Positions 1 to 64,000 of a stretch of 64,000 nt of DNA are shown piece by piece. The position numbers were made by a program, and so were the translations under genes. The DNA is taken from the IMG/VR virus record IMGVR_UViG_3300033388_007403; one strand, written 5' to 3'. The notes under the pieces were generated by a model. That model was not told where the DNA came from and did no database searches. It was given only the letters and a program-made list of their open reading frames with translations. The stretch comes from an uncultured virus (IMG/VR IMGVR_UViG_3300033388_007403). Its lineage: Duplodnaviria; Heunggongvirae; Uroviricota; Caudoviricetes. Within the stretch, counting starts at the first letter, position 1; each line of letters starts with the position of its first letter.

Positions 1-262
1 CTTCGTTCCCGTATTTATCAACAGGTTTATATCTATACTCAAATAACCCATTCTCAGTTGCTTTTTTTGTTGTTGTATATAAATAACTATCACCCATAGA
101 TGGGTCATCTGTTGTTACTAAAGGAACAGAATATACAGTATCAACTTCCTCATCATATGATGGATTAGCAGACATATTATATATTATAATATAATCTTCT
201 GATTCCATTTCAGATGTAAGAAGATAGATATTAAACTTAATTTGTTGTGATATATATCTCAT
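1..262 (-). CDS. hypothetical protein, runs off the window edge
   Basis: ATG at 262-260, open frame MRYISQQIKFNIYLLTSEMESED... to the edge. Confidence 0.5.
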   Translation of the reverse strand, partial: MRYISQQIKFNIYLLTSEMESEDYIIIYNMSANPSYDEEVDTVYSVPLVTTDDPSMGDSYLYTTTKKATENGLFEYRYKPVDKYGNE

Positions 263-481
263 TTATTTATCTTTTTCTAATGCTTTCTTAAATGCCTTAT
301 CTGTAAGTGCTAATCTGTACAATACATCTTTTTTTCTTTGTTCTTCATTAACAACAATTATCTTTCCTTTTATATTATTATTTTCGGCAAAAAAACCTTT
401 TATTATTACATTTTTTCCATTGAAAGTGATTGTTATTGTGATATAATAATTATATGATTGTTTATACAGGAGGAATATGAA

Positions 482-907
482 ATGAGAAAAATAGGATTTA
501 CAGGCACAAGACACGGAATGACAGATAAACAAAAAGAAGCTGTCAAGGAATTTATCATCTCTAAAAAGTTCAATGAGTTCCATCACGGAGATTGTATAGG
601 ATCAGATAAAGAGTCTCACGATATAGTAGACAAATACAGGAAAGAAGAAGAAAAAAAGATAAGAATAGTAGGTCATCCTCCTAAATATAACAAATATAGA
701 GCAAATTGTAAATGTGATATATTATTAGCAAAAGAAGATTATTTGGTAAGAAATCATAATATTGTCGAAGCTACTGATATTCTAATAGCAACTCCAGATA
801 CAAAAGAAAGACTTCATTCTGGAACTTGGGCTACTATTCGTTATGCGAGGAAAAAAGATGTAAAAGTTTATATCTTTAATAAAAATGGTCAAATGAAAAT
901 GGAGTAA
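482..907 (+). CDS. SLOG-superfamily (DprA/YspA-like) nucleotide-binding protein
   Basis: IGFTGTR, HHGDCIGSD, RNHNIV, SGTWATIRYA motifs; AGGAGG RBS before ATG 482. Confidence 0.75.
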   Translation: MRKIGFTGTRHGMTDKQKEAVKEFIISKKFNEFHHGDCIGSDKESHDIVDKYRKEEEKKIRIVGHPPKYNKYRANCKCDILLAKEDYLVRNHNIVEATDILIATPDTKERLHSGTWATIRYARKKDVKVYIFNKNGQMKME

Positions 908-909
908 AT

Positions 910-1755
910 ATGAACAAATGTTTTTACCACAGTAAAGATTTAGATGGAAAATGCTCAGGAGCAATCATTAAAACAGCAGTCCCAGATTGTAAAATGATTG
1001 GATTCGACTATGGAGAGAGATTTCCTTGGGAAGAAATCACAAAAGATGATACTATCTATATGGTAGATCTCTCAAGACCTACTGTCGATGAATTATTCAA
1101 AATTGAAGACTCTTGTGAAGAATTTATTCTGATAGATCACCATAAATCAATATTCGAAAAACTTAAAGATAGCGAAAGAAAATTAAAAAATGTCCATATG
1201 GAACTAGATAAAGCAGCTTGTCAAATAGCTTGGAAAGTAATGTTCCCAAATAAAATTACCCCTACAGCAGTAATTCTTTTAGGTAAATATGATATATGGC
1301 ATCATGATGATCCCAGAGTTGTATTATTCCAAATGGGAATGTTAGCTTATGAGACACATCCTTTATCAGATATTTGGAGAGAAATATTTAATCAAAAAGG
1401 AGAAGGACATTATGAAAAAATCATAATTAAAACTATTGAGCTTGGAGAAAGAATAAAACAATATCAAAATAATGCTGATAAATGGGCTATGAATTTTACT
1501 TTTGTAACAGAATGGGAAGGATTAAGATTTTTATGTTTGAATAATGTAAGAACGGGTTCTCCACAGTTTAATTCTAAATACGACCCAAAGATACATGATG
1601 CTTTTCTTATATTCTATAGAACTCCAGAAAAGAAGTGGTCGGTACATATGTACACAGAAAAAAAGGAATTAGATCTATCTGTCATAGCTGAAAAATATGG
1701 AGGTGGAGGACACACAGATGCCTGTGGTTGTGAAATGAGTGAATTACCTTTTTAA
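910..1755 (+). CDS. DHH/DHHA1 family phosphoesterase
   Basis: DLDG, MVD, IDHH and C-terminal GGGGH..ACG motifs. Confidence 0.9.
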   Translation: MNKCFYHSKDLDGKCSGAIIKTAVPDCKMIGFDYGERFPWEEITKDDTIYMVDLSRPTVDELFKIEDSCEEFILIDHHKSIFEKLKDSERKLKNVHMELDKAACQIAWKVMFPNKITPTAVILLGKYDIWHHDDPRVVLFQMGMLAYETHPLSDIWREIFNQKGEGHYEKIIIKTIELGERIKQYQNNADKWAMNFTFVTEWEGLRFLCLNNVRTGSPQFNSKYDPKIHDAFLIFYRTPEKKWSVHMYTEKKELDLSVIAEKYGGGGHTDACGCEMSELPF

Positions 1756-1769
1756 TAGGAGGCTACAAT

Positions 1770-2141
1770 ATGAATCATTATTATAGTGAAGATATTATAA
1801 AAAAAGCAATACCAATTGAAATATGTGGAATCAAAAATTATGAATGTGAATCTGATATCAGATGTCCCTATTGTGATTCAAAAAATTTCAAATTAGAAAA
1901 CGAAATGTTAGAATTCATTGATATAACAACAGAACTTACTGAAGATGATTATAAAAAAGATGTAGACTGCATATGCTATAATTGCGATAAAGTATTTTTA
2001 GTTACAGTATCTTTAGAATTTATAAGAGAAATCAATTATGAAGTGGTAGGAAAACTACAACCAGAAGATATTATTAAAGATTGTCCTGGTCAATCCTATT
2101 TTTGGGAGAACTTAGAATTAGGTGGAATCAAGATATATTAA
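1770..2141 (+). CDS. hypothetical zinc-ribbon protein
   Basis: CPYC...CYNC pair; AGGAGG RBS. Confidence 0.6.
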   Translation: MNHYYSEDIIKKAIPIEICGIKNYECESDIRCPYCDSKNFKLENEMLEFIDITTELTEDDYKKDVDCICYNCDKVFLVTVSLEFIREINYEVVGKLQPEDIIKDCPGQSYFWENLELGGIKIY

Positions 2142-3120
2142 TTTTTTTCACAAATGCAATTTTGATAAATGGACTTTTCTCATTATTTTTAATATAATAA
2201 GCCACTATGAAAGTATCTTCAGATATTTTTATTATCCCAGTATATCCAAAATGATATAAATTTTCTCTACTCTCACTTTCTATATCAAATCTTTTTACTT
2301 CCCTTTCTTTGCCAATAGGATGATAGAATAATGAGACACAAATCTCTTTTGTATTACGATATGCCCCTATTATCATATTATCATCTCTAATGGCTGTGAC
2401 GCGCTGCCCCATAATACTCCCCAGAGCCTCAGGATAGCTCCAGTTAATTCCATCTTCAGATTTAGTATAATATACCGATTTAAAATGCCATGTATTATCA
2501 CGCAAATAGGAGACTAGATATTTATCATCCACATTTACAAATGAACCCTCACAATATTGCTTATCTTGAGCATTAGCTACTATGCTGCAATCATACCAAA
2601 GATCTCCATCTTTTGACCAATTAACTAACTGAACAAGATCATTTTTAGATGATTTTATCTTATGATTTCCCAAAAATAATTTATCTTTAAATGGGATAAT
2701 TTTATCTGGAACCATCCCAATCAGTGGTGTTTTGTATAAATGGAAAATTCCACCATCATTAAAGCTTCTTAATAGAAATGTTCTAAAACGAGCAATTCTT
2801 TCTATTGTGCCATCTTTTGTATCACATATAATATTAAGAGATTCTTCATATCCATTGTGCATGTAAGATAATCTTGGACAATTCCACACCATTCCGTCTT
2901 TTTTTAAACTGAGTGGAAACCTATGTGTTTCTCTCCAGGTTTTCCCTTTATCCATTGACTTCATTAATACTAATGTTGATTTTTCCGGATGATGAGCAGT
3001 TCCTTCTCTATACACTAAAAATAATTTATTAGAATCTTTTTTGCTCTGGAGGATATCTGGGAAAGAACAATACTCATTTTTTTTCTTTGCTACAACTTTT
3101 GTATTCAATAATTCAAACAT
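2128..3120 (-). CDS. BNR/Asp-box repeat (sialidase-like beta-propeller) protein
   Basis: Repeated Asp boxes SMDKGKTW, SFNDGG, SKDGDLW, SEDGINW. Confidence 0.8.
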   Translation of the reverse strand: MFELLNTKVVAKKKNEYCSFPDILQSKKDSNKLFLVYREGTAHHPEKSTLVLMKSMDKGKTWRETHRFPLSLKKDGMVWNCPRLSYMHNGYEESLNIICDTKDGTIERIARFRTFLLRSFNDGGIFHLYKTPLIGMVPDKIIPFKDKLFLGNHKIKSSKNDLVQLVNWSKDGDLWYDCSIVANAQDKQYCEGSFVNVDDKYLVSYLRDNTWHFKSVYYTKSEDGINWSYPEALGSIMGQRVTAIRDDNMIIGAYRNTKEICVSLFYHPIGKEREVKRFDIESESRENLYHFGYTGIIKISEDTFIVAYYIKNNEKSPFIKIAFVKKINIS

Positions 3121-3386
3121 TATAACTCCTCTTCATCTATATGGTTATCTTCATTAGAGTAGTAATCTGACTCATCCATCTTGTCACAAAATGATCGTTT
3201 TGGATTAATAAACTCTTCTTCTGCCATTCTCTCAAATTCTGCATGTTCATTCTCTAGCTGTGCTACTTTTTTATCATTGCAACGGTGTAAAGGTGTGCCT
3301 TTTTTAATATTCTCTCCACAAATAGGACAATGCCTATTAAATGGTTCTATATTGTTGGGGTAACGATTTTTTCTCTTTTTTGTCAT
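3120..3386 (-). CDS. hypothetical protein (CPIC...HRC)
   Basis: ORF track; stop/start overlap with neighbour. Confidence 0.55.
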   Translation of the reverse strand: MTKKRKNRYPNNIEPFNRHCPICGENIKKGTPLHRCNDKKVAQLENEHAEFERMAEEEFINPKRSFCDKMDESDYYSNEDNHIDEEEL

Positions 3387-3418
3387 ACAGAAAAATCGTC
3401 AAAAGAGGTGTAAAATCT

Positions 3419-3673
3419 TTAATCAAAATCTATTAAATCAAATCTAGTAACAAAGTCCCAATCTTTATAATCAGAAAATTCTAGATCTATTCCCTTTGTA
3501 GCGGCTCCTGTGTAGTCTGTATAGTTGTCCCAATCATCATCACAATGATAAACAACAAAAATCCATTTATCGTTCCAGGATTTAATGAGACCATATGTTC
3601 TCTTCCCTGCATGATCTTTGTAGAAAACGCCTCTGCCTTTATCTCTAGATTTAAGATTGTCTATTTTAACCAT
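3419..3673 (-). CDS. hypothetical protein ending in RFDLIDFD
   Basis: ORF track; shared C-terminal motif. Confidence 0.7.
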   Translation of the reverse strand: MVKIDNLKSRDKGRGVFYKDHAGKRTYGLIKSWNDKWIFVVYHCDDDWDNYTDYTGAATKGIDLEFSDYKDWDFVTRFDLIDFD

Positions 3674-3969
3674 TATTCATTTTTACTCATTTTCTCCACA
3701 ACAGCATTTCTTACAGTATTAAGAAAAGAGCTTGAACATCCACAATCAAACATAGGATAAAGATAATCTTGTTCATTTTCTTTTATTTTATCACGTATAG
3801 AGCAAATAAAAGTTCCTAATTCTTTGTCATCTTCTTCTAGGAATAAGCAATCTTTTTTCCCAGGAGAATATCTTCCATAAGAACATAATCCTTTTTTACA
3901 ACAATAACCACATTTTACACAAGTATCAATCATTTTTTTCAAACATATTAAATATGTCAGTCGCATCAT
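3673..3969 (-). CDS. CxxCxxCC (YkgJ-like) cysteine-cluster protein
   Basis: CVKCGYCC...CLFL...CSI pattern; true start may be downstream. Confidence 0.6.
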   Translation of the reverse strand: MMRLTYLICLKKMIDTCVKCGYCCKKGLCSYGRYSPGKKDCLFLEEDDKELGTFICSIRDKIKENEQDYLYPMFDCGCSSSFLNTVRNAVVEKMSKNE

Positions 3970-4192
3970 CTGCTTCTTTTACTTCTACTTTAAAATCACT
4001 ATCCATAGCAAACATAATATTCGAAGCCATTCTGAAATTCATATCTCCAGTACCTCTCATAAACTCTTTAAGATATTTTTGGCTAATCTTCATTTTTTTG
4101 CCAAAATTTTTATATCTATTCCCTTTTCATCCATTGTTCTGGCGATGAGTTCAGTAATATCTATAATCAATTTTTCTTGAAAATAGAGTTTT

Positions 4193-5056
4193 TTAAGCTT
4201 CTTTTTTTCGTGTCTTCTCATATTCAAAATCCGTATATAAACTTTCTCTCATTCTAGCCGCAACTGCTATTTTATCACATTTCTCATTTTCTGGATGATC
4301 ATTATGTCCTTTCACCCATTCAATAATAATACGATTTTTGCTCAATAAATGGTATAATTTTTTCCACAAATCCTGGTTCTTCACAGGTTTTTTTGAAGTT
4401 GTTTTCCAACCATTGTCTTTCCAATTATTTAACCAACCTTTATTAATAGCATCAGATACATATTTAGAATCAGTATAGATAAGAACATCGGCAGAACCGC
4501 CAATTCTCTCAAGTGGATGTATTACCCCTAACAACTCCATTCTGTTATTTGTTGTTAGTTTATATCCACCTTCATAGATTTTTTCTCTATCACTGAACTT
4601 CACAATTGCTCCAAATCCACCTTTGCCAGGATTACCAGAACAAGCTCCGTCAGAGTAAATGATTACTTTCTTTCTTTCAATAAGATTCTTCTGTATTCCC
4701 CAATTTATCCAGGCATCTGTTGATTCACCAAGATTGCCAGGAGTCTCTATTTTCTCTATTTTAGTTTTATTAGCAAATTCCGCTAAGAGACAGAATAACC
4801 AGGTTTTTTCAAATTGCATTCTTTTTAAGATATATGGAACTGCTCTTTCTCCTATTTTCTTCATAGAGATATAGCAAGGATGGTCAACACAAATCCAAGA
4901 AAAATTACTAGTTTCTTCTCTCCATCTGTTAGCTAATTTATTGAAATAATCTTCTTCATCGTGGCAGAGAACAGTTTTATCTCCACCACATCTTTCACAA
5001 GATTTCTGCTCATCTTCATTCTTGCCAACACATTGATAGCATTTGAATTCTTCCAT
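4193..5056 (-). CDS. rnhA: ribonuclease HI with N-terminal extension
   Basis: YSDGACSGNPGKGG, TTNNRMEL, TDSKY, KNQDLW, WVKGH..NEKCD. Confidence 0.93.
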   Translation of the reverse strand: MEEFKCYQCVGKNEDEQKSCERCGGDKTVLCHDEEDYFNKLANRWREETSNFSWICVDHPCYISMKKIGERAVPYILKRMQFEKTWLFCLLAEFANKTKIEKIETPGNLGESTDAWINWGIQKNLIERKKVIIYSDGACSGNPGKGGFGAIVKFSDREKIYEGGYKLTTNNRMELLGVIHPLERIGGSADVLIYTDSKYVSDAINKGWLNNWKDNGWKTTSKKPVKNQDLWKKLYHLLSKNRIIIEWVKGHNDHPENEKCDKIAVAARMRESLYTDFEYEKTRKKEA

Positions 5057-5523
5057 TAACAAGCCCTTCCTACAGCCCACAGTCCAAACTTAGACTCATC
5101 CCAAAAACCATGTGGCTCTAATGCTTCTTTTAACCTGTTTTTTATTTCAGAAAGATTTTCGGGAAGAGAAATCATTTCTGGAAAATTATTATCATAGCAG
5201 AGATCTCCATGAGCCACTTTTACTCCAATAGCAAATGTTTGAATTACCTTATAATGATCCCTATCAATCTCATCATATCCACGAATATGCATAAGCTCAA
5301 TTCCGAATAGCATTGCTTCTCCATCTGTATCAGATTCACCTTCATCATATCCTTCAATTGGATTTTCTTCTTTTCTCCAAGCTTTTCCGCCACAAGTTGG
5401 ACAGAATTTCATATCCTGGGTCACTTTTTTTTTGCTACAACCACAGGTTCTGACCAGTCTATCAGGAAGAATTTTTTCAGGGTCAATTTCAATACCAATA
5501 ATTGCATTTGCATAAAAACTCAT
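5056..5523 (-). CDS. hypothetical protein with zinc-ribbon insert
   Basis: FCPTCG; coupled stop/start. Confidence 0.6.
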   Translation of the reverse strand: MSFYANAIIGIEIDPEKILPDRLVRTCGCSKKKVTQDMKFCPTCGGKAWRKEENPIEGYDEGESDTDGEAMLFGIELMHIRGYDEIDRDHYKVIQTFAIGVKVAHGDLCYDNNFPEMISLPENLSEIKNRLKEALEPHGFWDESKFGLWAVGRAC

Positions 5524-5525
5524 AC

Positions 5526-6197
5526 TTATTTTACATCTCCAATAATTCGTTTAAGATTATCTTTTAACTTTACGTCTGTTTTTGCTTTTAATTCATTTAT
5601 CAATTCTATAATCTGTTCCTTTGAAGGCTCAGGAAGTTTGTGTCCTTTGCTGTCAGCACCGATATTAATCCAAGTTGGGTTAGCAACAATAATTAAATCT
5701 ACTAACTCTTCAAGATCAAAATCAAAGATAGGCTCAATAGTTACTATTGTCTCATATCCATTATCTCCCATAATAGAAAGATTAATAACCCTATCATAAT
5801 ATGAAGGAGCTTTAGAGATAACATAATCTTCTCTATTAGTTTCTATTGTTGTTCCAAAGACACAGATTGGAGGGTAGTCATTTATAAAATCTAAAAATCT
5901 TGCTGTATTTTTGCTCTGAAACAAATACTTATTTGTAGGGTATTTGTTGCAATGCTCTAACACTTTTCTAATCCATTCCGTTGGGATATCTTCTGCAAAC
6001 ATATCTATTGTATGTCCTACAAAGATAAAATTATTTTCACCAAGGTCATCTTTCAAATACTTTTCATCTAAATGAGCAACATCTAGTGGAAACTTTTTCA
6101 TATAACAATATGAGCAATCGTGCAAACACTTTCCTTTGATTGGACCCCACATATGGGTCACAAAATCATACATATTACCTTTTTGTTTCTTTAACAT
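5526..6197 (-). CDS. radical SAM-like protein (phage Gp37/Gp68, DUF5131-like)
   Basis: CLHDCSYCY (CxxxCxxC); FQSKN, TIEP, WINIG motifs. Confidence 0.8.
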   Translation of the reverse strand: MLKKQKGNMYDFVTHMWGPIKGKCLHDCSYCYMKKFPLDVAHLDEKYLKDDLGENNFIFVGHTIDMFAEDIPTEWIRKVLEHCNKYPTNKYLFQSKNTARFLDFINDYPPICVFGTTIETNREDYVISKAPSYYDRVINLSIMGDNGYETIVTIEPIFDFDLEELVDLIIVANPTWINIGADSKGHKLPEPSKEQIIELINELKAKTDVKLKDNLKRIIGDVK

Positions 6198-6523
6198 AGT
6201 TTACTCCAAATTCAATTCTTGCCATTCAGCTACATCATAGATAGATGAACCACCTGACGTTTTTCCTTTATTTGATGTCAATTTCCAATTAGCATTTTTA
6301 TTTATATCCCATTCTTCAGGGGCACAACCAAGAAATATAAGGGCACAACTTAATAATATAATCATTACAATTAATAGTATAATCATTATAACATTCTTCA
6401 TCTTACTTTCCTTTACTTTTTAAAAATTCTTCAATCCGTTTTCTTAGTTCAAGTATTTCTTCTACCAGCACACATGGTTCTACACCATCAAACTCATTAT
6501 CCATTGCTTCATCTATTTCTTCT

Positions 6524-7132
6524 TCACTTATCTCCATTTTTCACTCCATTTTTATACATTATTGATTGGCACAACATTTCCAATACATCTTCTGGCTTAG
6601 CATCTTTCATTTCAGTTCCACCTGGAAGATGTTTCCAATTTCTCACTATTGTCATAGGATCCATTGGAGGAGTATCTTTTTTCAATTTTCCATTCACACT
6701 TACAATCTCCCAAGGCAAATCTGTTGAAGCATCTCCATCTTCTTCTAAGACCTCATGACCGTAGAGAATAATATCAACATAATTACATTTTCTTTTGCCT
6801 TCACCAATCTTAATCCTAACTTTTGGAGGTTCATGTTCTCTTCCAGGAACCTTCTCATAATTTGCTTCTAATCTCATTCCATCGAACATAGGAAAATCTG
6901 TATAGGTATAAAATCCATAGCACATATGTTCAGGAACATGAAGGATCATAACGCCTTCTCTATACCCATTTTCCAACATTGGAAGAGACAACTGGTCTCC
7001 AAATCTTTTATTGTCAAACAACAATTCTGTTGCCAACAATCCGAGTTGATCCCAAGTTCCGTTGAAGTTAGTGAATTCGGAATCCCTTGTTTGCCGCTTT
7101 GCGAAGTCATTCACTCCTACTGTCCTTTTCAT
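6524..7132 (-). CDS. DUF3228-like protein
   Basis: DFAKRQ, GYREGV, VDIILY, PMDPMTIVRN..GG resemble DUF3228. Confidence 0.6.
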   Translation of the reverse strand: MKRTVGVNDFAKRQTRDSEFTNFNGTWDQLGLLATELLFDNKRFGDQLSLPMLENGYREGVMILHVPEHMCYGFYTYTDFPMFDGMRLEANYEKVPGREHEPPKVRIKIGEGKRKCNYVDIILYGHEVLEEDGDASTDLPWEIVSVNGKLKKDTPPMDPMTIVRNWKHLPGGTEMKDAKPEDVLEMLCQSIMYKNGVKNGDK

Positions 7133-7143
7133 TCTACATTCCT

Positions 7144-7389
7144 TTAATCAAAATCTATTAAATCAAACCTACTTGTTGGGTCATCATCTCTTTGATTTTT
7201 TTCTTTTGCCATTTTCCATTCTCTGTACTTTATTTCTTCATCCAACTGCCGATATATTGATAAATGAGTTTTATTACCTCTTTGCAACATATTTCTACTA
7301 TTCTTTAAATGATTATAATCCATCTCTCTAAGATATTTGTTTATACCTTTTTTTGTTCTCCATACAATATTTGGATCTGGTTGTTCCAC
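7144..7389 (-). CDS. hypothetical protein ending in RFDLIDFD
   Basis: ORF track. Confidence 0.65.
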   Translation of the reverse strand: MEQPDPNIVWRTKKGINKYLREMDYNHLKNSRNMLQRGNKTHLSIYRQLDEEIKYREWKMAKEKNQRDDDPTSRFDLIDFD

Positions 7390-7598
7390 TATTGGACATC
7401 CTTAAACGTCTTTCCTCTAGTAGGATGTCTCCTAACAGCTTCTCTTACTCTGTTTCTTACCAATGCTTCAATATCATCTAAAGCAGCAGCAGATACACAG
7501 GTACACTCCCATCCTGGTCTTAACAGTTCAGTCATATGAAGAATATATCTTTTCATTGCTGCTCTGTTCGTAATCATTTCTTTTTGTTTCACCATCAT
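7389..7598 (-). CDS. small basic protein, probable bacterial/phage-type histone fold
   Basis: alpha1 (AAMKRYI), VSxxALDDIEALVRNRVREAV long helix, R..GKT loop. Confidence 0.5.
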   Translation of the reverse strand: MMVKQKEMITNRAAMKRYILHMTELLRPGWECTCVSAAALDDIEALVRNRVREAVRRHPTRGKTFKDVQ

Positions 7599-7604
7599 TT
7601 TTCC

Positions 7605-8026
7605 TTAATCTAAATCTATTAAATCAAATCTATTTGTTTCTCTTGGATCTGGTCTCATAAAATCTAATTCTGAATTTGTTCCATCTTGACTCAATTTATT
7701 TAATTTATAAAAGTCTTTATCACTGAGACTCGTTATATATGCTTTTCATGTATTATACCATTTCCAATATACTTCAGTAGGTATTAAATTCTCATTTTGA
7801 GCACCTTTAACTCCTATCCTATCTAACTGCGTTACTGCATATTGCTGAGTTTCTCTCATCGCAAGAATATCTTCTTCTATTTTTAGTGTAGATTCAATCC
7901 TACCATCACCCAGATCATGTTCTATTCTCCAGATAAAACCACCAAGACTATCAATTGTAAAGTATAAAAGCTGCTCACAGCCCGTATCTAACTTTTCTTT
8001 TGTTTTTTTTCTACTCTTTCAAACAT
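7605..8026 (-). pseudogene. disrupted ORF ending in NRFDLIDLD
   Basis: C-terminal frame ends with the shared motif but has an upstream in-frame TGA (about 7746-7748). Confidence 0.4.
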
Positions 8027-8088
8027 TATTTTCCTCTAATAATTTCATAAGTATCTATTAATGAATAACTTATGATGTTAATATTAAT

Positions 8089-8117
8089 ATTATAGCAGAA
8101 ACGAAATGATTTGTCAA
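8089..8117 (-). promoter_or_regulatory. sigma70-type promoter
   Basis: TTGACA-N17-TATAAT perfect consensus. Confidence 0.8.
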
Positions 8118-8533
8118 GTGTTTTTTTCTATATTTTCGACAGAAGCAGTAACACCTTCTCCGTCTTTTGCTTCATAGTAATGAAATTTCATATGGCAATT
8201 AGCACAGAGAAGCTTACATTTCTTAATTTCTTTTTTTACAGCACCTAATCCATATTTATAAAGTTTATGGATACTTGCTCTCTTTTTAGAAGGATCTATA
8301 TGGTGAAAAATTAGACATGCTGGATCTGTTTCCATACAATTTGAGCATTTGTTATCTTTCTTAATTTTCCAGGCATATTCTCTTGCTTCTCGTACTTGTT
8401 TCTTTCTTCTTATTTTTCTTTTCATTTTTTCTTTTAAAAGTAATTTTTTTTCTTTCTCTCTTCTTGGTTTTTCAATTTCTTCATAATATTTTTTTCTTCT
8501 TGCTTTTGCTTTTTCTTTGTCTTTATATGGCAA
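8114..8533 (-). CDS. HNH endonuclease
   Basis: CSNC...FHHIDP...LCANCH. Confidence 0.85.
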   Translation of the reverse strand: MPYKDKEKAKARRKKYYEEIEKPRREKEKKLLLKEKMKRKIRRKKQVREAREYAWKIKKDNKCSNCMETDPACLIFHHIDPSKKRASIHKLYKYGLGAVKKEIKKCKLLCANCHMKFHYYEAKDGEGVTASVENIEKNT

Positions 8534-8813
8534 AATGTTCTCCTATTATAACAAAAATATAATATATTTGAGAAGTGGAAATGATTCTTATCTAAATCTT
8601 TTTTTCAACTTGCCTGTTTTGGTGTACATCCCAGTTAACATTAATATCTTCTTAGCGTACTCAGGATCTTTTTTGACTCTTTCTGTAGTTTCTTTTATCT
8701 TTTTCATTAACGCATTATATTCTTTATCATTCATATTTACATCTCCTAAAAAGTAATTAGAAAAGCTCACCATTACAGTGAGCTTTTCTTTTCTCCTGCT
8801 TCTGTAAAGAGGG

Positions 8814-9233
8814 TTAATCTAAATCAAGATGCATAAACTTATCTATGCCTTCTTCTCTAATTTTAATTTCTTTTTCTAATTCTTTATTCCTTTTTAATAA
8901 TTCATCGTTTGTTAAATTCAAACCATCGATAGTCTCTTGTGTGTGGATCTTATTTGTTTTTAATTGAGCGATTTCTGTGTGAATTTCTCTATACCTGTTA
9001 CCCATTTTTTTATTTTCGGTAATTAAATGATTTCTATAACATCTTTCATCACAGAATGTAGAGTAACCATGAACAACATAGTGTTCTACAGTGAGTCCCA
9101 TATCACAATGTTCACATCTTCTCATCCCCATATAAATGTCCTCTGAAAATCCTCTTCTTCTATCAGAACTACAACTGCTACCACTACAACTGCTACTGGT
9201 TTTAATATAATCCGTTATTTCCACAATTCCCAT
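8814..9233 (-). CDS. hypothetical zinc-finger/coiled-coil protein
   Basis: CEHC...FCDERC then heptads; ends DKFMHLDLD. Confidence 0.6.
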   Translation of the reverse strand: MGIVEITDYIKTSSSCSGSSCSSDRRRGFSEDIYMGMRRCEHCDMGLTVEHYVVHGYSTFCDERCYRNHLITENKKMGNRYREIHTEIAQLKTNKIHTQETIDGLNLTNDELLKRNKELEKEIKIREEGIDKFMHLDLD

Positions 9234-9243
9234 TTTTTTCCTC

Positions 9244-9510
9244 CTATTTATTCTTGTCTTTCAACAATTTTTTCAAATAATCTATCTCCCTTTGTCCCGC
9301 TTCTGAATCGAACTCTGCATATTTGCATCTTATATTTAAATCTTGTATTTTATCGGTTAAATCTACTATTGCATTATTTATTTCTGCTTTTTCTTCTTCT
9401 AATGATTGAATATATCTGATGTATTTTGCTCTATGTTCTTCTTGCTCTTCTTTTAACTTTTGAATGTGCTCAATTAACTCTGCTTTTTTTAATCTTTTTA
9501 AATTTTTCAT
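9244..9510 (-). CDS. coiled-coil hypothetical protein
   Basis: ORF track. Confidence 0.6.
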   Translation of the reverse strand: MKNLKRLKKAELIEHIQKLKEEQEEHRAKYIRYIQSLEEEKAEINNAIVDLTDKIQDLNIRCKYAEFDSEAGQREIDYLKKLLKDKNK

Positions 9511-10080
9511 TTATATTTCCATTAATTCAAAGCGTGATATTTCATTATCTTTATAATATTTTTTATATGTCTTAGTAAATTCTTTATATAAAGCATCGAT
9601 ACCTACGTTGTCTAAAGATAAACTAATTTTTATTTCTTTTTGTGTTGGGATTATTAATCTGCTTGTTGAGGTTTTTAGAAAAGATGGTATAGCAGAAATT
9701 CTTCCTTTGAAAACATATTCTTCATATTCTTCATCGCTTCCACAATTTTTCTTTTTTGTTCTTGATTTTATGCCGATATAACAGTCTTTAGTTTGATAGA
9801 TATCTCTAGTTTCTTCTTCAAAAAGAGAAAATAATTGTGTTTTATTGTAATAATCCATAAATACTGTATAAAATATTGTTGGATTTTTTGTTACATTCCT
9901 ATTGCCATTTGTATAGAAAACATTAGGAAGAAAATCTATATTAATATGATTATATCTCATTATGTGAACTTTTAGTTTATTTTTTGTATATACCCAAAAA
10001 TCTTCTGGTCTTGGCAATAACACTTCTACTAGATTCATATCTCTTATTTTCCTATTCTTTTCATTGCGTCTTCTAAACAA
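9511..10080 (-). CDS. hypothetical protein ending in SRFELMEI
   Basis: ORF track. Confidence 0.6.
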   Translation of the reverse strand: MFRRRNEKNRKIRDMNLVEVLLPRPEDFWVYTKNKLKVHIMRYNHINIDFLPNVFYTNGNRNVTKNPTIFYTVFMDYYNKTQLFSLFEEETRDIYQTKDCYIGIKSRTKKKNCGSDEEYEEYVFKGRISAIPSFLKTSTSRLIIPTQKEIKISLSLDNVGIDALYKEFTKTYKKYYKDNEISRFELMEI

Positions 10081-10325
10081 ATACTCTTTAATTCTCCAGT
10101 ATAATCAACCCATCTGCTCCATCCTCCAGAGCCATAAAGCTCTGCATACTCTTCTGCTATAAAATCATACATTTTTTTTTTCATTATATCTTATAATTAT
10201 TCTCTGTACTAAATCTACGGCAATAGAAAAAGGATAATGAACATATTCGTAACCACCAAATTCATGCTCACGGACTTCCCATTCATCATATCCTACTTTT
10301 ATTTTATCAAGTACATTTTTTTTGT

Positions 10326-10760
10326 TCATAATTCCATTCCTTTAAATCTATTAACAATATTATCAAACCTCCAATCTTGGTGAGAATTATTGTAAAGTCT
10401 TAAAAGATATTCATTACTCATATCTTGAAATAGTTTCCAATCATAATCGCTTACATACTTTTTATCTCCAACAACTTTACTTCCACCCCAGATGAATAAA
10501 GTAATTTCTCTTATTTTATCATTTCTGCTTCTATGATCCCAATCACGAAGCAATAAAATTTTAGAAGGGCTTGTGCCTCTAATAGCATTGGCATTAAAAG
10601 CATATTTATAAATATATTCTTCATCATTTTTACGAGAATAAATTTCAGTATCAATTCCAAAAGCTTCTGGAAAAAGATTGATTTTTTTAATCCACCAATC
10701 AAATGTTCTCTTATCAGCAGCAAATATTAAAACTAATTTATAATCTTTACTCATCTTCAT
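10326..10760 (-). CDS. hypothetical protein ending in NRFKGMEL
   Basis: ORF track. Confidence 0.6.
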   Translation of the reverse strand: MKMSKDYKLVLIFAADKRTFDWWIKKINLFPEAFGIDTEIYSRKNDEEYIYKYAFNANAIRGTSPSKILLLRDWDHRSRNDKIREITLFIWGGSKVVGDKKYVSDYDWKLFQDMSNEYLLRLYNNSHQDWRFDNIVNRFKGMEL

Positions 10761-11013
10761 TTATATCCATTAACTTAAATCTATTTATAGGGGTTATTTT
10801 TGAATATTTTTTTACATTCATTATTTTATTTTTCATTTCGTCAAAAGATTCTTTAACATAAAAAGAATATGAACCACCGTTTCCACTTCCTTTCATTCGT
10901 ATTTGAATTTTTCCTCCATAAGAGTCATCTTCAGTAAAATACATAATTTCATAAACATTAATCATATATTTTCTAGGAGGATCTGGTCTTAAATTTTCTA
11001 TTTCTATAAACAT
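10747..11013 (-). CDS. hypothetical protein ending in NRFKLMDINEDE
   Basis: ORF track. Confidence 0.65.
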   Translation of the reverse strand: MFIEIENLRPDPPRKYMINVYEIMYFTEDDSYGGKIQIRMKGSGNGGSYSFYVKESFDEMKNKIMNVKKYSKITPINRFKLMDINEDE

Positions 11014-11435
11014 TATAACTCCATCATCCTAAATCTTTTATTACTGTTTTTAGTTCTTAAATAATAATTGTGTTTATATCCCATTGCTTCATTACTTGTA
11101 ACATCTAACACAACTTTCCTACTAATTTTTAAATCAGTATTTGTGTTAAAAAGCCACATCACTCTTCCTTTATATGTCTCTCCAAAAATAGTGCGAATAT
11201 CACATTTAATGCTACGACCCGTAATGCTCCCATTTATACAAATAGGAGCGAAGATATTGTTCGCAGGCCTTATTGATTCATTTAAAAATAAAAAATGTTT
11301 TTCATTTATGATATCATAATAATAAGTATGATAATCTAATGGAGCGCTAATAGCAATAGGTAGAGTAATGATAGATATTACTTTCCTATTTTTTGGGCGA
11401 ATAGAAATATATTTTATTAAATCTAAAGTGTACAT
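11013..11435 (-). CDS. hypothetical protein ending in KRFRMMEL
   Basis: ORF track; coupled stop/start. Confidence 0.6.
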   Translation of the reverse strand: MYTLDLIKYISIRPKNRKVISIITLPIAISAPLDYHTYYYDIINEKHFLFLNESIRPANNIFAPICINGSITGRSIKCDIRTIFGETYKGRVMWLFNTNTDLKISRKVVLDVTSNEAMGYKHNYYLRTKNSNKRFRMMEL

Positions 11436-11614
11436 TATTCTTCCATATCCATTACATCAAATCTCGTCATTTCTCTACGATATACAAAGTGATCTACTCC
11501 TTTATAATAAGGACAACATATAAAATGCATACTATCCCAAGGTCTGTCAACTTTTTCATATCCACCGCATTCTTCACAAGTTATTTTGGGATATATAATC
11601 TCTAGAATCCCATA
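11435..11614 (-). pseudogene. small Cys-containing frame ending in TRFDVMDMEE; expected start ATG is out of frame
   Basis: Hand translation ...CEECGG...CCPYY...TRFDVMDMEE*. Confidence 0.45.
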
Positions 11615-11617
11615 TCA

Positions 11618-11875
11618 TCATTCTTCCATCTCCATGAGTTCAAATCTATTTATTGTTTTTTCAAATTTTAGAGATTTTCTTTTCAATCTCTCTAAATCTT
11701 CTTTCTTGAATTTTACACCCATACTGTAATATACAATGTTAAGCCAATCATATTCTGTTGTGACAATAAATACAAGTCTAGCGAGATTGTCAGTATAAAT
11801 TATTTGCGATTGAAGTATCATACCTTCTCTCCTACCATTCTCATATGTTATAGTTAAACCTTCAAATACACTCAT
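11618..11875 (-). CDS. hypothetical protein ending in NRFELMEMEE
   Basis: ORF track. Confidence 0.65.
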   Translation of the reverse strand: MSVFEGLTITYENGRREGMILQSQIIYTDNLARLVFIVTTEYDWLNIVYYSMGVKFKKEDLERLKRKSLKFEKTINRFELMEMEE

Positions 11876-12423
11876 TCTTCTATCTCCATAAGTTCAAATC
11901 TTGATACTTTTTTTCTTTCCAAAAATTCTATATTATCAATTTTTTCTTGTGTTGTTATTTCTCTGTATATCAAATAACCTACATCTAATTTGTCTCTGTG
12001 TTTATAAATAAATTTGTCAGATATTATTTTATTACAGACACTTACAGAAAACCAATCAACTTTTTTTTATGTTTTTCTAAAGTCTCTTCTGGCAAATTTT
12101 CAAAACTAGAAAGTCTATACCAATTAGCAAAATGATATTTATATTTCTTTTTTGACATCTTAATGCTTTCTTTTTGAAAAACTTTTCTAATTTCTCTTTT
12201 TACACTTTTGTTCATATTTCCATCAATTTAAATCTTGATACTTCACACTCAATCTCTATTATTAATTCTCTTTTCCTGTTCTTAGTAACATATTTGTTCA
12301 ATTCAAGACAAAGTAGAAAATCGACAGTTAGAATGGTGGCTTCTACATCGTGCCCATAAAACTTCACTTCTCGCTTTTTTCGATAATATCATAACTGTAT
12401 TATAACAGATTTCTCTTTCACTT

Positions 12424-12651
12424 TCAAGAAAAATCCATTAAATTAAAGCGATTTTCCATATTATCAAATAAATATGCTGTTTCTGAGACAAATTCTCCGT
12501 CATCAACTATATAAAATCTTCTTGCTTTTATCTCATCTAGGGATACAGTAGGATTTGAAGATATTTCAAAAGTAGGAGCATATGCCAATTCTTCTACAAA
12601 TAAAGATTGTGGATTATAATTATTAATTGCATCTTGAATCGCTGTTCCCAA
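12424..12651 (-). CDS. hypothetical protein ending in NRFNLMDFS (5' end uncertain)
   Basis: ORF track. Confidence 0.5.
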   Translation of the reverse strand: MGTAIQDAINNYNPQSLFVEELAYAPTFEISSNPTVSLDEIKARRFYIVDDGEFVSETAYLFDNMENRFNLMDFS

Positions 12652-12872
12652 ATATTCCGTTAATTTTTACTCTTGTGTCATTTCATATTGCTCCATTAAT
12701 GAAGAAACATGTACGCCTTCTGTCCATATCTGACCATAAAGACCAGTACTTAAAATTTCAGATGCTGTGATCCCTTGCGTTGGGAAAAGATCAACATTTA
12801 TTAAATTTGTTGGAACTATTGACATTTTAAAACTCCATCCTAATTATAACATCTTCTCTTTCACTTATCGAC

Positions 12873-12960
12873 AAAAAAATAACAGGATGCCAAATAAGAC
12901 ACCCTGTTATCGTTGCTAATAACGCAACATGAAAGGAAAGGAGTATGAAAGAAATATTAT
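12873..12960 (-). ncRNA. candidate small RNA with anti-Shine-Dalgarno tract
   Basis: Lies between an AAAGGA-N17-GAATATATA promoter and an intrinsic terminator (12873-12910); no ORF on - strand. Confidence 0.45.
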
Positions 12961-12967
12961 TTACAAC

Positions 12968-12999
12968 TATATATTCTGCATAATATCAAATTCTCCTTT
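12968..12999 (-). promoter_or_regulatory. phage promoter class AAAGG-N17-GAATATA
   Basis: AAAGGA-17 nt-GAATATATA. Confidence 0.65.
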
Positions 13000-13007
13000 T
13001 ATAGAAT

Positions 13008-13038
13008 ACAGGAAAAATCAATATTTTTAAGAATTATA
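13008..13038 (+). promoter_or_regulatory. phage promoter class AAAGG-N17-GAATATA (divergent copy)
   Basis: ACAGGA-17 nt-GAATTATA upstream of ORF 13065. Confidence 0.55.
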
Positions 13039-13064
13039 AGTATAGTAATTTTAAGGAGATTAAT

Positions 13065-13292
13065 ATGGGTTGGACATACAGCGATAATAAACAGTTACCA
13101 GTCGTAAAAGAGAACGGGAAATGCTTAAAAAGATCTATGTGGAAGTACTGCCCATATTGGGTAGCTAAAATGGTTAACAAAAAAACAATAATAGGATACC
13201 GTTGTAGATTATTTGATAAAGATAAAGAAGCAGATAATTCTCTACCAGAATGTGATGCTAAGTATGGAACTACTTATGATGGATTGCCATAA
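13065..13292 (+). CDS. small Cys-rich hypothetical protein
   Basis: AAGGAG RBS; C..CPY..C..C. Confidence 0.7.
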   Translation: MGWTYSDNKQLPVVKENGKCLKRSMWKYCPYWVAKMVNKKTIIGYRCRLFDKDKEADNSLPECDAKYGTTYDGLP

Positions 13293-13297
13293 ATTAA

Positions 13298-14416
13298 TTA
13301 TAGCTTTCTTTCTTCTTTGTACCCACTAACAAACATTCTAAATAATGATAATCCTGCCAAATTATCAATAATAGTAATTTTTAATTCATCTTGATTTTCA
13401 CTTTTTAATAAAACAGGAATTTCAAATGATTGATCTATTGTTATCATAGTATTTACTCCGTCTGAAATCGTTTGGAATGTTGTTCCAGGTGTAGATAAAA
13501 AATCTGACAATTGCCTGGCAATAAATGAACTTTTAATTTCACCGAATTGTAATCTTTGATATACAATTCCTGTCACTAATGGTCCTACTCCTAGAATATC
13601 ATCATATGATAATCCTGGCATAGTCCCATTCTCAACCTTTCCTGTTAATGGTGCTGCTATTATGAATCTTAAATTTTGTACATAGTACCAAGTGCCTGCA
13701 TCTGGCTTAACAAAAAATTCTCCTATCTCTACTTCGCCTACTGTTCCTTCTAGTTTTATATCATCCATATAAAATTTTGGAGCTTTTTCAACAGCGGCTA
13801 CTTGCCTTATTTTAAATGCATCAATAGTTTGTGTTGTTAGATTCATATCTGTTAGTGGAATGGAAATATTTTGCCAAACACTAAATAATGAAAAAGTAAA
13901 ATAATCTTCTAAAAATACTGATGTTCCTACTTTCATCCCAGTCCCAGAATCCCATGCAAATATTTCTACACTATCTCCTATTACCCAGTCTTTTTCAACA
14001 TATACCCATATGCTTAAAAGTACACTACCGTTTAGATCAAAATCGACAGGAGATAAAAGCTGCATGGTATCATCGACTGAGACATTATCCACTTTTATGC
14101 TTGAGGTTCCTCCTCCTGTGTGATTTTGATCTCCACTATTAAAAGTAAATTTTGATCCTATTGGAGGGACAATAGAAGATGCTGTCCAATATAGGTTATC
14201 AGTTCCATCATGAATATTTTCAATTGTGGAAAGCGTTATTCCTACATTCATATCGAGACCATATGTAGGAGATATAAATATTTTTCCCTGATTCTTAAAT
14301 GTTTTTAAGGGATGAGTAGCAACCACCAAACCATTACTATTGTTTAAATCGTTATGAGTCCTAATGTGTGCTTTTTTATGGTTGCCAGGATCTGTAATGT
14401 AATTTTCTAATCCCAT
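13298..14416 (-). CDS. beta-rich protein, probably virion-associated (CBM-like jelly roll)
   Basis: WQNISIPL..FYMDDIKL jelly-roll-like motif; lies in the late-type operon. Confidence 0.55.
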   Translation of the reverse strand: MGLENYITDPGNHKKAHIRTHNDLNNSNGLVVATHPLKTFKNQGKIFISPTYGLDMNVGITLSTIENIHDGTDNLYWTASSIVPPIGSKFTFNSGDQNHTGGGTSSIKVDNVSVDDTMQLLSPVDFDLNGSVLLSIWVYVEKDWVIGDSVEIFAWDSGTGMKVGTSVFLEDYFTFSLFSVWQNISIPLTDMNLTTQTIDAFKIRQVAAVEKAPKFYMDDIKLEGTVGEVEIGEFFVKPDAGTWYYVQNLRFIIAAPLTGKVENGTMPGLSYDDILGVGPLVTGIVYQRLQFGEIKSSFIARQLSDFLSTPGTTFQTISDGVNTMITIDQSFEIPVLLKSENQDELKITIIDNLAGLSLFRMFVSGYKEERKL

Positions 14417-14432
14417 AGATCACCTTCATTTG

Positions 14433-15023
14433 CTAAATGGTTGCAGAATCAATAAAAAAGAAAATCAGCATTCCGTCTATTTCATTTCCGCCATATTCTG
14501 CCCACATTGTTATAACATTGTTTTTTGTAACGATTAGATCTTGCGCAAAATTAAAAAATTGAGTTGTATGAGATGATTCTATATAATATCTCATCATAGG
14601 AGTACCTTTATTTATGCCGGAAATATTGCTACTAGATAAAAAAGTTCCTTCTGCCGTTTGGCCACTACTTAGATTAAGATTCATAGGAGTTAAATCATTT
14701 CCTCCAACAGGATTTTCTCCATCATTTACTATAACTTCTATAATCTCTACTTGTCCGGTTCCTGCTAGTCTTAAATCAACTCCTTCTATGATCAAATCTT
14801 CATCTCCAGTATTTTTTAAGTAAAAGAAACAAACACCTCCTGTGCTAACATTAGAAGGATCAGAATATAATGGAGTTTCTTGAAAAAGAGCATTATAAGC
14901 CTGCCCTTTTGAATGATTAGCATAATGCTCAGGACTAGTCGAAATAGTTATAGTTTTTAATCTATGCTCAGCATTAACTCCCGCTGTTGTTCCTGTTCCT
15001 TGACCGTCTTCTATTAAAATGAT
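14433..15023 (-). CDS. probable virion protein, paralog of 15039-15596; start codon unclear
   Basis: Frame stays open upstream of 14795 to IIEDGQGTGTTAGVN-like N-terminus matching the neighbour's VIEDGKGTGKKAGVN; GTG after the RBS is 1 nt out of frame. Confidence 0.55.
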   Translation of the reverse strand: MILIEDGQGTGTTAGVNAEHRLKTITISTSPEHYANHSKGQAYNALFQETPLYSDPSNVSTGGVCFFYLKNTGDEDLIIEGVDLRLAGTGQVEIIEVIVNDGENPVGGNDLTPMNLNLSSGQTAEGTFLSSSNISGINKGTPMMRYYIESSHTTQFFNFAQDLIVTKNNVITMWAEYGGNEIDGMLIFFFIDSATI

Positions 15024-15038
15024 ACACCGTCCTTTCTA

Positions 15039-15596
15039 TTAATCAGATTCATAAAAATAAATCATTGTTCTTATTTTATCACCAGCCGTAGCTACTTCTC
15101 CTAGAACTAAAATACTACTATTTTTAGGAAGCATTACAGCACCATGAAAATCAAAGTGAAAACTACTATTATTTAATCTAACATCATAAAATTCTTTAGC
15201 ATCGACAACTGTTGCTGTTAAATCTGTTTCTCCATGGAGACAAGTTGTTTCTGATTCAAGGACAGATCCTCTGTTCATATTCAAAGGAACAATCGATGTT
15301 CCTCCTGAAACCCCTACTGGGGCGAAATAAACTTCTATTTTGGCAGCACTAGAGTTGCTTGAAAACATCATATCTTTAATGAATAAAGTATTATCACCAA
15401 TATATTTTAAATATAGTATATTTTCATTTGTACTCCCCGCCGTAAAATTTCTTTTACCATAAACAGAAAATGCTTTTTTGTTATCTCTTGAAATATAAAA
15501 TATTCTATTTTCTGTTTTCGAAGAAATATTTAATCTGTTTATAGAATTAACACCAGCTTTTTTCCCCGTTCCTTTACCATCTTCTATCACACTCAT
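15039..15596 (-). CDS. probable virion-associated hypothetical protein
   Basis: ORF track; IEDGxGTG N-terminal motif. Confidence 0.65.
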   Translation of the reverse strand: MSVIEDGKGTGKKAGVNSINRLNISSKTENRIFYISRDNKKAFSVYGKRNFTAGSTNENILYLKYIGDNTLFIKDMMFSSNSSAAKIEVYFAPVGVSGGTSIVPLNMNRGSVLESETTCLHGETDLTATVVDAKEFYDVRLNNSSFHFDFHGAVMLPKNSSILVLGEVATAGDKIRTMIYFYESD

Positions 15597-15606
15597 AGTT
15601 TATTCC

Positions 15607-15897
15607 TTATAATTTATCTCTATATGCATGAGCATCTTTTGTTGTTAATTTAGTTGCTGTTATCATTTCTAGTTGCTCATTAAACTTTTTTAATTCTTTT
15701 AATATTTTTTGGAAAAGCATCATCTCTTCAATAGAATAAGTCATTAATTCTTTATTCTTTTCTTTTGCTACCCCTAATGGTTTAGCATTTGATTCTGTAT
15801 CTTTCCCAAATCCTAATATATCTTTATTTGCCATTTTTTTAAAAAATCCTTTAATTATCTTATATAGGAAGGTTAATTTCTCTATTCCTAATCTCAT
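15607..15897 (-). CDS. hypothetical protein, similar to C-terminus of 15860-16501 (start likely MANKD)
   Basis: Shared G(K)D...A...IL.EL.K.N.Q...MT pattern. Confidence 0.55.
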   Translation of the reverse strand: MRLGIEKLTFLYKIIKGFFKKMANKDILGFGKDTESNAKPLGVAKEKNKELMTYSIEEMMLFQKILKELKKFNEQLEMITATKLTTKDAHAYRDKL

Positions 15898-16501
15898 TCC
15901 CAGTCATAATAGCCATTTGTATATTTGCTTTTATCAATTCTATTAAAATATCTTCTAATACTGTTGTTATATCAAGATCCATAGTTAAAACTTCATTATT
16001 TTCTTCTCCTGAAATTCCTATTGCTGCTGCTTCATTACCTAGATCTTTGCCATATAATATTGCTCCTGTAGTCTCATCTGTTATCTTATCTCCTTCAGTT
16101 ATTTGATCTAATAATGCTTCTCTTATCCCTTGTTCTGTTACAACATGGTTATCACTTCCTGGATCTTCTACTCCTGTTAAAAGCCCTATTTCTTTCAAAT
16201 CTCCCATCTCATTTTCTTCCATAGGAGTAATAGCATCATCTATATCTGCAACGGAAATTGGTCCAGGAAATTCATTAGTAAATAATTTATCTTTACTTAA
16301 AGACACTCTTCCTGATTTGACTAATTGAGGAAGAATAGTGGAATGACTTATTTTTTCTCTGGTGTAATGATATAGTAAATCAACTTTTTTTCCAGGTTTT
16401 AAAGCAGGGAGCAATAACAAATCTCCTATTGTTATTGTGTTATTGGTGTTATTTGTTACCCACCAAGATTCTCTCTTATTTTCTCCCTTTCGAATGTCCA
16501 C
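15860..16501 (-). CDS. hypothetical protein
   Basis: ORF track, 213 aa. Confidence 0.7.
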   Translation of the reverse strand: MDIRKGENKRESWWVTNNTNNTITIGDLLLLPALKPGKKVDLLYHYTREKISHSTILPQLVKSGRVSLSKDKLFTNEFPGPISVADIDDAITPMEENEMGDLKEIGLLTGVEDPGSDNHVVTEQGIREALLDQITEGDKITDETTGAILYGKDLGNEAAAIGISGEENNEVLTMDLDITTVLEDILIELIKANIQMAIMTGNEIRNREINLPI

Positions 16502-16513
16502 ACTTCATTTTCC

Positions 16514-17110
16514 TTAAACTACTGATTTATTGCTATTCCAAGTAATGTTGCCATTGCCAGTATTGTTAATATTAATTGTTGGAGGGTTAAGAGGATGATC
16601 ATATTGATGAGGCATTCTATTGCCGTAGATAGAGCTTCTCCAATCAGTGACACCATCTAAGTATTTTGCTGCTTCTAATGATCTACTTGGAGTAACATTT
16701 TTTCTATCTATGTCTAAGTATCTTAGAGCTTCTCTTGCCATTCCTTGTAGTGTTGGTCCTGGCATATCATCGTCTTCATATTCCGTCTTCAGATCTTCTA
16801 CTAAATTAACGCACCTATTAAATGTCTTAACTGCTCTTCTAGATTCATTTTTTGGGTATTTCCAGGCTTCTGAAAATAATGGAAATGAATGAACTTCATT
16901 CATGAATACAGCAGTTAGAACTATTCTTTTTTTTGATTCTGTTAGTTGAACCTTACAGGTATAGGCATCTTTATCCATTGTGTCATTGAATTCTGTAGCA
17001 TGACCCTTAGTCATATATGCTAATTTCTTCATCTTTCTTTTATGAGAAAGTTTTAAAGATGATGACTTTAATAGTTTTTCATTCAAATATTTTTCTTTAT
17101 ACCAATTCAT
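16514..17110 (-). CDS. hypothetical protein with MNWYK N-terminus
   Basis: ORF track; ATG 5 nt after the promoter -10 box (probably leaderless). Confidence 0.75.
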   Translation of the reverse strand: MNWYKEKYLNEKLLKSSSLKLSHKRKMKKLAYMTKGHATEFNDTMDKDAYTCKVQLTESKKRIVLTAVFMNEVHSFPLFSEAWKYPKNESRRAVKTFNRCVNLVEDLKTEYEDDDMPGPTLQGMAREALRYLDIDRKNVTPSRSLEAAKYLDGVTDWRSSIYGNRMPHQYDHPLNPPTININNTGNGNITWNSNKSVV

Positions 17111-17115
17111 ATTTA

Positions 17116-17147
17116 ATATATTACATTAAAAATATTGAAAACCCTTT
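17116..17147 (-). promoter_or_regulatory. phage promoter class AAAGG-N17-GAATATA
   Basis: AAAGGG-17 nt-GTAATATAT. Confidence 0.55.
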
Positions 17148-17171
17148 TTCAATGATATTATTTTTTGGCAT

Positions 17172-17385
17172 AAAAAAACCCAAGCATTCGAAAATGACTT
17201 GGGACTCATAGCTTTAATTAGGTTTACGACACCTATAAACGTTTTCTAGTTTTTACTTTAATATTCATTCTAATATTCGCTTAACCTACTTAATCGATAT
17301 TTTCAGCCAAACCTTCATTTAAAACATTCTCTCTTAATATTAAATCACTTTAATTCTACATTAAAAAGCTACGAGGATGTACTAT
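17172..17385 (-). ncRNA. candidate structured RNA of about 200 nt
   Basis: Own TTGACA-N17-TATAGT promoter (17391-17419), closing stem CTCGTAGCTTT/AAAGCTATGAG, terminator 17172-17203. Confidence 0.5.
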
Positions 17386-17408
17386 ACTATACTATACGCT
17401 ATTTTTAC

Positions 17409-17720
17409 TCATTTGTCAAGTACTTTTTTCATTTTATTTAAATTATAACCTTCTTTAACGCTGTGTTCTTCATTTACATCTATTTCGCAATACAATTCCC
17501 CATTCATATATAAATGCGTTTTGAGTATTTTTAATTTAAATGCTTTAGCAAATTCTATTGCTCTATATCCTGTTCTTTCCATATATAAATGTTTATCTTC
17601 TTGATGAGGAATGAGACCATCTGTTGACTCAATGAAATCTTCATTTTCGTATAGAAAAAAGAATTTTCCATCTTCTTCTTTAAAAAAATAGTGATTATTA
17701 CCCATTGTTATATTCCACAA
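17409..17720 (-). CDS. hypothetical protein
   Basis: ORF track. Confidence 0.55.
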   Translation of the reverse strand: MWNITMGNNHYFFKEEDGKFFFLYENEDFIESTDGLIPHQEDKHLYMERTGYRAIEFAKAFKLKILKTHLYMNGELYCEIDVNEEHSVKEGYNLNKMKKVLDK

Positions 17721-17825
17721 TTTGTGTTATTTGTTGAGTATTTATAATTGTTAAATCACCAATATTTATAAAATTACAACCGTTATTTAGCCAGGTTCGT
17801 AATTCTATAATACTATACAAACATC

Positions 17826-18146
17826 TCAATCATTCCCCAACATTTTAAATCCTTTTTCTAATCTTGTCCCATAATTTGCTTTTCTATCAGGTCTATTTTG
17901 ATTTCCTTTATGTATACCATTACTTATTTTCTCACCATTTGTTGGGTTATTCAATTTCTTTCTTTCTCTCTTCATTCTTTCTTCATTTACTTCTATATCA
18001 AATAACCATAAATATCCTTTTTTACATTTGGAACAAGGAATTTTTATACCATCACAAGCTCCAGCACTATATTCAACATTTTTTTCTCTGGGGAATAAAT
18101 CCTGGCAAACATTACATCTTACTAATTTTTCACTATATTTCATCAA
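17826..18146 (-). CDS. zinc-ribbon hypothetical protein
   Basis: CNVC...CSKC. Confidence 0.6.
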   Translation of the reverse strand: MMKYSEKLVRCNVCQDLFPREKNVEYSAGACDGIKIPCSKCKKGYLWLFDIEVNEERMKRERKKLNNPTNGEKISNGIHKGNQNRPDRKANYGTRLEKGFKMLGND

Positions 18147-18447
18147 TTAAAATCCATTAATTCTGCTCTTGATACTTCTCTCATAAGAGGAGGTGGGACA
18201 GAGAAACTTCTTCTTATCTTTTTTTTATTATCTGGATGAACTCTAAAATTATCAATAAAATGCGCCCATCTACCTTTTTTAAAAAAACTTTCATCTTCTT
18301 CTATATAAAAATATAAGTATATATACTCCTTACAATATTGCCATGAACATAATCTTCCAAGAAGATCAATTCAATTATCACCTTCAGATTCTTGTCTTAC
18401 TTGAAATCTGCATCCTATAAAAATTGGTGATAAATAAAATATATCCA

Positions 18448-18981
18448 TTAATCAAAGTCCATTAAATAAAATCTATTTTCTATTGAATTAGAAGTTACTA
18501 CCTCATATCCAAGATGCTCCCCCGTTAATCCAACACAATATTCTGCTATGAATACATTTTTAATACCTTCCTTTAGAAGAAGATTCTTTATAACAGTAGC
18601 CTTTCTTTTGGGAAATTTTAGTGAATAATCACGATAAGATTGAATATGAAATGGAGGCTTATGCTTATTCTTCTCATTTTCGTCCATCTCAGAGGCAAGA
18701 AATGAACGTTTTATTACATAATGTGGAATTGCGTTATTCATAGTATAAATAGAGTATCTCTCTATCAAATTACTTTTTTTAAATTTTGTTACATTTCCAT
18801 CTCCTTCAGAAATATTCACAACTACTATCCAGTTATTTTTCACTGCATATTCGTACTTCGCAATAACTTTTTTAGCCTTTATAGGATCTGATATTGATAT
18901 ATTCTTCTCATAAGCAATGCCATATTGTACTGAAAATTTAGACTGTGGGCTAATTCTTTCGCCTATGTATTTAATTCCCAT
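18448..18981 (-). CDS. hypothetical protein ending in NRFYLMDFD
   Basis: ORF track. Confidence 0.7.
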   Translation of the reverse strand: MGIKYIGERISPQSKFSVQYGIAYEKNISISDPIKAKKVIAKYEYAVKNNWIVVVNISEGDGNVTKFKKSNLIERYSIYTMNNAIPHYVIKRSFLASEMDENEKNKHKPPFHIQSYRDYSLKFPKRKATVIKNLLLKEGIKNVFIAEYCVGLTGEHLGYEVVTSNSIENRFYLMDFD

Positions 18982-18991
18982 TTTTTACCTC

Positions 18992-19387
18992 TTATTCAAA
19001 ATCCATTAATTCAAATCTACTTGTTTCTAATTCATCTTCTATGCTATATGGTTTCCATTCTGCTTTAATTACTTTTGCACCGTCAGAATGCATATGCTTT
19101 ACAATCTGTATGTGATCTTTCTCTGCTTCATCCCAGGTAGAGTATCTTGCTAATACTTCATCGCCGTATGAACCTCCAAATACCATTGTCTCAAATAGAA
19201 TAGGCTCTGCATCTTGTGTGGAACCATGATCTATTACCAAAAAAACTGTAGACAATTTTCGTCCATCAGAAAAGTGAGTTTGTCTCACAACTCTTGCTTT
19301 TGGGTCTGTAAACATCGGTCCTAATTCTGACATACTATCAATTGGAACAGGTGTCTTGCCATCTAATTTATAAAATTCATTACTCAT
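18992..19387 (-). CDS. conserved phage protein ending in SRFELMDFE
   Basis: STVFL.IDH..PILFETMVFG..RYSTW.EA motif common in phage hypotheticals. Confidence 0.7.
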   Translation of the reverse strand: MSNEFYKLDGKTPVPIDSMSELGPMFTDPKARVVRQTHFSDGRKLSTVFLVIDHGSTQDAEPILFETMVFGGSYGDEVLARYSTWDEAEKDHIQIVKHMHSDGAKVIKAEWKPYSIEDELETSRFELMDFE

Positions 19388-19593
19388 AATTCCATCAACT
19401 CAAATCTAGTTACTTCTGGTTCCTCTATATGATAGTCTCTCCAATAGGCACGGATTTCTTTCATTACATAATATTCATCTATTATTTTTTCTATTGTTAC
19501 AACTCTGTTAATTTTTTTTAAAATTTTTGTTATATCTCTAGCTACTTCTATATCTTCTCTTATTCTCACTCTCTCTCCAACTTTATAATTCAT
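19384..19593 (-). CDS. small SH3/KOW-like protein ending in TRFELMEL
   Basis: YKVGERVRIR start; paralog adjacent. Confidence 0.65.
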   Translation of the reverse strand: MNYKVGERVRIREDIEVARDITKILKKINRVVTIEKIIDEYYVMKEIRAYWRDYHIEEPEVTRFELMEL

Positions 19594-19832
19594 AATTTCA
19601 TCAACTCAAATCTAGTTATTTCTTTCGCTTCTGACCCTAATCTTTCTATTTCATTGTCCTTTCAGTTCCAGCCAATTTCTTTCATATAGTAATAAGAAAT
19701 GCTTTTGGTAACATACACTTTTTTAATTGTTGCAGTTTCGTTCTGTAATCTATCTATAGCTTGTAGAATGTCTCTACACCAGTTAAGATTTCTTTTAATT
19801 TTTACTTTATCGCCAACTTTATATTTGCTCAT
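19590..19832 (-). pseudogene. paralog of 19384-19593 with an internal TGA; ends TRFELMKL
   Basis: MSKYKVGDKVKIK...YYYMKEIGWN*KDNEIE...; the TGA aligns with Trp in the paralog. Confidence 0.65.
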
Positions 19833-19990
19833 AATTCCATCAACTCAAATTTAATTACTTCTTTGCCTCACAGTGTGGGCATCTTGATATCCTTTCCATA
19901 AGTTCTTGTGTCATCTTATGCATTTTCATATAATATGGTACTCCATCAGCTACTATTTTTATTTTTATATCTTCTCTGCTCATGTTGGGC

Positions 19991-20019
19991 ATTATACCAT
20001 AAATTTCTTTTACTTTCAA
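19991..20019 (-). promoter_or_regulatory. sigma70-type promoter
   Basis: TTGAAA-N17-TATAAT with TG extension. Confidence 0.65.
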
Positions 20020-20311
20020 GAAAAAAAAGTCACTAATCAAGATTTTTTGACTAATGGCTTTCTTTTTTTGAAAATAAAAAGATACTTTTTATTTGTATTC
20101 TCACCAATACTGCTCACACCCATCAAAATGCTGTATAAATTCATGTCTTTTAGCAGAATCTTCTGGTTTAGGAGCGTATTGTCGCTCTTTAGTGGTTTCC
20201 CAATGTCCATAAGCTGGACATTCATAGGTGGTGAATAAATACCAATATTTTTTATTTTTTCCGTCATAATTTATATTATGACAAATTATTTTTCACTTTT
20301 CAAGTGTTTTA

Positions 20312-20575
20312 TTACCAATCCCAACCAAAGTCGTCTTCAGATTTGTGATTTAATCCATGTTCCGGTTTCGACATATGACATTTTCTACATAAAACTTGCA
20401 AATCATTTTGTGTCTCTTTCCAAAGATGTTTGTAATTTAAATGGTGAACTTGTAGATTATTAGGACTTTTGCACTTTTCGCATTGATACCCAGCTTCTTT
20501 GAGCATTATTTTTCGCATTGTTTTCCAATGATTACTAGTTAAATAAGAGTCATAATTATTCATTTTTTTAAACAT
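20312..20575 (-). CDS. HNH endonuclease (small)
   Basis: CEKC..LQVHH..LCRKCH; TTGAAA-N17-TATAAT promoter at 20580-20608. Confidence 0.85.
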   Translation of the reverse strand: MFKKMNNYDSYLTSNHWKTMRKIMLKEAGYQCEKCKSPNNLQVHHLNYKHLWKETQNDLQVLCRKCHMSKPEHGLNHKSEDDFGWDW

Positions 20576-20613
20576 GATTATTATATCGGATTATTTTTAA
20601 TTTTTCAATATAG

Positions 20614-20922
20614 CTATTTTAATGGTTCCCATTCTTCCCAAGGACCAGTTTTAAATTCTATCATATCAGGAAAAATAGTATCTATTGTTGTAAAATAATC
20701 TCCCATACCTGTTCTTTTTTCATAATTACTTGGAAATGGGAATCTTAACCATAATCCATCAGCATATGGACTTGTATCATTTTCATTACTTGCAAACCAA
20801 GAACCAGCAACTAATCCATTTATTGTAATTTCTTCTAGTTTTTCTATAGGTGCTCCATGATATCCATAACCAGTAACATCCATTCCTTCTATCTCTTCTA
20901 TTGCTTTTTTATACCAATTCAT
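20614..20922 (-). CDS. MNWYK protein, possible ADP-ribosyltransferase-like fold
   Basis: YHG....L..I...GL followed by WFA, as in Tpt1/ART-like domains. Confidence 0.5.
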   Translation of the reverse strand: MNWYKKAIEEIEGMDVTGYGYHGAPIEKLEEITINGLVAGSWFASNENDTSPYADGLWLRFPFPSNYEKRTGMGDYFTTIDTIFPDMIEFKTGPWEEWEPLK

Positions 20923-21123
20923 CTATTCTAACTCATTTTTTATATTTTTTGGTAAATTATATTCATCTTCAGAATCAGATTCATGTTTTCTGGTAAAAAA
21001 CTCATTTAACATTTCTTTTTGAACATCATTATTATTAGGATCTCTTTTTAACTTCTTTCGAAGTTTATGCCACATTTTATCCCAGTCATATGAACTTAAC
21101 ATAAGTTTTTTATACCAGTTCAT
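20923..21123 (-). CDS. MNWYK small protein
   Basis: ORF track. Confidence 0.65.
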   Translation of the reverse strand: MNWYKKLMLSSYDWDKMWHKLRKKLKRDPNNNDVQKEMLNEFFTRKHESDSEDEYNLPKNIKNELE

Positions 21124-21440
21124 GCGTTTGTTGGATTATCCATAGAATCATATAGACTAGATCCTTCAGGAGTCATCATTCCCCAATTTATTATTGTATT
21201 ATGTTCTCTCTTTAAGTCTTCAACCATTTGAGTCCCAATTCCTTGTTCCCTCAAATTTTTTTTTACTAAAATATTCTGTATATACACTTGATCTCTAAAT
21301 AGACAATACTCAATCATCCCCACTGGTTGTTCTGTAGAGGCATCTTTTGCTACTAACACATATTCATGTTGTTCATTATGATAATCTTCATGAATATGTT
21401 CAAATACCAATGCTAATTGTGCTATTTTATACCAGTTCAT
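21120..21440 (-). CDS. MNWYK protein, GNAT acetyltransferase
   Basis: IQNILV...REQGIGTQMV acetyl-CoA motif A. Confidence 0.8.
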   Translation of the reverse strand: MNWYKIAQLALVFEHIHEDYHNEQHEYVLVAKDASTEQPVGMIEYCLFRDQVYIQNILVKKNLREQGIGTQMVEDLKREHNTIINWGMMTPEGSSLYDSMDNPTNA

Positions 21441-21880
21441 ATTCTCTCCATTATGGCATTTCCTGATGGCAACTTTTTTATAACTCTAAATCCTCGTCTT
21501 TTAAGTGCAACTTTGCTAATATCTGATGTAACATAAAGTTTCATTGTAGCGTTATTGTCTATCTCGGAATATGGTCCTTGTTCAAATTCTTCGATTCCTC
21601 TATTAATAAGTGCAGAACCAATTCTTTTTCCTTGATGTTCTTTTGCTATGTCAACATCGAATTCATAATTTCTATTTTCAAATGAAATCCAAAGAGCAGC
21701 AATAACATTGCCGGTTAAGTCTTTAACAACTCTATATAATTCTCTATCTCTAGTAATTCCTAAATCTATGTTAGTAGCTAATTGAGTTGCTTGATTTGAC
21801 AAATTGAAATCAATGTCACCGATATTATCGGTAACACCTTCAATTTCTATTTCAGATTGTGATTTTTTATACCAATTCAT
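21437..21880 (-). CDS. MNWYK protein, GNAT acetyltransferase
   Basis: DIAKEHQGKRIGSALI...LKRRGF. Confidence 0.75.
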   Translation of the reverse strand: MNWYKKSQSEIEIEGVTDNIGDIDFNLSNQATQLATNIDLGITRDRELYRVVKDLTGNVIAALWISFENRNYEFDVDIAKEHQGKRIGSALINRGIEEFEQGPYSEIDNNATMKLYVTSDISKVALKRRGFRVIKKLPSGNAIMERI

Positions 21881-21883
21881 TGT

Positions 21884-22399
21884 TTATTTCCTATTCAATA
21901 TTAAAACAGGTATCTCAATAACCCCAAGATCTTTAGCCATTAATGCTCTGTGTAGTCCTTCTTGACCAGCATAATTTCCTTCATTATACATCAGATATCC
22001 CATAGGAGGTTGCTCTCCAGCAATCCATCTATCTTTATACGCATCTATTAAATTTTTAGTTTCATTATGTCCTATTGTAGAATTTCTTCTATAATTAATT
22101 ACTTTTTCTTTAAAATCTTCATATGAGTAATCATATAATATATCTTTATCTTTTTCATAGGCTCCTATTGTGCATCTATCAATATATTCATCAGGACTCA
22201 TCCACTCTATTTCTCCTGTTAATTCTCTCATTTCTTCATAAAAACTTTTAACTGGACCTCTTTTGTAATTGCCTTCATTATCATACCATGAATGATTTTT
22301 ATCAGATATTGTTTGGTTATACATTGAATTATCTGATTCTTCTTGGAACTCAAGAGGTTGTCCATACATATCCCATTGTGCTTGTTTATACCAATTCAT
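21884..22399 (-). CDS. MNWYK protein, ParB/Srx-like fold
   Basis: WMSPDEY...QEGLHRALMA..LG...IPV. Confidence 0.6.
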   Translation of the reverse strand: MNWYKQAQWDMYGQPLEFQEESDNSMYNQTISDKNHSWYDNEGNYKRGPVKSFYEEMRELTGEIEWMSPDEYIDRCTIGAYEKDKDILYDYSYEDFKEKVINYRRNSTIGHNETKNLIDAYKDRWIAGEQPPMGYLMYNEGNYAGQEGLHRALMAKDLGVIEIPVLILNRK

Positions 22400-23078
22400 T
22401 TATTTTCTCAGAATATAACTTGTAATTCTCTCTTACACCATCTTCGTCTAAACTATTTATCTTTTGAGTGATATCTTGAATAATTTGTTCTTTTAGCTCT
22501 GGATTCTCTTTTATATGGTATCTTATAGCAATAGTTAATAACTTCTTTCTTATTTCTTCGATGTTATTTACCATATCAATCCCATTCTTTCTGAAAAACT
22601 CCATCATCTTATTCCCAATAAGAATATGTCCTTTTTGCGAATATTCTGAAAAATAATCTCCAGGCTCTACACCTGGATATATATTATCAGTTTCCCCTTG
22701 CCAATCTTTCCATGGTCCAGTTTCTTCCCAAGGTCTTTGCTCAAAATCTTCTCCACCCTTTTTCATAATAACCAACATACCATAATTTTTCAACTCATTA
22801 ATAGAAACATTATGATATTCTTTTTTTAACATTTTAGAAACAGAATATTGCATAGCAGTAAATGCTTTCATTAAATTATCTTTATCTGTGGCATATGTAA
22901 CATCTACAGGATCAAACTCAACTCCAGCAGCATCATATTCTCCAGCATAAGAATCTGTAACAAAATCTCCAGTATCAGGAACTAATCCAATATTCTTAAT
23001 TGAATCATAATTATCAATGGAAGTTCCATGATAAAGAGTTCTTGCTGTAGCAACTTTTACTATTTTATACCAATTCAT
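22386..23078 (-). CDS. MNWYK protein, ART/Tpt1-like domain
   Basis: TLYHGTS..NYDSIKNIGLVP...TYAT. Confidence 0.6.
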   Translation of the reverse strand: MNWYKIVKVATARTLYHGTSIDNYDSIKNIGLVPDTGDFVTDSYAGEYDAAGVEFDPVDVTYATDKDNLMKAFTAMQYSVSKMLKKEYHNVSINELKNYGMLVIMKKGGEDFEQRPWEETGPWKDWQGETDNIYPGVEPGDYFSEYSQKGHILIGNKMMEFFRKNGIDMVNNIEEIRKKLLTIAIRYHIKENPELKEQIIQDITQKINSLDEDGVRENYKLYSEKINELV

Positions 23079-23080
23079 AA

Positions 23081-23461
23081 TTAATAAACATAAATCTGTT
23101 TTATTCTTGGAAACTTTTGATATAACTTAAATAATATACTCTTGGGAACAGATCTGAATTCAGAAAAACCTCTTACTGGACGGAAAATGGTTAATCTTCC
23201 TGTTGAAGATTCAAATCTTCCACCGTAACCTTCAACTGCTCCATTAACATTAAGATACTCAGGAAAAGCTGTTATATGATCTGAAAACTTTGAAGTCTGT
23301 TCTTTTGATATCACTTCTCCTTCAATAAGGATCCATATATAATTAGGAAAACCTTCATTAGGTCCTTTGATTCCATGACCTATCTCTGTGTAGGGTTCTT
23401 TTCGATCTTCTATCACTTCTATATTTGATAACTGAGCCAATTTGTACCAATTAATAAACAT
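23081..23461 (-). CDS. (MFI)NWYK protein, tandem paralog 1
   Basis: Similar to 23451-23831 (GRFESSTGRL, RSVPKSILFKLYQKFP). Confidence 0.7.
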   Translation of the reverse strand: MFINWYKLAQLSNIEVIEDRKEPYTEIGHGIKGPNEGFPNYIWILIEGEVISKEQTSKFSDHITAFPEYLNVNGAVEGYGGRFESSTGRLTIFRPVRGFSEFRSVPKSILFKLYQKFPRIKQIYVY

Positions 23462-23831
23462 AAACTTGTTTTACTCCTGGAAATTTCTGGTATAACTTAA
23501 ATAATATACTTTTAGGAACACTTCTATAACGAGAAATACTATGATAAGGACGATGAACACTTAACCTTCCTGTCGAAGATTCAAATCTTCCTGTAAAAGA
23601 TGTTTCAAAATTAATACCAGGAAATGTTTCTATTGAATGACCTGCATGTTCTGAACCCTCTTCTACAGATAATACTTCTCCATCATGAAAAGCCCATATG
23701 TGATTAGGACTATCTTCAACATATTTATATCCTCCTTCTCCTTCATGACCTATATGTAGATAACTCATTGGAGGCTCTTCTATCACCTCTACATCTGATA
23801 ACTGAGCTAATTTGTACCAATTAATAAACAT
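23451..23831 (-). CDS. (MFI)NWYK protein, tandem paralog 2
   Basis: As above; a third 3' remnant sits at about 23821-23910. Confidence 0.7.
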   Translation of the reverse strand: MFINWYKLAQLSDVEVIEEPPMSYLHIGHEGEGGYKYVEDSPNHIWAFHDGEVLSVEEGSEHAGHSIETFPGINFETSFTGRFESSTGRLSVHRPYHSISRYRSVPKSILFKLYQKFPGVKQVYVY

Positions 23832-23936
23832 AAACTTGTTTTACTCCTAGAAATTTCTGGTATAACTTAAATAATATACTCTTAGGAACACTTCTGAATT
23901 CAGAAAAACTTTTTACTGAACAATCAATTTCATATT

Positions 23937-24320
23937 TTATGCGTAGAAATACTCTACACCCTCACCAAGATTCTCAAACCAAATAACATTTTTTTCGGGA
24001 CTAAAATAAAATTCAAAATTCTCTGGGTTTCTTTGCATCTCTCTAATATTAATACCAGAATCAATATCATATTCAATACTATTATAATCAATATCATTAC
24101 CCTCAACACCATGCTCCCAATAATTATTATATTGAATATCAAATCCAAGTATTGTTAAAAATCTCTCAAAACTAATCTGAGTACCATTAGCAACTAATTG
24201 AGCTAAATCTGTGGCATCATATACACCAAGAGTTTCCTGAAAATGAGGATCCTCTAACCCAGTGATACAATCACCTATAAAACTTCTGCTCATTGCTCTT
24301 TTGTACCAATTCATATTCAA
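23937..24320 (-). CDS. MNWYK hypothetical protein
   Basis: MNMNWYKRAM... Confidence 0.7.
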   Translation of the reverse strand: MNMNWYKRAMSRSFIGDCITGLEDPHFQETLGVYDATDLAQLVANGTQISFERFLTILGFDIQYNNYWEHGVEGNDIDYNSIEYDIDSGINIREMQRNPENFEFYFSPEKNVIWFENLGEGVEYFYA

Positions 24321-24529
24321 CCCTCTATCAACTCTCTTTTCTTTAACTCTTCTAACTCTAACTCTTTCTTATTTATTAATAAATCTAAACCACTAAAAGA
24401 AGGCTCTCTGCGTTCTTGATGAGCATGAGAGGGATGACGAGCCAAAGCCTCAGCTGCATTTCTTTTTTTCCGCAATTTATTTAATTCTTGTTCTAAATCA
24501 TATCTCTTTATGTCATTATACCAATTCAT
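24317..24529 (-). CDS. MNWY small coiled-coil protein
   Basis: MNWYNDIK... Confidence 0.6.
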   Translation of the reverse strand: MNWYNDIKRYDLEQELNKLRKKRNAAEALARHPSHAHQERREPSFSGLDLLINKKELELEELKKRELIEG

Positions 24530-25134
24530 TATTCTGCCTTCCTAATAAAACATATTTTTTTGTTAAAGACTTTGCAACTGTCTATATGCTGTTCTAAATA
24601 ATAACAATCTTCTGAACTTATAAATTCATTAATGAACTTTTTAAGAAGTAGAAAATAACTTATTGTTTTAATCATTTTTGGAGTATTAGATTTACTTTCT
24701 TTTACATCTAAATCTTCAATTATATATAATCCACCAGGCTTTAGTCTTCTAAATAAATAACTAAGAGAAATGCTTTGGTCTCGACAATTATGAGAACCAT
24801 CATCTATAATTATGTCAAATTTATCTGGACAATTTTCCACAATGTCTAATAATACTTCTACATTAGATTGATCACCTTCAAAAATGCTAAATCTGGTTCT
24901 ATCTATATCAGATATGGATTCTGTTAAAATATCTATATCTAAACCATAAATGTGTGATTGTGAAAAATAGTCTAACCACATTCTAATAGAAGCACCATTG
25001 AGTACACCTATCTCAAGAATGTTGAGAGATTTATCTTTTATAGAATCAAAATACTTTTGATAAATTTCAGGGTAATTGTGCTTATACCCTTTGTCAGTAT
25101 TATATTTATTAGATAGTTCTAATAAGTTGTTCAC
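24529..25134 (-). CDS. class I SAM-dependent methyltransferase
   Basis: TDK...ILEIGVLNGAS...YGLDI...FDIIIDDGSH...LKPGGLYIIED. Confidence 0.9.
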   Translation of the reverse strand: MNNLLELSNKYNTDKGYKHNYPEIYQKYFDSIKDKSLNILEIGVLNGASIRMWLDYFSQSHIYGLDIDILTESISDIDRTRFSIFEGDQSNVEVLLDIVENCPDKFDIIIDDGSHNCRDQSISLSYLFRRLKPGGLYIIEDLDVKESKSNTPKMIKTISYFLLLKKFINEFISSEDCYYLEQHIDSCKVFNKKICFIRKAE

Positions 25135-25406
25135 TTAATTCTCTCCTGGTTCACTTTATTAAATTTCTTAATACTCTTATTTCTCATTCTGTTTCTGAAC
25201 ATAGCAATATATTTGTTATGACTATTAAAAGAAGTATGAACTAACTCCCTATGACAACTCCAACATAAACTTATTCCATTGTCTAATTTATAAACTTTTT
25301 TAATGTTCTTATAATTTGCCTTTGGATATATGTGATGAGCATTTAATTCCCTTATAGGCTCAACATTCTCACACATATAACATATACCCCTATCTCTAAG
25401 TTTCAC
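25131..25406 (-). CDS. HNH endonuclease
   Basis: RD..ICYMC..AHHI..NGISLCWSCH. Confidence 0.8.
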   Translation of the reverse strand: MKLRDRGICYMCENVEPIRELNAHHIYPKANYKNIKKVYKLDNGISLCWSCHRELVHTSFNSHNKYIAMFRNRMRNKSIKKFNKVNQERIK

Positions 25407-25444
25407 AAGCCTTGACCATCGTCTTAATTTATATTCATCAAATT

Positions 25445-25546
25445 TTATTGTCCTGTCCCCCTGAGAATGTCTGCATCTCTTTTATCTAATGTTTCTGGTA
25501 TTCTTCCTCTAGGAAACACAAATTTCATTATTTCATACCAATTCAT
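25445..25546 (-). CDS. 33-aa MNWY peptide (below the ORF-track cutoff)
   Basis: Hand translation MNWYEIMKFVFPRGRIPETLDKRDADILRGTGQ*. Confidence 0.5.
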   Translation of the reverse strand: MNWYEIMKFVFPRGRIPETLDKRDADILRGTGQ

Positions 25547-25564
25547 TTTTTGTTCCATTTTAAT

Positions 25565-25900
25565 TTATTGAGGATTCCTGAATGGACCATTATCTTGATA
25601 ACTATTTACAAATTCTGGATGTACTTCTTTTTTTCTTTGTTCTCTTTTTAGTTGAGCTTTAAGAGCATTTAATCTTTTTATTTGACCAGTTAATATCAAT
25701 TTTATTTTTCTTCTATATTGAGATTCATTTGTAGGTAAGCTCCTAGAACGAAGAGAAAGATTTGGATTCTGCAACTCTTCTTTATAACTTTCAATAGTTT
25801 CTTCTATAGATGCTATTTCTGAACTTAAATCCATCATGAAAAGATTATATGGATTTACTGTATTTCGTATCTCTTCTATAGCATGTTTATACCAATTCAT
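25565..25900 (-). CDS. MNWYK coiled-coil protein, first gene of the cluster
   Basis: GGAG RBS; MNWYKHAIEE. Confidence 0.75.
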   Translation of the reverse strand: MNWYKHAIEEIRNTVNPYNLFMMDLSSEIASIEETIESYKEELQNPNLSLRSRSLPTNESQYRRKIKLILTGQIKRLNALKAQLKREQRKKEVHPEFVNSYQDNGPFRNPQ

Positions 25901-25933
25901 TATATCTCCATTTTGAAATTTTTTGTATAATTA

Positions 25934-25964
25934 CTCTATTCTAAAAAAATGCCCTTTTACCTCT
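25934..25964 (-). promoter_or_regulatory. phage promoter class AAAGG-N17-GAATATA heading the MNWYK cluster
   Basis: AGAGGT-17 nt-GAATAGAG. Confidence 0.5.
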
Positions 25965-26373
25965 ATCATTTTTTTATTTCCCAAAATTTTGGTTCCATAA
26001 AAGAAGTATCAATAATGAGATAAAATTTAATTCATTTTTGAGTGAAAAATTGGGCTAGGAGTAGAGACTCCTTAATAAGATTATATCTTATTACTTTCTG
26101 CCCAATTTTTTTGTGGTGATAAAAGGCGGGTCCCATAAATATATTATATGGAATAGAGGAGGTAGTGATATCTCGCTGGGTATGGTGGGGGGTATTGTTT
26201 TTGGACATTTTCTATCCTGGATATCTTTTATATTGTATAGTTTCAATGTATATAATACGATATACTAAAAAGAGTTGTGGATATACACAGTCTCTTATAA
26301 TGGAGTACAATATACTCTCTTATACTGTAGCCTCAACAGAATACTGGACATGTATACTCTTTAATACAACAAT

Positions 26374-26410
26374 AAAAAGAATGGGTCAGGAATAATTCCC
26401 GATCCATTCT
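26374..26410 (-). terminator. intrinsic terminator closing the repeat-headed array
   Basis: AGAATGGATCGGGAAT/ATTCCTGACCCATTCT hairpin followed by a T run on - strand. Confidence 0.7.
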
Positions 26411-26421
26411 ATCTTGTTCTG

Positions 26422-27018
26422 CTACTTTGCTCGGACGAACCGGACACCATTCATCTTGATCTTGGTGATGTTCTCTACTTTCGGACTCCGGTATATCACC
26501 TTATCCTTTGCGGGCTGAGCAGTTCCTTCGCGTTTCGGGGGAAAGAAACTCTTCATCTCCACAACCTCGGCTTCGGTCAGCGGAGTTCCCGACTCAATCC
26601 ATCGGTATTCCACATCGTGGCTTGCGAGAACACGACATTGGAGATAATAATCATCCCTGTCATTGTGTTTCAGGACAAACTTGGAGTTCCCGACATGATG
26701 GTTCCACTTCTGCGGCTGAGGGACAAACACGACATCCAGTCCCTCTTTGTCGGCTTTTCGCTGTACGCCCTTTGCGTATTCGTCGCCAATCATGATGTTC
26801 ATTCTCCCGAACTTCTCGACCAGCCCAATGAAGCGGTTCCCGGTCTTGTTCATCCGTGGAGTCGTAACCATCTCGATTTCAGCGAATGTCGCTCCTTTTT
26901 GTAGCAAACACGTTTCGACCAAAGACGTATCGCTAAAGAGGATAGTTGGTATCGTCTTTACTACGGTTTTGGCGACGACCTTTTCGGACTCTGTACTTTT
27001 TGTATCTTGTTCTTTCAT
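26422..27018 (-). CDS. conserved hypothetical phage protein (GC-rich gene)
   Basis: AAAGGAG RBS; 198 aa. Confidence 0.8.
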   Translation of the reverse strand: MKEQDTKSTESEKVVAKTVVKTIPTILFSDTSLVETCLLQKGATFAEIEMVTTPRMNKTGNRFIGLVEKFGRMNIMIGDEYAKGVQRKADKEGLDVVFVPQPQKWNHHVGNSKFVLKHNDRDDYYLQCRVLASHDVEYRWIESGTPLTEAEVVEMKSFFPPKREGTAQPAKDKVIYRSPKVENITKIKMNGVRFVRAK

Positions 27019-27234
27019 TTTCGGCTCCTTTCAGCCTTTTGTTGGCATCATTGCCAACACTTCATTAGAGTAAATTTTTTTGACTCTGGCGGTTCAAAAC
27101 GGAGAAACCAGATCCAGAAAAAAAGCGTTGATAAACTCCGCCGTACCATCCGCCACTATATCAGCATAAAATTTTTCTACTCTGGCGAAATGAAAGTGGA
27201 GCGATGGGGTCTCCAATCCCACCGCCCCGATAGT

Positions 27235-27696
27235 TCAGGACAACATCTCTGTTAATTGTCGAATTCGATTGTAGAACCCGCGACTGTGGATCGACTTTGG
27301 CAGGTTCGATACCTCGTAATCCATATAATGGACAAGCTCATGCAACAATGTCGAGATCGAACCCTTTGCCGACCTTTGTTGTCGCCTTGCAGCAGTCCAG
27401 CGATAGATCTGGATATTCGATCCCAGGAAACTCCGGATGAAAAGACCTTGCGTTTTTATGGACATCTTACCTCTTGTACTCTGTTTTACCACTTTCGGTT
27501 GAACACCATCAAACACGACCGGAATTATCGGGATTTGAAATGCCCCACAAACTCGATGAGCCAGATCCTGTAAGTTCTGTTGGCTAATCGAATCCAATTC
27601 CCGACATTGCCGATACAGTTCCTTCGCCTCGCGACTGAAGTTCACGACTGGCAAGGTTGCTTTTTGAGATTTATTGTAATTGTTGTTGTTCCGCAT
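27235..27696 (-). CDS. zincin-like metallopeptidase (HExxH)
   Basis: TLLHELVHY...HSRGF. Confidence 0.75.
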   Translation of the reverse strand: MRNNNNYNKSQKATLPVVNFSREAKELYRQCRELDSISQQNLQDLAHRVCGAFQIPIIPVVFDGVQPKVVKQSTRGKMSIKTQGLFIRSFLGSNIQIYRWTAARRQQRSAKGSISTLLHELVHYMDYEVSNLPKSIHSRGFYNRIRQLTEMLS

Positions 27697-27810
27697 CTTC
27701 TTTCCCTTTCAATGCCACCATTAACACTGTATAAGAGAAAATTTTATTCACTCTGGCGGAAAAAAAAGAAGAGCAGCGGGGTATCCAATCCCGCCACTCT
27801 TGAAAGTTGA

Positions 27811-28029
27811 CTATCTTACTCGACAATACACTTTTCTGGTTCTCGGTCGCATAAGCGAAAGAGTTCGACAAGAGCGACCTTGTTCCTCGGCTTCTCGGTC
27901 TATCGCGTCCAGACCTTTTTTGTTCCGCATGGAAGAATCAGGAGTAACTCCCACCTGATTTCCACTTCTCATCGCTACACCGAAAATTGACTTGATGTGA
28001 TCCTCTACTTTGTTTGTCGTGTTCTGCAT
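27811..28029 (-). CDS. hypothetical protein
   Basis: AAGGG RBS after repeat 28093. Confidence 0.65.
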   Translation of the reverse strand: MQNTTNKVEDHIKSIFGVAMRSGNQVGVTPDSSMRNKKGLDAIDREAEEQGRSCRTLSLMRPRTRKVYCRVR

Positions 28030-28137
28030 TTTCCAGCCCTTTCGATTTTTGTCGCCACCATTGACAACACCTTATAAGAATAAATTTTTTTCACTCTGGC
28101 GGAAAAAGAAACAGGGGGCTTTCGCCCCCCAATATTC

Positions 28138-28554
28138 TCAATCAAGTCTGGATTCGACTCTTGCCTCTATTCCGTATCCAGAAAGAACGGAAACCATCGC
28201 CATGCACGAAGCAACATTTACGGACATTTCTTGTCGCATACTTGCGTCGTAAACACTGAACCAACCACCTCCATAATAGTGATTATCGCAGTTGAACCGG
28301 AGTTCTTGCCTCTTCTTTGAGAGTTTTTTAGCAAGCTGGAAAAACTTTCCCCTTGCCGAATTCAAATGCACGTTTGCAAATCCACAAAGGTCTAATAGTT
28401 GACCGACGCACCGATCACCGTCCATTACTGCATGTTTTGGACCTGCATTTTGTAGTTCTGCCAGTTTTTCTCTTGCCGCATGCGTCCCAGCTTCACGACA
28501 TTCTCGCACCACTTTCAATACGAGTTCTTCTGTCCATTTTACCTTCTTAGTCAT
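28138..28554 (-). CDS. conserved phage hypothetical protein
   Basis: CGFA...QEM...GI.A..ESRLD pattern; own repeat and terminator. Confidence 0.75.
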   Translation of the reverse strand: MTKKVKWTEELVLKVVRECREAGTHAAREKLAELQNAGPKHAVMDGDRCVGQLLDLCGFANVHLNSARGKFFQLAKKLSKKRQELRFNCDNHYYGGGWFSVYDASMRQEMSVNVASCMAMVSVLSGYGIEARVESRLD

Positions 28555-28691
28555 TTTCTTACCCTTTCGATTTTTGCTGGCACTATTGCCAACACCCTAT
28601 CAGGATAAATTTTTTTCACTCTGGCGAAAAAGAAAAAGACAAGACGAGTCCTCAACTCGCCTTGCCACTGCAACATCATTTCTTACATCTT

Positions 28692-29027
28692 TTATCCAGA
28701 ATACCCGTTATCCTTCGCTTGCTGATCAATATGATTATCCCAATCTGGACCGTATTCCTCTTCTTCCAGTAAATCCCAGATTGTTGCGGAAAAGATGACA
28801 TTGGAACCATACTTTGCCACCAACTCAGTTATCGCCAAACCAGAACCAAGAACATCGTCAAACTCCTCAACTGTCGCACCCTTGCGAGCGGCATTTTGTA
28901 ATGCACCAAACTTACCCTGAAAGTCGCCTATGTCCAGACCATAGTCAACGAAACAAGCTGGCGACAACATCGCCGCAGAATCAAATATAACTGCATCGTA
29001 AACCGTCTGAGCTATTGTCCGTGCCAT
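28692..29027 (-). CDS. hypothetical protein
   Basis: RBS after repeat 29090. Confidence 0.7.
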   Translation of the reverse strand: MARTIAQTVYDAVIFDSAAMLSPACFVDYGLDIGDFQGKFGALQNAARKGATVEEFDDVLGSGLAITELVAKYGSNVIFSATIWDLLEEEEYGPDWDNHIDQQAKDNGYSG

Positions 29028-29099
29028 TTTCTTACCCTTTCAATTTTGCTGGCATTATTGCCAACACCTTATCAGAATAAATTTTTTTCACTCTGGCGG

Positions 29100-29906
29100 T
29101 TATCTCATTTGCATTTTGGACTTTTCTATTCTTTTATTATATTTTTTTATTGCTAAAATCAAATCATCTGTACAATAAATATCGTCAATATGAGCAATCT
29201 GGATTTCTTTTCTGTGGTCGATGCTATGATAAGACCAATCACATCCAGAAACAATATTTCCATTACAGGCTAAATATAGTTCTGTTCCACTAAAAGATAT
29301 TGTATCTCCATACTCTGATTCTTCAAAAGAATATACTGGAGTATCAAGAGCTCCAAACTCTTTTGCTCTGCCCTCATTCTTGAGATTCCTGGTCGTCATT
29401 TCCTCATCAGAATGTTTATAAACAATAGTCGTTCCAGATGAATCTTGTCCAAGACCATACTCCCATTCCAGAATCTCTTTTAATTTATTATAATTTCTAT
29501 CTCTTTTTTCTTTTTGTGCCCAATTAAAAGTTTCTGTATGAAATGAGTCAAAAGAGAAACCTATTGCAGAAACTTCATTATCTCCACAAATCATGTGCAT
29601 TCGATAAAAATAATCTGCTAACTCCTCAACATTGATTGATTTCCCGTTAGTTACCATAAAGAAATTTTCTATATCGCAATTACCGTGAATCAAACATTTG
29701 CGGATATATTCAAGAGTATCCATAGCCAGAGTAGGTTCTCCACCTCCAATGGTCAAAGTTCCGACATGATCAATCAGTCCCAACATTTTGTAGATATAGT
29801 AGTTGTTGATTGTCTTTCGTTGAGCGGGACCACGTAAGCAATGGCGACATTTCATATTACATTTACGACTTGCTTCAATCAAGAGATCATTTATCAACAA
29901 TTCCAT
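29100..29906 (-). CDS. radical SAM protein
   Basis: CNMKCRHC, GGEP, TNG. Confidence 0.9.
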   Translation of the reverse strand: MELLINDLLIEASRKCNMKCRHCLRGPAQRKTINNYYIYKMLGLIDHVGTLTIGGGEPTLAMDTLEYIRKCLIHGNCDIENFFMVTNGKSINVEELADYFYRMHMICGDNEVSAIGFSFDSFHTETFNWAQKEKRDRNYNKLKEILEWEYGLGQDSSGTTIVYKHSDEEMTTRNLKNEGRAKEFGALDTPVYSFEESEYGDTISFSGTELYLACNGNIVSGCDWSYHSIDHRKEIQIAHIDDIYCTDDLILAIKKYNKRIEKSKMQMR

Positions 29907-30088
29907 TTTCTTTCCCTTTCTATGCCACCATTGGCACTGTATAAGAGAAAATTTTATTCACTCTGGCGGATTGAAAAGAGAATAGGCAGAGTTTACTCTG
30001 CCTATTCTCAACACACAATACATCAAAAAGGAAGAACCATGAACCGCCGTTATTAACCCCACTAAGCGGATAGGGTATTATTATTTTG

Positions 30089-30436
30089 TTACCAGCCAAA
30101 CGACTGTGATTTTCTACGTTCATTCTCTGCTTTAGCTACTATTTGAGCAACTTCTCTTTGAGACTTTGTAGATGTAGGAAATCTTTTTACTGTTCCATCT
30201 GGCTCAAACCTGAAAGTTCCAACACATTTACAGTAGTTATTATCTCCTACCTGGTATGTCTTTTGTATCGTACCAGTTACTGCACCATCTCGCTGTTCTC
30301 GACCCACTTCATGGAAATATACAACTCCATTCTTTTCCCAACTGTTAGATGATTCAAGAGGCTTTCCAGCCGCTTTCAACTGAATCATCAACTGTTCCAT
30401 TGTACTCATTGCCAAAGAAGAACATGAATAACCCAT
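30089..30436 (-). CDS. hypothetical protein
   Basis: RBS after repeat 30493. Confidence 0.7.
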   Translation of the reverse strand: MGYSCSSLAMSTMEQLMIQLKAAGKPLESSNSWEKNGVVYFHEVGREQRDGAVTGTIQKTYQVGDNNYCKCVGTFRFEPDGTVKRFPTSTKSQREVAQIVAKAENERRKSQSFGW

Positions 30437-30730
30437 TTTCTTATCCCTTAAAAAGTATTATCATTTACACCTTATCAGTATAAATTTTTTTCACTCTGGC
30501 GAAATCAGCGGCTATTGACCACTTCAAATTCTTCAATGACTGCATCCTCAATATCTGCCCTTGTGGTCGTATCAGAGAAGTTGTATTCCATCTCCTCAAT
30601 GATCTCTGAAATCTCCACACCTTCATCAACTTTCATTGTTAATTTCACTTCGACCTTCACTGTTACTGTCCTCATCGTTGTCTCCTGTTCTTGTTCTATA
30701 AGAATAAAACATTATTTTTCCGAGAAAAAA

Positions 30731-31003
30731 CTATCCATCCTTCTTTTCAGATGTATTGTTCTTAATCCACTCAATAACATCTGACTGTTCAACAAAACTA
30801 TTTCCCTGTTCATCTTCCAATTCAAAACCACAATGCAAGCACTGGTAGGACAGAATCTGACTATCTCCGGCAGTAGGATTGTCATAGTCATACACTACAT
30901 CTTCATCAGTGATTCTTGTGATTGGGTAAGTCATAATCACTTGTTCAACTGAACCGAGTTCATGCTTTCCGCATTTGGGACATGTAAATTTGAGTTCATT
31001 CAT
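30731..31003 (-). CDS. zinc-ribbon protein, family of 44199/44470/44838
   Basis: CPKCG...YQCLHCG...VIEWIKNN. Confidence 0.7.
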   Translation of the reverse strand: MNELKFTCPKCGKHELGSVEQVIMTYPITRITDEDVVYDYDNPTAGDSQILSYQCLHCGFELEDEQGNSFVEQSDVIEWIKNNTSEKKDG

Positions 31004-31060
31004 TTTGATGGTTCCTTTCTCATGTAAATTTGAGTTCATTCATTTTGATGGTTCCTTTCT
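30981..31060. repeat. perfect 40-bp tandem duplication including RBS and start codon
   Basis: CATGTAAATTTGAGTTCATTCATTTTGATGGTTCCTTTCT x2. Confidence 0.95.
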
Positions 31061-31287
31061 AATCTATAAATATGGATTTTTTTCACTCTGGCGGAATCAT
31101 TTTGTTAATCCCTTTTCAAGAGCATCAAGATATTCTTTAGGCATTGTCAGTATACTTCTGGAGAAGAATATTGGACCTTCTTGGTTCATTAACTCCCAAT
31201 CTATTACTCTTTGCTTTTGTTCTTTTGTTCTTTTACGTCTTTTTTTGTCTTTTTTTGTCTTTCCCATTTTCTTATTCCTTTCAATAT

Positions 31288-31400
31288 CAAGAAAAAGCAC
31301 GGTTTTTGACTAAATGGCTGTTCTATACGCCACGTCGTTTTGTACTGAGAACAGGCTGCATTGCCGATACCGTATCACTTAATCAACCGCCTTTTTCTCG
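31288..31400 (-). ncRNA. structured RNA or leader of about 110 nt
   Basis: Three nested stems directly after repeat 31427. Confidence 0.55.
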
Positions 31401-32297
31401 ACACCTTATCAGTGTAAATTTTTATCACTCTGGCGGATCAAACCGCTATTATCTCTTTTCTCTCTTTTCTTCCTTTTCTCCCTTTTCTTTCAGGATTTGC
31501 TACCTTTTTTCTCAGGTTTTGAAGATGGCGACTAATTTGGTATCTATCATCTTCTTCCATCTTTTTGATAACAAAAGTAATAGTAGAGATAATTTTAGGA
31601 CAGCTTATTACTGCTATTTTCTGTCTTTTTTCTGCTGTTCTGACAACGATTGGGACAATATCTTCTTTTGCGATAATATCGAATCCTATTGCTTTCAGAT
31701 AAAGAGCAACTTCATTAAGACCTCTATTGTCTATCTCGAACATTTTCTTTACTCCAAAAAAGTTATCATCAACACTTTATCAGTGTAAAATTTTCTCACT
31801 CTGGCGGTTTGCCAAAGGTTACAAAGCAAACACACATTTTCCCATACAAAGGTTGTCCACTTACATCAGAATAAAAGCGATGAAAAGAGTATTTAAGATC
31901 CAGTAAAGCACCTTGTAATCCTGTTGTTGCTTGTCCAGTCCATTCGTGAGTTGGAAAGCAACCCACTAATCTGGACTGTAAAGATGCAGATTCTCTGTGG
32001 TTTTCAATTACATCCCAAACTGTTTTTTCATTTACAGACATAATAATACCTCAATATTCTCATCTTCATGTAGTTGAGCTATAAACTCTTCTTCTGTCAT
32101 ATCACTCCCAAACTGTTCAACCATTCTCCCATCTTTATTTATCGCAATATACAATGCGACTGCATATTGTTGTAATGCTATGTCCAGTTCTCCGTGTTCT
32201 TCTGTCTTAATCTTAATCAATCTACTCATTTTCTTATCCCTTAATTCGGCGTTATCATTAACACTTTATAAGAATAAAATTTTTTCACTCTGGCGAT

Positions 32298-32717
32298 TTA
32301 CACCGAACCCCTACTTATTCCTTGTGTACCTAATAGATCCCAATAGTTTGTATCTGTCCTGGATTCACAATCTCCGCCATAATAACTCATTTGGTCAACG
32401 GCAAGATAGAAAAGTCTATCTTCTTCATCCATATCTCTAAGACAATTCCAATCTGCAAACTCTGCAACTGAAACTTTTTTTCCAGCGACAAAATCATTCC
32501 ACAAACTCTGCAAATAATCAGCAGATTCATCTCTGCTGTTAACTGTGTATCCAGTTCCTCCGTTATCTTCTGCATTATTTCTAACCTCTACGATATTAAA
32601 ACTATCGCCATAGGACTCGAACCCCTTGCAAGGTGTTTCTCTTTTAATAAACATTCCACCATGAATTCGATGATTTACATCGCCAAAGTTATGCCATTTG
32701 TTTTTCTTGAATATCAT
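32298..32717 (-). CDS. hypothetical protein
   Basis: GDVN...HGG motif; RBS after repeat 32775. Confidence 0.7.
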   Translation of the reverse strand: MIFKKNKWHNFGDVNHRIHGGMFIKRETPCKGFESYGDSFNIVEVRNNAEDNGGTGYTVNSRDESADYLQSLWNDFVAGKKVSVAEFADWNCLRDMDEEDRLFYLAVDQMSYYGGDCESRTDTNYWDLLGTQGISRGSV

Positions 32718-33235
32718 TTTCTTATCCCTTAATTCGGTGTTATCATTAACACTTTATAAGAATAAAAAATTCTCACTCTGGCGGAACCGAAGTGAGAATT
32801 TTGAAGGTTTAATGTCGGTTGTTTTCAACCGATTACCCACCAACCTACAAGAGTGAATAAAGCATAAAAAGATGGTCTGCCGCTTCATTGTCTTCAACAG
32901 GACTCCACGACAGACCTAAATAACTCACAATTTTGTTGATCTTCAATCCCTGTAGAGTAGACAGTTCACATGAAAATCAACCCAACTCATCCAATTATAC
33001 GAAATTGGGAAACGCTTTTTCTAATTTCTAAGTCTAATCCATTTATTAAAGTAGGGTTTTTATCGCTTAGGCAGAATACACCATCCTTTCTATTACAAAA
33101 TTTTAATTATCATAATCATAATTGGAGCCAACGCTCTCTTATCTACTATATAAGTTCTGATTTTTTTCACTCTGGCGGATTAGGGAACAAGGAAGATTCT
33201 GGAGTTGTGTGTCCAGAACCTCCCTTGAGAAAATG

Positions 33236-33583
33236 TCAGTATTCACTTTTCAATAACAAGATACCATCTATCAGATATATCTCAATCTCGTCCAGTGGAA
33301 AGTCGGTATAAGGTATCTTCTGTTCCACAATATTCGGTTTTCCGCTATCTTCTTTCATCGTAAGAAGAGCAGAATTATCTGAATTCTTTTTCAGATTCCA
33401 GACCTGGAACTGTTGCTTCTTTTTGTGGCTACTGATTGTAGTCAATAACCAATAACTTTCACAACTTTCCCACAAAAACTTGATTCCATCGGTATAATTG
33501 AACCAGAGATAACGGCTCGAAAAATGCTGTTCAGTCCCGATACAATGAGCTAATCCCGTTAAAATCTCACTCTTTTTCAACAT
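33236..33583 (-). CDS. DUF6876-like protein
   Basis: GTE..YTDG..L...SYWL..FQVW..Q.IPYTDFPL..LLL.SEY. Confidence 0.7.
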   Translation of the reverse strand: MLKKSEILTGLAHCIGTEQHFSSRYLWFNYTDGIKFLWESCESYWLLTTISSHKKKQQFQVWNLKKNSDNSALLTMKEDSGKPNIVEQKIPYTDFPLDEIEIYLIDGILLLKSEY

Positions 33584-33715
33584 TTTCTTGCTCCCTTAAT
33601 CAGTGTTATCATTAACACCTTATCAGAATAAAATTTTTTCACTCTGGCGGAAAAAATCACCCCGCCGAGAGCCATATTGTAAATATCTCTCATTGGGGCG
33701 ATGCGGTCAAGTTAT

Positions 33716-33934
33716 TTAATACCCTGATTCTGCCTCTTTTTTCTCTATCATCTCTTTGAAAAGACGATAAACATCAGCTTTTTTCCTGGCAGTGATTCCA
33801 TATGTCCTTTTGATATGGGCACAAATCGAACCACCGCGAGATTTCAGACCTTTCATCTCCAGACCCAGTGCCGACAACTGCGACTTCATCTGAAAGAGTT
33901 TGATACCATTCGGATCTGTAATTACTGTTGCCAT
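33716..33934 (-). CDS. small hypothetical protein, copy 1 of a triplicated cassette
   Basis: RGGSICAHIKRTYGITARKK. Confidence 0.75.
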   Translation of the reverse strand: MATVITDPNGIKLFQMKSQLSALGLEMKGLKSRGGSICAHIKRTYGITARKKADVYRLFKEMIEKKEAESGY

Positions 33935-34001
33935 TTTCTTTTCCCTTCAAAAGTGTTATCATTTACACCTTATCAGTATAAATTTTTTTCACTCTGGCGA
34001 A

Positions 34002-34208
34002 TTAGTAACCCGCCAGTTCTTCAGCCTCTTTCACCATTTTCTCAAATTGATCAGCAACATCTTGTTTCTTTCTGACAGTGATTCCGTATATCCTCTTGAT
34101 ATAGGCACAGATTGAACCACCTCTGAATCTTATTCTCATAATCTCCATCTCTGTTGCTAACTCTGCAATCTTCAATGCACTCTGCTCTTTTCTAATCTTC
34201 TTACTCAT
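34002..34208 (-). CDS. small hypothetical protein, chimeric copy 2
   Basis: 3' half near-identical to 34474-34692; different N-terminus. Confidence 0.7.
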   Translation of the reverse strand: MSKKIRKEQSALKIAELATEMEIMRIRFRGGSICAYIKRIYGITVRKKQDVADQFEKMVKEAEELAGY

Positions 34209-34473
34209 TTTACTCTCCTCTCGGTATTACCACAAGATCACGCTTCCACAAAGTTTCTCTTACAACAGAGTGTTCTCCTCTCTTTACTGGAGTATCGTAC
34301 GTTACAAATACCTTACCCTCAGTACTTATAAAACCTTCATATACCTCAGGTATCTGATCAACTACTCCTGTTACCTCTGGACTCTGCTTCAATCTTACTT
34401 TCGTTCCCTTCTTCATTTTACTTTCCTTTCTTATTTACACCTTATCAGTATAAATTTTTTTCACTCTGGCGAA

Positions 34474-34692
34474 TTAGTAACCTGCCAGTTCTTCAGTTTC
34501 TTTCACCATTTTCTCAAACTGATCAGCAACATCTTGTTTCTTTCTGGCAGTGATTCCGTATGTCCTTTTGATATGGGCACAGATTGAACCACCTCTGAAT
34601 CTTATTCCCATAATCTCCATCTTTAATGCCGACAACTGCGATTTCATTTGAAAGAGACTAATTTTATCTTGTCCTGTAATTACTGTTGCCAT
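34474..34692 (-). CDS. small hypothetical protein, copy 3
   Basis: MATVIT...RGGSICAHIKRTYG. Confidence 0.75.
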   Translation of the reverse strand: MATVITGQDKISLFQMKSQLSALKMEIMGIRFRGGSICAHIKRTYGITARKKQDVADQFEKMVKETEELAGY

Positions 34693-34900
34693 TCTACTTT
34701 TCTTTCAACTCTAAAATTATGCTTTCGATAGTTACTAACCTCATATTTAATATCTCTGAAATTTCCTCTACTGATTTTTTCTCTTCCCTCAACTTTTTTA
34801 CCTTGTCAATAACAAACTGTGGTGTTTGTTTTTTTCCTGTCATTTTACTTTCCTTTCTTATTTACATCTTATCAGTATAAATTTTTTTCACTCTGGCGGT

Positions 34901-35443
34901 TTACAGTTTTCTCTCTGTCCACATATTCAGCCTATATAAACCACACTTTCCACATCTATAAAGATGACCATTAAATCTTTTCTTTTTGCTCATTCTCTTT
35001 GCTGTTTGTCTTTTGTATCCACAAGGACAAGAATATTCCCATTTCTTGATTGTTTTTACATAATCAGCACTTGCATTATCAGTAAATCTGTGTCCTGCCA
35101 TTGCTCTATTCATTGTCCCACCAAATTTACAACAAAGCACCTTAAAAGAGTTATTGTGTCCTCTACCCTTATAAAGGATATAATTGGCAATATGGGCAAC
35201 TTCATGCCTGAAAGTTTCTTCAAACCTTTTCCAGTCAAACTCTACCAACAATGCTTGGGACATAACTATCTTACAATGGTCTATTTCTCCAAAAGGAGTA
35301 AAAATAACTTCACATCTACCATTACTACTTCTCAATCTTTTTGAGATAACTATATCTGGTGTTCCATTATAATTGAAATTGAATTTACTACTAAGTTCAT
35401 TGTAGACATTCATCAATCTCATTTGTACGGCGATGTTGTTCAT
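34901..35443 (-). CDS. SprT-like zinc metalloprotease with C-terminal Zn ribbon
   Basis: TFRHEVAH..GH..F; YSCPCG; YRCGKC. Confidence 0.9.
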   Translation of the reverse strand: MNNIAVQMRLMNVYNELSSKFNFNYNGTPDIVISKRLRSSNGRCEVIFTPFGEIDHCKIVMSQALLVEFDWKRFEETFRHEVAHIANYILYKGRGHNNSFKVLCCKFGGTMNRAMAGHRFTDNASADYVKTIKKWEYSCPCGYKRQTAKRMSKKKRFNGHLYRCGKCGLYRLNMWTERKL

Positions 35444-35865
35444 TTCCCTATTCCCTTAATTAGTATTATCATTAACACTTTATTAGAATAAAATTTTTCT
35501 ACTCTGGCGGAATGAAAAATAAAAAGAGGATGGAGTTCATCGGCTTACCCAAGACTGACTCTCCATCCTTAAATATAGGTTTTATCGATATTGTACCGAT
35601 GGGATCTCTTTAGTATCCTCGACTCTTTGGACTCTGACCAGGATTTTTGTGGTGGAATCCTTCTGCATGATTTGGACCACGAATCTTGTGTTTGCATTCC
35701 GGACAATATCGAGGTGATGTTTTACCTGCTGGACCTTTGCCCTTCATTTCTTTCCTGCAAAACAGTGGCCCTCTTGTCGTTATTTTTTCCTTTGCCATTT
35801 TCTTTTTCCTCAAAATTAAGTTATCATTAACACTCTATCAGAGTAAATTTTTTTCACTCTGGCGG

Positions 35866-36045
35866 ATTTAGATGGTCTGCCGCTAATTTGCTTTCTTTGA
35901 ATCCGGAGTTCATATATAAGAAAGCTCCACGGCAGACCTAAATTCGGCATTGCGACACTCTCGCGGCATATTAGCGACGATGGGTCGTCAGGCCGTAGGC
36001 GGTGAGTCCTCCACTATTACTCATTACGGTTCTCACTCACCTTTA
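35866..36045 (-). ncRNA. RNA-only unit of about 180 nt with multiple hairpins
   Basis: No ORF between repeats 36071 and 35856; stems GGTGAGT/ACTCACC, GACGA/TCGTC, GGTCTGCCG/CGGCAGACC, GCTTTCTT/AAGAAAGC. Confidence 0.6.
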
Positions 36046-36346
36046 TACACTACTACAACAAAATTTTCTTACTCTGGCGGAATCAGCAATGTACTTTATT
36101 CATTATCTTATCGATAACATATCTCTCCATACATTGCCAAAGAGTCTCAAAATTATTCAACCTCTCAATTGCATCGAATAAATTAGCATCTATATCCTCT
36201 GCTCCAGTGATACTACCTGCTCCGATCCAATTCTCATTAAACCAGGTGTCAATCATCTTCTTCTGTCTCTTGCTTAACTTTCTCATTTTCTACTCCATAA
36301 ACATTATCAACATCTTATCAGTATTAAATTTTCTCACTCTGGCGGA

Positions 36347-36622
36347 TTAATAACGGTGTTGATTCCTCAACAATCTTTGTATCAATCGAGAGTCTTTTTC
36401 TACTCTTGACACTTTATTCAGTGTTGTACTTTTTCCGAATACACATACACTGATATTATCTGGATCTCCTTCTGTCTTTTCTGCTCTTACCTCAAAGAAT
36501 CCAGCAGAAACTACATCATCTTTACCTCCAAACACTTCTGCCACATCATTGTGGTTAAGAACTGTTGGGAATAGAATTGGAGTTTCCATCTCTCCAACTA
36601 TGATATATTTACCATTAGCCAT
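36347..36622 (-). CDS. conserved phage hypothetical protein
   Basis: KYI..PILFP..H..VSAGF..G.STTL..SR. Confidence 0.7.
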   Translation of the reverse strand: MANGKYIIVGEMETPILFPTVLNHNDVAEVFGGKDDVVSAGFFEVRAEKTEGDPDNISVCVFGKSTTLNKVSRVEKDSRLIQRLLRNQHRY

Positions 36623-37506
36623 TTTCTTGCTCCCAAAAGAACTCTCACACCTTATCAGTGTAAAAATTATTCACTCTGGCGGATTAATCAATCTCCCCTC
36701 TTTCAAATCTTTCTTCATCTTCTTCATCCCTGTAATCTCGTCTCCATTCTTTATCACAAGAGAGCATAATCAAAAAGTTAGATAATCCAATACCCATACT
36801 CCAGCCCATTACATAATTTAACCACGGTAAAGGTTGATAACCGATAGGTTTTCCCCAAATCATAGGAATAAACACAAGAACAATAATAAAACCACCCACA
36901 AATCCTATCACACAAATCAAAGCAATAAGAATATGGATAATCTCTATCACAGTCTTAATATGATATATTGTATCTTTTTGTTTCATTATCATTTTATTTA
37001 CTATCCAGAACTTTAATACCCCTGAATTGAGAATCCACAACACTAACAGTATCAGAACCTATAACTTCTAACTCTGAAACTGCATCTGAAATAGTCGTAT
37101 CTTCATCTATTTCAATGGTTACTTCTGTAGTCATTTCTACTACTACTTTTCTTGTCATTTTCTTTACTCCAAAAAAGTTTCATTCAACACTCTATAAGAA
37201 TAAATTTTTCTCACTCTGGCGGTTCTACTTGACCTTCATCAATCCAGCTTAATCTTTCACAGTATTTCTTGATAGAGATTTCTCTTTTTACATCATCTTC
37301 CACCAAATTTAAGATATACTTTGCAAGTTTTACTAATATATCTTTTTCAACAGAGATAGGCATCGTGGTACAATATGAAGCATCATCCACTGGCATCTCA
37401 AAAATATCTTCTTTTATGGATAGAGAATCTAAGATGAGGATAATTATCTGGATTAAAATTTCCAGCCCAATCACCTGCTAACTCATCATAACTCATTATC
37501 TCTCCA

Positions 37507-38118
37507 TTACAGATATAAACTACTACATTTCTCTCGTTCTCGTTTCGGTGCGGCTATTATCCAATCAATCGTACTTTTACATTCTTCAATCATCTCACTT
37601 GTTTCTCCATAAAATCCCCAACAGGATTCTAATTTTTCTCGACAATCATCATCGTCTAAATCACCCTGCATTGTACCAAATAACTTAAAGCCATATACTT
37701 GACCTGTAACATACTTATCCATTGTCTCCACCTCACCTTTTGCCACTTCTAATGCTTTGGCTTTTAGTTTCGGTGTAAAGACTTTTTTCCCAAATTCTCT
37801 AATCATTTTTTCGCGGGGAACAATAACAACCCCAACCTGTCCAGAATCCCAGCGACAGTGAAAAGGTGTAAGAGATATTGTAATTCCAGAATGGTCATAC
37901 ATATATAATGGTAGAACAATATCTTTATTTTGGTGTGCTTCTCTTATAGCTGCATTAAGACTCTCTATATCCTTATGGTTGACATCACCAAAAGAATATT
38001 TCCGGTGAACAACATGAAAGATACAGATATTGTCCCAATTTCTTGGACTATCCCCATCGTCATCATAGTGAATCTCAATCTTATATCCTTTGTAATGTAC
38101 TGTTTCCGTCGCTTCCAT
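37507..38118 (-). CDS. conserved phage hypothetical protein
   Basis: SPRNWDN, LPLYMYDHSGITIS, WDSGQVG, SCWGFYG. Confidence 0.8.
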   Translation of the reverse strand: MEATETVHYKGYKIEIHYDDDGDSPRNWDNICIFHVVHRKYSFGDVNHKDIESLNAAIREAHQNKDIVLPLYMYDHSGITISLTPFHCRWDSGQVGVVIVPREKMIREFGKKVFTPKLKAKALEVAKGEVETMDKYVTGQVYGFKLFGTMQGDLDDDDCREKLESCWGFYGETSEMIEECKSTIDWIIAAPKREREKCSSLYL

Positions 38119-38170
38119 TTTTTTGCTCCAAAAAAAATTATCATTAACATTCTATAAGAATAAAATTTTC

Positions 38171-38647
38171 TCACTCTGGCGGTTTAATTCTCACTTTCAC
38201 TGGCAATTTTTCATTTCTACCCCATTCCAGAGCTTCTTTATGAGTATCAAAATAAACGTCAAGACGGTTTCCTTTTATCGCTCCACCACGATCAATTACT
38301 TTTACAATTTTCCCTCTATTATATCCTGGAATTATCATTTCTGTCCCAAAATCATAAATCTTTGGTGCTGCAACAAATTTTTCACCCTTTTTTATCCAAT
38401 GACCATTTGCTGTTTGCCCGTTAGAATGTATTCCGCAACATATCTCACAAGGACAATAAGCAGATACATTCATCACTATTGTTTCCCATTCTGGTTCCAC
38501 AATAGGGTTAATTATAATGCTTTTAGCTTTTGCTTCTCTTCTTTCCCCCCATCCTTGCGAATATCCCCATCCACCAAATATTGCACCAATAACAAGTACA
38601 AAAATAATTTGGATCAATGTTGGTTTTGTGAATCTACTACATTCCAT
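38171..38647 (-). CDS. 3D-domain (MltA-like lytic transglycosylase fold) protein with N-terminal membrane anchor
   Basis: SAYCPC..CC..TANG..VAAP..FGT..IPGY..DRGGAIKGNRLDVYF; stop lies inside the repeat (PPE*). Confidence 0.9.
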   Translation of the reverse strand: MECSRFTKPTLIQIIFVLVIGAIFGGWGYSQGWGERREAKAKSIIINPIVEPEWETIVMNVSAYCPCEICCGIHSNGQTANGHWIKKGEKFVAAPKIYDFGTEMIIPGYNRGKIVKVIDRGGAIKGNRLDVYFDTHKEALEWGRNEKLPVKVRIKPPE

Positions 38648-41544
38648 TTTTCTTACTCCAAAAAGATTATCATTAACATATTATAAATGAGATTTTTTCT
38701 CACTCTGGCGGTTATTTACAACAATGTTCAGGAAGATTAGTTATAAAACTTACTCTACAATCACTTCTTGAGCAAGTTACTACTTCTGTCTATTCAATTT
38801 CTTTATTCAGTGTATCACAATTAGGACAGATTCACTCATAACCACTTGCGATTATATCTACTGGTGATATTCCTTGTGGGTTATCATCCATCACTTAAAC
38901 TCCCTATAATAACCCTTAAATACACCATAAGCCATTGAACCATCACCAAACTGCAAATCAGCATGAGTTTCATTCTCAGATACAATATCAACTTCATCTA
39001 TTGTATCTCCATAACATATTTCATCATAATCTTCTACTTGTTCATCTTCACAAGCTGTTACGATTGTTATTGTTACATCTTCTGTCCATTGTATCTTCAT
39101 TTTTTTGCTCCAAAATTATCATCAACACAGTGTAAGAGAATATTTTTTTTACTCTGGCGGGTTACTCTTTTCATAAAAATATAAAAAGCTAAAACAGTCA
39201 ATGAAAAATAACAATCAATCATTCTCTATTTCCTCACTGTAATCGTTCAGTAAAATCTTAATTACTTCCCACCCTAATTCTATGGATCTCTCTTTTAATC
39301 TTTTACTGATGAGACTCAGAACCTTTTAACAGCGTTCTGGAGTCCAATCAGGCTTAAAAGATTCAATATCTTCCCAGCACCAAGTAATTGTTACTTTTTG
39401 TTCTGTGCTACTCATTTTTATTCCCTCTACATTTTCTCTTATTTTGTTCTTTTTTCTTATTCCTGAAAACTTTTGTTCCAGTAGGACAAGGACTGGACTT
39501 TCTTAGTCTCAATACTGCCTTTTCCTGTTCTGTTAAGTTTTTCTTTTTTCGCTTCTTCATACCTTATCAAGAACAAATTTTCTCACTCTGGCGGTTTATC
39601 CAGAGACAACCCAACCTTTTTCTGTAATTTTATCCTTATATTTTTCTCCTGCTGGAGTAAGTTGATAGACTCCTGTTACTTCCCAGAAAAATCCATTAAC
39701 TTCATCATATTTACCACTATACTCTTGATACCTAATTACAAGATTAAGATCTGTTTTCTCCTTAAATGCTTTTATGAGAATATCAAGCAATTCTTTTATC
39801 TTTTCTTCTTCTTCTTCTTCTTCTTCTTCTTCTTCTTCTTCTTCTTCATCATCTATGCAATCAACACCACTCATTTCATCAAGAGAATAAGCAACATTGT
39901 CAATATCTGTTATCTCTATCAGATATTCCAAAAGCTGCTATGCTCTACGGGACATGTTTCCTTTACAAACTCATCTGTAACTGTATTTGCATAACCCGGT
40001 GAATAACCAAATCCCATTAAAGTACCCCTTCAATATCATTATCATTTACAAAAGCACATATCATATCTACAATTTGTCTTGCTACTATTCCAAGACTATC
40101 AACATTCTCACCTTCAAACATCTCCTCTAATTCCTGATGAATCCATACCCTCAATCTCAATGTTGGCTCAGAAGAACGATTACTTTTCCATTCTTCCATC
40201 TCCACTTTTACTTTAGTGAAATAAAGTCCTTGATTTATTCTTTCATAACAGAGAACAATCTCTACTTCTGTTATTTCTTCTCCATTATCTATCTCTAAAT
40301 TCCATGTTGTCTCCATTTCAACAACATGAGTAATTTCTTGTGTATCTGGTTGTGGTCTTTCAAATTTAAGCATTTTTTACTCCGCTAATTTCATATATTC
40401 TTCTGGACATTTTCTTATATCGGTGAAACAATATTCCCAATATTTTACATTCAGTTTAGATGGATCACCATCCCAATCATTAGGAGCAGGAATCAATCCA
40501 CAATTCACAGCAAAAGATACATAGTTAATATCTGATTGTAATAATATAGACTTTCCATTTCTGAAACTAATTACATATCCACAACATTCAGATACTACTC
40601 TACATGCTACCATTTTTCTACTCCATTAAGGTTTCATTCAACACCCTATCAGTGTAATATTTTTTCACTCTGGCGGAATTATTCTAACATAAGATGAGGT
40701 CCTATCCAGGGATAACCTCTTTCATAAAATCTAACATCATTCACTTTTGAGCAACAAAGAACAGAAGATTCTGAATCATCATAATACTCAAAAACAAGTG
40801 AAACATTCTGTTATTCCTCTGGTAATGATAATATCTTTAATGCTATTTCTTTTACTGTCATTCTACAATCTCCAATTCATATCCTACCCAATTAAGAGTT
40901 TCAATTGCTCCATTTTCTGCTATTCTGTCTCTGGCTCCATAGCCAAATCCAAGTATTTCAAGAGCCTTTTGTGCTGCTGTTTTTTCTCCATCAGCCTTAA
41001 AAGGATCTACCATATCATTTACTTTTCCACTTCTTGTTATTCTGTATAACATTACCAAATAATCTCCGTAATTGTATAAACATCTACTTTCAGAGTTTCA
41101 AACTCAAAACCATGACTTTCTGCTGTTCTTTTGAACGCATCAATAGTCTGTTTAAGTTTTTTTCCACAATCTCATATCTCAGGTTTATTTTTTATACAGA
41201 TATGATAATCACTACTTCTTTATGTTAATATTGCTTTTACTTTCTTCATTTTCTTACTCCAAAAAATAATTATTTCCCCTGGCGGGAATCGAACCAATCA
41301 TGAATAAAAGATATGACTACTTTCTAATTATCCTATCCATTTCACATTTCTGAATTTGCACTCCGCAATCTTGACATAAAGCAATTCCTGCATGCCGAAA
41401 CTACCTATCCCTTACTATAGATCAGGGAAAAAGCTTTGTGCGCCTCCAGCATTCTAACCAATTAAACTACAGGAAGTTTATGTTTATTTCAAAGAGCCAT
41501 TCTCAACACCTTATCAGTGCTAAAATTTTTCACTCTGGCGGAAT

Positions 41545-42015
41545 CTATCTCACATTAAAATAATCTGTTTTCTCATTATCTTTTATAAACTTTACTGTAG
41601 ATTGAGGAAGATACTCTTTCCAATCTGTATCAAGATTATGTCTTTGTTCAGACCACGCTGTTTTTACTGTACCTATTCCAGTATGATATACAGCATTTCT
41701 CACTTCTTTGGTATCGGGTAGATAATATCCAACATATCTTATTTGTCTTGGAATGACTACGCTTTTGTAGACTTCTCCTACCCTCTTATTCTTATCAGGA
41801 TTATTCCAACATTTGTTATAATCCCAATCTTTTTCATCCAATTCCATATATGCTAAACACTCATTCCAGTCAACACGGTCAATCTTATAAAGACCTGTAT
41901 TAGTAAAATTCTGTGTAGCAGGCTTTTCTGTTGTAATTTGCTCTATCACATCTGGATTCGATGCCAGAAACAAAGCAACTCCAACACTTATTGCCGATAT
42001 AACTAATGACTTCAT
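41545..42015 (-). CDS. hypothetical protein with signal-peptide-like N-terminus
   Basis: AAGGAG RBS before MKSLVISAISVGVALFLA. Confidence 0.65.
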   Translation of the reverse strand: MKSLVISAISVGVALFLASNPDVIEQITTEKPATQNFTNTGLYKIDRVDWNECLAYMELDEKDWDYNKCWNNPDKNKRVGEVYKSVVIPRQIRYVGYYLPDTKEVRNAVYHTGIGTVKTAWSEQRHNLDTDWKEYLPQSTVKFIKDNEKTDYFNVR

Positions 42016-42217
42016 AATAGATCTCCTTAAATTATGATAAGAGATAAGACATATTACTTTATCTCTTATATTCTTTTCTTTTATCCTTTTTGTCCCTTGA
42101 ATTTCTTTGTCGCAATAAAAACAAAACAAGCTATAGCGACTATTAACCAACTCACTGAGACACCGTTTTGACTCATAGAAAAGTTATTCTGGACTATCTG
42201 CATGATATTATTCATGA

Positions 42218-42457
42218 TTAGTCTCTCCTTAACTGATTCTGTCCTACCATAGGCAATGAAGAAGGACCAAAAATACCAGAATGTCTACTAAGGTATTCAT
42301 TCCCGTTATTCTCGCCAGGTAGTATCTTTTTAGCAGAAATCTTTGGACCTTTGAATCCAATATATACTTCTGGACCCTCAGCCTCAAAATTATTACATCC
42401 ACTTGCACCAAGCACAAAAAGCAGAATCACTAAACTCATTACTCTTTTTAATAACAT
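42218..42457 (-). CDS. putative lipoprotein
   Basis: Basic N-terminus, hydrophobic stretch, GASGC lipobox. Confidence 0.6.
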   Translation of the reverse strand: MLLKRVMSLVILLFVLGASGCNNFEAEGPEVYIGFKGPKISAKKILPGENNGNEYLSRHSGIFGPSSLPMVGQNQLRRD

Positions 42458-43303
42458 CTTTAATACTCCTAAATACTTTCGTTAATTCCATCCCTGATAA
42501 ATTCTCAACAGCATCATGCCATCACATTATAAGAATAAACTTTTTTCACTCTGGCGGAATAAGTATAAAAATATAGGCAATATAAATAATATAGACCAGA
42601 TAGATAGTATAGGTAAAAAAAAGACAGACTCACTGTGAATGAGCCTGTCTAAAGGATAATATGAACACAAAAACGTTAATCTAAAACTGCCACCTCTTGA
42701 GCCAGATCTTCTTCATCAATTGACTCCATTGCCTGAGAAAGTAGATTCTGATGATATAGGTTAATAAGACTCTCTATAACTGATTGAAAGTTTTCAAATA
42801 CTCCTATTTGTGTCTCTTTTTGATACGCTGATTCATGACGTGTAGCAGAAATATATGTTACCTTTGAAAGATCAAAACATATTCTCTGCAAAGGAGTACT
42901 CGGAAAAAGTCTACCCCAATACACTGTTATCAAGAGCCACTCATCAAAATAGATAGGTACTTGACCCTCAGACTCTGCCAGAGAATCTATATCCATTACT
43001 ATTGTAGCTGAGATACCTAACTTATCTCTTACTCTCTCCAATAGCTTTTTTGTTTTTTCTGCTATTACTCTTACATCTGTTCTCAACATTCTAAAACTCC
43101 AAATTTTCCATAAATGTCTCTGGTAAATTCTCTGCATAATATGCGGCATAATGATAAACACGTTCATCAGAGCAATTACAAACCTCTTTTAGAAATGTCA
43201 TTCTATCGCTTTTGGACATATCAACACTTTATCAGTGTAAAATTTTTTCACTCTGGCGGAAAAGCAGGGATAACCATTTTTGGCTATCCTTGCTCTCCAA
43301 TGA

Positions 43304-44110
43304 TTAGTTCAGAATCAACTCCTGATGAAAGAAGTTCGTTAACTTTAGTGTCCCAAGATTGGACGTTACAGGGTTCCGAGCCAGTCGCTTCTTCTCAACT
43401 TCGGTGAAAGCATTGAGGAGATTGAAGCTATTCCGTGCCTTAAACTCCGGATGCCAAATTTCTGCCTCTGCCTCTGAGTCCGGATAACGGTCCTGACTAT
43501 CCCACTCATTGACAACATCCAGTATACGAGCCTTGCTGATAACGTCCTGTTTTCCAGCACGTACAATAAGACCATATGCCGCATCCTGCGTTAACTTGCG
43601 GTCTGCCAGTTCGGTATAAAACTTATCCTGACTTGCACGATAAGCATCAACCGTACTCAAAGCATCTATCAACCGTGCCCAAAGTCCATCGCGGACATTC
43701 GGTGTATGCTTATGAGCGGCTTCCCCACCGATACCAGTGAGTTCATCGGTCCAGTGCGAAAAACAAAGGTTCGAGCAAACGAACACTTTTCCGCCCAAAC
43801 ATATACGAATCCGCAGAGTTCCATCGTAGGAATTGCAGAAACCCAACATCAATTTTGACCTACCACCATAGAAATCCATGTTCTCGATCTCGTAGGTCCC
43901 GAAGAGTCTGTTCCCATTGGAATCCCAACCCAAATTTTCCGCAGTAAGAATAAGACCATGTTGACGTGCGGCATCATTCAACATAAGAATAAGTTCCTCA
44001 TTCGAGACCGCCATATAAGTTCTGGTGGTTTCCGGAATAAGTCTTTTCGCAAATGCCTGTCCTCTTGTGCAAATCCCCGATTTCGGTGTATCCAATAATA
44101 AACCATTCAT
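43304..44110 (-). CDS. DUF932-like protein (GC-rich gene)
   Basis: NSYDG...VFVCSNL..HKHT..NAFTE. Confidence 0.75.
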   Translation of the reverse strand: MNGLLLDTPKSGICTRGQAFAKRLIPETTRTYMAVSNEELILMLNDAARQHGLILTAENLGWDSNGNRLFGTYEIENMDFYGGRSKLMLGFCNSYDGTLRIRICLGGKVFVCSNLCFSHWTDELTGIGGEAAHKHTPNVRDGLWARLIDALSTVDAYRASQDKFYTELADRKLTQDAAYGLIVRAGKQDVISKARILDVVNEWDSQDRYPDSEAEAEIWHPEFKARNSFNLLNAFTEVEKKRLARNPVTSNLGTLKLTNFFHQELILN

Positions 44111-44198
44111 ACTACAATTCCTTAAAAAGATTAAAACTTTATTGCTTCAACATCTTATAAGAGTTAAATTTTCTCACTCTGGCGGATTAAATAAAATT

Positions 44199-44465
44199 TT
44201 ATTCTTGTGAGCAATTATCCAAACACCATTGAGCCACTTCATCTTGTTCTGTGAGAGGACAGGGAAAAGAATTGTTTATAGTTTCCACAATCACAAAACC
44301 GCAATTCAAACATTGAAACCTATCAACTTGTGCTGTACTCTGATATTCTGCAAAATCAAAATCACCATTTTCTTCAATGTCGGTAACTTCAACAGAATGA
44401 GGACCATCTAAACAACATTCTATTCTGGTTTCACCACAATTTGGACATACAAACTTTGCACTCAT
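44199..44465 (-). CDS. zinc-ribbon protein (paralog family)
   Basis: CPNCG...FQCLNCG...QWCLDNCSQE. Confidence 0.7.
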   Translation of the reverse strand: MSAKFVCPNCGETRIECCLDGPHSVEVTDIEENGDFDFAEYQSTAQVDRFQCLNCGFVIVETINNSFPCPLTEQDEVAQWCLDNCSQE

Positions 44466-44469
44466 CTTT

Positions 44470-44760
44470 TTACTCCTGTTCGCAATTATCTTTAACCCAT
44501 TGAACCAATTCATCATCTTCTGTAACCGGAATATCATCTTCCATCAAAAGAGTATTCCCACAATTACCACACTCATAACTGTAGATATAATCTACATTAT
44601 TGGTATTTACATCTATTTCTTCTCCAGTAGTCTCTACCATACAATGACCACCATCACTTTTGGTAATAGTTTCAACTGGATAACCTCTTACCACACCTTG
44701 AATCATAATCAGTTTTCTACTACCACAATTAGGACAATAATATTTTAGTATCTTACTCAT
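44470..44760 (-). CDS. zinc-ribbon protein (paralog family)
   Basis: Near-duplicate of 44838-45125. Confidence 0.75.
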   Translation of the reverse strand: MSKILKYYCPNCGSRKLIMIQGVVRGYPVETITKSDGGHCMVETTGEEIDVNTNNVDYIYSYECGNCGNTLLMEDDIPVTEDDELVQWVKDNCEQE

Positions 44761-44837
44761 TCTTCTACTCCAAAAAATATTATCTTCAACATCTTATAAG
44801 AGTTAAATTTTTTCACTCTGGCGGATTAGATAAAATT

Positions 44838-45125
44838 TTATTCTTGTGAACAATTATCTTTAACCCATTGAACCAATTCATCATCTTCTGTAACCGGCAT
44901 ATCATCTTCCATTAAGAGTGCATTTCCACAACCGCCACATTGATAAGCATAGATAGTATCTTCGTGATTTGTATTTACATCTACTTCTTCTCCAGTAGTG
45001 TCTACAAAAATACTACTAAGACACTCAAGAATAGATTCAACTGGATAGCCTTTTACCACACCTTGAACCATAATCAATTTTTTACTACCACAATCAGGAC
45101 ATTCATACTTTAGTATCTTACTCAT
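44838..45125 (-). CDS. zinc-ribbon protein (paralog family)
   Basis: MSKILKY.CP.CGS.KLIM...EDDELVQWVKDNC. Confidence 0.75.
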   Translation of the reverse strand: MSKILKYECPDCGSKKLIMVQGVVKGYPVESILECLSSIFVDTTGEEVDVNTNHEDTIYAYQCGGCGNALLMEDDMPVTEDDELVQWVKDNCSQE

Positions 45126-45190
45126 TTTTCTACTCCAAAAAAGTTATCATCAACATCTTATCAGTGCTAAATTTTTTCACTCTGGCGGTT

Positions 45191-45673
45191 TCAACTTTTC
45201 ACCATATAGACATTCGTTCTATCATTTTCTTCCATTTCATAATTAAAATCATCTTCTGCATCACGTTGATTTGTACCTGAGTTACAACAATCAAGAATAA
45301 TATTTATAGGAATATTACAATAATCCCATGACATAGTTACAACAGTAGCCATTACACAAGCATCAAGATTGACTCCACACACTTCAAATTCTGATACATC
45401 AAGATCCTGTTCATACATTATATCACTTACTTCTTTTCCACCATCATTATTCATTTTTGTGCGAAAGAAACAATTTTTATACCCATCAACTGCTTCTAAT
45501 ATTTCAGGTACACTTTGTCCAAACTTATTATCATTATCTGTATATTCCAGTATAATAATCGGTTCATTTCTCTTAATATACTTCTTTATTCTATCCACAA
45601 TATTAAGTATTAACCAACTCTCTCTTGCAGAGGGAAACCACCATTGCATATCTATTATTACCAGACACTTCAT
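45191..45673 (-). CDS. isochorismatase/nicotinamidase-like cysteine hydrolase
   Basis: LVIIDMQ..F, K, CGVNLDACV.AT catalytic triad pattern. Confidence 0.85.
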   Translation of the reverse strand: MKCLVIIDMQWWFPSARESWLILNIVDRIKKYIKRNEPIIILEYTDNDNKFGQSVPEILEAVDGYKNCFFRTKMNNDGGKEVSDIMYEQDLDVSEFEVCGVNLDACVMATVVTMSWDYCNIPINIILDCCNSGTNQRDAEDDFNYEMEENDRTNVYMVKS

Positions 45674-46639
45674 TTTTTGCTCCTAAAAAGTTTCTTCAAC
45701 ACCTTACAAAAATTAAATTTTTTCACTCTGGCGGAATAAAAAAATGGCAGCAAGAGCCTGACCTCTCACTGCCAACACTTTTTCAGAGCTTGAAAAAATG
45801 AGTAAAAACTAAGTTCTCCTGCCATAAAATGTTTCTATTTTAATCGGTACTCCTCTGGGAATAGTTAAATGGTAGATTCCATCTTTTTTATCGGGATCAT
45901 CGTCCCTATGCTGCTTCGCAGCGGAAATCATTTTATCCCAATTCCCAAAGGGACCGAAAAGTTCAGGTTCTATATCATCTTCAATAATCAGATTATAATG
46001 ATCCTGTAATTTTTTCTTCTTTTTCTCAGTCAAGATTAGCCCACCTTGACTCTACATATTCATCACCTTCACTATCTTTTTCTACATCTTTACTGCCATC
46101 GGTATCATAATCTTTGACCACGACAGTAACATTATTCAGTCCAGACGGAAAAGCAATATGCTGGATTATACCACCTTCAATAATAACAACTATCTCGGTA
46201 TTCGGTTGTACCATTTCAAAAGGTTGATAATCTTCTTTTGTGGTATCAATCTCCATAACATTACCTAACGGATCTTCATAATTCACATCACCCGCAATAA
46301 ACTCTTGTCTGGTGCAAGAAAGTCTGCTATTCTCATTGAAACCCATTTCTTGTACTACATAACCTGTTGTAATTTTATTACATACATGGTCAAGTCCACC
46401 TTCATTTTTTTGCTCCGACTCTTTAACTACTGGACACAGTTTTTTTGCATCATCGTAGTTATGTATGTCTTTTTGCTCTTTACAACCAACTAAAATAGAG
46501 CTACCATCTCCAGTTGACTCCGTAATTTTAGAAGCACATTTCCCACACATCGACCTACATTTTTTTTCATTCATTTTTTACTCCAAAAAAAGTTATCATT
46601 AACACTCTATCAGTGCTAAATTTTCTCACTCTGGCGGAA

Positions 46640-47152
46640 TTAACCACCATATTCATAAACAACTACATCAATTCCACGTTCAAGCCATATTTCTCTTATT
46701 AACTCCAATATGAAATTCCAATTACCTTTAGCAAGAGCCGAACCAAACTTTGGACAATGAATAACAACAGGTCTTTTATCAATTTTGCTCTTTATCATTT
46801 CAATATAATCCACCACTTCTGCCATAGCATTAGCAAGTGCCCTATATTTAATAGGAATAGGATTAGATTCTGATACAGTGCCATCCTGACCAATCATATT
46901 GGCAATGATCAAATCATCATCTATTTTAGCATAACAAACTTTACCTAATATAGGGAATTCTTTGTTATTCATACAGAATCTTCTATATACCTGTTCAGGT
47001 TCTTTCCATCTACGCGAGATCGCCAACACAACCCCTGCACCCCATTTATTTTCATTATTGCAGCAATGAGGGATAATAGCTATCTCATTCGGCGCAGTGA
47101 ATTGTGGATTAGTTACATCACCAACCACATTTGTCAATTTACCTTTTTCCAC
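46640..47152 (-). CDS. macrodomain ADP-ribose-processing protein
   Basis: VGDVT, HCCN..WGAGV..AI, PKFGSALAKGNW. Confidence 0.88.
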   Translation of the reverse strand: MEKGKLTNVVGDVTNPQFTAPNEIAIIPHCCNNENKWGAGVVLAISRRWKEPEQVYRRFCMNNKEFPILGKVCYAKIDDDLIIANMIGQDGTVSESNPIPIKYRALANAMAEVVDYIEMIKSKIDKRPVVIHCPKFGSALAKGNWNFILELIREIWLERGIDVVVYEYGG

Positions 47153-48849
47153 TTTATTCTCCTATTACAACTTCATATTCATTTATATTAGCTATATATC
47201 CTGGAATACAATTAAAAGTGACATCAAGACTACACAAACATCCTTTGATACCACAAAGTTTTCGCCACATCCTACAATATTGTCTCTTATTGATAAACCA
47301 CCTTTTACCATTTCCATAAGCCAAAACATAAGTTTCTGTATTATGAAAATTATTTTTTACTATTATTTTTTTTCTTCTTTCCACTTTATTCTCCTATATC
47401 AATACTTATAAATTGTTACTGCCTCTACTTGTCCTTCAAAATGATTCAAAAAATAGATACCAGTAGCAAGATACAATTTTACATTATCTCCTTCTAACCA
47501 TTCTTGCAACTTCTCACGCTCACTTGAAGCCTTGCTCTCTGGAAATGCCATCTGATGCATCATCAATACAAACGGCACAGATTTTTCAGCATCAGCCATT
47601 GGCAATAATTCGAGATAATCTTTTACTCTATCTCTAATCCAAAAACCAACACCCAAAACTTGTTCTTGCTCATGAAGTTTCAAATCAAAATCTGCAAGAA
47701 AAATATCTCTTTGTTTACGGGTCAACAAAAAACTTAGAAGATTTAAGTCTTTTATTTCACTTAATTTTTGACGAATCATCATATACATTTTTATTCTCCA
47801 TTAACTATAGTGTTACGATACACCAGTTCTGATACTTCGGTGAAACATTCATCACAATTATTACAACTACCTCTCTGATGATACCATTTATCTGATACAC
47901 TCTCAGAAAGTCCCCACTCTATATCTGTACTACCACATTTTGGACATTGACTCTCACATCTCTTTTCATATTCTGTTTCTTCACCCTCATTCTCTGTAAT
48001 GAGACAGTGTTTATTATCTTCACCTCTATCCTCTTTCATTCCACTACAATTTTGACAATCTTCTGGTGTAGAAACTCGTACATTCGACGGAACATCCTCT
48101 TTATAAGTATAAAAAGTACTCATTGGATATTCACAACGAGTTTTATTCTTATCATCTTCTGTCATTTTTCTGCTCCAAAAAAATTATCATCAACACCTTA
48201 TCAGTGTTATAATTTTTCACTCTGGCGGTTTATGAACTACACCATCCACCAACATACCATCCTTTATCTTTAACAGGGACAATATCAGCTGGTCCCCACT
48301 TATCAGAATTAAGAGTATAACAGACAAAATCTTCTGCTAATCCTTCATCATCAAACACTTTATCACGATGGATTGTTGCATCTGTTTTTTCTGCAAAAGA
48401 ACCGGAGTAACCAGAATGGCCATGTCCCCACTCTGCTTGCTCAATAGTCTCAGTAAACATACCTTTAAGTTCAGCATCTGTCAGATTAAGCTCAGTATCT
48501 TTTATAAATTCACTACAATATTCTGCACCCATTTTTTTCTCCAATTAAGTATTATTTCCAATAGTATCAATAACTGTTTTCAATGCTTCAAAATATGCTG
48601 GAGATTCTACATCCACACCTGCACAAGCCTGAGCCAAAATAAAAAATTCTATACCACCCATTATCTTGTTAAACTCTGCTCTACCAAAATAATCATCTTC
48701 ATACTCTGTACCATCTTCACAATGTCCATAACAAAAAACTTCACCACAATCAGGACAAGGTTCATATAAAGAAGAAGATATAGAATCACCACCATCTCCA
48801 GTGAGGAATATCTCTATATCACATATATTTATCTTAATTATTTTTTCCA

Positions 48850-49269
48850 TTATTTTTCTCCATTTGCTAAACAATATTTACAATCTTGAAACTCTTTATC
48901 GCAAATGTTTTCAGCTAAACACACTTTACATCTTGTGGTTGTTTTCCATCCACAAGGTGCTACAATCCAGATAGTTCCATCCATCCACTCTATATAATCT
49001 CCAACACTCATAAAAGTGTGACCCACTCTTACAAATCTATTTGTATTTTCCTCTCCAACAATTTCATGAGGATGAAGATTCATAAGCTCCCATATCACAC
49101 CTGCAAAATCTCCATACTCGATAATATCTCCAAAAGACCATCTTTCTTTGATATCATCTGAATCCAACTCTGTAATAAATACTGCCATAGTAGGAAATAC
49201 TGCTAAACTATCCTTGTCAAGGCACATTGCATTTATCTTAAAGTCTTGATAGAATATTCTTACTTTCAT
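48850..49269 (-). CDS. YodL-like protein
   Basis: GHTFMSVGD...V..CGW. Confidence 0.55.
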   Translation of the reverse strand: MKVRIFYQDFKINAMCLDKDSLAVFPTMAVFITELDSDDIKERWSFGDIIEYGDFAGVIWELMNLHPHEIVGEENTNRFVRVGHTFMSVGDYIEWMDGTIWIVAPCGWKTTTRCKVCLAENICDKEFQDCKYCLANGEK

Positions 49270-49385
49270 TTCTTTGCTCCAAAAAAAGTTTCATTCACAC
49301 CTTATCAGTGCTAAAATTTTTCACTCTGGCGGAATAAAAAAGGATGAGGGTGGAGATATGGACTCCACCCTCTTTGCGGAAACTA

Positions 49386-49952
49386 TTACTTAGGAGAAAT
49401 TTCGATTGTGTTTCCTTTGGTCGTTACATTGAGCCTTGCCCCAACAGGGAAAGTTGCTTCGGTGATACGAACCCTACCATCTGACTCCGGTTTACGGAGA
49501 ATGACATTACCATTACAGGCAACATCATAAGCCTTTGTGATCTGGTCCGGTGTAACCTGTTTCAGAACCTTTTGCGGAATCTGAATCCGATGCTCGTCGG
49601 TTACAGTAACCGTAACTTCATCGGTATCCTCGTCGGTATCGACCGGAACCTGAATCGTCTGCTTTTTGGCAAGCGGATGGTCATATGCCGACTTTGTGAA
49701 CGGAAAATAAACCCATACATCATAGTCGTCATCACCACAATCAAGCACGATCACCTGTCGATTATACGTGTTGTTGCCCAACTGACCATTCAGATACAGA
49801 TTGTGAACAATACTCTTGACATCGTAATGCCGAGCATCACCACTTTTCCTGATTTCTTCTGTTATATCAAAGGCACTGAAAACCTTGTCCTCTGATACAA
49901 ACTGACCAATAACATCTCTTACTACATCTACTACTACGCCTGTACCACTCAT
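49386..49952 (-). CDS. hypothetical protein
   Basis: AAGGAG RBS; terminator hairpin at about 49345-49372. Confidence 0.7.
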   Translation of the reverse strand: MSGTGVVVDVVRDVIGQFVSEDKVFSAFDITEEIRKSGDARHYDVKSIVHNLYLNGQLGNNTYNRQVIVLDCGDDDYDVWVYFPFTKSAYDHPLAKKQTIQVPVDTDEDTDEVTVTVTDEHRIQIPQKVLKQVTPDQITKAYDVACNGNVILRKPESDGRVRITEATFPVGARLNVTTKGNTIEISPK

Positions 49953-50031
49953 TTGTACTCTCCTTAAAATAATATTAGTTTCCATTTACTTCATTACTCT
50001 ATCAGTGTTACATTTTTTCACTCTGGCGGAA

Positions 50032-51315
50032 TTATGCGAACTCCACTAAATAAACTAAATTTGCTTGATTTGTCTTATAAACAATCATTTCATCGTTTAT
50101 CACTCCTGATTGCCCACCTTTAGCCCAAGTGCTATCATACCCCGCTTTAGGATATGAACCCCATCCACCACCCGCAACATAAGATTTACCCATAGCCACT
50201 TCTGAAAGAAACATAAACGTACGATTTGTGTTGCCACCGCTTCCCCAAAAATTCGTGGCATAATTTAATGCTTTAGTCGAAACTGAAGAAAAATACAATC
50301 CATCAGAATACATCCGACCTGTACAATGAGCAGAACTTGATGGAGGAATAACTAAACCCTGCCTAAGAATAGAGAGTAAGTTACTCGCTTTTGTCCCATG
50401 CCATAACTGCATAATATTACCTATTTTACCACTTACTTCATCAAAAGACTTTTTCATTAAAGCTATCTTTACTGCGTATACATCTTTAACATGAAGATTA
50501 TATACTCCATGATGTCCTTTTTTCTTATTACTCTCAAAAAGTTTTGACAATTTATCTATAACCTTTTTGTCAACAACCTTAAAAAGATCCACTTCAAAGA
50601 CTTTCGGTGCTTTCTTCTTTGTAGTTTTCTTTTTCGGTGCAATAGTAACACCTGCAAAAGAAGCATCTAAACCATCAAGTAAAGCATTCTCTTTTTGTAC
50701 TTCTGATAAATTAGGTAGAATATCTATAGGACTCAATCTTTTCATTCCAAAGTCTCTCGGAATAAGAGATAAATATTCATTCAGTGCATCTTCAAAATAA
50801 GGGTCATTCCAATTCTGAACAGCCACCATATCAGATAAATCAGATAAGAGGACTCTTGCTCTATCAATCTGATCTGGCATAATAATGCCTTGTGTAGTCT
50901 TAAACTGTGCTGAACTGGTATCAAAAGTAATTTTATTATTTGTAGCTGTCATAATATTATGAGCATTAACACCTACAAGATATTTAATCAAATTCTTAAC
51001 AATGGGATTATTGTACGTTATTTGCTTGTTTGCTATATCTTTGAGATTAGCATTAACAACAGTTTTAGCAGTTACAGAGCCAGAGCCTTCAACAGTTAGA
51101 TTCTCTCTATATCCTTTTTTCTTTTTTTCTCTGATCTTTTTATCCATAAAAGATCTACCTACTCCACTCCACGTTTTGCTCTGTGAAGTTTTACCCTGTC
51201 TACCCCACTCAGACATAACATCACCATCATCATATAAAGTGACATTCCACCATTTATTGTTATTGTTTCCCAAATTAGTTAAACTAAATTTTCGATATTC
51301 TGCGATATTACTCAT
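50032..51315 (-). CDS. WGR-domain poly(ADP-ribose) polymerase (WGR, helical and catalytic domains)
   Basis: NKWW..EWGRQG..K.KKGY; YLSLIP; LWHGT..NLLSIL..GL; GLYFS..KALNY; LSEVAMG; NDEMIVY (H-Y-E triad). Confidence 0.93.
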   Translation of the reverse strand: MSNIAEYRKFSLTNLGNNNNKWWNVTLYDDGDVMSEWGRQGKTSQSKTWSGVGRSFMDKKIREKKKKGYRENLTVEGSGSVTAKTVVNANLKDIANKQITYNNPIVKNLIKYLVGVNAHNIMTATNNKITFDTSSAQFKTTQGIIMPDQIDRARVLLSDLSDMVAVQNWNDPYFEDALNEYLSLIPRDFGMKRLSPIDILPNLSEVQKENALLDGLDASFAGVTIAPKKKTTKKKAPKVFEVDLFKVVDKKVIDKLSKLFESNKKKGHHGVYNLHVKDVYAVKIALMKKSFDEVSGKIGNIMQLWHGTKASNLLSILRQGLVIPPSSSAHCTGRMYSDGLYFSSVSTKALNYATNFWGSGGNTNRTFMFLSEVAMGKSYVAGGGWGSYPKAGYDSTWAKGGQSGVINDEMIVYKTNQANLVYLVEFA

Positions 51316-51332
51316 AATTTTTCCTAAAATAA

Positions 51333-51364
51333 AAAGGTTTTTAATTTTTAATACTGAATATATA
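51333..51364 (+). promoter_or_regulatory. phage promoter class AAAGG-N17-GAATATA, antisense to the PARP leader
   Basis: AAAGGT-17 nt-GAATATATA. Confidence 0.6.
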
Positions 51365-51605
51365 AATTAGATAATGCTTAAACCTCATATTAAAGTATTG
51401 CCGATAAAATTAAATAAATACTTGTAAGAGTATTTCTTGATTTCTTAGTGAGGTTTGAAATTAAGATTTACTCTTTTTTTATGTAAAAGGATTAAATTAG
51501 GTTATTCACATCCTCTTTATTCATTATGATTGTTTTATTCATTTTTTGCCCAAAAATTATTATCATTTACACTATATCAGTGCTGTATTTTTCACTCTGG
51601 CGGAA

Positions 51606-52454
51606 TTAAAATCTACATATTTCCTTAAACTGTTTTCTTTCACCTGTATAATCACGACGATATTTCTTTTTATTCTTGATCTTCTTCATCAGTGCAATGA
51701 ATCTATTCCTTCTCCACATCGACCCCATTGTTTCACTATCGCCATGAAGCATGATAACTGGACTCTTTTTTCTGTTTTGTGAGTTTCCATTACAAGCATT
51801 ACACTGTTTGCAATTAGTTAAAACTCCAGCCTCTTTGCTTGCAGGACAGATAAACTCACTTTCCATCACTTCATTCTCTAAAGACTCTCTAACTCTGAAT
51901 GTTCTCCATCCCATCAATTGTGCCTGTAGATACTCTTTATTGTAGCCTACAATGCTATCAACACTTGCCATACAAAGATTCTGGAGTCTCTGGTCACAGT
52001 TTTTCCACTGATGAGTATATCCAGTATGACCCTTTAAAACACTACAAATTGTATCCCAAACCTCAAAAGGTACTGCAGCAGGGTCGCCATAAGTACCAAA
52101 ACGGACATAAGCATTCTCAAAATATTTTATATCTTCATCTTTCCATTTACGATAACTACCATCATGAAATGCGTTAAATACTTGTCTCGGACCATGAGCT
52201 AAATTGACATAACAGGTAGAGTTTTCTCGGTGCTTACAATCACCACAAACACTTTTATCTTCACCTAACCTACGGGCAAGTATCGGTGTAATATCTTGAC
52301 GTAAAATATATGTCTGTATCATTTTACCTGTTTTGCGGTTCTTTGACTTGCTATTGATACCATTAGCAATAACCATTATACGTTCACCATCTAATAGGGA
52401 CTTTCCTTGCCATAAGATAATACCAATTGCTTTTTTCTTCTTTGTCTCAAACAT
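51606..52454 (-). CDS. conserved phage Cys-rich protein, radical-SAM/Gp88-like
   Basis: N.KTG.MIQ, CGDC..CYV, RFGTYGDPAA, TGYTHQW, CPA..C..C.AC. Confidence 0.65.
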   Translation of the reverse strand: MFETKKKKAIGIILWQGKSLLDGERIMVIANGINSKSKNRKTGKMIQTYILRQDITPILARRLGEDKSVCGDCKHRENSTCYVNLAHGPRQVFNAFHDGSYRKWKDEDIKYFENAYVRFGTYGDPAAVPFEVWDTICSVLKGHTGYTHQWKNCDQRLQNLCMASVDSIVGYNKEYLQAQLMGWRTFRVRESLENEVMESEFICPASKEAGVLTNCKQCNACNGNSQNRKKSPVIMLHGDSETMGSMWRRNRFIALMKKIKNKKKYRRDYTGERKQFKEICRF

Positions 52455-53749
52455 TTTTTACTCCAAAAAATAATTTCACTTCAATTGACACCTTATCAGT
52501 ATAAACTTTTTTCACTCTGGCGGATTAAAAAACCCCCCTAACCATAAGATTAGGAGGGTTTTCATCAAAATGATGTGAACAGCGTTTACTTCTTTGCTAC
52601 CTTAATAGCACTGTCAACAACAGTACCGCTTATCTGCCTATTCCTGAGAACCTTGCGATCTGCAGCATCAACTAACTTTATTTTTTCACTCTGGCAGGAA
52701 TAAAAAGTGGATATTATAACAACAGAACATTGTTTATAATACCCACTTGGAAAAACTTGTTTAATTAACCACCACAAAGCTTAAATATCATCCAACCAAT
52801 ACCACCTATAATTCCTAACACAAGAATAATTGCCAGAAGAATAGTTGGATAAAGAGGAATTAATACTATCCACCAAGCAACTGTAACTATTCCTTGCAAC
52901 TTAAGAATAATAAGTACTATTCCTGTTATTAATAATAAAGCACCACCTATTCCACTGTTTTGAATAACTGTCTTATCTGCCATTTTTATTCCTTTCAATA
53001 ATAATTTTAATTAACTGTATTATATCATATCATTTTTTCTTTGTCAAGATCTTTTTTCTTTTTCTTTTTTTCTTTTGACTTTTTATTACCAGCTACATAC
53101 CAATTTTTAATTTTTTGAGGAAGAGTTAAACCTATACAACCATCTTTCCACCAACGCTTTAGAGAAAATTTCTCTTTATTAGTCTTTTCCTTATATCTCC
53201 TTATAGACTTTTCAGTGCTATCCGGTGCTTCAATATCCAATAGTGAAAATCTATTTACTCTCTCAACCTCATGTTCCTCCAAAATAGCATCTGTTAAAGG
53301 TATCCACAATAGAATAAATACTAACCATCAACTCCAGTTAATAACACCACAAAGTTTTAATACTATAAAAGCTGTGAGTAGTAATCCTGTAAAATTTATA
53401 TCTATTGATATATTACTTTTACTCATTTTTCCTTTCCAAAATTAAAAAATTCCACAATCTTCAAAATCCTTTGGGTCACAAGTACCACCACAATTAACAC
53501 AAAGAATATGACTCCCTAACTCTGTGGATATGTTTCTGAAATCAAATGCCACTCTATCATCACAATGACATTCATACATAATGTTACCCAAATCATGAAT
53601 AAGTATCTCCAGAGTTTTCATATCCTTTACAGTAAGTGCATAACATTGTTCTATTCTATCTTTTAATATATTCTTATCCATCTTATTCCTTTCAAATTAG
53701 ATAGAGGGGAGAGTGCAAAATCTCCCACTCTATCATTGAAGTAAAATTT

Positions 53750-55537
53750 CTATTTAGCGTCAGCGGCAACAACCATTCCCAACTTTTCCTTTGACTTTCG
53801 CTCTTTTTCTTTTTCTTTCATCCTCTTACTCTCAATGTTACTCGCTATCATCGACTTCTTGAAACTGTAAGCGTAGAAAAGAGGATTATGCTGATACGTT
53901 TTGTCATGAGTTAGAACATAATATCTTTCATAGAATTCTGGACCATGAATGTGAGTACCTGCTGTATTCTTGTCATGTGCCATTTCGTGAGCCAACGTCG
54001 AAAATAACTGTAAAATATCACCATCAGCAGTTAAAGAGAGATTCTTGACCCAGTCTCTATCCAGTGCTATAAAAGATATTCCATTAGTCCAAGCCTTTGC
54101 AACGGGACTAATTCCTAAACAAATCTTGCGACCCTGCCAAACATCAACATATTTGTTATTCAAGACATCAAGAATACGCTTCTCACTTACTGTCAATTTT
54201 TCTACTATCTGATAACTTTCGTCGAACTGGTCCCGCAATGTTTCCAATCCCTTTTGTAAGATATTATCATTATGGTCAAAACGGAGATAAGAGGCTCTCT
54301 TATCATTAAGAGCCTTTAATACTCTTTCCTTTTCCCACATAGTAATATTTTGTTCCCATCTTCCTTTTGTGCTATCATGCCTCAATTGTTCCTGCATAAT
54401 CCAATCAAAGAAACAATCCTTTTCATCAGTGTAACACAATTCATTAAGCATTCCTTGAGAAAAACAAAAAGCCTGTCCCATCTGCATCGCCTTATCAGCA
54501 ATCATATCACCATCCGGTGCAAAAGTCCAAGGTAAAGGGCTTTTCATTACCATTTTATAAGAAACCCATTTGCCCTGTGCAGTGCGAAAAATTCTCTTTC
54601 CTGACAATTCACTGAACTTGACAGCACCATCACGAAAATCTCTCAAAAGAGAGTATCTCTCTCCAGTGCTAAGAGAACGATATTTCTTTGCAACTATTTT
54701 CAACTTATTCGCCTGAATAACTTTACGAATATCACTGAAAACTGGACAATCTTGCTGAATATCATTCCGTGCAAAATTAACCTTTAATTGCTGTTTCGAT
54801 ACAACAATACCACCAACACCTGCATTCGATTTCGATATATTCTTGACATAAATACCAAGATTATATATCTTTAATACCGAAGTATCATTGAACTGATAAT
54901 ATGCATTATCATCTTCATAATCCCAATTCAGTGTTTCAGGGTCTACTGAAATCTGTTTGTCATTAAACATAACAGGAACAGCAACATAACGCACCTGTTC
55001 TGCAACATCTTCACGCAGTGCTTCAATTGAACGACATTGCCAATCGCCAATAGGGTTTTTATACAGTGCTATATCAATAAGACAACCCTCTGCCTCTGGA
55101 AGTCCTTTAGAGAGATTGTATGTCAATCCCATCTTGTTGATATCAACTTCCATCTGAAATTGGGATGTTCTCCACACATTTCTACCAAATGCAAACATCT
55201 GTCCACGACCCATACGGAACTGTTTCCATGTTGTAGTTTCATTCGCTTCGTGAGGCTGACCAAAGGTTTCAAAATGTAGAGCAATTTCTTCCTCTGTTTT
55301 AATACCAATGCCTTTGTCCATAATCTGGAGGAAGGCTTTGGGACGTTTCCCCTGTTCAGTAACTTCATCCTGCCACATCTTAATAATGATTGCAGGAGTA
55401 CCAGCCTCAATACTGTTCATTGTCCCCTCTGTAATAGCCTTTTTAAGGGTCCCTGCCTGTCGTTTGATTACGTCATACAGAAGTTTATCGTGTGCTTTAA
55501 GAGTACTCTGTTTTGTTGTTACACCTGTTCCCAACAT
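53750..55537 (-). CDS. GHKL/HSP90-like ATPase fused to a C-terminal HExxH domain
   Basis: E..MNSIEA, DKGIGI, QFRMGRG; LAHEMAH..HGPEFY; GGGAG RBS. Confidence 0.8.
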   Translation of the reverse strand: MLGTGVTTKQSTLKAHDKLLYDVIKRQAGTLKKAITEGTMNSIEAGTPAIIIKMWQDEVTEQGKRPKAFLQIMDKGIGIKTEEEIALHFETFGQPHEANETTTWKQFRMGRGQMFAFGRNVWRTSQFQMEVDINKMGLTYNLSKGLPEAEGCLIDIALYKNPIGDWQCRSIEALREDVAEQVRYVAVPVMFNDKQISVDPETLNWDYEDDNAYYQFNDTSVLKIYNLGIYVKNISKSNAGVGGIVVSKQQLKVNFARNDIQQDCPVFSDIRKVIQANKLKIVAKKYRSLSTGERYSLLRDFRDGAVKFSELSGKRIFRTAQGKWVSYKMVMKSPLPWTFAPDGDMIADKAMQMGQAFCFSQGMLNELCYTDEKDCFFDWIMQEQLRHDSTKGRWEQNITMWEKERVLKALNDKRASYLRFDHNDNILQKGLETLRDQFDESYQIVEKLTVSEKRILDVLNNKYVDVWQGRKICLGISPVAKAWTNGISFIALDRDWVKNLSLTADGDILQLFSTLAHEMAHDKNTAGTHIHGPEFYERYYVLTHDKTYQHNPLFYAYSFKKSMIASNIESKRMKEKEKERKSKEKLGMVVAADAK

Positions 55538-55642
55538 ACTACTGCTCCCTAAAAATTTCACTTCAATTAACATTACTTCAACATCTCACTAATCTATATT
55601 TTTTTCACTCTGGCGGAATTAAAAAATTGATGTATATACAAA

Positions 55643-56389
55643 TTATATATCTTTTATAATTTCTAAAAACTTAAAAAATTCTTCATCTGTTTTTGAGCAT
55701 TTCATCGAGTTGCAACCTCTACAAGCCACCACAAGATTTTCTATACTATGTCTTCCTCCTCTAGATAAAGGAATCTTGTGATCTATTGTAGCATCTTTTT
55801 TATATCCTGCTATCTTTTGACCACATTGTTTTTTACAGTAATAACATTCTAAAACATCAACATTTAATATTTTTTCATAAAAATTTCTAATTTCATCTTC
55901 ATTGCCTATCTCACAATTATATTTTTGTGCTACTTTTTTAACCTGTCTTACTCTACTTGTTATTCTTCCTCTTTTTTTATATCTTTGTCGTTGAAGTAGA
56001 GCTTTTTCAGGATTTTCTTTAGCCCATTTAACACAACGGGCATTTTCTTTTTTTCTGTATTCTTCATCTTCTTTATATCTTTTACTTCTTTTTTCTAATA
56101 CCATTTCTCTATTTTTATAATACCATTCTTTGTTAGCCTCATTCATTTCTTTTTTATGCTCTTTTCTATACTGAGCATTATATTCTTTAACCTTTTCTTT
56201 GTTATTCTTTTTATAACTTTCCCAACTTTTTCTTTTTGTCTTTTTCTTTTGTTCCTCGGAAACTCTTTGTCCAGCACATTTGCATTCAAAACTACAATAA
56301 TGATTTTTTGATCTTTTTATTCGTGAAGGATTCTTTTCAATAGCAACTCCACAAAAATTACAATTAACTGTTACTTTACTTTTTTTCAT
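55643..56389 (-). CDS. HNH homing endonuclease
   Basis: CYYC..TIDHKIPLSRGG.H...NLVVAC..CN..K; promoter AAAGAA-N17-GAATATAT at 56421-56451. Confidence 0.9.
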   Translation of the reverse strand: MKKSKVTVNCNFCGVAIEKNPSRIKRSKNHYCSFECKCAGQRVSEEQKKKTKRKSWESYKKNNKEKVKEYNAQYRKEHKKEMNEANKEWYYKNREMVLEKRSKRYKEDEEYRKKENARCVKWAKENPEKALLQRQRYKKRGRITSRVRQVKKVAQKYNCEIGNEDEIRNFYEKILNVDVLECYYCKKQCGQKIAGYKKDATIDHKIPLSRGGRHSIENLVVACRGCNSMKCSKTDEEFFKFLEIIKDI

Positions 56390-56561
56390 ATTATTTTCTC
56401 CCTATAAAATATACTCTAACATATATTCTATTAAAAGAACCATAATTCTTTATTTTTTTCGTAATACTGTTTATCTTTAATTACATTAAAATTCTTTTTC
56501 CTGAAATTAAAAAAAGCGGAGTATCAATTAAGATACTCCGCTCCAGAAGGTAGTGCCAGAA

Positions 56562-56828
56562 TCATAAAATTTTATGACTCCAACTTAACCCATCTTTCTT
56601 TAAAACCACATAATGTGATCTTGTTATTCTGCTCCCCCTCATAAAATGTCCTTCACTCTCTGAAGTATAACTCCAGAAATTGATTCGGAACTTATTTTCT
56701 CCAACTGGCTTATAATCGACTCTATACTCACCTACAGCTCTTGGAAAATTCTCTTCCAAATACTCATTTATTGTTGTCTCATTTTTAACTACTTCTGTCT
56801 TCGGTGCTGTAACTTCTGTCACATTCAT
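56562..56828 (-). CDS. hypothetical protein
   Basis: RBS after repeat 56881; terminator at about 56509-56542. Confidence 0.7.
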   Translation of the reverse strand: MNVTEVTAPKTEVVKNETTINEYLEENFPRAVGEYRVDYKPVGENKFRINFWSYTSESEGHFMRGSRITRSHYVVLKKDGLSWSHKIL

Positions 56829-56892
56829 TATGCATCTCCAAAAAAATCATCGTTAACAATTTATAAATTATAATTTTTTCACTCTGGCGGAT

Positions 56893-56976
56893 TGCCCAGA
56901 AGAGGACTCGAACCTCCAAGCCAATTAAGGCATATGCCCCTCAAGCATACGTGTTTGCCGATTTCACCACCTGGGC
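56893..56976 (-). tRNA. tRNA-Leu(GAG)
   Basis: Cloverleaf with long variable arm; loop TT-GAG-GG. Confidence 0.9.
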
Positions 56977-56980
56977 TTAA

Positions 56981-57054
56981 TACTCCTGGTGGGATTCGAA
57001 CCCACAAACCCTGCGTTTTAATCGCAGTCCATAAGCCAATTCTGGTACAAGAGC
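56981..57054 (-). tRNA. tRNA with TAA anticodon, atypical (no long variable arm)
   Basis: CTGCG-ATTAAAA-CGCAG; intact T arm. Confidence 0.7.
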
Positions 57055-57153
57055 TTAAATTATTTTTATTATTATTTATTCTATCTCCATCAATATAATC
57101 AACTTCAAGAAGAATTAATTCCCCAAACCATTTTTTAAAACCACTACCAAAAA

Positions 57154-57227
57154 TACCCAGAAGTGGATTTGAACCACCAAACACGACATTTTAAATCTCG
57201 CGGCTTTGCCAATTAGCCTACCTGGGC
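57154..57227 (-). tRNA. tRNA with TAA anticodon (Leu), short variable arm
   Basis: CGAGA-TTTAAAA-TGTCG (one mismatch). Confidence 0.7.
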
Positions 57228-57868
57228 TTTATTTTATCTCTATACCCAATCAGTGCTTTATATATTCTCAACTGGATCTCAGAATCAAATTCTAAAACAC
57301 CACTCTCCACTACTTCTATCATTACTTCCCTGGATCTCTGAAAGATATCACCATCAGTGCTATCTTGCACTAGAGTTGTAGCCGCTGCAGTTGTTAAATT
57401 ATTAATATAATCTTGTTGTAGTTTATTCAACTATTACATCCTCCATCTCTATTATCTCTTTTATATGAACCTCTAAACCACATGCATCACATGAAAGATA
57501 ATGATGCTCATTTGATTCACACTCATCAAACAAATGAATATCTCTTTTACAGAAATACTTCTTAAACAACCACCAAAAGAATTTATTCTGCAAAAAAGAA
57601 AAATATGTTATACCTCTATATTTCATAATTTTTCACTCCATGGACAAAATAACAATCATCATTAATCTTATCTACTTTTACCCTCTTCCAAGGATTTGTA
57701 TATTTATTTTTCTTACCATTATCATAACGAATAAAAATGATATCCCCTACTTTGGGGAGAGATCTCTTACTCTTCACAATAGCTGCACCATAAGGCATAG
57801 TACCTAATTTTACATATGGTAATTTAATCATAATGAGTAAGTGAGATTTTTTCTCACTCTGGCGGAAA

Positions 57869-57940
57869 CAGGCACACAAGGATTCGAACCCTGAACTTTT
57901 CTTTTGGAGAGAAAAATGATAGCCATTTCACCATGCGCCT
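57869..57940 (-). tRNA. tRNA-Trp(CCA)
   Basis: TTTCT-CTCCAAA-AGAAA; G73. Confidence 0.9.
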
Positions 57941-57945
57941 TTAAA

Positions 57946-58019
57946 CGTATGCGGAAAGAATCGAACTCTCCTCATCGGGATTTGGAAACCCAATCGCCTG
58001 CCTTGGAACATTCGCATAC
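57946..58019 (-). tRNA. tRNA-Trp(CCA), atypical D arm
   Basis: GTATGCG/CGCATAC acceptor; loop TTCCAAA. Confidence 0.65.
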
Positions 58020-58024
58020 AATAA

Positions 58025-58097
58025 TATCCCTGGAAGGACTCTAACCCTCATCTTCGCGTCCGTAGCGCGATGTTCTATACAATTATACTACAAGGAT
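58025..58097 (-). tRNA. tRNA-Arg(ACG), degenerate D/T loops
   Basis: TCGCG-CTACGGA-CGCGA; T loop TTAGAGT. Confidence 0.7.
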
Positions 58098-58102
58098 CTA
58101 AA

Positions 58103-58175
58103 TGCTCTCGCCCAGACTCAAACTGGGATCTTTTCTTTAGGAGAGAAATATTCTATTCTGTTATACTACGAGAGC
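58103..58175 (-). tRNA. tRNA-Arg(CCT), degenerate D/T loops
   Basis: TTTCT-CTCCTAA-AGAAA; T loop TTTGAGT. Confidence 0.7.
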
Positions 58176-58179
58176 TAAA

Positions 58180-58252
58180 TACACCTGAGAGGACTCGAAC
58201 CTCCAACACTCAGTTTAGAAATCTGAGACTCTTCCATTTGAGCTACAGGTGC
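58180..58252 (-). tRNA. tRNA-Arg(TCT)
   Basis: Loop TTTCTAA; canonical D and T arms. Confidence 0.85.
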
Positions 58253-58257
58253 TTTAA

Positions 58258-58343
58258 TACCGAAGACAGGAATCGAACCTGCACTCCCTTAACGGGAACA
58301 AGGACCTAAACCTTGCGTGTCTGCCTAGTTTCACCACTTCGGC
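58258..58343 (-). tRNA. tRNA-Leu(TAG)
   Basis: CAAGG-TTTAGGT-CCTTG; long variable arm. Confidence 0.9.
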
Positions 58344-58344
58344 T

Positions 58345-59034
58345 TTATTCTAACCATTTTCTGATGCAAGTATCACTTACACCATATTTTCTTCCTACAG
58401 CACAATAATTAGTATCTTTAACTTCTTTTAATAATTGTTCTTTAGAAGGTCTATTTTTAACTTTTTTTTCTACATTAGAATAGTCTCTAGTTCTATTAAA
58501 ACAAGAGCTACACAATCCAGTCTTTGATTTCTTTTTTGTGCTCTTCCCGCACGAATCACAATAAAATAATATTTTTGGTATTATTTTTCTTCTTCTAAAA
58601 GTAGAAGTTTGACTATGACAATGAAGACATAATATTCTTAAATTAGACAATTCATTATTATAAATATCTCCATCAATATGATCTAATTCTAATGTAAGAG
58701 GTTCATTATTCCAAATTGGTAATTGACCACATTTAGAGCACTTATTGTCTATCAATCCCTCTCTTATTAATCTTTTTTTTAAGTAAGTAGATTTTACAAC
58801 AACATCTTTTTTAAGATAAAAACTTAATGGCTCCTTATATTTATTAAAATTATAAGATTGAGTCCCAAAATGAGTTGTATCTAAATCCAATTCTTTTATT
58901 TTATTCTTAATAACCTTATGAGTTCCACCAGCTGGTCTTAATCCCAATTTTCTAATAACCTGGGTTACACTAAAGCTTTCTTTTACAGATAAAATTATAT
59001 CTTCATTAGTATATTCTCTATATTGTCTTACCAT
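58345..59034 (-). CDS. HNH homing endonuclease
   Basis: CSKCG..W..PLTLELDHIDG..N..NLRILC.HCHSQT; promoter AAAGGT-N17-GAATATATA at 59066-59097. Confidence 0.92.
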   Translation of the reverse strand: MVRQYREYTNEDIILSVKESFSVTQVIRKLGLRPAGGTHKVIKNKIKELDLDTTHFGTQSYNFNKYKEPLSFYLKKDVVVKSTYLKKRLIREGLIDNKCSKCGQLPIWNNEPLTLELDHIDGDIYNNELSNLRILCLHCHSQTSTFRRRKIIPKILFYCDSCGKSTKKKSKTGLCSSCFNRTRDYSNVEKKVKNRPSKEQLLKEVKDTNYCAVGRKYGVSDTCIRKWLE

Positions 59035-59107
59035 TTTTATTCTCCCATATAAATATCATTCTATCTATATATTCGATATAAAATGGCAGATACCTTTAAT
59101 TATTTCT

Positions 59108-59135
59108 GGAACTTTGCCAGTTTGCCCACCCCCGC
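59108..59135 (-). pseudogene. tRNA 5' fragment (acceptor strand plus D arm)
   Basis: GCGGGGG-TG-GGC-AAACTGGCAAA-GTT truncated at the HNH cassette. Confidence 0.6.
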
Positions 59136-59247
59136 TTTAGTGCTACAAAAAATATTCTCCCACCTAGTCTACGCAGCAAGGATCTTGTAAAACTGATCAA
59201 TTCTCCCAACTAATCCTGAAGGGTGGTTTTTCAGTGACGAATATTAA

Positions 59248-59318
59248 TGCGCCTGCCCAGACTCGAACTGAGAAAGCTAGCTTGGAAGGCTAGCGTGTTA
59301 CCATTACACCACAGGCGC
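59248..59318 (-). tRNA. tRNA-Gly(TCC)
   Basis: CTAGC-CTTCCAA-GCTAG. Confidence 0.9.
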
Positions 59319-59433
59319 TTTAAAGAATTGGTAGGGACGAAAGGTCGTGGGCTTTGACCCCACCTACCACACCACAGTCCAGAATCCAGTTTACTGTGAT
59401 ACTGTTTTCCTAGTGTACACCTACCCATTCTAA

Positions 59434-59505
59434 AGTGGATGGTGGGAATCGAACCCACACATTACGGTGTTGCAAACCGCACCCTTGCCATTCGGGATCA
59501 CCCAC
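59434..59505 (-). tRNA. tRNA-Cys(GCA)
   Basis: GCGGT-TTGCAAC-ACCGT; U73. Confidence 0.9.
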
Positions 59506-59510
59506 ATAAG

Positions 59511-59583
59511 GACCAAAGACGGGATTTGAACCCGTACCGAAAGATTCACAGTCTTCCATGCTACCAATTACACCACCTTGGAC
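59511..59583 (-). tRNA. tRNA-His(GTG)
   Basis: GAAGA-CTGTGAA-TCTTT; G-1:C73. Confidence 0.85.
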
Positions 59584-59682
59584 ATCTACGGTTTACTTTT
59601 AGTTATTGTGTAGGGAGTCTCACCGTTTAAAAACAACCCTTGCAGTTTATTCCCATTTGGCCAAATAGGACCGCAACTTACG

Positions 59683-59766
59683 TGAGAGCACTCGGAGTCG
59701 AACCGAGACACCCTTGCGGGAACGTTTTTACAGACCGCCGAGGTTCACCATGTCCCCTATACTCCC
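59683..59766 (-). tRNA. tRNA-Tyr(GTA)
   Basis: Loop CTGTAAA; long variable arm. Confidence 0.85.
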
Positions 59767-59775
59767 TTTTGTAAA

Positions 59776-59849
59776 TACCCCTGAGTGGATTCGAACCACC
59801 AAGACTTTCGGTTAAGAGCCGAATGCTTTGCCTAATAAGCTTCAGAGGC
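59776..59849 (-). tRNA. tRNA-Lys(CTT)
   Basis: TTCGG-CTCTTAA-CCGAA. Confidence 0.9.
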
Positions 59850-60008
59850 TTGAATATAAGACAAAAATTTATGCAGTTAATATCACCGGGTATCTATCTC
59901 AGTTATATTAAATACATGAATCTTTTTCAAAACATATTATACTAAACATGTCTTCATGTCAAAGCTAGATACCATAGCTCCTAGTATAAAATATTTCTAG
60001 TCTTATAA

Positions 60009-60093
60009 TGAGAGTGGAGGGATTCGAACCCACACGTCCGTTAGGATCCTGGTTAAAAGCCAGGTACAGACTGCCAATATCTGCAACACTCCC
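60009..60093 (-). tRNA. tRNA with TTT (Lys) anticodon and a long variable arm
   Basis: CCTGG-CTTTTAA-CCAGG then ATCCTAACGGACGT. Confidence 0.75.
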
Positions 60094-60383
60094 TCTACTT
60101 CTTTGCTAACTGCTCATCTTCTATCTGGATCTTAACTTCTTTCAACTCATCCCGATATTTAGTAATAATCTCTAAAAGTCCTTGATATAATCTGTAAGAT
60201 ATTTCAGGAAACATTTTAATCTTACTCATATTACTATCTAATATAGAAGCCATAATCACACCTTTATGACTAGTTATACTGATGTTCTCGACATTATCTA
60301 ATAATCCATTACAATCATCAATTTCATCAGCAATTTCTAGCCTTTGTTTTTTATTATTTTTACACGCAAAAAAACCAGATGGT

Positions 60384-60899
60384 TTATGTCCCATTACTAC
60401 TCTTCAGAATTCTATTACTTATATTTAATTTATCACCAAACGGTGCTACTGTTTTAATTATCCCATTATTAGAATGGGGAAGGGAGAGTATCTTACTACC
60501 CTTCCTATTATTACATTGATCACACATAGTCTGAAGATTATCCAGATGATTAGCTCCACCTTTTGACTTAGGCATTATATGATCCTTTGTCATAAGCCTT
60601 GCTTTTCCTTCAAATATAGCATAAAGATTAAAATGAGTACTATCTCGATCAGATCTACTTGTAAAAGTATCAGCACTGATTATAGTACCTTCTAACCCAC
60701 ATCTTGTACATCTCCTGGATCTTTTAAAACACTGAAGTCGTAATGAGTCAATCCTTATAAGGTGCAACGTTCCTTTAATATCTACTTCAATAGAACCAGC
60801 ATTAGGATCAACTAGATCTAATACACTTTCAGGTTCATATGACTGTAAGTGGATATATCCATTATACAATATTTCTTCATCAATTATCTTCAGCATCAT
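60384..60899 (-). CDS. HNH endonuclease
   Basis: CTRCG..HFNLY..LMTKDHIMPKSKGG..NLQTMC..CN..K. Confidence 0.9.
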   Translation of the reverse strand: MMLKIIDEEILYNGYIHLQSYEPESVLDLVDPNAGSIEVDIKGTLHLIRIDSLRLQCFKRSRRCTRCGLEGTIISADTFTSRSDRDSTHFNLYAIFEGKARLMTKDHIMPKSKGGANHLDNLQTMCDQCNNRKGSKILSLPHSNNGIIKTVAPFGDKLNISNRILKSSNGT

Positions 60900-60910
60900 T
60901 TCCCTTTCAA

Positions 60911-60984
60911 TGGGTCTGACAGGAATCGAACCTGCGACAAATCGGTTAAAAGCCGAATGCTCTACCTAACTGAGCTACAGACCC
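60911..60984 (-). tRNA. tRNA-Lys(TTT)
   Basis: Canonical cloverleaf; loop CTTTTAA. Confidence 0.92.
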
Positions 60985-61198
60985 TTATAGGCTATCTGTT
61001 CCACTTTTTGTTCTACAATGTGGACACACTGGTTTTGCCTTCACTGAGATATCCCATCCACCCAATTCATCAACAGGAATATGACTCAGAGCTTGATCTC
61101 TGTTCAGATAATCATCTCCAATTAATAAGCTGTCCTGGATATTACACTCACAACATTCAAGTTCTAATGTGAACCTAGTAACTTGTTTTTTTTCTATT

Positions 61199-61558
61199 TT
61201 AAACATTTATTCCTTCTTCTACTCTTTTCCAATTTACATGTTTCCAACCACCACCTTTAGATAATTGCAGCAAGTTCTTAGCTCTGTCTTTTCCAAAACT
61301 AAGGATCCTATCAGCATGTTCATCTGAACATAGCTTTTTCGGTGCTATATATGAATTTTCTTCTGAATGCTTCAGTAACTCAGCTATCTCTGGGCTGATA
61401 TACTCTTTCTTGCCATTACCATTCTTCTTTTCTTTCTTTTCGGTGCTGGGCTTTTCTTTTTTCCGCGAAGAAAAATCAAATCCACATCCTGGACAGATTC
61501 TTGTTCTAACACCTAATTCAAGGCTACACTCTGGACAAGTTTTTTTACCTTTTGGCAT
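61199..61558 (-). CDS. zinc-ribbon hypothetical protein
   Basis: MPKGKKTCPEC..G.R...CP.CGF. Confidence 0.7.
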   Translation of the reverse strand: MPKGKKTCPECSLELGVRTRICPGCGFDFSSRKKEKPSTEKKEKKNGNGKKEYISPEIAELLKHSEENSYIAPKKLCSDEHADRILSFGKDRAKNLLQLSKGGGWKHVNWKRVEEGINV

Positions 61559-61620
61559 TCTTCTTCCTTTCAATAAATATTAACACCTTATTAATGTTAT
61601 ATTTTTTCACTCTGGCGGAA

Positions 61621-61694
61621 TGAGTCCTCCTGGATTCGAACCAGGAAATCGCCAAGTTATGAGCTTGGTGCTCTGCCAGTTGAGCTAAGGACCC
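61621..61694 (-). tRNA. tRNA(CAT), Ile2 or elongator Met
   Basis: CCAAG-CTCATAA-CTTGG. Confidence 0.85.
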
Positions 61695-61697
61695 AAG

Positions 61698-61773
61698 TGG
61701 AGATGAGTGGAATCGAACCACCGACACCCGCCTCTTCAGGGCAGTGCTCTACCAAAAACTGAGCTACATCTCC
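61698..61773 (-). tRNA. tRNA-Phe(GAA)
   Basis: CTGCC-CTGAAGA-GGCGG. Confidence 0.92.
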
Positions 61774-61778
61774 AATAA

Positions 61779-61854
61779 TAGCGGGAGCAGGATTCGAACC
61801 TGCGTCAAACGGCTTATGAGACCGTGCTGGAACCAAACTCCAGTCCACCCCGCG
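61779..61854 (-). tRNA. tRNA-Met(CAT), initiator-like
   Basis: CGCGGGG start with unpaired C1; loop CTCATAA. Confidence 0.85.
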
Positions 61855-61861
61855 ATAAAAA

Positions 61862-61932
61862 AGCCGATGATAGGAGTCGAACCCACATTTCCTGAGTACA
61901 AAACAGGAGTATTGCCATTATACTACATCGGC
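61862..61932 (-). tRNA. tRNA-Thr(TGT)
   Basis: GCCGATG/CATCGGC; loop TTTGTAC. Confidence 0.85.
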
Positions 61933-62038
61933 GTTTAAAAAATTCCAGATACATTAGAGATAAAAGTGATTTCCAATTTCCCCAGTGGGGATGATAAGAT
62001 TCGAACTTATGATAACTTTTATCATTCAACCTGGATAA

Positions 62039-62111
62039 TGGATACATACGGGACTCGAACCCGTAATTCCTGGGTGCAAACCAAGTGTGTTCCCAATTAC
62101 ACCAATGACCC
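62039..62111 (-). tRNA. tRNA-Ala(TGC), bulged acceptor stem
   Basis: Loop TTTGCAC; G3:U70. Confidence 0.75.
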
Positions 62112-62183
62112 ATAGTCCTTTGCGGTAGACCTATATTATCTACCCTTCAAGTGATCAACTAAGGCTATTTTCAAACAAAGGAA

Positions 62184-62254
62184 TGGAGATACCGAGAATC
62201 GAACTCGGATTTGGACATTGCAAGTGTCCTGTGCTCCCGTTACACTATACCCCC
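62184..62254 (-). tRNA. tRNA-Ala(TGC)
   Basis: GGACA-CTTGCAA-TGTCC; G3:U70. Confidence 0.9.
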
Positions 62255-62579
62255 AACTAATTAATCATTCATCATCATAAAAACAAAAATTAAAATAATA
62301 ATCCAAAATACTGACATCTCTCCCCCCCTAAATCTCTATTTATTTCACTCTCCTAAAGAGATCCACAGTAGCAGTAATCGGTGCTAGAGCTGTATGAAAT
62401 AAGAATTTGATAAACAAAAATGGTCCTACAGGATCAGCAGTATAAAAATATTCATCTGCTTTCCATTTTCCCCATTCCAAACACATCCATGCATAACATA
62501 CTTCCATAATCATTACTCTTTCCTTTCTTTTTTACTTTACTAATGAGACTTTTTCTTACTCTGGCGGAATTAAAAAAAT

Positions 62580-62706
62580 GTGGATACGGTGTTAGAGAAC
62601 ATATTAAAACTCTACCAATTGAGATATACAGTGCCAGGCACTGCACCAGGACTCGAACCTAGATACTTTGATTTAACAGTCAGATAACGTTCACTATTCA
62701 ACCCAC
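62580..62706 (-). ncRNA. YrlA-like Y RNA (permuted tRNA mimic)
   Basis: Terminal stem enclosing T arm, closed acceptor hairpin and D arm in that order. Confidence 0.7.
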
Positions 62707-62711
62707 TTTAA

Positions 62712-62784
62712 TCTCTCTAGAAGGATTCGAACCTTCACCCCACGGCCCCAAACCGCGCGTGCAACCAAGTAACACTTTAGAGAG
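62712..62784 (-). tRNA. tRNA-Pro(TGG)
   Basis: CGCGG-TTTGGGG-CCGTG; C1:G72. Confidence 0.88.
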
Positions 62785-62790
62785 TAAAAT

Positions 62791-62857
62791 AACGGATACG
62801 TTAATACAAAAAAGTTTTAGCCATTTCAAGTAGATAACTTTCTCATTTCAACCCGTT
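62791..62857 (-). ncRNA. minimal Y-RNA-like gene (terminal stem only)
   Basis: Shares GGGTTGAA..GTTATCT 5' and CGTATCC 3' with 62580-62706. Confidence 0.55.
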
Positions 62858-62960
62858 AAAATTAAGTAATAAGACAGAATCCAGCTCTGACATACACTTT
62901 CTTATGAAAGTGTGTTTTAATAAAAGATTAAATTAAACTATTATTACTTAATATATTAAA

Positions 62961-63035
62961 TAGCGGAGGATGGATTCGAACCACCGACTTTTTGGTTATG
63001 AGCCAAACGAGCTGACCAGACTGCTCTACCCCGCG
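62961..63035 (-). tRNA. tRNA-fMet(CAT)-like
   Basis: CGCGGGGTAGAGCAG start, unpaired C1; loop CTCATAA. Confidence 0.9.
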
Positions 63036-63096
63036 ATAAAAATATCTTATAAATAATTAAGGCTGACAATCTAACCAGACTGCTCTACCCCGTAAA

Positions 63097-63136
63097 TAGC
63101 GATATTCGGAATCGAACCGAAGACTCAGACGTATGA
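63097..63136 (-). pseudogene. 3' half of interrupted tRNA(CAT)
   Basis: TCATAC-GTCTG-AGTC-TTCGG TTCGATT CCGAA-TATCGCT-A. Confidence 0.85.
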
Positions 63137-63143
63137 TTTTTAA

Positions 63144-63215
63144 TAGTAGGGACTGGATTTGAACCAGCATTATCCTTCGTATGAAAAAGGAGCATTGTCA
63201 TTATGCTACCCTACC
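63144..63215 (-). tRNA. tRNA(CAT) carried inside the insertion
   Basis: GGTAGGG/CCCTACT; CCTTT-TTCATAC-GAAGG. Confidence 0.85.
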
Positions 63216-63218
63216 TTT

Positions 63219-63869
63219 TTAAAACAACCATTTATCAGAATTATCTTTTACAAACTCTTTAATCGAACCAAAAATTTGTTGAGCAATTCTTGTATTATTT
63301 ATAGATACTGTGCATATACCATAAGGATGTTTTACTTTTGTATTATCATAATATTTACTTTTAAGTGTGCATTTTCTCAAACAACTGACAGGTAGTTTTA
63401 ATTGATTGCACCAATATGACTGAATATCTTCTAATGTTAGATTATTATTAAGATAGTATTGAAAAGTAATGCTAAAATCATTATCTTGAACATTAAAATA
63501 TTTACGAAGAAATTTAACAAAATAAGAAATCATTTTAATATCACTATTTGTTAATCTTACATAATTTTTACATTTAGTTCCTTCTCCCCAGAATAAAGCA
63601 CATCCAAATGCATATCCTTTATCTTCATTATGAATTTTTTCTCTTCCTTGAGCTTGATACTCTCTTCTTTTGTTCCTAAAATTTTCAGAATATTTTATAT
63701 AAGATTTATCTCTCAGTTGTAGTTTCTCTCTTTGCTCATTTGTTAGATCAATATCTCTAACCCACAAACTTACTGAACTCTTAGAAACTTTAACACTTTT
63801 TGCTATATCATTTAAAGATAATCCTTGTTGCCTTAATTTTCTACATTCTTCTTTTTCTTTTAATTTCAT
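63219..63869 (-). CDS. HTH plus LAGLIDADG-like putative homing endonuclease
   Basis: LRQQGLSLNDIA..VSKSSVSLW HTH; CALFWGEG..LTNSD..F..FL; promoter AAAGGA-N17-GAACTTATA at 63901-63932. Confidence 0.7.
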   Translation of the reverse strand: MKLKEKEECRKLRQQGLSLNDIAKSVKVSKSSVSLWVRDIDLTNEQREKLQLRDKSYIKYSENFRNKRREYQAQGREKIHNEDKGYAFGCALFWGEGTKCKNYVRLTNSDIKMISYFVKFLRKYFNVQDNDFSITFQYYLNNNLTLEDIQSYWCNQLKLPVSCLRKCTLKSKYYDNTKVKHPYGICTVSINNTRIAQQIFGSIKEFVKDNSDKWLF

Positions 63870-63947
63870 TATAAAACCCTTTATTAATAGAACTCATATA
63901 TATAAGTTCGACAATAAGGGTTAAATTCCTTTAATTATTTTTAAAAA

Positions 63948-63986
63948 TATGAAATCTGTGTGTTAACCGAACTATACCATATCGCT
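63948..63986 (-). pseudogene. 5' half of interrupted tRNA(CAT)
   Basis: AGCGATA-TG-GTAT AGTTCGGTTA ACAC-A-CAGAT-TTCATA. Confidence 0.85.
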
Positions 63987-64000
63987 TTAAAGACCAACAA

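What the first reader, a model, noticed from the sequence alone, without database searches (positions are those of the whole stretch)
3419..19852. At least 17 reading frames end in a common C-terminal motif [STN]-R-F-x-L-M/I-D/E-[FLIM]
Seen, by stop position: RFDLIDFD (3419, 7144), RFDLIDLD (7605), KFMHLDLD (8814), RFELMEI (9511), RFKGMEL (10326), RFKLMDI (10747), RFRMMEL (11013), RFDVMDMEE (11435), RFELMEMEE (11618), RFELMEIEE (11872), RFKLMEI (12212), RFNLMDFS (12424), RAELMDFN (18143), RFYLMDFD (18448), RFELMDFE (18992), RFELMEL (19384), RFELMKL (19590) and a frameshifted KFELMEL (19829). An internal RFSLLDIE occurs in ORF 53025-53309. The upstream bodies are mostly unrelated. Established: short acidic-hydrophobic C-terminal tails dock proteins on hubs (T4 gp33/gp55/gp43 LDFL clamp motif, SSB tail) or act as degrons. 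Inference: these form an adaptor family with variable substrate domains and one docking peptide for a shared partner such as a protease, clamp or RNAP.
Basis: partly seen in the sequence, partly recalled or inferred. Interest (0 to 1): 0.82.

Follow-up and report, generated by a model that had tools for sequence, protein, structure and literature searches.

The report
Shared C-terminal tag in megaphage proteins
Dozens of unrelated small proteins of a group of half-megabase bacteriophages end in the same eight-residue peptide, which behaves like a common address tag that plugs them into one still unidentified partner, probably at the phage's DNA-replication machinery.

Summary
All 19 listed tails sit at the stated stops. 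15 of 16 strict motif matches in six frames lie 0-4 residues from a stop, against 0.07 expected from shuffling. Selection acts on the amino acids: Arg, Leu and Ser each use both codon families. The distance to the next start varies from 20 to over 117 nt.

The window is collinear with a complete 548 kb phage genome, G004. G004 has 51 such tails, G002 31, G003 20 and G001 17; the complete relative G007 has none. 79 tail proteins fall into 62 unrelated body clusters. The tail is an appended module: a flexible linker followed by a one-turn helix. It also occurs near N-termini, and its flavour changes in concert between genomes.

Its oldest carrier is a ~265-aa HExxH zincin-type protein encoded 6-8 kb from Pol III alpha. 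70 of 85 homologs end in the tail or a variant of it.

Best reading: a shared docking peptide for one partner, probably at the replisome. The partner remains unidentified.

The parts
3419..3673 (-). 84-aa orphan protein ending TRFDLIDFD
7144..7389 (-). 81-aa orphan protein ending SRFDLIDFD
7605..7745 (-). Tail segment ending NRFDLIDLD (29-aa ORF 7605-7694). It follows an in-frame TGA (7746-7748) that closes a 90-codon open frame upstream.
8814..9233 (-). 139-aa protein with the loose variant DKFMHLDLD
9511..10080 (-). 189-aa protein ending SRFELMEI; its ortholog in G004 (391254) ends SRFELLDL
10326..10760 (-). 144-aa protein with the variant NRFKGMEL
10747..11013 (-). 88-aa protein; tail NRFKLMDI followed by four more residues (NEDE)
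11013..11435 (-). 140-aa protein ending KRFRMMEL
11435..11530 (-). 31-aa mini-ORF ending TRFDVMDMEE
11618..11875 (-). 85-aa protein ending NRFELMEMEE
11872..12066 (-). Tail frame ending SRFELMEIEE (33-aa TTG ORF 11872-11973). It is open in the -1 frame of ORF 12042-12215.
12042..12215 (-). 57-aa body ORF. It holds the in-phase heptamer A AAA AAG (about 12060-12066) five codons before its stop, from which the -1 frame runs into the tail at 11872.
   Evidence: junction printed; phasing read from the sequence
12212..12367 (-). 51-aa protein ending SRFKLMEI
12424..12651 (-). 75-aa protein ending NRFNLMDFS; its ortholog in G004 (407052) ends LRFEILDL
18143..18373 (-). 76-codon open frame ending SRAELMDFN; it has no ATG/GTG/TTG start apart from a Met 13 residues from the end, so it is probably decaying
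18448..18981 (-). 177-aa protein ending NRFYLMDFD; three orthologs (80/55/50% id) keep the tail
18992..19387 (-). 131-aa protein: a widespread ~100-aa domain, a ~20-aa acidic linker, and the tail SRFELMDFE
19384..19593 (-). 69-aa protein ending TRFELMEL; belongs to a family of 7 with G004 members
19590..19832 (-). ORF 19662-19832 (56 aa), then an in-frame TGA, then 23 codons ending TRFELMKL. The TGA aligns with a Trp of the paralog 19384-19593.
19829..20040 (-). ORF 19855-20040 (61 aa) with the tail IKFELMEL in its -1 frame (junction GCA AAG AAG TAA)
53025..53309 (-). 94-aa protein with the motif NRFSLLDIE near its N-terminus (about residue 20)

Best explanation
The tail is a tethered short linear motif. 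It consists of an N-cap residue (S/T/N/D), then R-F-[acidic or polar]-hydrophobic-hydrophobic-[D/E]-hydrophobic, often followed by 0-2 acidic residues, and hangs on a flexible, mostly acidic linker. It serves as a common docking peptide (address tag) for one partner protein.

Its original carrier is a conserved ~265-aa HExxH zincin-type metalloprotease-like protein encoded 6-8 kb from Pol III alpha. In one sub-clade of ~0.5 Mb phages, to which the window belongs, the tail was copied onto at least 60 unrelated small accessory proteins, about 6% of the ORFs of the complete genome.

I think the partner is most likely a replisome hub. The best guess is the sliding clamp used by the phage's Pol III alpha, so that the tail would bring the protease and the small proteins to replicating phage DNA.

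Shown: the motif, its amino-acid-level constraint, its modular attachment, its occurrence at either terminus, its genome-specific flavour, its clade distribution and its ancient carrier. Inferred: that it docks to a single partner (my odds about 0.8); that this partner is at the replisome (about 0.45); and that it is the clamp (about 0.3).
For: (1) Position-specific enrichment with clean controls.

(2) Amino-acid-level selection. Arg is encoded by AGA/AGG/CGT/CGA/CGC, Leu by TTA/TTG/CTN, Ser by AGT/TCA, and all three stops follow the tail. Orthologs at 45-80% identity keep the tail.

(3) Modular attachment. Of the 120 best members of a 1763-member family, only the 10 closest carry linker plus tail. 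AlphaFold models of two carriers show confident bodies, low-confidence linkers (pLDDT 55-62) and a one-turn helix exactly at R-F-x.

(4) The motif also sits near N-termini in three proteins, or is followed by 5-12 more residues, so no free C-terminus is needed.

(5) Concerted flavour. The window and G001 have ..L-M-[DE]-x, while G002, G003 and G004 have P-I-x-S-R-F-E-I-L-D-L. Five window/G004 ortholog pairs switch flavour with their genome. This is expected if all tails in a genome track one partner.

(6) The system is all-or-none. G007 is complete and shares 156 of the 239 G004 proteins that recur in at least two tail-positive genomes, yet it has 0 tails.

(7) Replisome link. 49 of 85 homologs of the zincin-type protein end in the strict tail and 21 in a variant, down to 33% identity. 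H130, E131, H134, E151 and E152 are invariant. The fold matches are nearly all zincins, Z 5-7. The gene lies 6-8 kb from Pol III alpha in all 5 genomes, and a second tail gene and two small tail genes lie beside or between the split Pol III alpha pieces.

(8) Pol III alpha itself ends in [ST]-[VI]-D-[IML]-F-[GA] in 4 of the 5 genomes; G001 ends G-A-D-I-F-G. That is the same polar-hydrophobic-acidic-hydrophobic-hydrophobic pattern as tail positions 0-4 and as the bacterial clamp-binding consensus QL(S/D)LF, described as C-terminal and variable (PMC9690074, passages read).
Against: No clamp of any known family (beta, gp45, PCNA) is detectable in G004, G001, G002, G003 or G007, so a phage clamp is unproven and the host is unknown.

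None of the 79 tails has the Gln that defines clamp-binding and PIP motifs. The polymerase's own tail lacks the Arg-Phe and is equally conserved in tail-negative G007.

Most tail genes lie in accessory arrays far from the replication module (window 3.4-19.9 kb; G004 136-148 kb). About 50 competing clients on one clamp would be unprecedented.

No binding test for the clamp could be run. The bodies give no functional clue: 0 of 48 G004 bodies and 0 of 30 window/G001 bodies match a family of known function.
Confidence: 0.55

Rival explanations
1. The partner is the tail-bearing zincin-type protease itself. The tail is its recognition or pseudo-substrate peptide, and the small tail-bearing proteins are its clients: substrates to be cleaved or removed on schedule, or competitors that regulate it.
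For: The protease-like protein is the oldest and most constant carrier: 70 of 85 homologs carry the tail or a variant. It is present in every genome examined, including G007, where it ends in a tail-like variant. A partner that is phage-encoded fits the genome-specific flavour. Some small zincins are blocked by their own C-terminal tail (recalled knowledge; one such zymogen, 4jiu, is among the weak fold matches, Z 5.1).
Against: The AlphaFold model leaves the tail undocked and at low confidence (pLDDT about 60). G007 has the protease but no clients. Catalytic activity is not shown.
Confidence: 0.15
2. The tail is a degron, or an adaptor tether to an AAA+ unfoldase or protease. It either marks early proteins for timed removal, or tethers small adaptors (body = target binder) to the machine, as in the SspB-ClpX arrangement (recalled).
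For: The architecture body - flexible linker - short terminal peptide is that of tethering adaptors. G004 encodes a soluble FtsH-like AAA + M41 protease, a ClpC-type N-domain-only protein and two classical AAA ATPases. The ClpC-type protein is in G002, G003 and G004 and absent from G007. The motif works at either terminus.
Against: The FtsH-like gene is absent from what is held of G002 (73% complete) and G003 (62%), and present in tail-negative G007 and G010. The Clp_N protein is also present in tail-negative G013 and G010. Known degrons are not usually this sharply conserved across 60 families.
Confidence: 0.12
3. The tail is a cargo signal that loads many small effector proteins into the virion for co-injection, analogous to capsid-targeting sequences or encapsulin cargo-loading peptides (recalled).
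For: Many unrelated small proteins sharing one short terminal signal is the hallmark of translocation or cargo systems. A second, N-terminal tag (MNWYK) marks another set that includes two GNAT enzymes. Some tail genes lie inside the structural region of G004 (508-522 kb).
Against: The oldest carrier is a replication-module protein. Most tail genes sit among non-structural accessory genes. No capsid protein or scaffold was identified or tested.
Confidence: 0.1
4. The conservation is at the DNA level: a ribosome-binding site or promoter of the next gene, or a recombination site for shuffling gene cassettes.
For: 11 of the 34 tails examined in the window and G001 overlap the next gene's start by 1-14 nt, mostly as ATGA. 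The tail codons are AT-rich like the genome.
Against: The distance from motif to next start ranges from 20 to 117 nt in 31 cases, with no start within 120 nt in 3 more, while the distance to the tail's own stop is 0-4 codons. Synonymous codon families alternate at Arg, Leu and Ser. Protein-only orthologs keep the motif. It also occurs at N-termini.
Confidence: 0.02
5. The tails are the last recognisable remnant of one diverged paralog family.
For: A few small families exist: 7 members in one cluster and 3 in another.
Against: 79 proteins fall into 62 clusters, with lengths from 28 to 268 aa. In one family the tail is present only in the closest 10 of the 120 listed homologs, so it was added to an existing domain.
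Confidence: 0.02

Closest known systems
Bacterial beta-clamp-binding motif, consensus QL(S/D)LF (PMC9690074, passages read)
   Same: A short peptide, usually at a terminus, shared by many otherwise unrelated client proteins of one hub. Tail positions 0-4 follow the same pattern: polar, hydrophobic, acidic or small, hydrophobic, hydrophobic. The phage polymerase carries a tail of this type.
   Different: Arg replaces the defining Gln in every tail. Two further conserved positions ([DE]-hydrophobic) follow. The clients are about 60 orphan proteins rather than replication or repair enzymes. No clamp gene was found.
T4-type gp45-binding tails, LDFLF on the polymerase C-terminus, gp33 and the ligase loop (PMC6212786, passages read)
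   Same: A phage system in which a hydrophobic-acidic peptide, helical when bound, docks several proteins on one hub, at the extreme C-terminus or internally.
   Different: The sequence is different. T4 has a handful of clients with known functions. The gp45 family is not detectable here.
SPRTN/Spartan: HEXXH SprT protease with a PCNA-binding PIP box (PMC9240642, passages read)
   Same: A zinc metalloprotease-type protein carrying a short clamp-type docking peptide C-terminal to the catalytic domain, linked to replication. The SprT domain is among the fold matches (6mdx_A: Z 6.0, rmsd 3.6, 102 aligned).
   Different: No Pfam SprT-like match was found. Z is middling and no better than for other zincins. 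The PIP pattern Qxx[I/L]xxFF is not met. The organisms are eukaryotes versus phage.
Tethering peptides of protease adaptors (SspB C-terminal ClpX-binding peptide; recalled, no call)
   Same: The architecture: a substrate-binding body, a flexible linker and a short terminal docking peptide.
   Different: A single adaptor with a basic peptide, against about 60 proteins with an acidic one here.
Cargo and targeting peptides (T4 capsid-targeting sequence, encapsulin cargo-loading peptides; recalled, no call)
   Same: Many unrelated proteins share one short terminal signal, sometimes at either terminus.
   Different: There is no evidence here that tail proteins are in virions, and the oldest carrier is a replication-module protein.

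Membership tests
beta-clamp-binding motif (CBM) | Pentapeptide of the form Q-L-(S/D)-L-F | tested here: not met
   0 of 79 tails have Gln at position 0: 76 Arg and 3 Lys over the three genomes. The hydrophobic/acidic pattern of positions 1-4 is compatible.
beta-clamp-binding motif (CBM) | Located at a terminus or in a flexible region of the client | tested here: met
   The motif lies 0-4 residues from the C-terminus in most cases and near the N-terminus in three; the linker has low pLDDT.
beta-clamp-binding motif (CBM) | A beta clamp is present and binds the peptide in its hydrophobic cleft | not testable with these tools
   PF00712 and PF02768 give no match in G001 (PF02768 only), G002, G004 or G007.
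T4-type gp45-binding tail | LDFLF-type motif and a gp45-family clamp | tested here: not met
   The motif differs. PF02916 gives no match in G001-G004.
PIP box | Qxx[I/L]xxFF and a PCNA-family clamp | tested here: not met
   There is no Gln and no aromatic pair. PF00705 gives no match in G001-G004.
C-terminal peptide ligands needing a free carboxylate (PDZ-type, C-degron) | Fixed distance to the free C-terminus | tested here: not met
   The motif is followed by 0-4 residues in most cases and by 5-12 in three G004 proteins. It lies near the N-terminus in two G001 proteins and one window protein.
Zincin metalloprotease (for the ~265-aa ancient carrier) | HExxH plus a downstream Glu, invariant | tested here: met
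   H130, E131, H134, E151 and E152 are invariant in 77 aligned sequences. HExxH is present in the orthologs of all 5 genomes.
Zincin metalloprotease (for the ~265-aa ancient carrier) | Zincin fold | tested here: inconclusive
   Model pLDDT is 91.1. Foldseek's best E is 0.64. In VIA-align the top ~45 rows are nearly all zincins, but at Z 5-7.0, which the tool calls middling.
SprT/Spartan family (for the ancient carrier) | SprT-like domain by profile or fold | tested here: inconclusive
   No Pfam family at E<=1e-4 and no PHROG. 6mdx_A scores Z 6.0, no better than other zincins.

The most novel reading that the evidence does not exclude
A clade of ~0.5 Mb phages runs a proteome-wide address-tag system. 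At least 6% of its genes carry a C-terminal RF tail, taken over from the docking tail of a replisome-associated metalloprotease, and a second set carries an N-terminal MNWYK tag. All tails of a genome co-evolve with one phage-specific hub. In some genes the tail is attached only through a programmed -1 frameshift (in-phase A AAA AAG and T TTT TTG heptamers) or through stop-codon read-through, giving tagged and untagged isoforms. That would be a viral counterpart of PIP-box networks or of substrate-adaptor arrays, with regulated tagging.
Probability: 0.3. Interest if true: 0.88.

Novelty: new variant of a known kind. Interest (0 to 1): 0.8.

Why it matters
Huge phages are full of small orphan genes with no handle on their function. 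A single peptide shared by about 50 of them per genome gives such a handle: find what binds the tail, and one learns where and with what a large slice of the dark proteome acts.

It also shows how a virus can wire new genes into an existing hub simply by appending eight residues, and that the tag and its partner can drift together between lineages.

If the partner is the clamp, this would be the largest clamp-client network known in any virus. If it is a protease or the capsid, it would be a new targeting system. In either case the peptide would be a ready-made tool for bait, localisation tagging or inhibition.

Tried and rejected
- **Close relatives:** none in the phage records by blastn or by tblastn with P0006, which gave only distant tail-less homologs. 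No relatives of 18451-18981 in viral contigs, nor of P0006 in genome contigs.
- **DNA patterns:** a pattern including the stop found only chance hits outside G001.
- **Clamp families:** not found.
- **Unannotated replication-module proteins as hidden clamps:**
  - G001 352 aa: no PDB sequence match, a poor Atlas model, viral hypotheticals only.
  - G001 336 aa: a Cas4-like exonuclease by PHROGs.
  - G004 272 aa: reads like a DnaC-type loader (by eye).
- **Host inference:** the PRPP synthetase of G001 matches Planctomycetota MAGs best, at about 50%. This is too weak, and the GC content does not fit.
- **Complex prediction:** the actin-like protein (alignment A3) with the neighbouring 72-aa tail protein (A4) gave no verdict, score 0.00, and is not evidence either way.
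- **Phylogenetic profiling:** profiles of the Clp_N, FtsH-like and actin-like proteins, and a subtraction against G007 that left 83 proteins, singled out no partner.
- **Fold of the 131-aa body:** no match; best Foldseek E is 0.094.
- **Profile of the protease family against PDB sequences:** nothing significant.
- **Family libraries on the bodies:** Pfam, PHROGs and NCBIfam gave nothing functional.
- **Orthologs of the frameshifted bodies:** none found in the other genomes, so conservation of the junctions could not be tested.
- **Sequencing runs:** none was listed for window 11400-12700, and no RNA holder was listed.
- **Literature:**
  - The strings RFEILD, RFELMD, RFDLID, FEILDL, RFDILD and RFELME matched only typos.
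  - Searches on shared or conserved C-terminal motifs in phage, on clamp-binding motifs in phage, and on SprT with the beta clamp in bacteria showed no description of this system in the listings I read.
  - Subscription journals and supplements were not seen.

Full report
**The observation**

The window is AT-rich (GC about 0.30) and almost all of its genes are on the - strand. It carries 24 tRNA genes and accessory genes such as an RNase H fusion, a PARP-like protein, radical SAM enzymes, HNH endonucleases and GNATs.

The strict pattern [RK]F.[LMVI][MI][DE][FLIM] occurs 16 times in the six-frame translation. 15 of these are on the - strand at 3.4-19.9 kb and 0-4 residues from a stop.

The controls are clean:
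- The reversed motif gives 0 hits in open frames of 40 codons or more.
- Shuffling the residues within the 668 open frames gives 0.07 C-terminal hits on average (max 2 of 300) against 14 observed.
- Among chance matches to a tail-encoding DNA pattern in 117 other viral loci, only 3 lie near a stop behind an open frame.
- An unbiased count of terminal 4-mers puts tail words at the top of the C-terminal list in all three proteomes examined.

**Protein-level or DNA-level conservation**

- In the window, Arg is AGA (14), AGG (1) or CGC (2). Leu is TTA (9), TTG (4), CTC (1) or CTT (1). The preceding Ser is AGT (2) or TCA (4).
- In the relatives, every codon family of Arg and Leu and all three stops are seen.
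- Five window/G004 ortholog pairs keep the tail with different codons.
- The motif is tied to its own stop (0-4 codons). Its distance to the next start ranges from 20 to 117 nt in 31 cases, and there is no start within 120 nt in 3 more.
- Orthologs known only as proteins keep it. All 4 members of the 18451-18981 family do so at 50-80% identity, with x = Y, R, S or E.

**The tail is an appended module on unrelated bodies**

Only 4 of 561 body pairs in the window plus G001 are similar. Over the window, G001 and G004, 79 strict tail proteins fall into 62 clusters, with lengths of 28-268 aa.

The 131-aa protein 18992-19387 belongs to a family with 1763 hits. Of the 120 best, only the 10 closest (45-100% identity, 128-137 aa) carry a variable acidic linker of about 20 aa plus the tail. 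The other 110 are mostly about 100 aa and lack the tail; those aligned stop right after the domain.

Its AlphaFold model (pLDDT 87) has a confident body (residues 1-111), a low-confidence stretch (112-131, pLDDT 55-59) and a one-turn helix at R124-L127, right after S123. Position -1 is S, T, N or D, and position +2 is mostly E or D. That is the classic N-cap/capping-box arrangement of a helix start (my inference).

None of the bodies matches a family of known function. The body of 18992-19387 has no structural match.

**The tail does not need a free C-terminus**

- Two paralogous Zn-ribbon proteins of G001 carry the motif 9-13 residues from the N-terminus.
- The window's ORF 53025-53309 carries it about 20 residues from its start.
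- Three G004 proteins continue for 5-12 residues after it.

This argues against PDZ-type or carboxylate-dependent recognition, and against any mechanism tied to translation termination.

**A clade-wide system**

A scan of IMG/VR for a tail-encoding pattern picked out one 219 kb contig, G001. Relatives of its AAA ATPase led to further records.

The window is collinear with 100-181 kb of G004, a 547,943-bp record that CheckV rates 100% complete. For example, the PARP-like proteins share 56% identity, the last gene of the window 74%, and the tail arrays sit at the equivalent place.

| Sequence | C-terminal tails |
|---|---|
| G004 | 51 of 64 motif hits |
| G002 | 31 |
| G003 | 20 |
| G001 | 17 strict |
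| G007 (461 kb, complete) | 0 |

More distant complete relatives give 0 pattern matches, and every reversed-pattern control was 0.

With one fixed codon choice, all 23 matches in IMG/VR fall in G002, G003, G004 and three further fragments. G004 holds a tandem array of about 28 tail genes at 136-148 kb. About 6% of its 792 greedy ORFs carry the tail.

**Concerted flavour**

The window and G001 use R-F-x-L-M-[DE]-[FILM], followed by 0-2 acidic residues. G002, G003 and G004 use (P)-I-x-[SND]-R-F-[ED]-I-L-D-[LI] and then stop. Orthologs switch flavour with their genome.

With the codon diversity seen, gene conversion is an unlikely cause. Co-evolution of all tails with one genome-specific partner is the simplest reading (inference).

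**The oldest carrier**

Only 4 of the 79 tail proteins have any homolog in G007. One is a protein of about 265 aa whose G007 ortholog ends in a tail-like variant without the Arg.

This family has 85 homologs, down to 33% identity. 49 end in the strict tail and 21 in a recognisable variant. H130, E131, H134, E151 and E152 are invariant in 77 aligned sequences, giving an HExxH...EE signature.

The model is confident (pLDDT 91.1) and again shows a body (1-248), a low-confidence linker, and a short helix at the R-F-D. Foldseek finds nothing significant (best E 0.64). The independent aligner lists almost only zincin metallopeptidases, at Z 5-7.0, among them the SPRTN SprT domain (Z 6.0), IrrE/PprI and ArdC. 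The tool itself calls such Z values middling. I therefore call it a zincin-type metalloprotease-like protein and do not assign it to SprT.

Its gene lies 6-8 kb from the Pol III alpha finger piece in all five genomes. In G001 and G004 a second tail-bearing gene follows it, and small tail genes lie in the gaps of the split Pol III alpha gene.

**What the partner might be**

These phages encode Pol III alpha, DnaX, DnaB, primase, SSB, RecA and topoisomerase I. No clamp of the beta, gp45 or PCNA families is detectable.

Pol III alpha ends in [ST]-[VI]-D-[IML]-F-[GA] in four of the five genomes (G001 ends G-A-D-I-F-G), tail-positive or not. That is a clamp-binding-type tail, and it has the same polar-hydrophobic-acidic-hydrophobic-hydrophobic pattern as tail positions 0-4. 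The bacterial consensus is QL(S/D)LF, C-terminal and variable (PMC9690074, passages). T4 uses LDFLF (PMC6212786, passages). The HEXXH protease SPRTN is brought to PCNA by a PIP box (PMC9240642, passages).

On this basis I rank a replisome hub, most likely the clamp, first. Against it:
- No tail has the defining Gln.
- The polymerase tail differs from the RF tail.
- Most tail genes lie far from the replication genes.

Other candidates in G004 are a soluble FtsH-like protease, a ClpC-type N-domain-only protein, two AAA ATPases, Ro60-vWA, PspA and an actin-like protein. Profiling and subtraction did not single one out.

The rival that the protease itself is the receptor of the tail deserves a direct test.

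**Possible regulated tagging**

This point is unresolved. In the window, four of the 19 tails are joined to a body only through a recoding-type junction:
- The tail at 11872 is in the -1 frame of ORF 12042-12215. That ORF holds an in-phase A AAA AAG five codons before its stop.
- The tail at 19829 is in the -1 frame of ORF 19855-20040.
- The tails at 7605 and 19590 each follow an in-frame TGA. The second TGA aligns with a Trp of a paralog.

G001 has one junction at an in-phase T TTT TTG, and G007 has a relic tail behind an in-frame TAG.

Homopolymer errors, or recent mutations, would look the same. No orthologs of these bodies and no reads were available to decide.

**Verdict**

The finding is real, strong, and not in print as far as my searches reach (listings and passages only). 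It is a new, very large instance of a known principle, a shared docking peptide, in an unexpected place. Its origin is traceable, but its partner is not yet known.

Noticed in passing
window 16514-17110 and the contiguous array 20614-25900 (11 proteins); G004 (12 proteins); G007 (10 proteins): A second position-specific tag. An N-terminal M-N-W-Y-K-[KQ] sits on unrelated proteins, including two GNAT acetyltransferases (window 21120-21440 and 21437-21880). All 11 occurrences of NWYK in the window's proteins are N-terminal. The tag is independent of the RF tail: it is present in tail-negative G007 and absent from G001-G003. No protein carries both tags.
   Followed up: partly
window 12042-12215 / 11872-12066; 19829-20040; 7605-8015; 19590-19832; G001 L128:12438-12868: Bodies and tails are joined only through the -1 frame (in-phase heptamers A AAA AAG and T TTT TTG) or through an in-frame TGA. 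This could be programmed recoding that makes tagged and untagged isoforms, or decay, or homopolymer errors.
   Followed up: partly
G001 L123:6666-11149; G004 405016-410391: Pol III alpha is split into two or three ORFs. In G001 the third piece starts with an intein-C-like stretch, and small tail-bearing genes lie in the gap. Inteins or LAGLIDADG domains also interrupt DnaX, an RNA ligase, a sugar dehydratase and a papain-like protease.
   Followed up: no
G001 and G004 replication proteins: A separate class of acidic-aromatic C-termini, in the style of SSB tails, occurs on DnaB, an SSB/gp32-like protein, the primase Zn-ribbon protein and Pol III alpha piece 1.
   Followed up: no
G004 506-510 kb; L306-L311: A conserved module runs [56-aa Zn-ribbon] - [~190-aa protein] - [actin-like protein, Pfam Volactin 4e-59], inside the structural region. 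The ~190-aa protein ends in [SD]-E-L-E-[DNG]-L-[LF] in all 7 genomes. Only tail-positive G004 and G002 have extra small genes, including an RF-tail protein, inserted before the actin-like gene.
   Followed up: partly
G004 124.9-134.7 kb (L278:4939-14708): Twelve tandem paralogs of about 254-293 aa with no Pfam family lie directly upstream of the large tail-gene array. They have no counterpart in the window or in G001.
   Followed up: no
window 12424-12651 and 12667-12825: Two adjacent small ORFs (one of them tail-bearing) both match different parts of one 290-aa G004 protein (10648-11520), as if a longer gene had been broken or rebuilt here.
   Followed up: no
window 56893-63215: A cluster of 24 tRNA genes is interleaved with HNH endonuclease genes. 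G004's collinear region ends at about 181 kb.
   Followed up: no
G001 L122:5516-6109; G004 L291:3951-4778: There are matches to anti-defence families: Tad5 (Thoeris inhibitor, 7e-29) in G001, and a weak Apyc1-like metallo-beta-lactamase-fold protein in G004. Both phages also encode PARP-like, macro-domain, NADAR and ADP-ribosylglycohydrolase proteins.
   Followed up: no

Follow-up and report, generated by a model that had tools for sequence, protein, structure and literature searches.

A two-box element repeated 48 times in the DNA of an uncultured phage as a candidate phage-specific promoter class

Between positions 26374 and 62567 of the window (the whole 64,000-nt stretch of viral DNA analyzed here), the minus strand holds an array of 48 putative transcription units that together contain about 77 ORFs (40 aa or longer) besides 21 tRNA genes, each unit headed by a copy of the same short repeat. 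The question raised by this locus is whether the repeat starts transcription, acts on the RNA, or serves as a point of recombination. Judging from its sequence, we consider it probable that the repeat represents a two-box promoter class of large uncultured phages, at which a phage sigma factor or activator would direct the host RNA polymerase.

Matching of CCGCCAGAGT with at most one mismatch to both strands of the whole window yielded 50 matches, against a chance expectation of 0.57 and a maximum of 3 in 100 shuffles. The minus (coding) strand carries 49 of the 50, from 27083 to 62567, as 41 exact matches, six TCGCCAGAGT, one CTGCCAGAGT, and one CCGCGAGAGT; the sole plus-strand match, at 4647, has one mismatch. 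A weight matrix built over positions -3 to +38 from the first C (C0) separated 46 sites, all scoring at least 23.7 bits, from the background, where the highest scores were -4.3 for a non-site and -11.0 for a site on the plus strand. Two lower-scoring sites are also true copies, namely, 51603, in which the second box is displaced by 1 nt, and 52697 (14.4 bits), which is devoid of the second box. The CCGCGAGAGT match at 35957 to 35966 (minus strand) is probably not a true copy; because the remainder of the motif is missing and it falls within a structured RNA, the total is set at 48 rather than 49. The per-position information content reported below comes from an alignment of 49 copies. The manual count of about 48 made in the sequence-only reading is thus matched, as are its statements that the repeat occurs on the coding strand only and never left of 27 kb: all 48 copies have the same orientation as the genes, and to the left of 27083 there is none. 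Their C0 positions, all on the minus strand, are 62567, 61618, 57865, 56890, 55616, 52697, 52523, 51603, 50029, 49332, 48228, 46637, 45734, 45188, 44824, 44185, 43259, 42557, 41541, 40676, 39594, 39160, 38711, 38182, 37222, 36682, 36345, 36080, 35865, 35510, 34899, 34472, 34000, 33650, 33178, 32784, 32296, 31807, 31436, 31094, 30502, 29969, 29099, 28627, 28102, 27759, 27188, and 27092, with a copy-to-copy spacing of 540 nt in the median (range, 96 to 3753). The adjacent block from 2128 to 26208 (minus strand) contains about 60 small genes on the same strand and no copy.

The constrained length of the element is about 38 bp. Box 1 is the invariant, asymmetric 10-mer CCGCCAGAGT; it is followed by a spacer made of an A-tract and a T-run and then by box 2, CTnATAnnGTGT. 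The fixed spacing between the boxes that had been described earlier was recovered, with box 2 in the same register in 45 of the 48 copies, one base shorter in two, and missing in one, and in the window a high second-box score in the weight matrix was never seen without the first box. The upstream edge is sharp, the information content rising from less than 0.6 to more than 2 bits at the first C. The best-conserved -10-like hexamer is gATAag at +26 to +31, in which +26 is variable (G in 23, T in 18, and A in 8 of 49) and the sixth position is G or A. A purine occupies +37 in 47 of the 49 aligned copies, and the leader beyond the predicted start is conserved in subfamilies of copies. These features can be followed in a typical unit head at 46574 to 46637 (minus strand; information content per position from the 49 aligned copies), where box 1 CCGCCAGAGT (46637-46628) is followed by the A-tract/T-run spacer, box 2 CTgATAagGTGT (46613-46602), the conserved purine at 46600, where transcription is predicted to start, an A/T-rich leader containing GGAG, and an ATG at 46574, 63 nt from C0. 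Mutual information across the 48 copies revealed neither dyad symmetry nor a hairpin or base-pair covariation, and since the 10-mer is not a palindrome either, a monomeric, oriented reader is implied. The top column pairs are mainly adjacent (+20/+21, +39/+40, and +38/+39), none being of the Watson-Crick type, and the local inverted repeats present in single copies (e.g., 57865) are not conserved.

Downstream of the element, a Shine-Dalgarno sequence and the start codon of an ORF of at least 30 aa follow 39 of the 48 copies, at 38 to 100 nt from the first C (median, 64). The short leader and ribosome-binding site of the sequence-only reading stand; its one to four small genes per unit do not, as the units hold from 0 to 6 ORFs. 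Hairpin terminators, which had been said to end many units, are a feature of a part of the array: a terminator-like hairpin is found within 55 nt upstream of 15 of the 48 copies, so that a new transcription start would be needed for the genes downstream. One example, at 29978 to 30009 (minus strand), has 14 pairs and a T-run and lies directly ahead of the repeat at C0 29969; another terminator-like hairpin, at 26386 to 26402 (minus strand), follows the last unit and marks the downstream end of the array. In 22 of the 48 copies, the first C is at most 3 nt from the upstream stop codon, leaving no space for a hairpin, and three copies start 1 to 3 nt after the 3' end of a tRNA; therefore, nothing upstream of the first C seems to be needed. 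One frame of the motif provides the TGA that terminates three upstream ORFs. The tRNA cluster at 56893 to 63215 (minus strand) consists of 24 tRNA genes interleaved with four copies of the repeat, and unit 61618 also bears 12 tRNA genes.

The cargo is heterogeneous, with few paralogues. From the list of functions proposed earlier, PARP, SprT-like, 3D, radical SAM, and DUF932 proteins were recovered, but no macrodomain was found with Pfam, and GHKL stayed below the threshold (E = 0.02). Some units are predicted to yield structured RNAs. A degenerate copy at 52688 to 52697 (minus strand), formed by CTGCCAGAGT and the A-tract with no second box, heads an ORF-less unit of 174 nt that folds well (52524-52660; z = -4.55) and has a strong terminator at its end. 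The predicted structured non-coding transcript of unit 36080 (35866 to 36043, minus strand) has an MFE of -65.7 and a z of -6.07, with none of 200 shuffles giving an equally good fold. Units 36080 and 33178 have in common the 15-mer AGGUCUGYCGUGGAG, present as two exact copies at 35925 and 32903, which is the arm of a stem that closes on CGGCAGACC in the folds of both units.

The sequence-only reading saw here a promoter that is not of the sigma-70 type. The two boxes at fixed spacing, the single orientation, the fixed distance to the ribosome-binding site and start codon, and the frequent position behind a terminator agree with it, as does comparison with the sigma-70 consensus. The consensus scan flags only 2 of the 48 copies (44806-44779 and 30484-30457), sigma-70-like sites are not enriched (72 versus 62.9 and 78 versus 77.0 expected), and the sixth position of the hexamer departs from housekeeping sigma-70 promoters in being G or A, not T; such promoters have a TTGACA-like -35 element and, 16 to 18 nt away, a TATAAT-like -10 element whose A at position 2 and T at position 6 are invariant. 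The only perfect host-type promoter in the window (53019 to 53047, minus strand; TTGACA, 17 nt, TG-n-TATAAT; 12/12 matches) lies inside the long unit 55616, ahead of the gene at 52765-52998. Some features speak against the promoter reading: the invariant, GC-rich upstream box, at 10 bp, exceeds the usual length of a -35 element, and the -10-like box is without the last-position T that sigma-70-type -10 elements keep.

The same bases could be read as a host sigma-A promoter in another register, with TTTAyW at +18 to +23 as the -35 element, GATAAy at +40 to +45 as the -10 element, the A-tract as an UP element, and CCGCCAGAGT as an activator or repressor site that switches the block. We regard this as unlikely. 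The consensus does read TTTAca and gAtAay at these positions with a spacer of 16 to 17 nt, the two hits of the sigma-70 scan fall exactly in this register, and the A-tract immediately ahead looks like an UP element. However, no other copy passes the scan, the would-be -10 element is poorly conserved (A at its second position in 31/49 and T at its sixth in 21/49), and CTnATAnnGTGT, which would become the spacer, is much better conserved than that element, unlike a spacer; furthermore, transcription would start just a few bases ahead of the Shine-Dalgarno sequence. It is also quite unlikely that the repeat acts on the RNA, either as a translation or stability leader or as a processing site, where a phage or host nuclease would release mRNAs of gene size and tRNA precursors by cutting long read-through transcripts at the 5' edge. 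The copies abutting stop codons and tRNA 3' ends fit such a role, as read-through transcripts must include the repeat there, and so do the TGA supplied to the upstream ORFs and the conservation in subfamilies of the leader up to the start codon, whereby some of the constraint could operate at the RNA level. Nevertheless, with hairpins ahead of 15 copies, no transcript would reach the genes behind these, neither conserved secondary structure or covariation in the repeat nor a matching Rfam family was found, and two boxes kept at a strict distance while the sequence between them varies are typically seen where DNA is recognized.

Even less probable, in our estimation, are dedicated site-specific recombination sites, whether of the integron attC type or like the tRNA-derived cassette sites of CPR (candidate phyla radiation) bacteria, at which cassettes would be captured and reordered by a recombinase encoded outside the window. 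The sharp 5' edge adjoining the preceding gene and the heterogeneous cargo with few paralogues could be expected of such sites, and gene order has indeed changed: the window stretch from 35.9 to 26.1 kb (about 28 ORFs) and a syntenic relative (about 20 ORFs) have only nine elements in common, with two local order swaps of adjacent units, and gene adjacency differs in relatives. The region is hyperplastic, with fast gene turnover between related phages. On the other hand, the breakpoints that a cassette role as in the sequence-only reading would place at the repeats are not significantly enriched there relative to gene boundaries at large: of the 30 homology-block ends, 24 lie within 100 nt of a repeat versus 68% expected from gene boundaries (P = 0.107); the other 6 of 30 fall at repeat-free gene junctions, and genes are gained and lost inside units as well. 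The element lacks an inverted-repeat or hairpin architecture and runs into a ribosome-binding leader at a fixed distance from the start codon, which is needless for crossover. As had been noted, no recombinase is visible in the window: no recombinase family was found among its 142 ORFs or among a set of 101 ORFs. The integron-like interpretation found no support, and the integron was rejected as a model, given that the imperfect inverted repeats or hairpins of attC were not found in the covariation analysis of 48 copies and that the repeat lies 5' of genes with its own promoter-like signal in each unit in place of one common promoter, not 3' of promoterless cassettes.

Gene units headed by this signal occur in at least two further lineages of large phages. 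A 219-kb IMG/VR contig (G001) carries three copies and one variant; they are confined to its final 12 kb and follow the gene strand, and two of them come directly after T-runs. In SDBV01003012.1 there are 13 copies, and the motif is also present in three smaller contigs. No two-box match was found in 185,579 bacterial and archaeal species genomes or in GenBank phages. The lineage consensus differs at six positions, and the consensus of a copy's own genome is the nearer one for 13/13 SDBV copies and 39/48 window copies. The copies evolve in concert within each genome, as the PeSL cassettes of T4-type phages do, a lineage-specific consensus being expected from coevolution with the reader or from gene conversion. 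Among the 142 window ORFs, comparison with G001 proteins gave only a 35-residue HNH match (E ≤ 1e-4). G001 encodes three sigma-70-family proteins, and the best NCBIfam models for its tandem sigma-like proteins are FliA/WhiG, far under the curated cutoffs. These genes lend plausibility only, as G001 has the motif but no protein in common with the window. Sigma-70 and AsiA-like proteins are reported from huge phages (PMC7162821).

Under the promoter reading, we infer promoter activity, a start site, a recognition factor, the timing, and a causal role of the repeats in shuffling as follows. Box 1 would lie at about -37 to -28 and the -10-like box 2, CTnATAnnGTGT, at a fixed distance from it, with the conserved purine at +37/+38 from the first C as the predicted transcription start, ahead of an A/T-rich leader of 25 to 30 nt, a strong Shine-Dalgarno sequence, and the start codon. 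The host RNA polymerase would read the element only with a specificity factor supplied by the phage, such as a sigma factor of its own or an activator of the MotA kind standing in for -35 recognition. The 48 units would then form one co-regulated temporal class of tRNAs and accessory genes, the latter probably devoted to host takeover and anti-defense. If a phage-made factor is needed, the genes are not immediate-early, which is awkward for a cargo resembling host-takeover genes unless the factor is injected. Since the same 40 to 75 bp is present 48 times in direct orientation, the copies may also recombine with or convert one another and so help to make the block hyperplastic, as do PeSL cassettes in T4-type phages. 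More speculatively, and with considerable doubt, CCGCCAGAGT-N14-CTnATAnnGTGT might be the signal for a new phage-borne specificity factor common to a clade of very large uncultured phages (roughly of the 500-kb class) and, at the same time, a "plug" for the exchange and reordering of accessory genes by homologous recombination. Such a factor might belong to the divergent sigmas or appropriate the host sigma in the manner of MotA, and it might enter the cell together with the phage DNA; whatever gene came to lie downstream of a copy would then be switched on without delay in any phage of the clade.

Modified host polymerases read phage-specific promoters in the T4 middle class (MotA box and AsiA) and in the SPO1 sigma cascade (gp28 and gp33/34), where, at a fixed distance from a -10-like element, an upstream box peculiar to the phage takes the place of the host -35 element, and many small units form a temporal class. 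The window element resembles these promoters in layout, with a -10-like box and an upstream box at a fixed distance, but the box sequence is unrelated. Box 2, as CTGATAA, also resembles the CCGATAA core of the sigma-28/sigma-D (FliA) consensus, TAAA-N15-GCCGATAA, although the upstream box is unrelated to TAAA and the G at +26 is variable (23/49). N4-type virion-RNA-polymerase promoters consist of a short conserved DNA hairpin with a 3-nt loop, and this type was rejected, as the 48 copies show no conserved inverted repeat or covariation. With integron arrays, the locus has in common small heterogeneous genes in one direction punctuated by a repeat; unlike their promoterless cassettes with a 3' attC, the genes here are preceded by the repeat, with a promoter-like signal and a ribosome-binding site. 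Integrons also have the tyrosine recombinase IntI, with attI and a common Pc promoter beside the array. In PeSL cassettes of T4-type phages, mini-circles and promoter and terminator activity were shown experimentally (Arbiol et al. 2010, PMC2839356). As described there, PeSL are likewise conserved composite intergenic repeats, in their case combining a terminator stem-loop with a promoter, followed by a Shine-Dalgarno sequence and start codon; they lie in hyperplastic orphan-gene regions with indels, replacements, and reordering between relatives and offer roughly 50 to 100 bp of dispersed homology for recombination (PMC2839356). In contrast to the PeSL promoters of that description, which are sigma-70-like, the window element, read from sequence alone, is not; the stem-loop accompanies only 15 of its 48 copies, the copies are packed more densely (48 within 35.5 kb), and the upstream box does not vary.

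Very large phages of this kind, of which no cultured representative exists, carry hundreds of small orphan genes each. With 48 copies, an invariant signal of 38 bp offers a computational handle on one temporal class of such genes, as well as a DNA probe for fishing out the reader protein and a natural marker of gene exchange between related phages. If the reader were an ordinary phage sigma, the array would be a tidy, expected phage promoter class in a hyperplastic region; a specificity factor of a novel type would instead add to the mechanisms by which phages take over transcription.

The 10-mer that forms box 1 of the repeat, CCGCCAGAGT, has 50 matches in the window when up to one mismatch is allowed. 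The minus strand has 49 of these, confined to positions 27083 through 62567, and the sole plus-strand match, at 4647, carries one mismatch; shuffled sequences gave a mean of 0.57 matches and a maximum of 3. Alignment of the minus-strand copies unveiled a shared element far longer than the 10-mer, with the consensus (a/t)(a/t)T CCGCCAGAGT GAAAAAA tTTa yw CT g ATA ag GTGT t R A, followed in most copies by tgATGATAAy, a T-run, GGAG or AAGGG, an A-run, and ATG. Counting from the first C of box 1, the information content per column rises from less than 0.6 to more than 2 bits precisely at that base, stays high to +16, peaks again at +24/+25, +27 to +29, and +32 to +35, and declines past about +38. 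Using a weight matrix that covers -3 to +38, 46 sites scored at least 23.7 bits, and the next-best minus-strand position and the top plus-strand position in the whole window scored -4.3 and -11.0, respectively. Two more copies are weaker yet real: at 51603, box 2 lies one base nearer to box 1, and at 52697 (CTGCCAGAGT) box 2 is missing. The CCGCGAGAGT at 35966 was not counted, as it is situated within a structured RNA and the remaining motif is missing. The sequence-only reading had described about 48 copies with fixed box spacing, on the coding strand only and none left of 27 kb. This description is correct, since the pattern scan and the weight matrix together give 48 copies, of which 45 have box 2 in a common register and all are on the gene strand, with no copy to the left of 27083.

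Nearly all genes from 2128 on are on the minus strand, and the array is oriented for transcription from 62567 to a terminator-like hairpin at 26402-26386 (minus strand). It contains 77 ORFs of at least 40 aa (median, 94 aa) and 21 of the window's 24 tRNA genes, with a median copy-to-copy spacing of 540 nt (range, 96 to 3753). Behind 39 of the 48 copies, a Shine-Dalgarno-like sequence and the start codon of an ORF of at least 30 aa occur 38 to 100 nt past the first C, the median distance from that C to the start codon being 64 nt (interquartile range, 62.5 to 70.5). The leader types are grouped along the array, AAGGG at 27.7 to 35.5 kb and GGAG at 36 to 56 kb. On the other side of the repeat, a stable hairpin with a T-rich tail lies within 55 nt upstream of 15 copies, and the stop codon of the upstream ORF falls within 3 nt of the start of 22, being the motif's own TGA in three of these; three more copies start 1 to 3 nt past a tRNA gene. 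Because copies abut stop codons and tRNA genes, there is no constraint upstream of the first C, and spacer DNA has been squeezed out. At the downstream end of the array (26000-30000), the G+C content is 0.39 to 0.43, versus about 0.33 in the rest of the array and 0.29 to 0.31 in the neighboring block; leaders there have a GC hairpin (GGCA...TGCC) and an AAAGGG ribosome-binding site, and the same units are present in the syntenic metagenome contig SDBV01003012.1 (hereafter, the SDBV relative).

The repeat is probably a promoter, judging from its anatomy: fixed spacing of the two boxes, strict orientation, a hard upstream edge, a purine conserved 6 to 7 nt past box 2 (47 of 49 aligned copies), a short fixed distance to the ribosome-binding site, terminators ahead, and conservation in phages without common genes. 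If the A at +27 corresponds to -11, box 1 would lie at about -37 to -28, and transcription would start at +37/+38, leaving a leader of 25 to 30 nt. A plain sigma-A or housekeeping promoter is rejected, as a sigma-70 consensus scan flags only 2 of the 48 copies. Nor does the array hold an excess of sigma-70-like sites (72 versus 62.9 and 78 versus 77.0 expected), and the best-kept -10-like hexamer, gATAag at +26 to +31, has G or A in place of the T of sigma-70 promoters. Shifting the sigma register (TTTAyW at +18, GATAAy at +40) would turn the best-conserved block into a mere spacer, which makes this alternative unlikely. A conserved hairpin of the attC or N4-promoter type is excluded by the nonpalindromic 10-mer and by the 48 copies, among which no Watson-Crick-type covariation was found, the top mutual-information pairs being mostly adjacent columns. 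Finally, a host regulon is at odds with the distribution of the fixed-register two-box pattern, which has no match in 185,579 bacterial and archaeal species (one genome each); the signal therefore belongs to a group of phages and to no known cellular regulon. The scan and this absence also bear out the proposed promoter-like element that is phage specific and not of the sigma-70 type.

A perfect sigma-70 consensus (TTGACA, 17 nt, TG-n-TATAAT) occurs just once in the window, at 53047-53019 on the minus strand, inside a long repeat-headed unit and about 30 nt ahead of a Shine-Dalgarno sequence and ATG. It may be an internal promoter read by the host, and it is a hint that the canonical consensus is what the host polymerase recognizes, with the phage able to exploit it as well.

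Given the lack of a host-type consensus match and the absence from cellular genomes, a phage-supplied specificity factor would be needed to read the promoter-like repeat. Box 2 is reminiscent of the -10 element of sigma-28, and the overall layout is reminiscent of T4 middle (MotA-box) and SPO1 promoters. G001, an IMG/VR contig that also carries the repeat, encodes three sigma-70-family proteins, all scoring under the curated full-length cutoffs: a tandem pair of 205 and 201 aa (Sigma70_r4, E values of 7.9e-13 and 1.4e-5) and a 239-aa SigH-like protein (NF006147, E value of 5e-22). Searching IMG/VR for relatives of the G001 sigma returned only the query itself. A T7-like RNA polymerase family had no match in G001 and none in the control genomes, so this negative carries no weight. 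Sigma-70 and AsiA-like proteins are mentioned among the reported contents of huge phages (PMC7162821).

In IMG/VR motif scans, more than one copy was found only in G001, the other matches being single and without box 2. In this contig (219 kb; estimated 44% complete), three full copies and a variant (CCACCAGAGT) are confined to the final 12 kb, the first 207 kb having none; each is on the gene strand, and two directly follow T-runs. Its gene content is that of a large phage (split DNA polymerase III alpha, DnaB, RecA, many glycosyltransferases, and a Ro60/TROVE protein), and at E values up to 1e-4 its proteins have nothing in common with those of the window except one 35-residue HNH match. Its DNA polymerase III alpha gene consists of three ORFs, and between 120 and 183 kb intein/LAGLIDADG insertions occur in GDP-mannose dehydratase-like, DNA polymerase III gamma/tau-like, and papain-like protease genes. 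Among 121 metagenome stretches listed, the extended motif was present in the 25-kb SDBV relative, with at least 13 copies, and in three short contigs (SDBV01200176.1, SDBV01384329.1, and Ga0172381_10405037); the other matches listed were single, chance occurrences without box 2, and further motif-bearing relatives may exist. Box 1 and the A-tract do not vary among the three lineages; box 2 does (CTGATAAGGTGT in the window, CTGATGAAGTGT in the SDBV relative, and CTAATATATTGT in G001). Among GenBank phages, megablast of window positions 26 to 46 kb gave no match and blastn of one 76-nt unit head gave chance-level matches only. A literature string search for CCGCCAGAGT found no description of the motif, the matches listed being primer or macrophage contexts.

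The gene content behind the repeats changes rapidly. Bases 1 to 7134 of the SDBV relative are collinear with window positions 26.1 to 35.9 kb at 67 to 79% nucleotide identity, and its base 15.4 kb corresponds to 41.3 to 41.5 kb. Only nine elements are common to both (seven proteins with 28 to 78% identity and two noncoding units) of about 28 window and 20 SDBV ORFs compared; all else is lineage specific. Their order, read manually from the comparison tables, is a-b-c-d-e-f-g-h-i in the window and a-b-d-c-e-f-h-g-i in the relative, that is, two neighbor swaps. Furthermore, SDBV01384329.1 joins a homologue of the 46640-47152 gene to the head of the 49386-49985 unit, which in the window are 3 kb apart and in reverse order. 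The few shared elements, the swaps, and the different adjacency reveal a highly plastic block. Whole units have also been locally duplicated in tandem (45191-44836 versus 44827-44468, 83% identity; 34622-34433 versus 34150-33961, 95%).

The sequence-only reading went further, regarding the repeats as limits of exchanged units in an integron-like library, and this part was not upheld. By manual tally, a repeat start lies no more than 100 nt from 24 of the 30 homology-block ends, versus 68% expected from gene boundaries alone (38 of 56 gene ends are beside a repeat), an excess that is not significant (P = 0.107). The remaining six fall at repeat-free gene-gene junctions, and the place of a shared gene in its unit can differ between the two phages, first in one and second in the other. 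The integron label also lacks an attC-like hairpin, and no integrase or other recombinase was found among the window ORFs, as had been noted. Consequently, among known systems the PeSL cassettes of T4-type phages come closest, rather than integrons; for the PeSL cassettes, recombination between dispersed promoter-terminator repeats is reported as experimentally shown (PMC2839356). Regarding the copies themselves, the window and SDBV consensuses differ at six positions, and all 13 SDBV copies and, in the window, 39 of 48 (7 ties, 2 opposite) are nearer to their own-genome consensus, as are the promoters of three of five orthologous units relative to their orthologues. Neighboring copies resemble each other slightly more than copies farther apart do (Spearman coefficient of 0.18, permutation P = 0.0005), and the grouping of leader types along the array points the same way. 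Such concerted evolution is only suggestive of exchange among copies, because coevolution with the reader protein would produce an identical shift across the genome.

The cargo is heterogeneous according to Pfam. Besides DUF6876, an isochorismatase-like protein, and several HNH endonucleases, it includes a PARP with WGR and regulatory domains, radical SAM, SprT-like, 3D, and DUF932 proteins; these last five had been listed beforehand, along with a macrodomain, which Pfam did not find in the window ORFs, and a GHKL protein, which had a subthreshold match only (E value of 0.02). Paralogue families are few and small. The closest phage relatives of the PARP-like and 282-aa proteins are in unrelated phages of many hosts, as expected for mobile accessory genes; in IMG/VR, the 607-aa protein had one weak match and the PARP-like protein none. 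The helix-turn-helix protein at 63219-63869 has only hypothetical HTH_23-type clusters as protein-atlas relatives. At 60009-60984 (minus strand), an HNH endonuclease gene (60384-60899) and a 99-aa ORF lie between two tRNA-Lys(ttt) genes; 677 nt in the SDBV relative correspond to 1157 nt in the window here, and the arrangement would fit a homing-endonuclease insertion and a duplication of the tRNA gene. In the adjoining repeat-free block (2128-26208, minus strand), 10 ORFs within 16514-25900 open with identical codons, ATGAAYTGGTAT (MNWY, usually MNWYK), their start codons being at 25900, 25546, 24529, 23078, 22399, 21880, 21440, 21123, 20922, and 17110. The ORFs of this block have little mutual similarity, except for an adjacent untagged pair (23451-23831 and 23081-23461). 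This common opening resembles an N-terminal tag carried by unrelated proteins, perhaps a sorting, packaging, or processing signal.

In nine units, no ORF lies directly behind the repeat. Two of these have predicted folds much more stable than those of shuffles, on the minus strand at 35866-36043 (z of -6.07, with 0 of 200 shuffles as good) and 52524-52660 (z of -4.55), and the transcripts of units 33178 and 27188, named by the first C of their copies, fold no better than shuffles (z of -0.51 and 0.17). Rfam matched no family in the ORF-less units and, at the gathering score, only tRNAs in the window. At E values up to 1, it gave a weak YrlA-like match and two others. The former (RF02553, 24.1 bits versus a gathering score of 69, E value of 0.56) is a weak Y-RNA-like match at 62577-62701 (minus strand), immediately upstream of the first repeat, and includes a tRNA-like GGTTCGAGTCC arm; in G001, the Ro60/TROVE protein gene directly precedes the first repeat copy. 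The noncoding units at 35866-36043 and 32785-33141 (minus strand) share the 15-mer AGGUCUGYCGUGGAG, exact in both, and in the folds of units 36080 and 33178 the stem closes on CGGCAGACC; unit 33178 is kept in the SDBV relative at 68%. The 96-nt ORF-less unit at 27093-27188 (minus strand) is 73% identical in that relative (L054, about 2134-2235), and its predicted transcript begins with GGCGGAUGGUACGGCGGAG, whose two GGCGGA runs are complementary to the UCCGCC of the repeat. This transcript could be a small regulatory RNA, or the complementarity could be due to chance. A repeat-headed stretch of about 480 nt at 41059-41541 (minus strand) has no ORF of at least 40 aa until one of 66 aa, and its 41325-41496 portion is 76% conserved in the SDBV contig; it could be a noncoding RNA or a long regulatory leader.

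These results emphasize that the sequence-only reading was accurate in its observation and right about a phage-specific promoter-like element heading a variable library, its integron-like label and exchange-unit limits being wrong or unsupported. A phage promoter class scattered through a hyperplastic region is of an already known kind. What is new is the signal itself, the invariance of its 10 bp, its density (48 copies in 35.5 kb), and its presence across very large uncultured phages. If the factor that reads it must be made first, the block would belong to the delayed-early or middle genes.

Follow-up and report, generated by a model that had tools for sequence, protein, structure and literature searches.

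Introduction

Homing endonucleases normally spare their host, since their genes lie between other genes or travel in an intron or intein that splices itself out. Enzymes of the I-DmoI/I-CreI type are encoded in self-splicing or archaeal introns or in inteins, and the host gene stays functional. In the nrdA gene of phage Aeh1, the free-standing endonuclease gene mobE is reportedly inserted without an intron, and the gene pieces are said still to form a working protein complex. LAGLIDADG-derived folds are also found in WhiA, a conserved regulator composed of two degenerate LAGLIDADG domains and a C-terminal HTH domain. The closest known system to the one analyzed here is SegB of phage T4. SegB is a GIY-YIG enzyme encoded free-standing in a tRNA cluster, recognises a T-psi-C stem-loop motif, leaves 2-nt overhangs and spreads itself together with neighbouring tRNA genes (PMC2330249; also cited in PMC8421152). 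Anticodon loops of tRNA genes can also contain group I introns, as in the Azoarcus pre-tRNA-Ile system (PMC13168695).

In this study, we analyzed a stretch of 64,000 nt (hereafter the window) from the uncultured virus IMGVR_UViG_3300033388_007403, in which a tRNA(CAT) gene is split by an endonuclease-like gene and a second tRNA(CAT) gene. The element resembles SegB in its home in a phage tRNA array, in its probable recognition of a tRNA gene and in the neighbouring tRNA gene that it would carry along. It differs from SegB, which has a GIY-YIG fold, lies between genes and is not described as splitting a tRNA gene or bearing a spare with the same anticodon. Like the group I introns of tRNA genes (Azoarcus and locus L147 of our survey), the insertion interrupts an anticodon loop, here that of a bacterial-type tRNA(CAT), but the insert of the window has no ribozyme. 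As with mobE, an endonuclease gene lies within a host gene without an intron; here, however, the gene fragments seem to be dead, and the insert brings a spare copy. The cassette of the window thus appears to spare its host in another way, by breaking the target gene and delivering a spare copy together with the break. We consider it probable that a selfish homing-endonuclease cassette, with an enzyme that would cut tRNA(CAT) genes and a companion tRNA that would be immune to it, broke a tRNA(CAT) gene in its anticodon loop within the tRNA array of a large phage.

Results

Anatomy of the split tRNA(CAT) gene

The window has a G+C content of about 33% and contains mostly small minus-strand ORFs. 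ARAGORN called 24 tRNA genes between 56.9 and 63.2 kb, and the PHROG matches include RNase H, a PARP-like protein, a DHH phosphoesterase and a methyltransferase. We take the window to belong to a large phage. The minus strand contains, in succession, the 5' half of a tRNA gene, 811 bp of other sequence and the 3' half of the same gene (Table 1). Upstream of the 5' half, the window extends for 14 nt.

Table 1. Features of the split tRNA(CAT) locus and its array, and loop bases duplicated at the junctions of the window and three further loci
Feature	Position in the window	Strand	Detail	Basis
5' half of split tRNA(CAT)	63948..63986	-	acceptor 5' strand, D arm, anticodon-stem 5' strand, loop positions 32-37	sequence, ARAGORN
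Direct repeat, copy 1	63948..63952	-	TCATA, loop positions 33-37	
Inserted cassette	63137..63947	-	811 bp	
Leader 5' of the endonuclease-like gene	63870..63947	-	AAGGG ribosome-binding site; partly conserved with L161, L081 and L001	
HTH + single LAGLIDADG-like domain protein	63219..63869	-	216 aa; motif GCALFWGEGTK; E96, G97 and K99 invariant in the family	
Inner (companion) tRNA(CAT)	63144..63215	-	intact, elongator type, loop TTCATAC	ARAGORN; Rfam, 56.3 bits
Spacer, inner tRNA to right junction	63137..63143	-	7 nt, TTAAAAA	
Direct repeat, copy 2	63132..63136	-	TCATA	
Remainder of 3' half of split tRNA(CAT)	63097..63131	-	C38, anticodon-stem 3' strand, variable loop, T arm, acceptor 3' strand, discriminator A	ARAGORN
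Orphan 5' fragment	63061..63092	-	resembles the next tRNA(CAT), at 63036-62960	sequence comparison
Three HNH endonuclease genes	55643-56389, 58345-59034, 60384-60899	-	within or at the edge of the tRNA array	
Duplicated loop bases, window			TCATA	
Duplicated loop bases, L081			TCATA	
Duplicated loop bases, L169			TCGTA, possibly TCGTAT	
Duplicated loop bases, L001			TCAT	

When 63986-63948 was joined to 63131-63097, so that one TCATA was dropped, ARAGORN called a 74-nt tRNA-Met(cat). The acceptor stem has 7 of 7 pairs, the T stem 5 of 5, the anticodon stem 5 pairs including one G-T, and the D stem 3 of 4; the loop reads TTCATAC. An earlier reading of this DNA, made from the sequence alone (hereafter the sequence-only reading), had joined 63986-63948 to 63136-63097 as one cloverleaf. 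With both copies of TCATA kept in this way, ARAGORN returned an aberrant 79-nt tRNA with a 4-base anticodon and nothing else, so that the cloverleaf stands once a single TCATA is removed and fails as first written. The perfect T arm, the matching acceptor strands and the 811-bp insert between TCATA direct repeats, all claimed in the same reading, were found as described.

The sequence-only reading had proposed relatives with an intact tRNA and no endonuclease as a check. For the window's own tRNA, exact-pattern scans of IMG/VR for either half gave 0 matches, and no insert-free allele was found. Empty sites were observed for cellular members of the family, as described below. Among the homologous loci, the best intact look-alike of the rejoined tRNA is a tRNA-Gly(tcc) with 76% identity, and the best tRNA(CAT) is 69% identical.

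The inner tRNA begins 3 bases past the 216-aa ORF. Its loop is the same as that of the split tRNA and the rest of its sequence is different, in agreement with the complete but divergent tRNA noted earlier from the sequence; both ARAGORN and Rfam recovered it. Apart from this tRNA, the non-coding part of the insert amounts to 78 + 3 + 7 nt. A promoter, which had also been placed in the insert, did not hold up: the 10 sigma-70-like sites in 62800-64000 are at chance level (7.8 +/- 2.3 in shuffles), and none is significant.

The mismatched first pair of the two initiator-like genes of the array (63036 and 61855) is absent from both the split and the inner tRNA in the ARAGORN folds. The CAT anticodon alone cannot tell Met from Ile2, and this holds for both tRNAs. 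The spare may have the same identity as the split tRNA and represent a like-for-like replacement. The inner tRNA may also be resistant to cleavage. Since both tRNAs have the loop TTCATAC, any immunity must reside in the differences between their stems.

Several further features of the array are worth recording. Two endonuclease families are represented in it, by four genes or more. The orphan 5' fragment, which comes immediately behind the 3' half, shares a 19-nt identical core with the initiator-like tRNA(CAT) that follows and stops close to the anticodon loop, possibly as a further relic of an anticodon-loop break. The motif GGTTGAA...GTTATC occurs three times (62853-62833, 62703-62683 and 62031-62011), and a similar string is found upstream of the 5' half in L161. 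At 62577-62701 on the minus strand, an orphan T arm and a D-arm-like segment after it have a weak similarity to YrlA in Rfam (Y RNA-like; 24.1 bits, E 0.025), far under the gathering score. Elsewhere in the window, a minus-strand gene at 50032-51315 encodes 427 aa with a WGR domain and the regulatory and catalytic domains of PARP (Pfam 2.2e-24 for the latter), an unusual phage cargo.

The protein encoded in the cassette

Pfam matched the 216-aa protein with HTH families only, weakly and at the N-terminus, and gave no LAGLIDADG match; no named family was found in NCBIfam or the ESM Atlas. An alignment of 42 homologues showed a conserved block, GCxLYWAEGxK, in which E96, G97 and K99 are invariant (42/42 for E96 and G97). 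The block has the hallmark of the LAGLIDADG group, namely a LAGLIDADG helix ending in a conserved acidic residue and a glycine (E96 and G97). Among PDB sequences, the profile built from these homologues matched I-DmoI, aligning with its second LAGLIDADG motif (E 0.0034). In hhalign, the family aligned with a probability of 99.1 to P0106, in which the same HTH is fused to Pfam LAGLIDADG_3 (1.4e-14) and LAGLIDADG_1, and the family motif fell on the classical YFAADGS of P0106.

The AF2 model of the protein (pLDDT 93.7) consists of three short helices, a long linker helix and then alpha-beta-beta-alpha-beta-(alpha)-beta-alpha. This order is that of the LAGLIDADG core, alpha-beta-beta-alpha-beta-beta-alpha, with one extra helix. 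The four best structural neighbours in VIA-align are all LAGLIDADG domains, namely 7qsu_A (an intein endonuclease domain, Z 7.6), I-DmoI (2vs8_A, Z 6.6), WhiA (Z 6.0) and E-DreI (Z 5.8), where a Z below 8 can mean a common arrangement only. The superposition on I-DmoI 2vs8_A gave an rmsd of 2.5 over 81 aa. I-Vdi141I and I-CreI ranked lower, and the neighbours of the I-DmoI/I-CreI type span Z 4.6-6.6. Foldseek against the PDB returned no match for the model at E <= 0.001.

We concluded that the protein combines an HTH with a single LAGLIDADG-like domain in which the acid at the catalytic position is retained. An HTH/LAGLIDADG-like gene had been proposed for this ORF; the motif, the profile match and the fold neighbours support it, with modest Z scores. 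We take it to be a putative nuclease, with a tRNA gene as its presumed target. The protein is similar to I-DmoI in the second motif, has I-DmoI as a structural neighbour of its core at a modest Z, and has one domain as does the homodimeric I-CreI; it differs from these enzymes in the extra N-terminal HTH, the long linker helix, the lack of an intron and the replacement gene brought along. With WhiA it shares an HTH and what appears to be a LAGLIDADG-derived fold, whereas the window family has one domain, an N-terminal HTH, an invariant acid and a patchy distribution.

A SegB-like GIY-YIG or HNH endonuclease was considered and excluded, since Pfam matched HTH families only and neither of these catalytic domains. 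Some weak PHROG matches bear the name HNH, but they cover residues 5-104 and thus mainly the HTH, and the true HNH genes sit elsewhere in the array.

Size of the family and its association with tRNA genes

The family comprises 1,299 clusters of 50% identity at E <= 1e-10 and 285 at E <= 1e-30. Candidates were confirmed in 547 of 598 cases from metagenomes, 564 of 601 from genomes and 34 of 43 from IMG/VR. We kept 194 loci, listed by L numbers, of which 193 are distinct (L043 and L173 are one contig). A scan of IMG/VR with the window protein alone found nothing; the IMG/VR homologues were recovered by an alignment-based scan. Named phage genomes gave no tblastn match, and in blastn only generic tRNA-Met matches. 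The nearest relative of the window ORF, 74% identical in amino acids, is that of L161, which lies on a 548-kb IMG/VR record rated complete by CheckV. On the tree, the nearest endonucleases are those of the window, L161, L081 and L001. Full-text searches of the literature found no account of the family or of an endonuclease cassette that splits a tRNA and brings a spare.

A tRNA gene is present in 183 of the 194 loci and lies within 150 bp of the homologue in 174 of them, with a median distance of 62 bp over the 183. The commonest neighbours are tRNA-Gly(TCC) upstream (57 loci), tRNA-Glu(TTC) on the opposite strand (32), tRNA-Val(TAC) downstream (18) and tRNA-Met(CAT) upstream (16). The identity of the neighbouring tRNA changes 44 times on a FastTree phylogeny of 174 proteins, against approximately 103-107 times in the five listed of 100 label shuffles; kinship of the hosts contributes to this clustering.

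Recurrence of a split tRNA with a spare

Because the intron mode of ARAGORN did not report the split gene, a custom split-tRNA scan was written. It looks for a T arm and acceptor strand downstream of the endonuclease-like gene and for a matching acceptor strand, D stem and anticodon-stem strand upstream, and passes the joined sequence to ARAGORN; it covers tRNAs without a long variable arm. With strict settings, 8 of 194 loci had a split tRNA flanking the gene, and none of 970 mismatched-locus controls did. Six distinct cases were accepted, since L043 equals L173 and L192 is doubtful, its 3' half belonging to an intact tRNA. A relaxed scan added L001. Its background is noisy, with 19 matches against 7 in controls (388 locus-strand tests each), and acceptance was therefore limited to strict cases or those with a fully duplicated loop. 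L185, L193 and minus-strand tRNA-Glu matches were dropped, as was L192, for halves that belong to intact tRNAs.

The accepted cases are the window, L081 and L001 (all CAT), L169 (CGT), L043 (CCC), L058 (CAC), L070 (TCC) and L171 (GCC or TCC). Thus, beyond the window, the design is found in seven distinct loci (7/193), and it covers five anticodons and the amino acids Met, Thr, Gly and Val. ARAGORN called a tRNA in all eight rejoined sequences. In each case, an intact tRNA lies within the insert beside the endonuclease-like gene; its anticodon is that of the split tRNA in seven of eight, and in L171 only the amino acid is the same. Six of the seven loci other than the window are arrays of at least four tRNAs, as are 41 of all 194 loci; the seventh, L001, is a 2-kb contig.

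In the four clean cases, the inner tRNA abuts a junction. It lies 7 nt (window), 6 nt (L081) and 0 nt (L001) from the right junction, and in L169, where the order is tRNA and then endonuclease, 2 nt from the left one. This position indicates a discrete two-gene cassette. The duplication common to these four cases covers loop positions 33-36 and reaches 37 in three of them (Table 1). The cuts of classical LAGLIDADG enzymes have 3' overhangs of 4 nt. If such overhangs were retained, a duplication of 4 nt would result, and the one seen here may reflect the cut of the enzyme. The junctions of L043, L058, L070 and L171 are untidy, with damaged loops, and these cases look older.

A second split tRNA was seen in L081, a tRNA-Lys(TTT) at 3835-3867 and 4426-4459. 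Its insert of about 560 bp contains a tRNA-Glu(TTC), a partial tRNA-Glu fragment and no ORF of at least 40 aa.

Tests for an intron

Rfam intron models gave no match at E <= 10 over 62300-64000. The same search found a group I intron (Intron_gpI, 61.6 bits) inside the split tRNA(CAT) of L147, so that the negative result for the window is meaningful. All six possible junctions leave a putative intron ending in A or T, never in G; group I introns end with G, and the exon before them with U. The junction flanks of the window, L081, L169 and L001 were folded and shared neither a bulge-helix-bulge (two 3-nt bulges and a 4-bp helix) nor any other common pairing. A group I or II intron was rejected on the Rfam search with its control, and an archaeal-type bulge-helix-bulge intron or a trans-splicing pairing on the folds of the four loci. 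The absence of splicing had been part of the sequence-only reading, with a group I fold of the insert as the finding that would speak against it; no such fold was seen.

An integrase-borne element targeting a tRNA was also considered and rejected: the 811-bp insert has no recombinase gene, the duplication is only 5 nt, and the tRNA is not restored.

Three tRNA genes in Chloroflexota and Actinomycetota MAGs carry anticodon-loop inserts of approximately 270-300 nt near an endonuclease-like gene (L147, 2528-2860; L099, 1735-2065; L127, 1457-1769). The insert of L147 is the group I intron used as control, and those of L099 and L127 are below the gathering score.

Fate of the tRNA halves and cellular members of the family

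In L161, only the 5' half is present. A matching 3' half was found neither in the locus nor in the whole 548-kb record, which was searched by an acceptor-plus-T-loop motif with 1 mismatch allowed. Since L161 keeps the 5' half alone, we regard both halves as probably dead remnants. Identity among the rejoined split tRNAs is 41-59% for the window, L081 and L001, and each forms a perfect cloverleaf; their inner tRNAs are 57-83% identical, above the split tRNAs. Such divergence together with perfect folding requires either repeated fresh insertions or selection on the halves. We propose that the intact folds result from repeated insertion or homing into fresh tRNA(CAT) genes, with the flanks renewed from the recipient. 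There is a small chance that the halves have a function.

After the inner tRNA of L161, at approximately 3727-3800, there is a tRNA-like sequence with the anticodon-loop region CAGCTTAACTG (possible TTA or TAA anticodon), which ARAGORN did not call. It might be a suppressor-like tRNA or a decayed tRNA.

Among cells, 81 genomes of one order, that of genome G001, were sampled at a completeness of at least 80%, and 3 of them contain the gene. In two genomes, G084 and G107, only 33-42 bp separate the intact tRNA-Gly(TCC) from the gene downstream of it, and in L086 about 980 bp, including the endonuclease-like gene, lie there. Cellular members thus show both presence and absence of the gene and empty target sites, which are the marks of mobility. 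In Actinomycetota, the element lies just downstream of an intact tRNA-Gly(TCC), and around the cellular genes no tRNA halves or partial copies were found beyond short T-arm-like matches. As the cellular copies sit beside an intact tRNA without halves, insertion into the anticodon loop with a spare tRNA is a habit of the phage-array members and not of the whole family.

In L086 (a Gaiellaceae MAG), the inserted segment runs about 280 bp past the endonuclease-like gene (approximately 3672-3950) and begins an ORF. The start of this ORF, which is Cys-x-Phe-Cys-Asp-Ile-like, is what we take to be reminiscent of HIT proteins.

Discussion

A selfish element that breaks a tRNA gene and compensates with a tRNA of its own was the core of the sequence-only reading. 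The lack of an intron signature, the HTH + LAGLIDADG-like protein, the seven further loci and, in cells, the patchy distribution with empty sites all support it. The events could be as follows. The enzyme, probably a homodimer, would cut the anticodon stem-loop DNA of a tRNA(CAT) gene, a natural near-palindrome suited to a homodimer. The cassette would then be captured at the break with both overhangs kept, leaving the 4-5-nt duplication of loop positions 33-36/37. Ordinary homing could spread the cassette from there, with the two tRNA halves as homology arms. The companion tRNA, having different stems, would escape cutting and supply a tRNA with a CAU anticodon, and splicing would therefore not be needed. 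It is worth noting, however, that a 5-nt duplication is not expected from homing by homologous repair, and that the overhangs of classical LAGLIDADG enzymes measure 4 nt.

A more general proposal can be made for the whole HTH + single-LAGLIDADG family, which could be a dedicated homing system for tRNA genes. Its members would cut the anticodon stem-loop DNA of one tRNA species and spread as a 'break and replace' cassette of two genes, of which the companion tRNA would be immune. We advance this proposal tentatively, at a little less than an even chance.

The protein may instead be a free-standing homing enzyme of the array and the cassette not a mobile unit, so that the halves and fragments are one-off scars of sloppy double-strand-break repair and of co-conversion of a neighbouring tRNA. 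T4 SegB offers a precedent, since it drags flanking tRNA genes by co-conversion (PMC2330249), and the array has debris of the expected kind: the orphan 5' fragment, orphan T arms, the three HNH genes and, in L081, the split tRNA-Lys without an endonuclease. The untidy junctions of the four older cases would also fit. Random scars, however, are unlikely to repeat, and the same duplication of loop positions 33-36/37 is found in the three divergent targets of the window, L081 and L001 and likewise in the independent Thr(CGT) case. In addition, the four nearest endonucleases (window, L161, L081 and L001) lie in the same order within a split tRNA(CAT). We therefore regard one-off scars as an unlikely explanation.

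Less probable still is a domesticated protein of the WhiA type, which would bind DNA at tRNA genes and not act as a nuclease, the tRNA having been split by an unrelated rearrangement. The invariant acid at the catalytic position (all 42 aligned sequences), the occurrence in so few genomes of one order together with empty sites, unlike a housekeeping regulator, and the recurrence of the split-plus-spare design all argue against such a factor. They outweigh, in our view, the place of WhiA among the best structural neighbours (a second WhiA match has Z 5.2), the nearly constant position of the family beside a tRNA gene, and the source annotations, which call some members 'transcriptional regulator'.

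That the split tRNA is functional, with the insert removed or bypassed in the RNA by an unrecognised intron or by RNase P/RNase Z processing at the inner tRNA and ligation, is very improbable. In its favour are the perfect cloverleaves of three divergent split tRNAs, a junction that fits the canonical 37/38 intron position and an inner tRNA abutting one junction, where tRNA-processing enzymes would cut nearby. Against it are the negative Rfam search with its positive control, the A or T at every putative intron end, the lack of a bulge-helix-bulge or pairing common to the four loci, the 3' half found neither in the locus of L161 nor by the motif search of its 548-kb record, and the damaged loops of the older cases.

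We therefore return to the reading of a mobile cassette that breaks a tRNA gene and replaces it. Should the enzyme indeed cut a chosen tRNA gene in its anticodon-loop DNA, this activity would partly explain the rapid turnover and the debris of phage tRNA arrays. A large family whose present annotation is just 'HTH protein' would also gain a name and a function, and natural LAGLIDADG scaffolds that have an additional DNA-binding domain would become available. A possible role of phage tRNAs as tools of counter-defence is under discussion, and a 2026 paper treats SegB and anti-defence loci; a mechanism that would swap tRNA alleles between phages bears on this role. If the family is indeed a dedicated homing system for tRNA genes, it would drive the turnover of tRNA alleles in the arrays of huge phages and seed the tRNA-adjacent copies in Actinomycetota and Chloroflexota.
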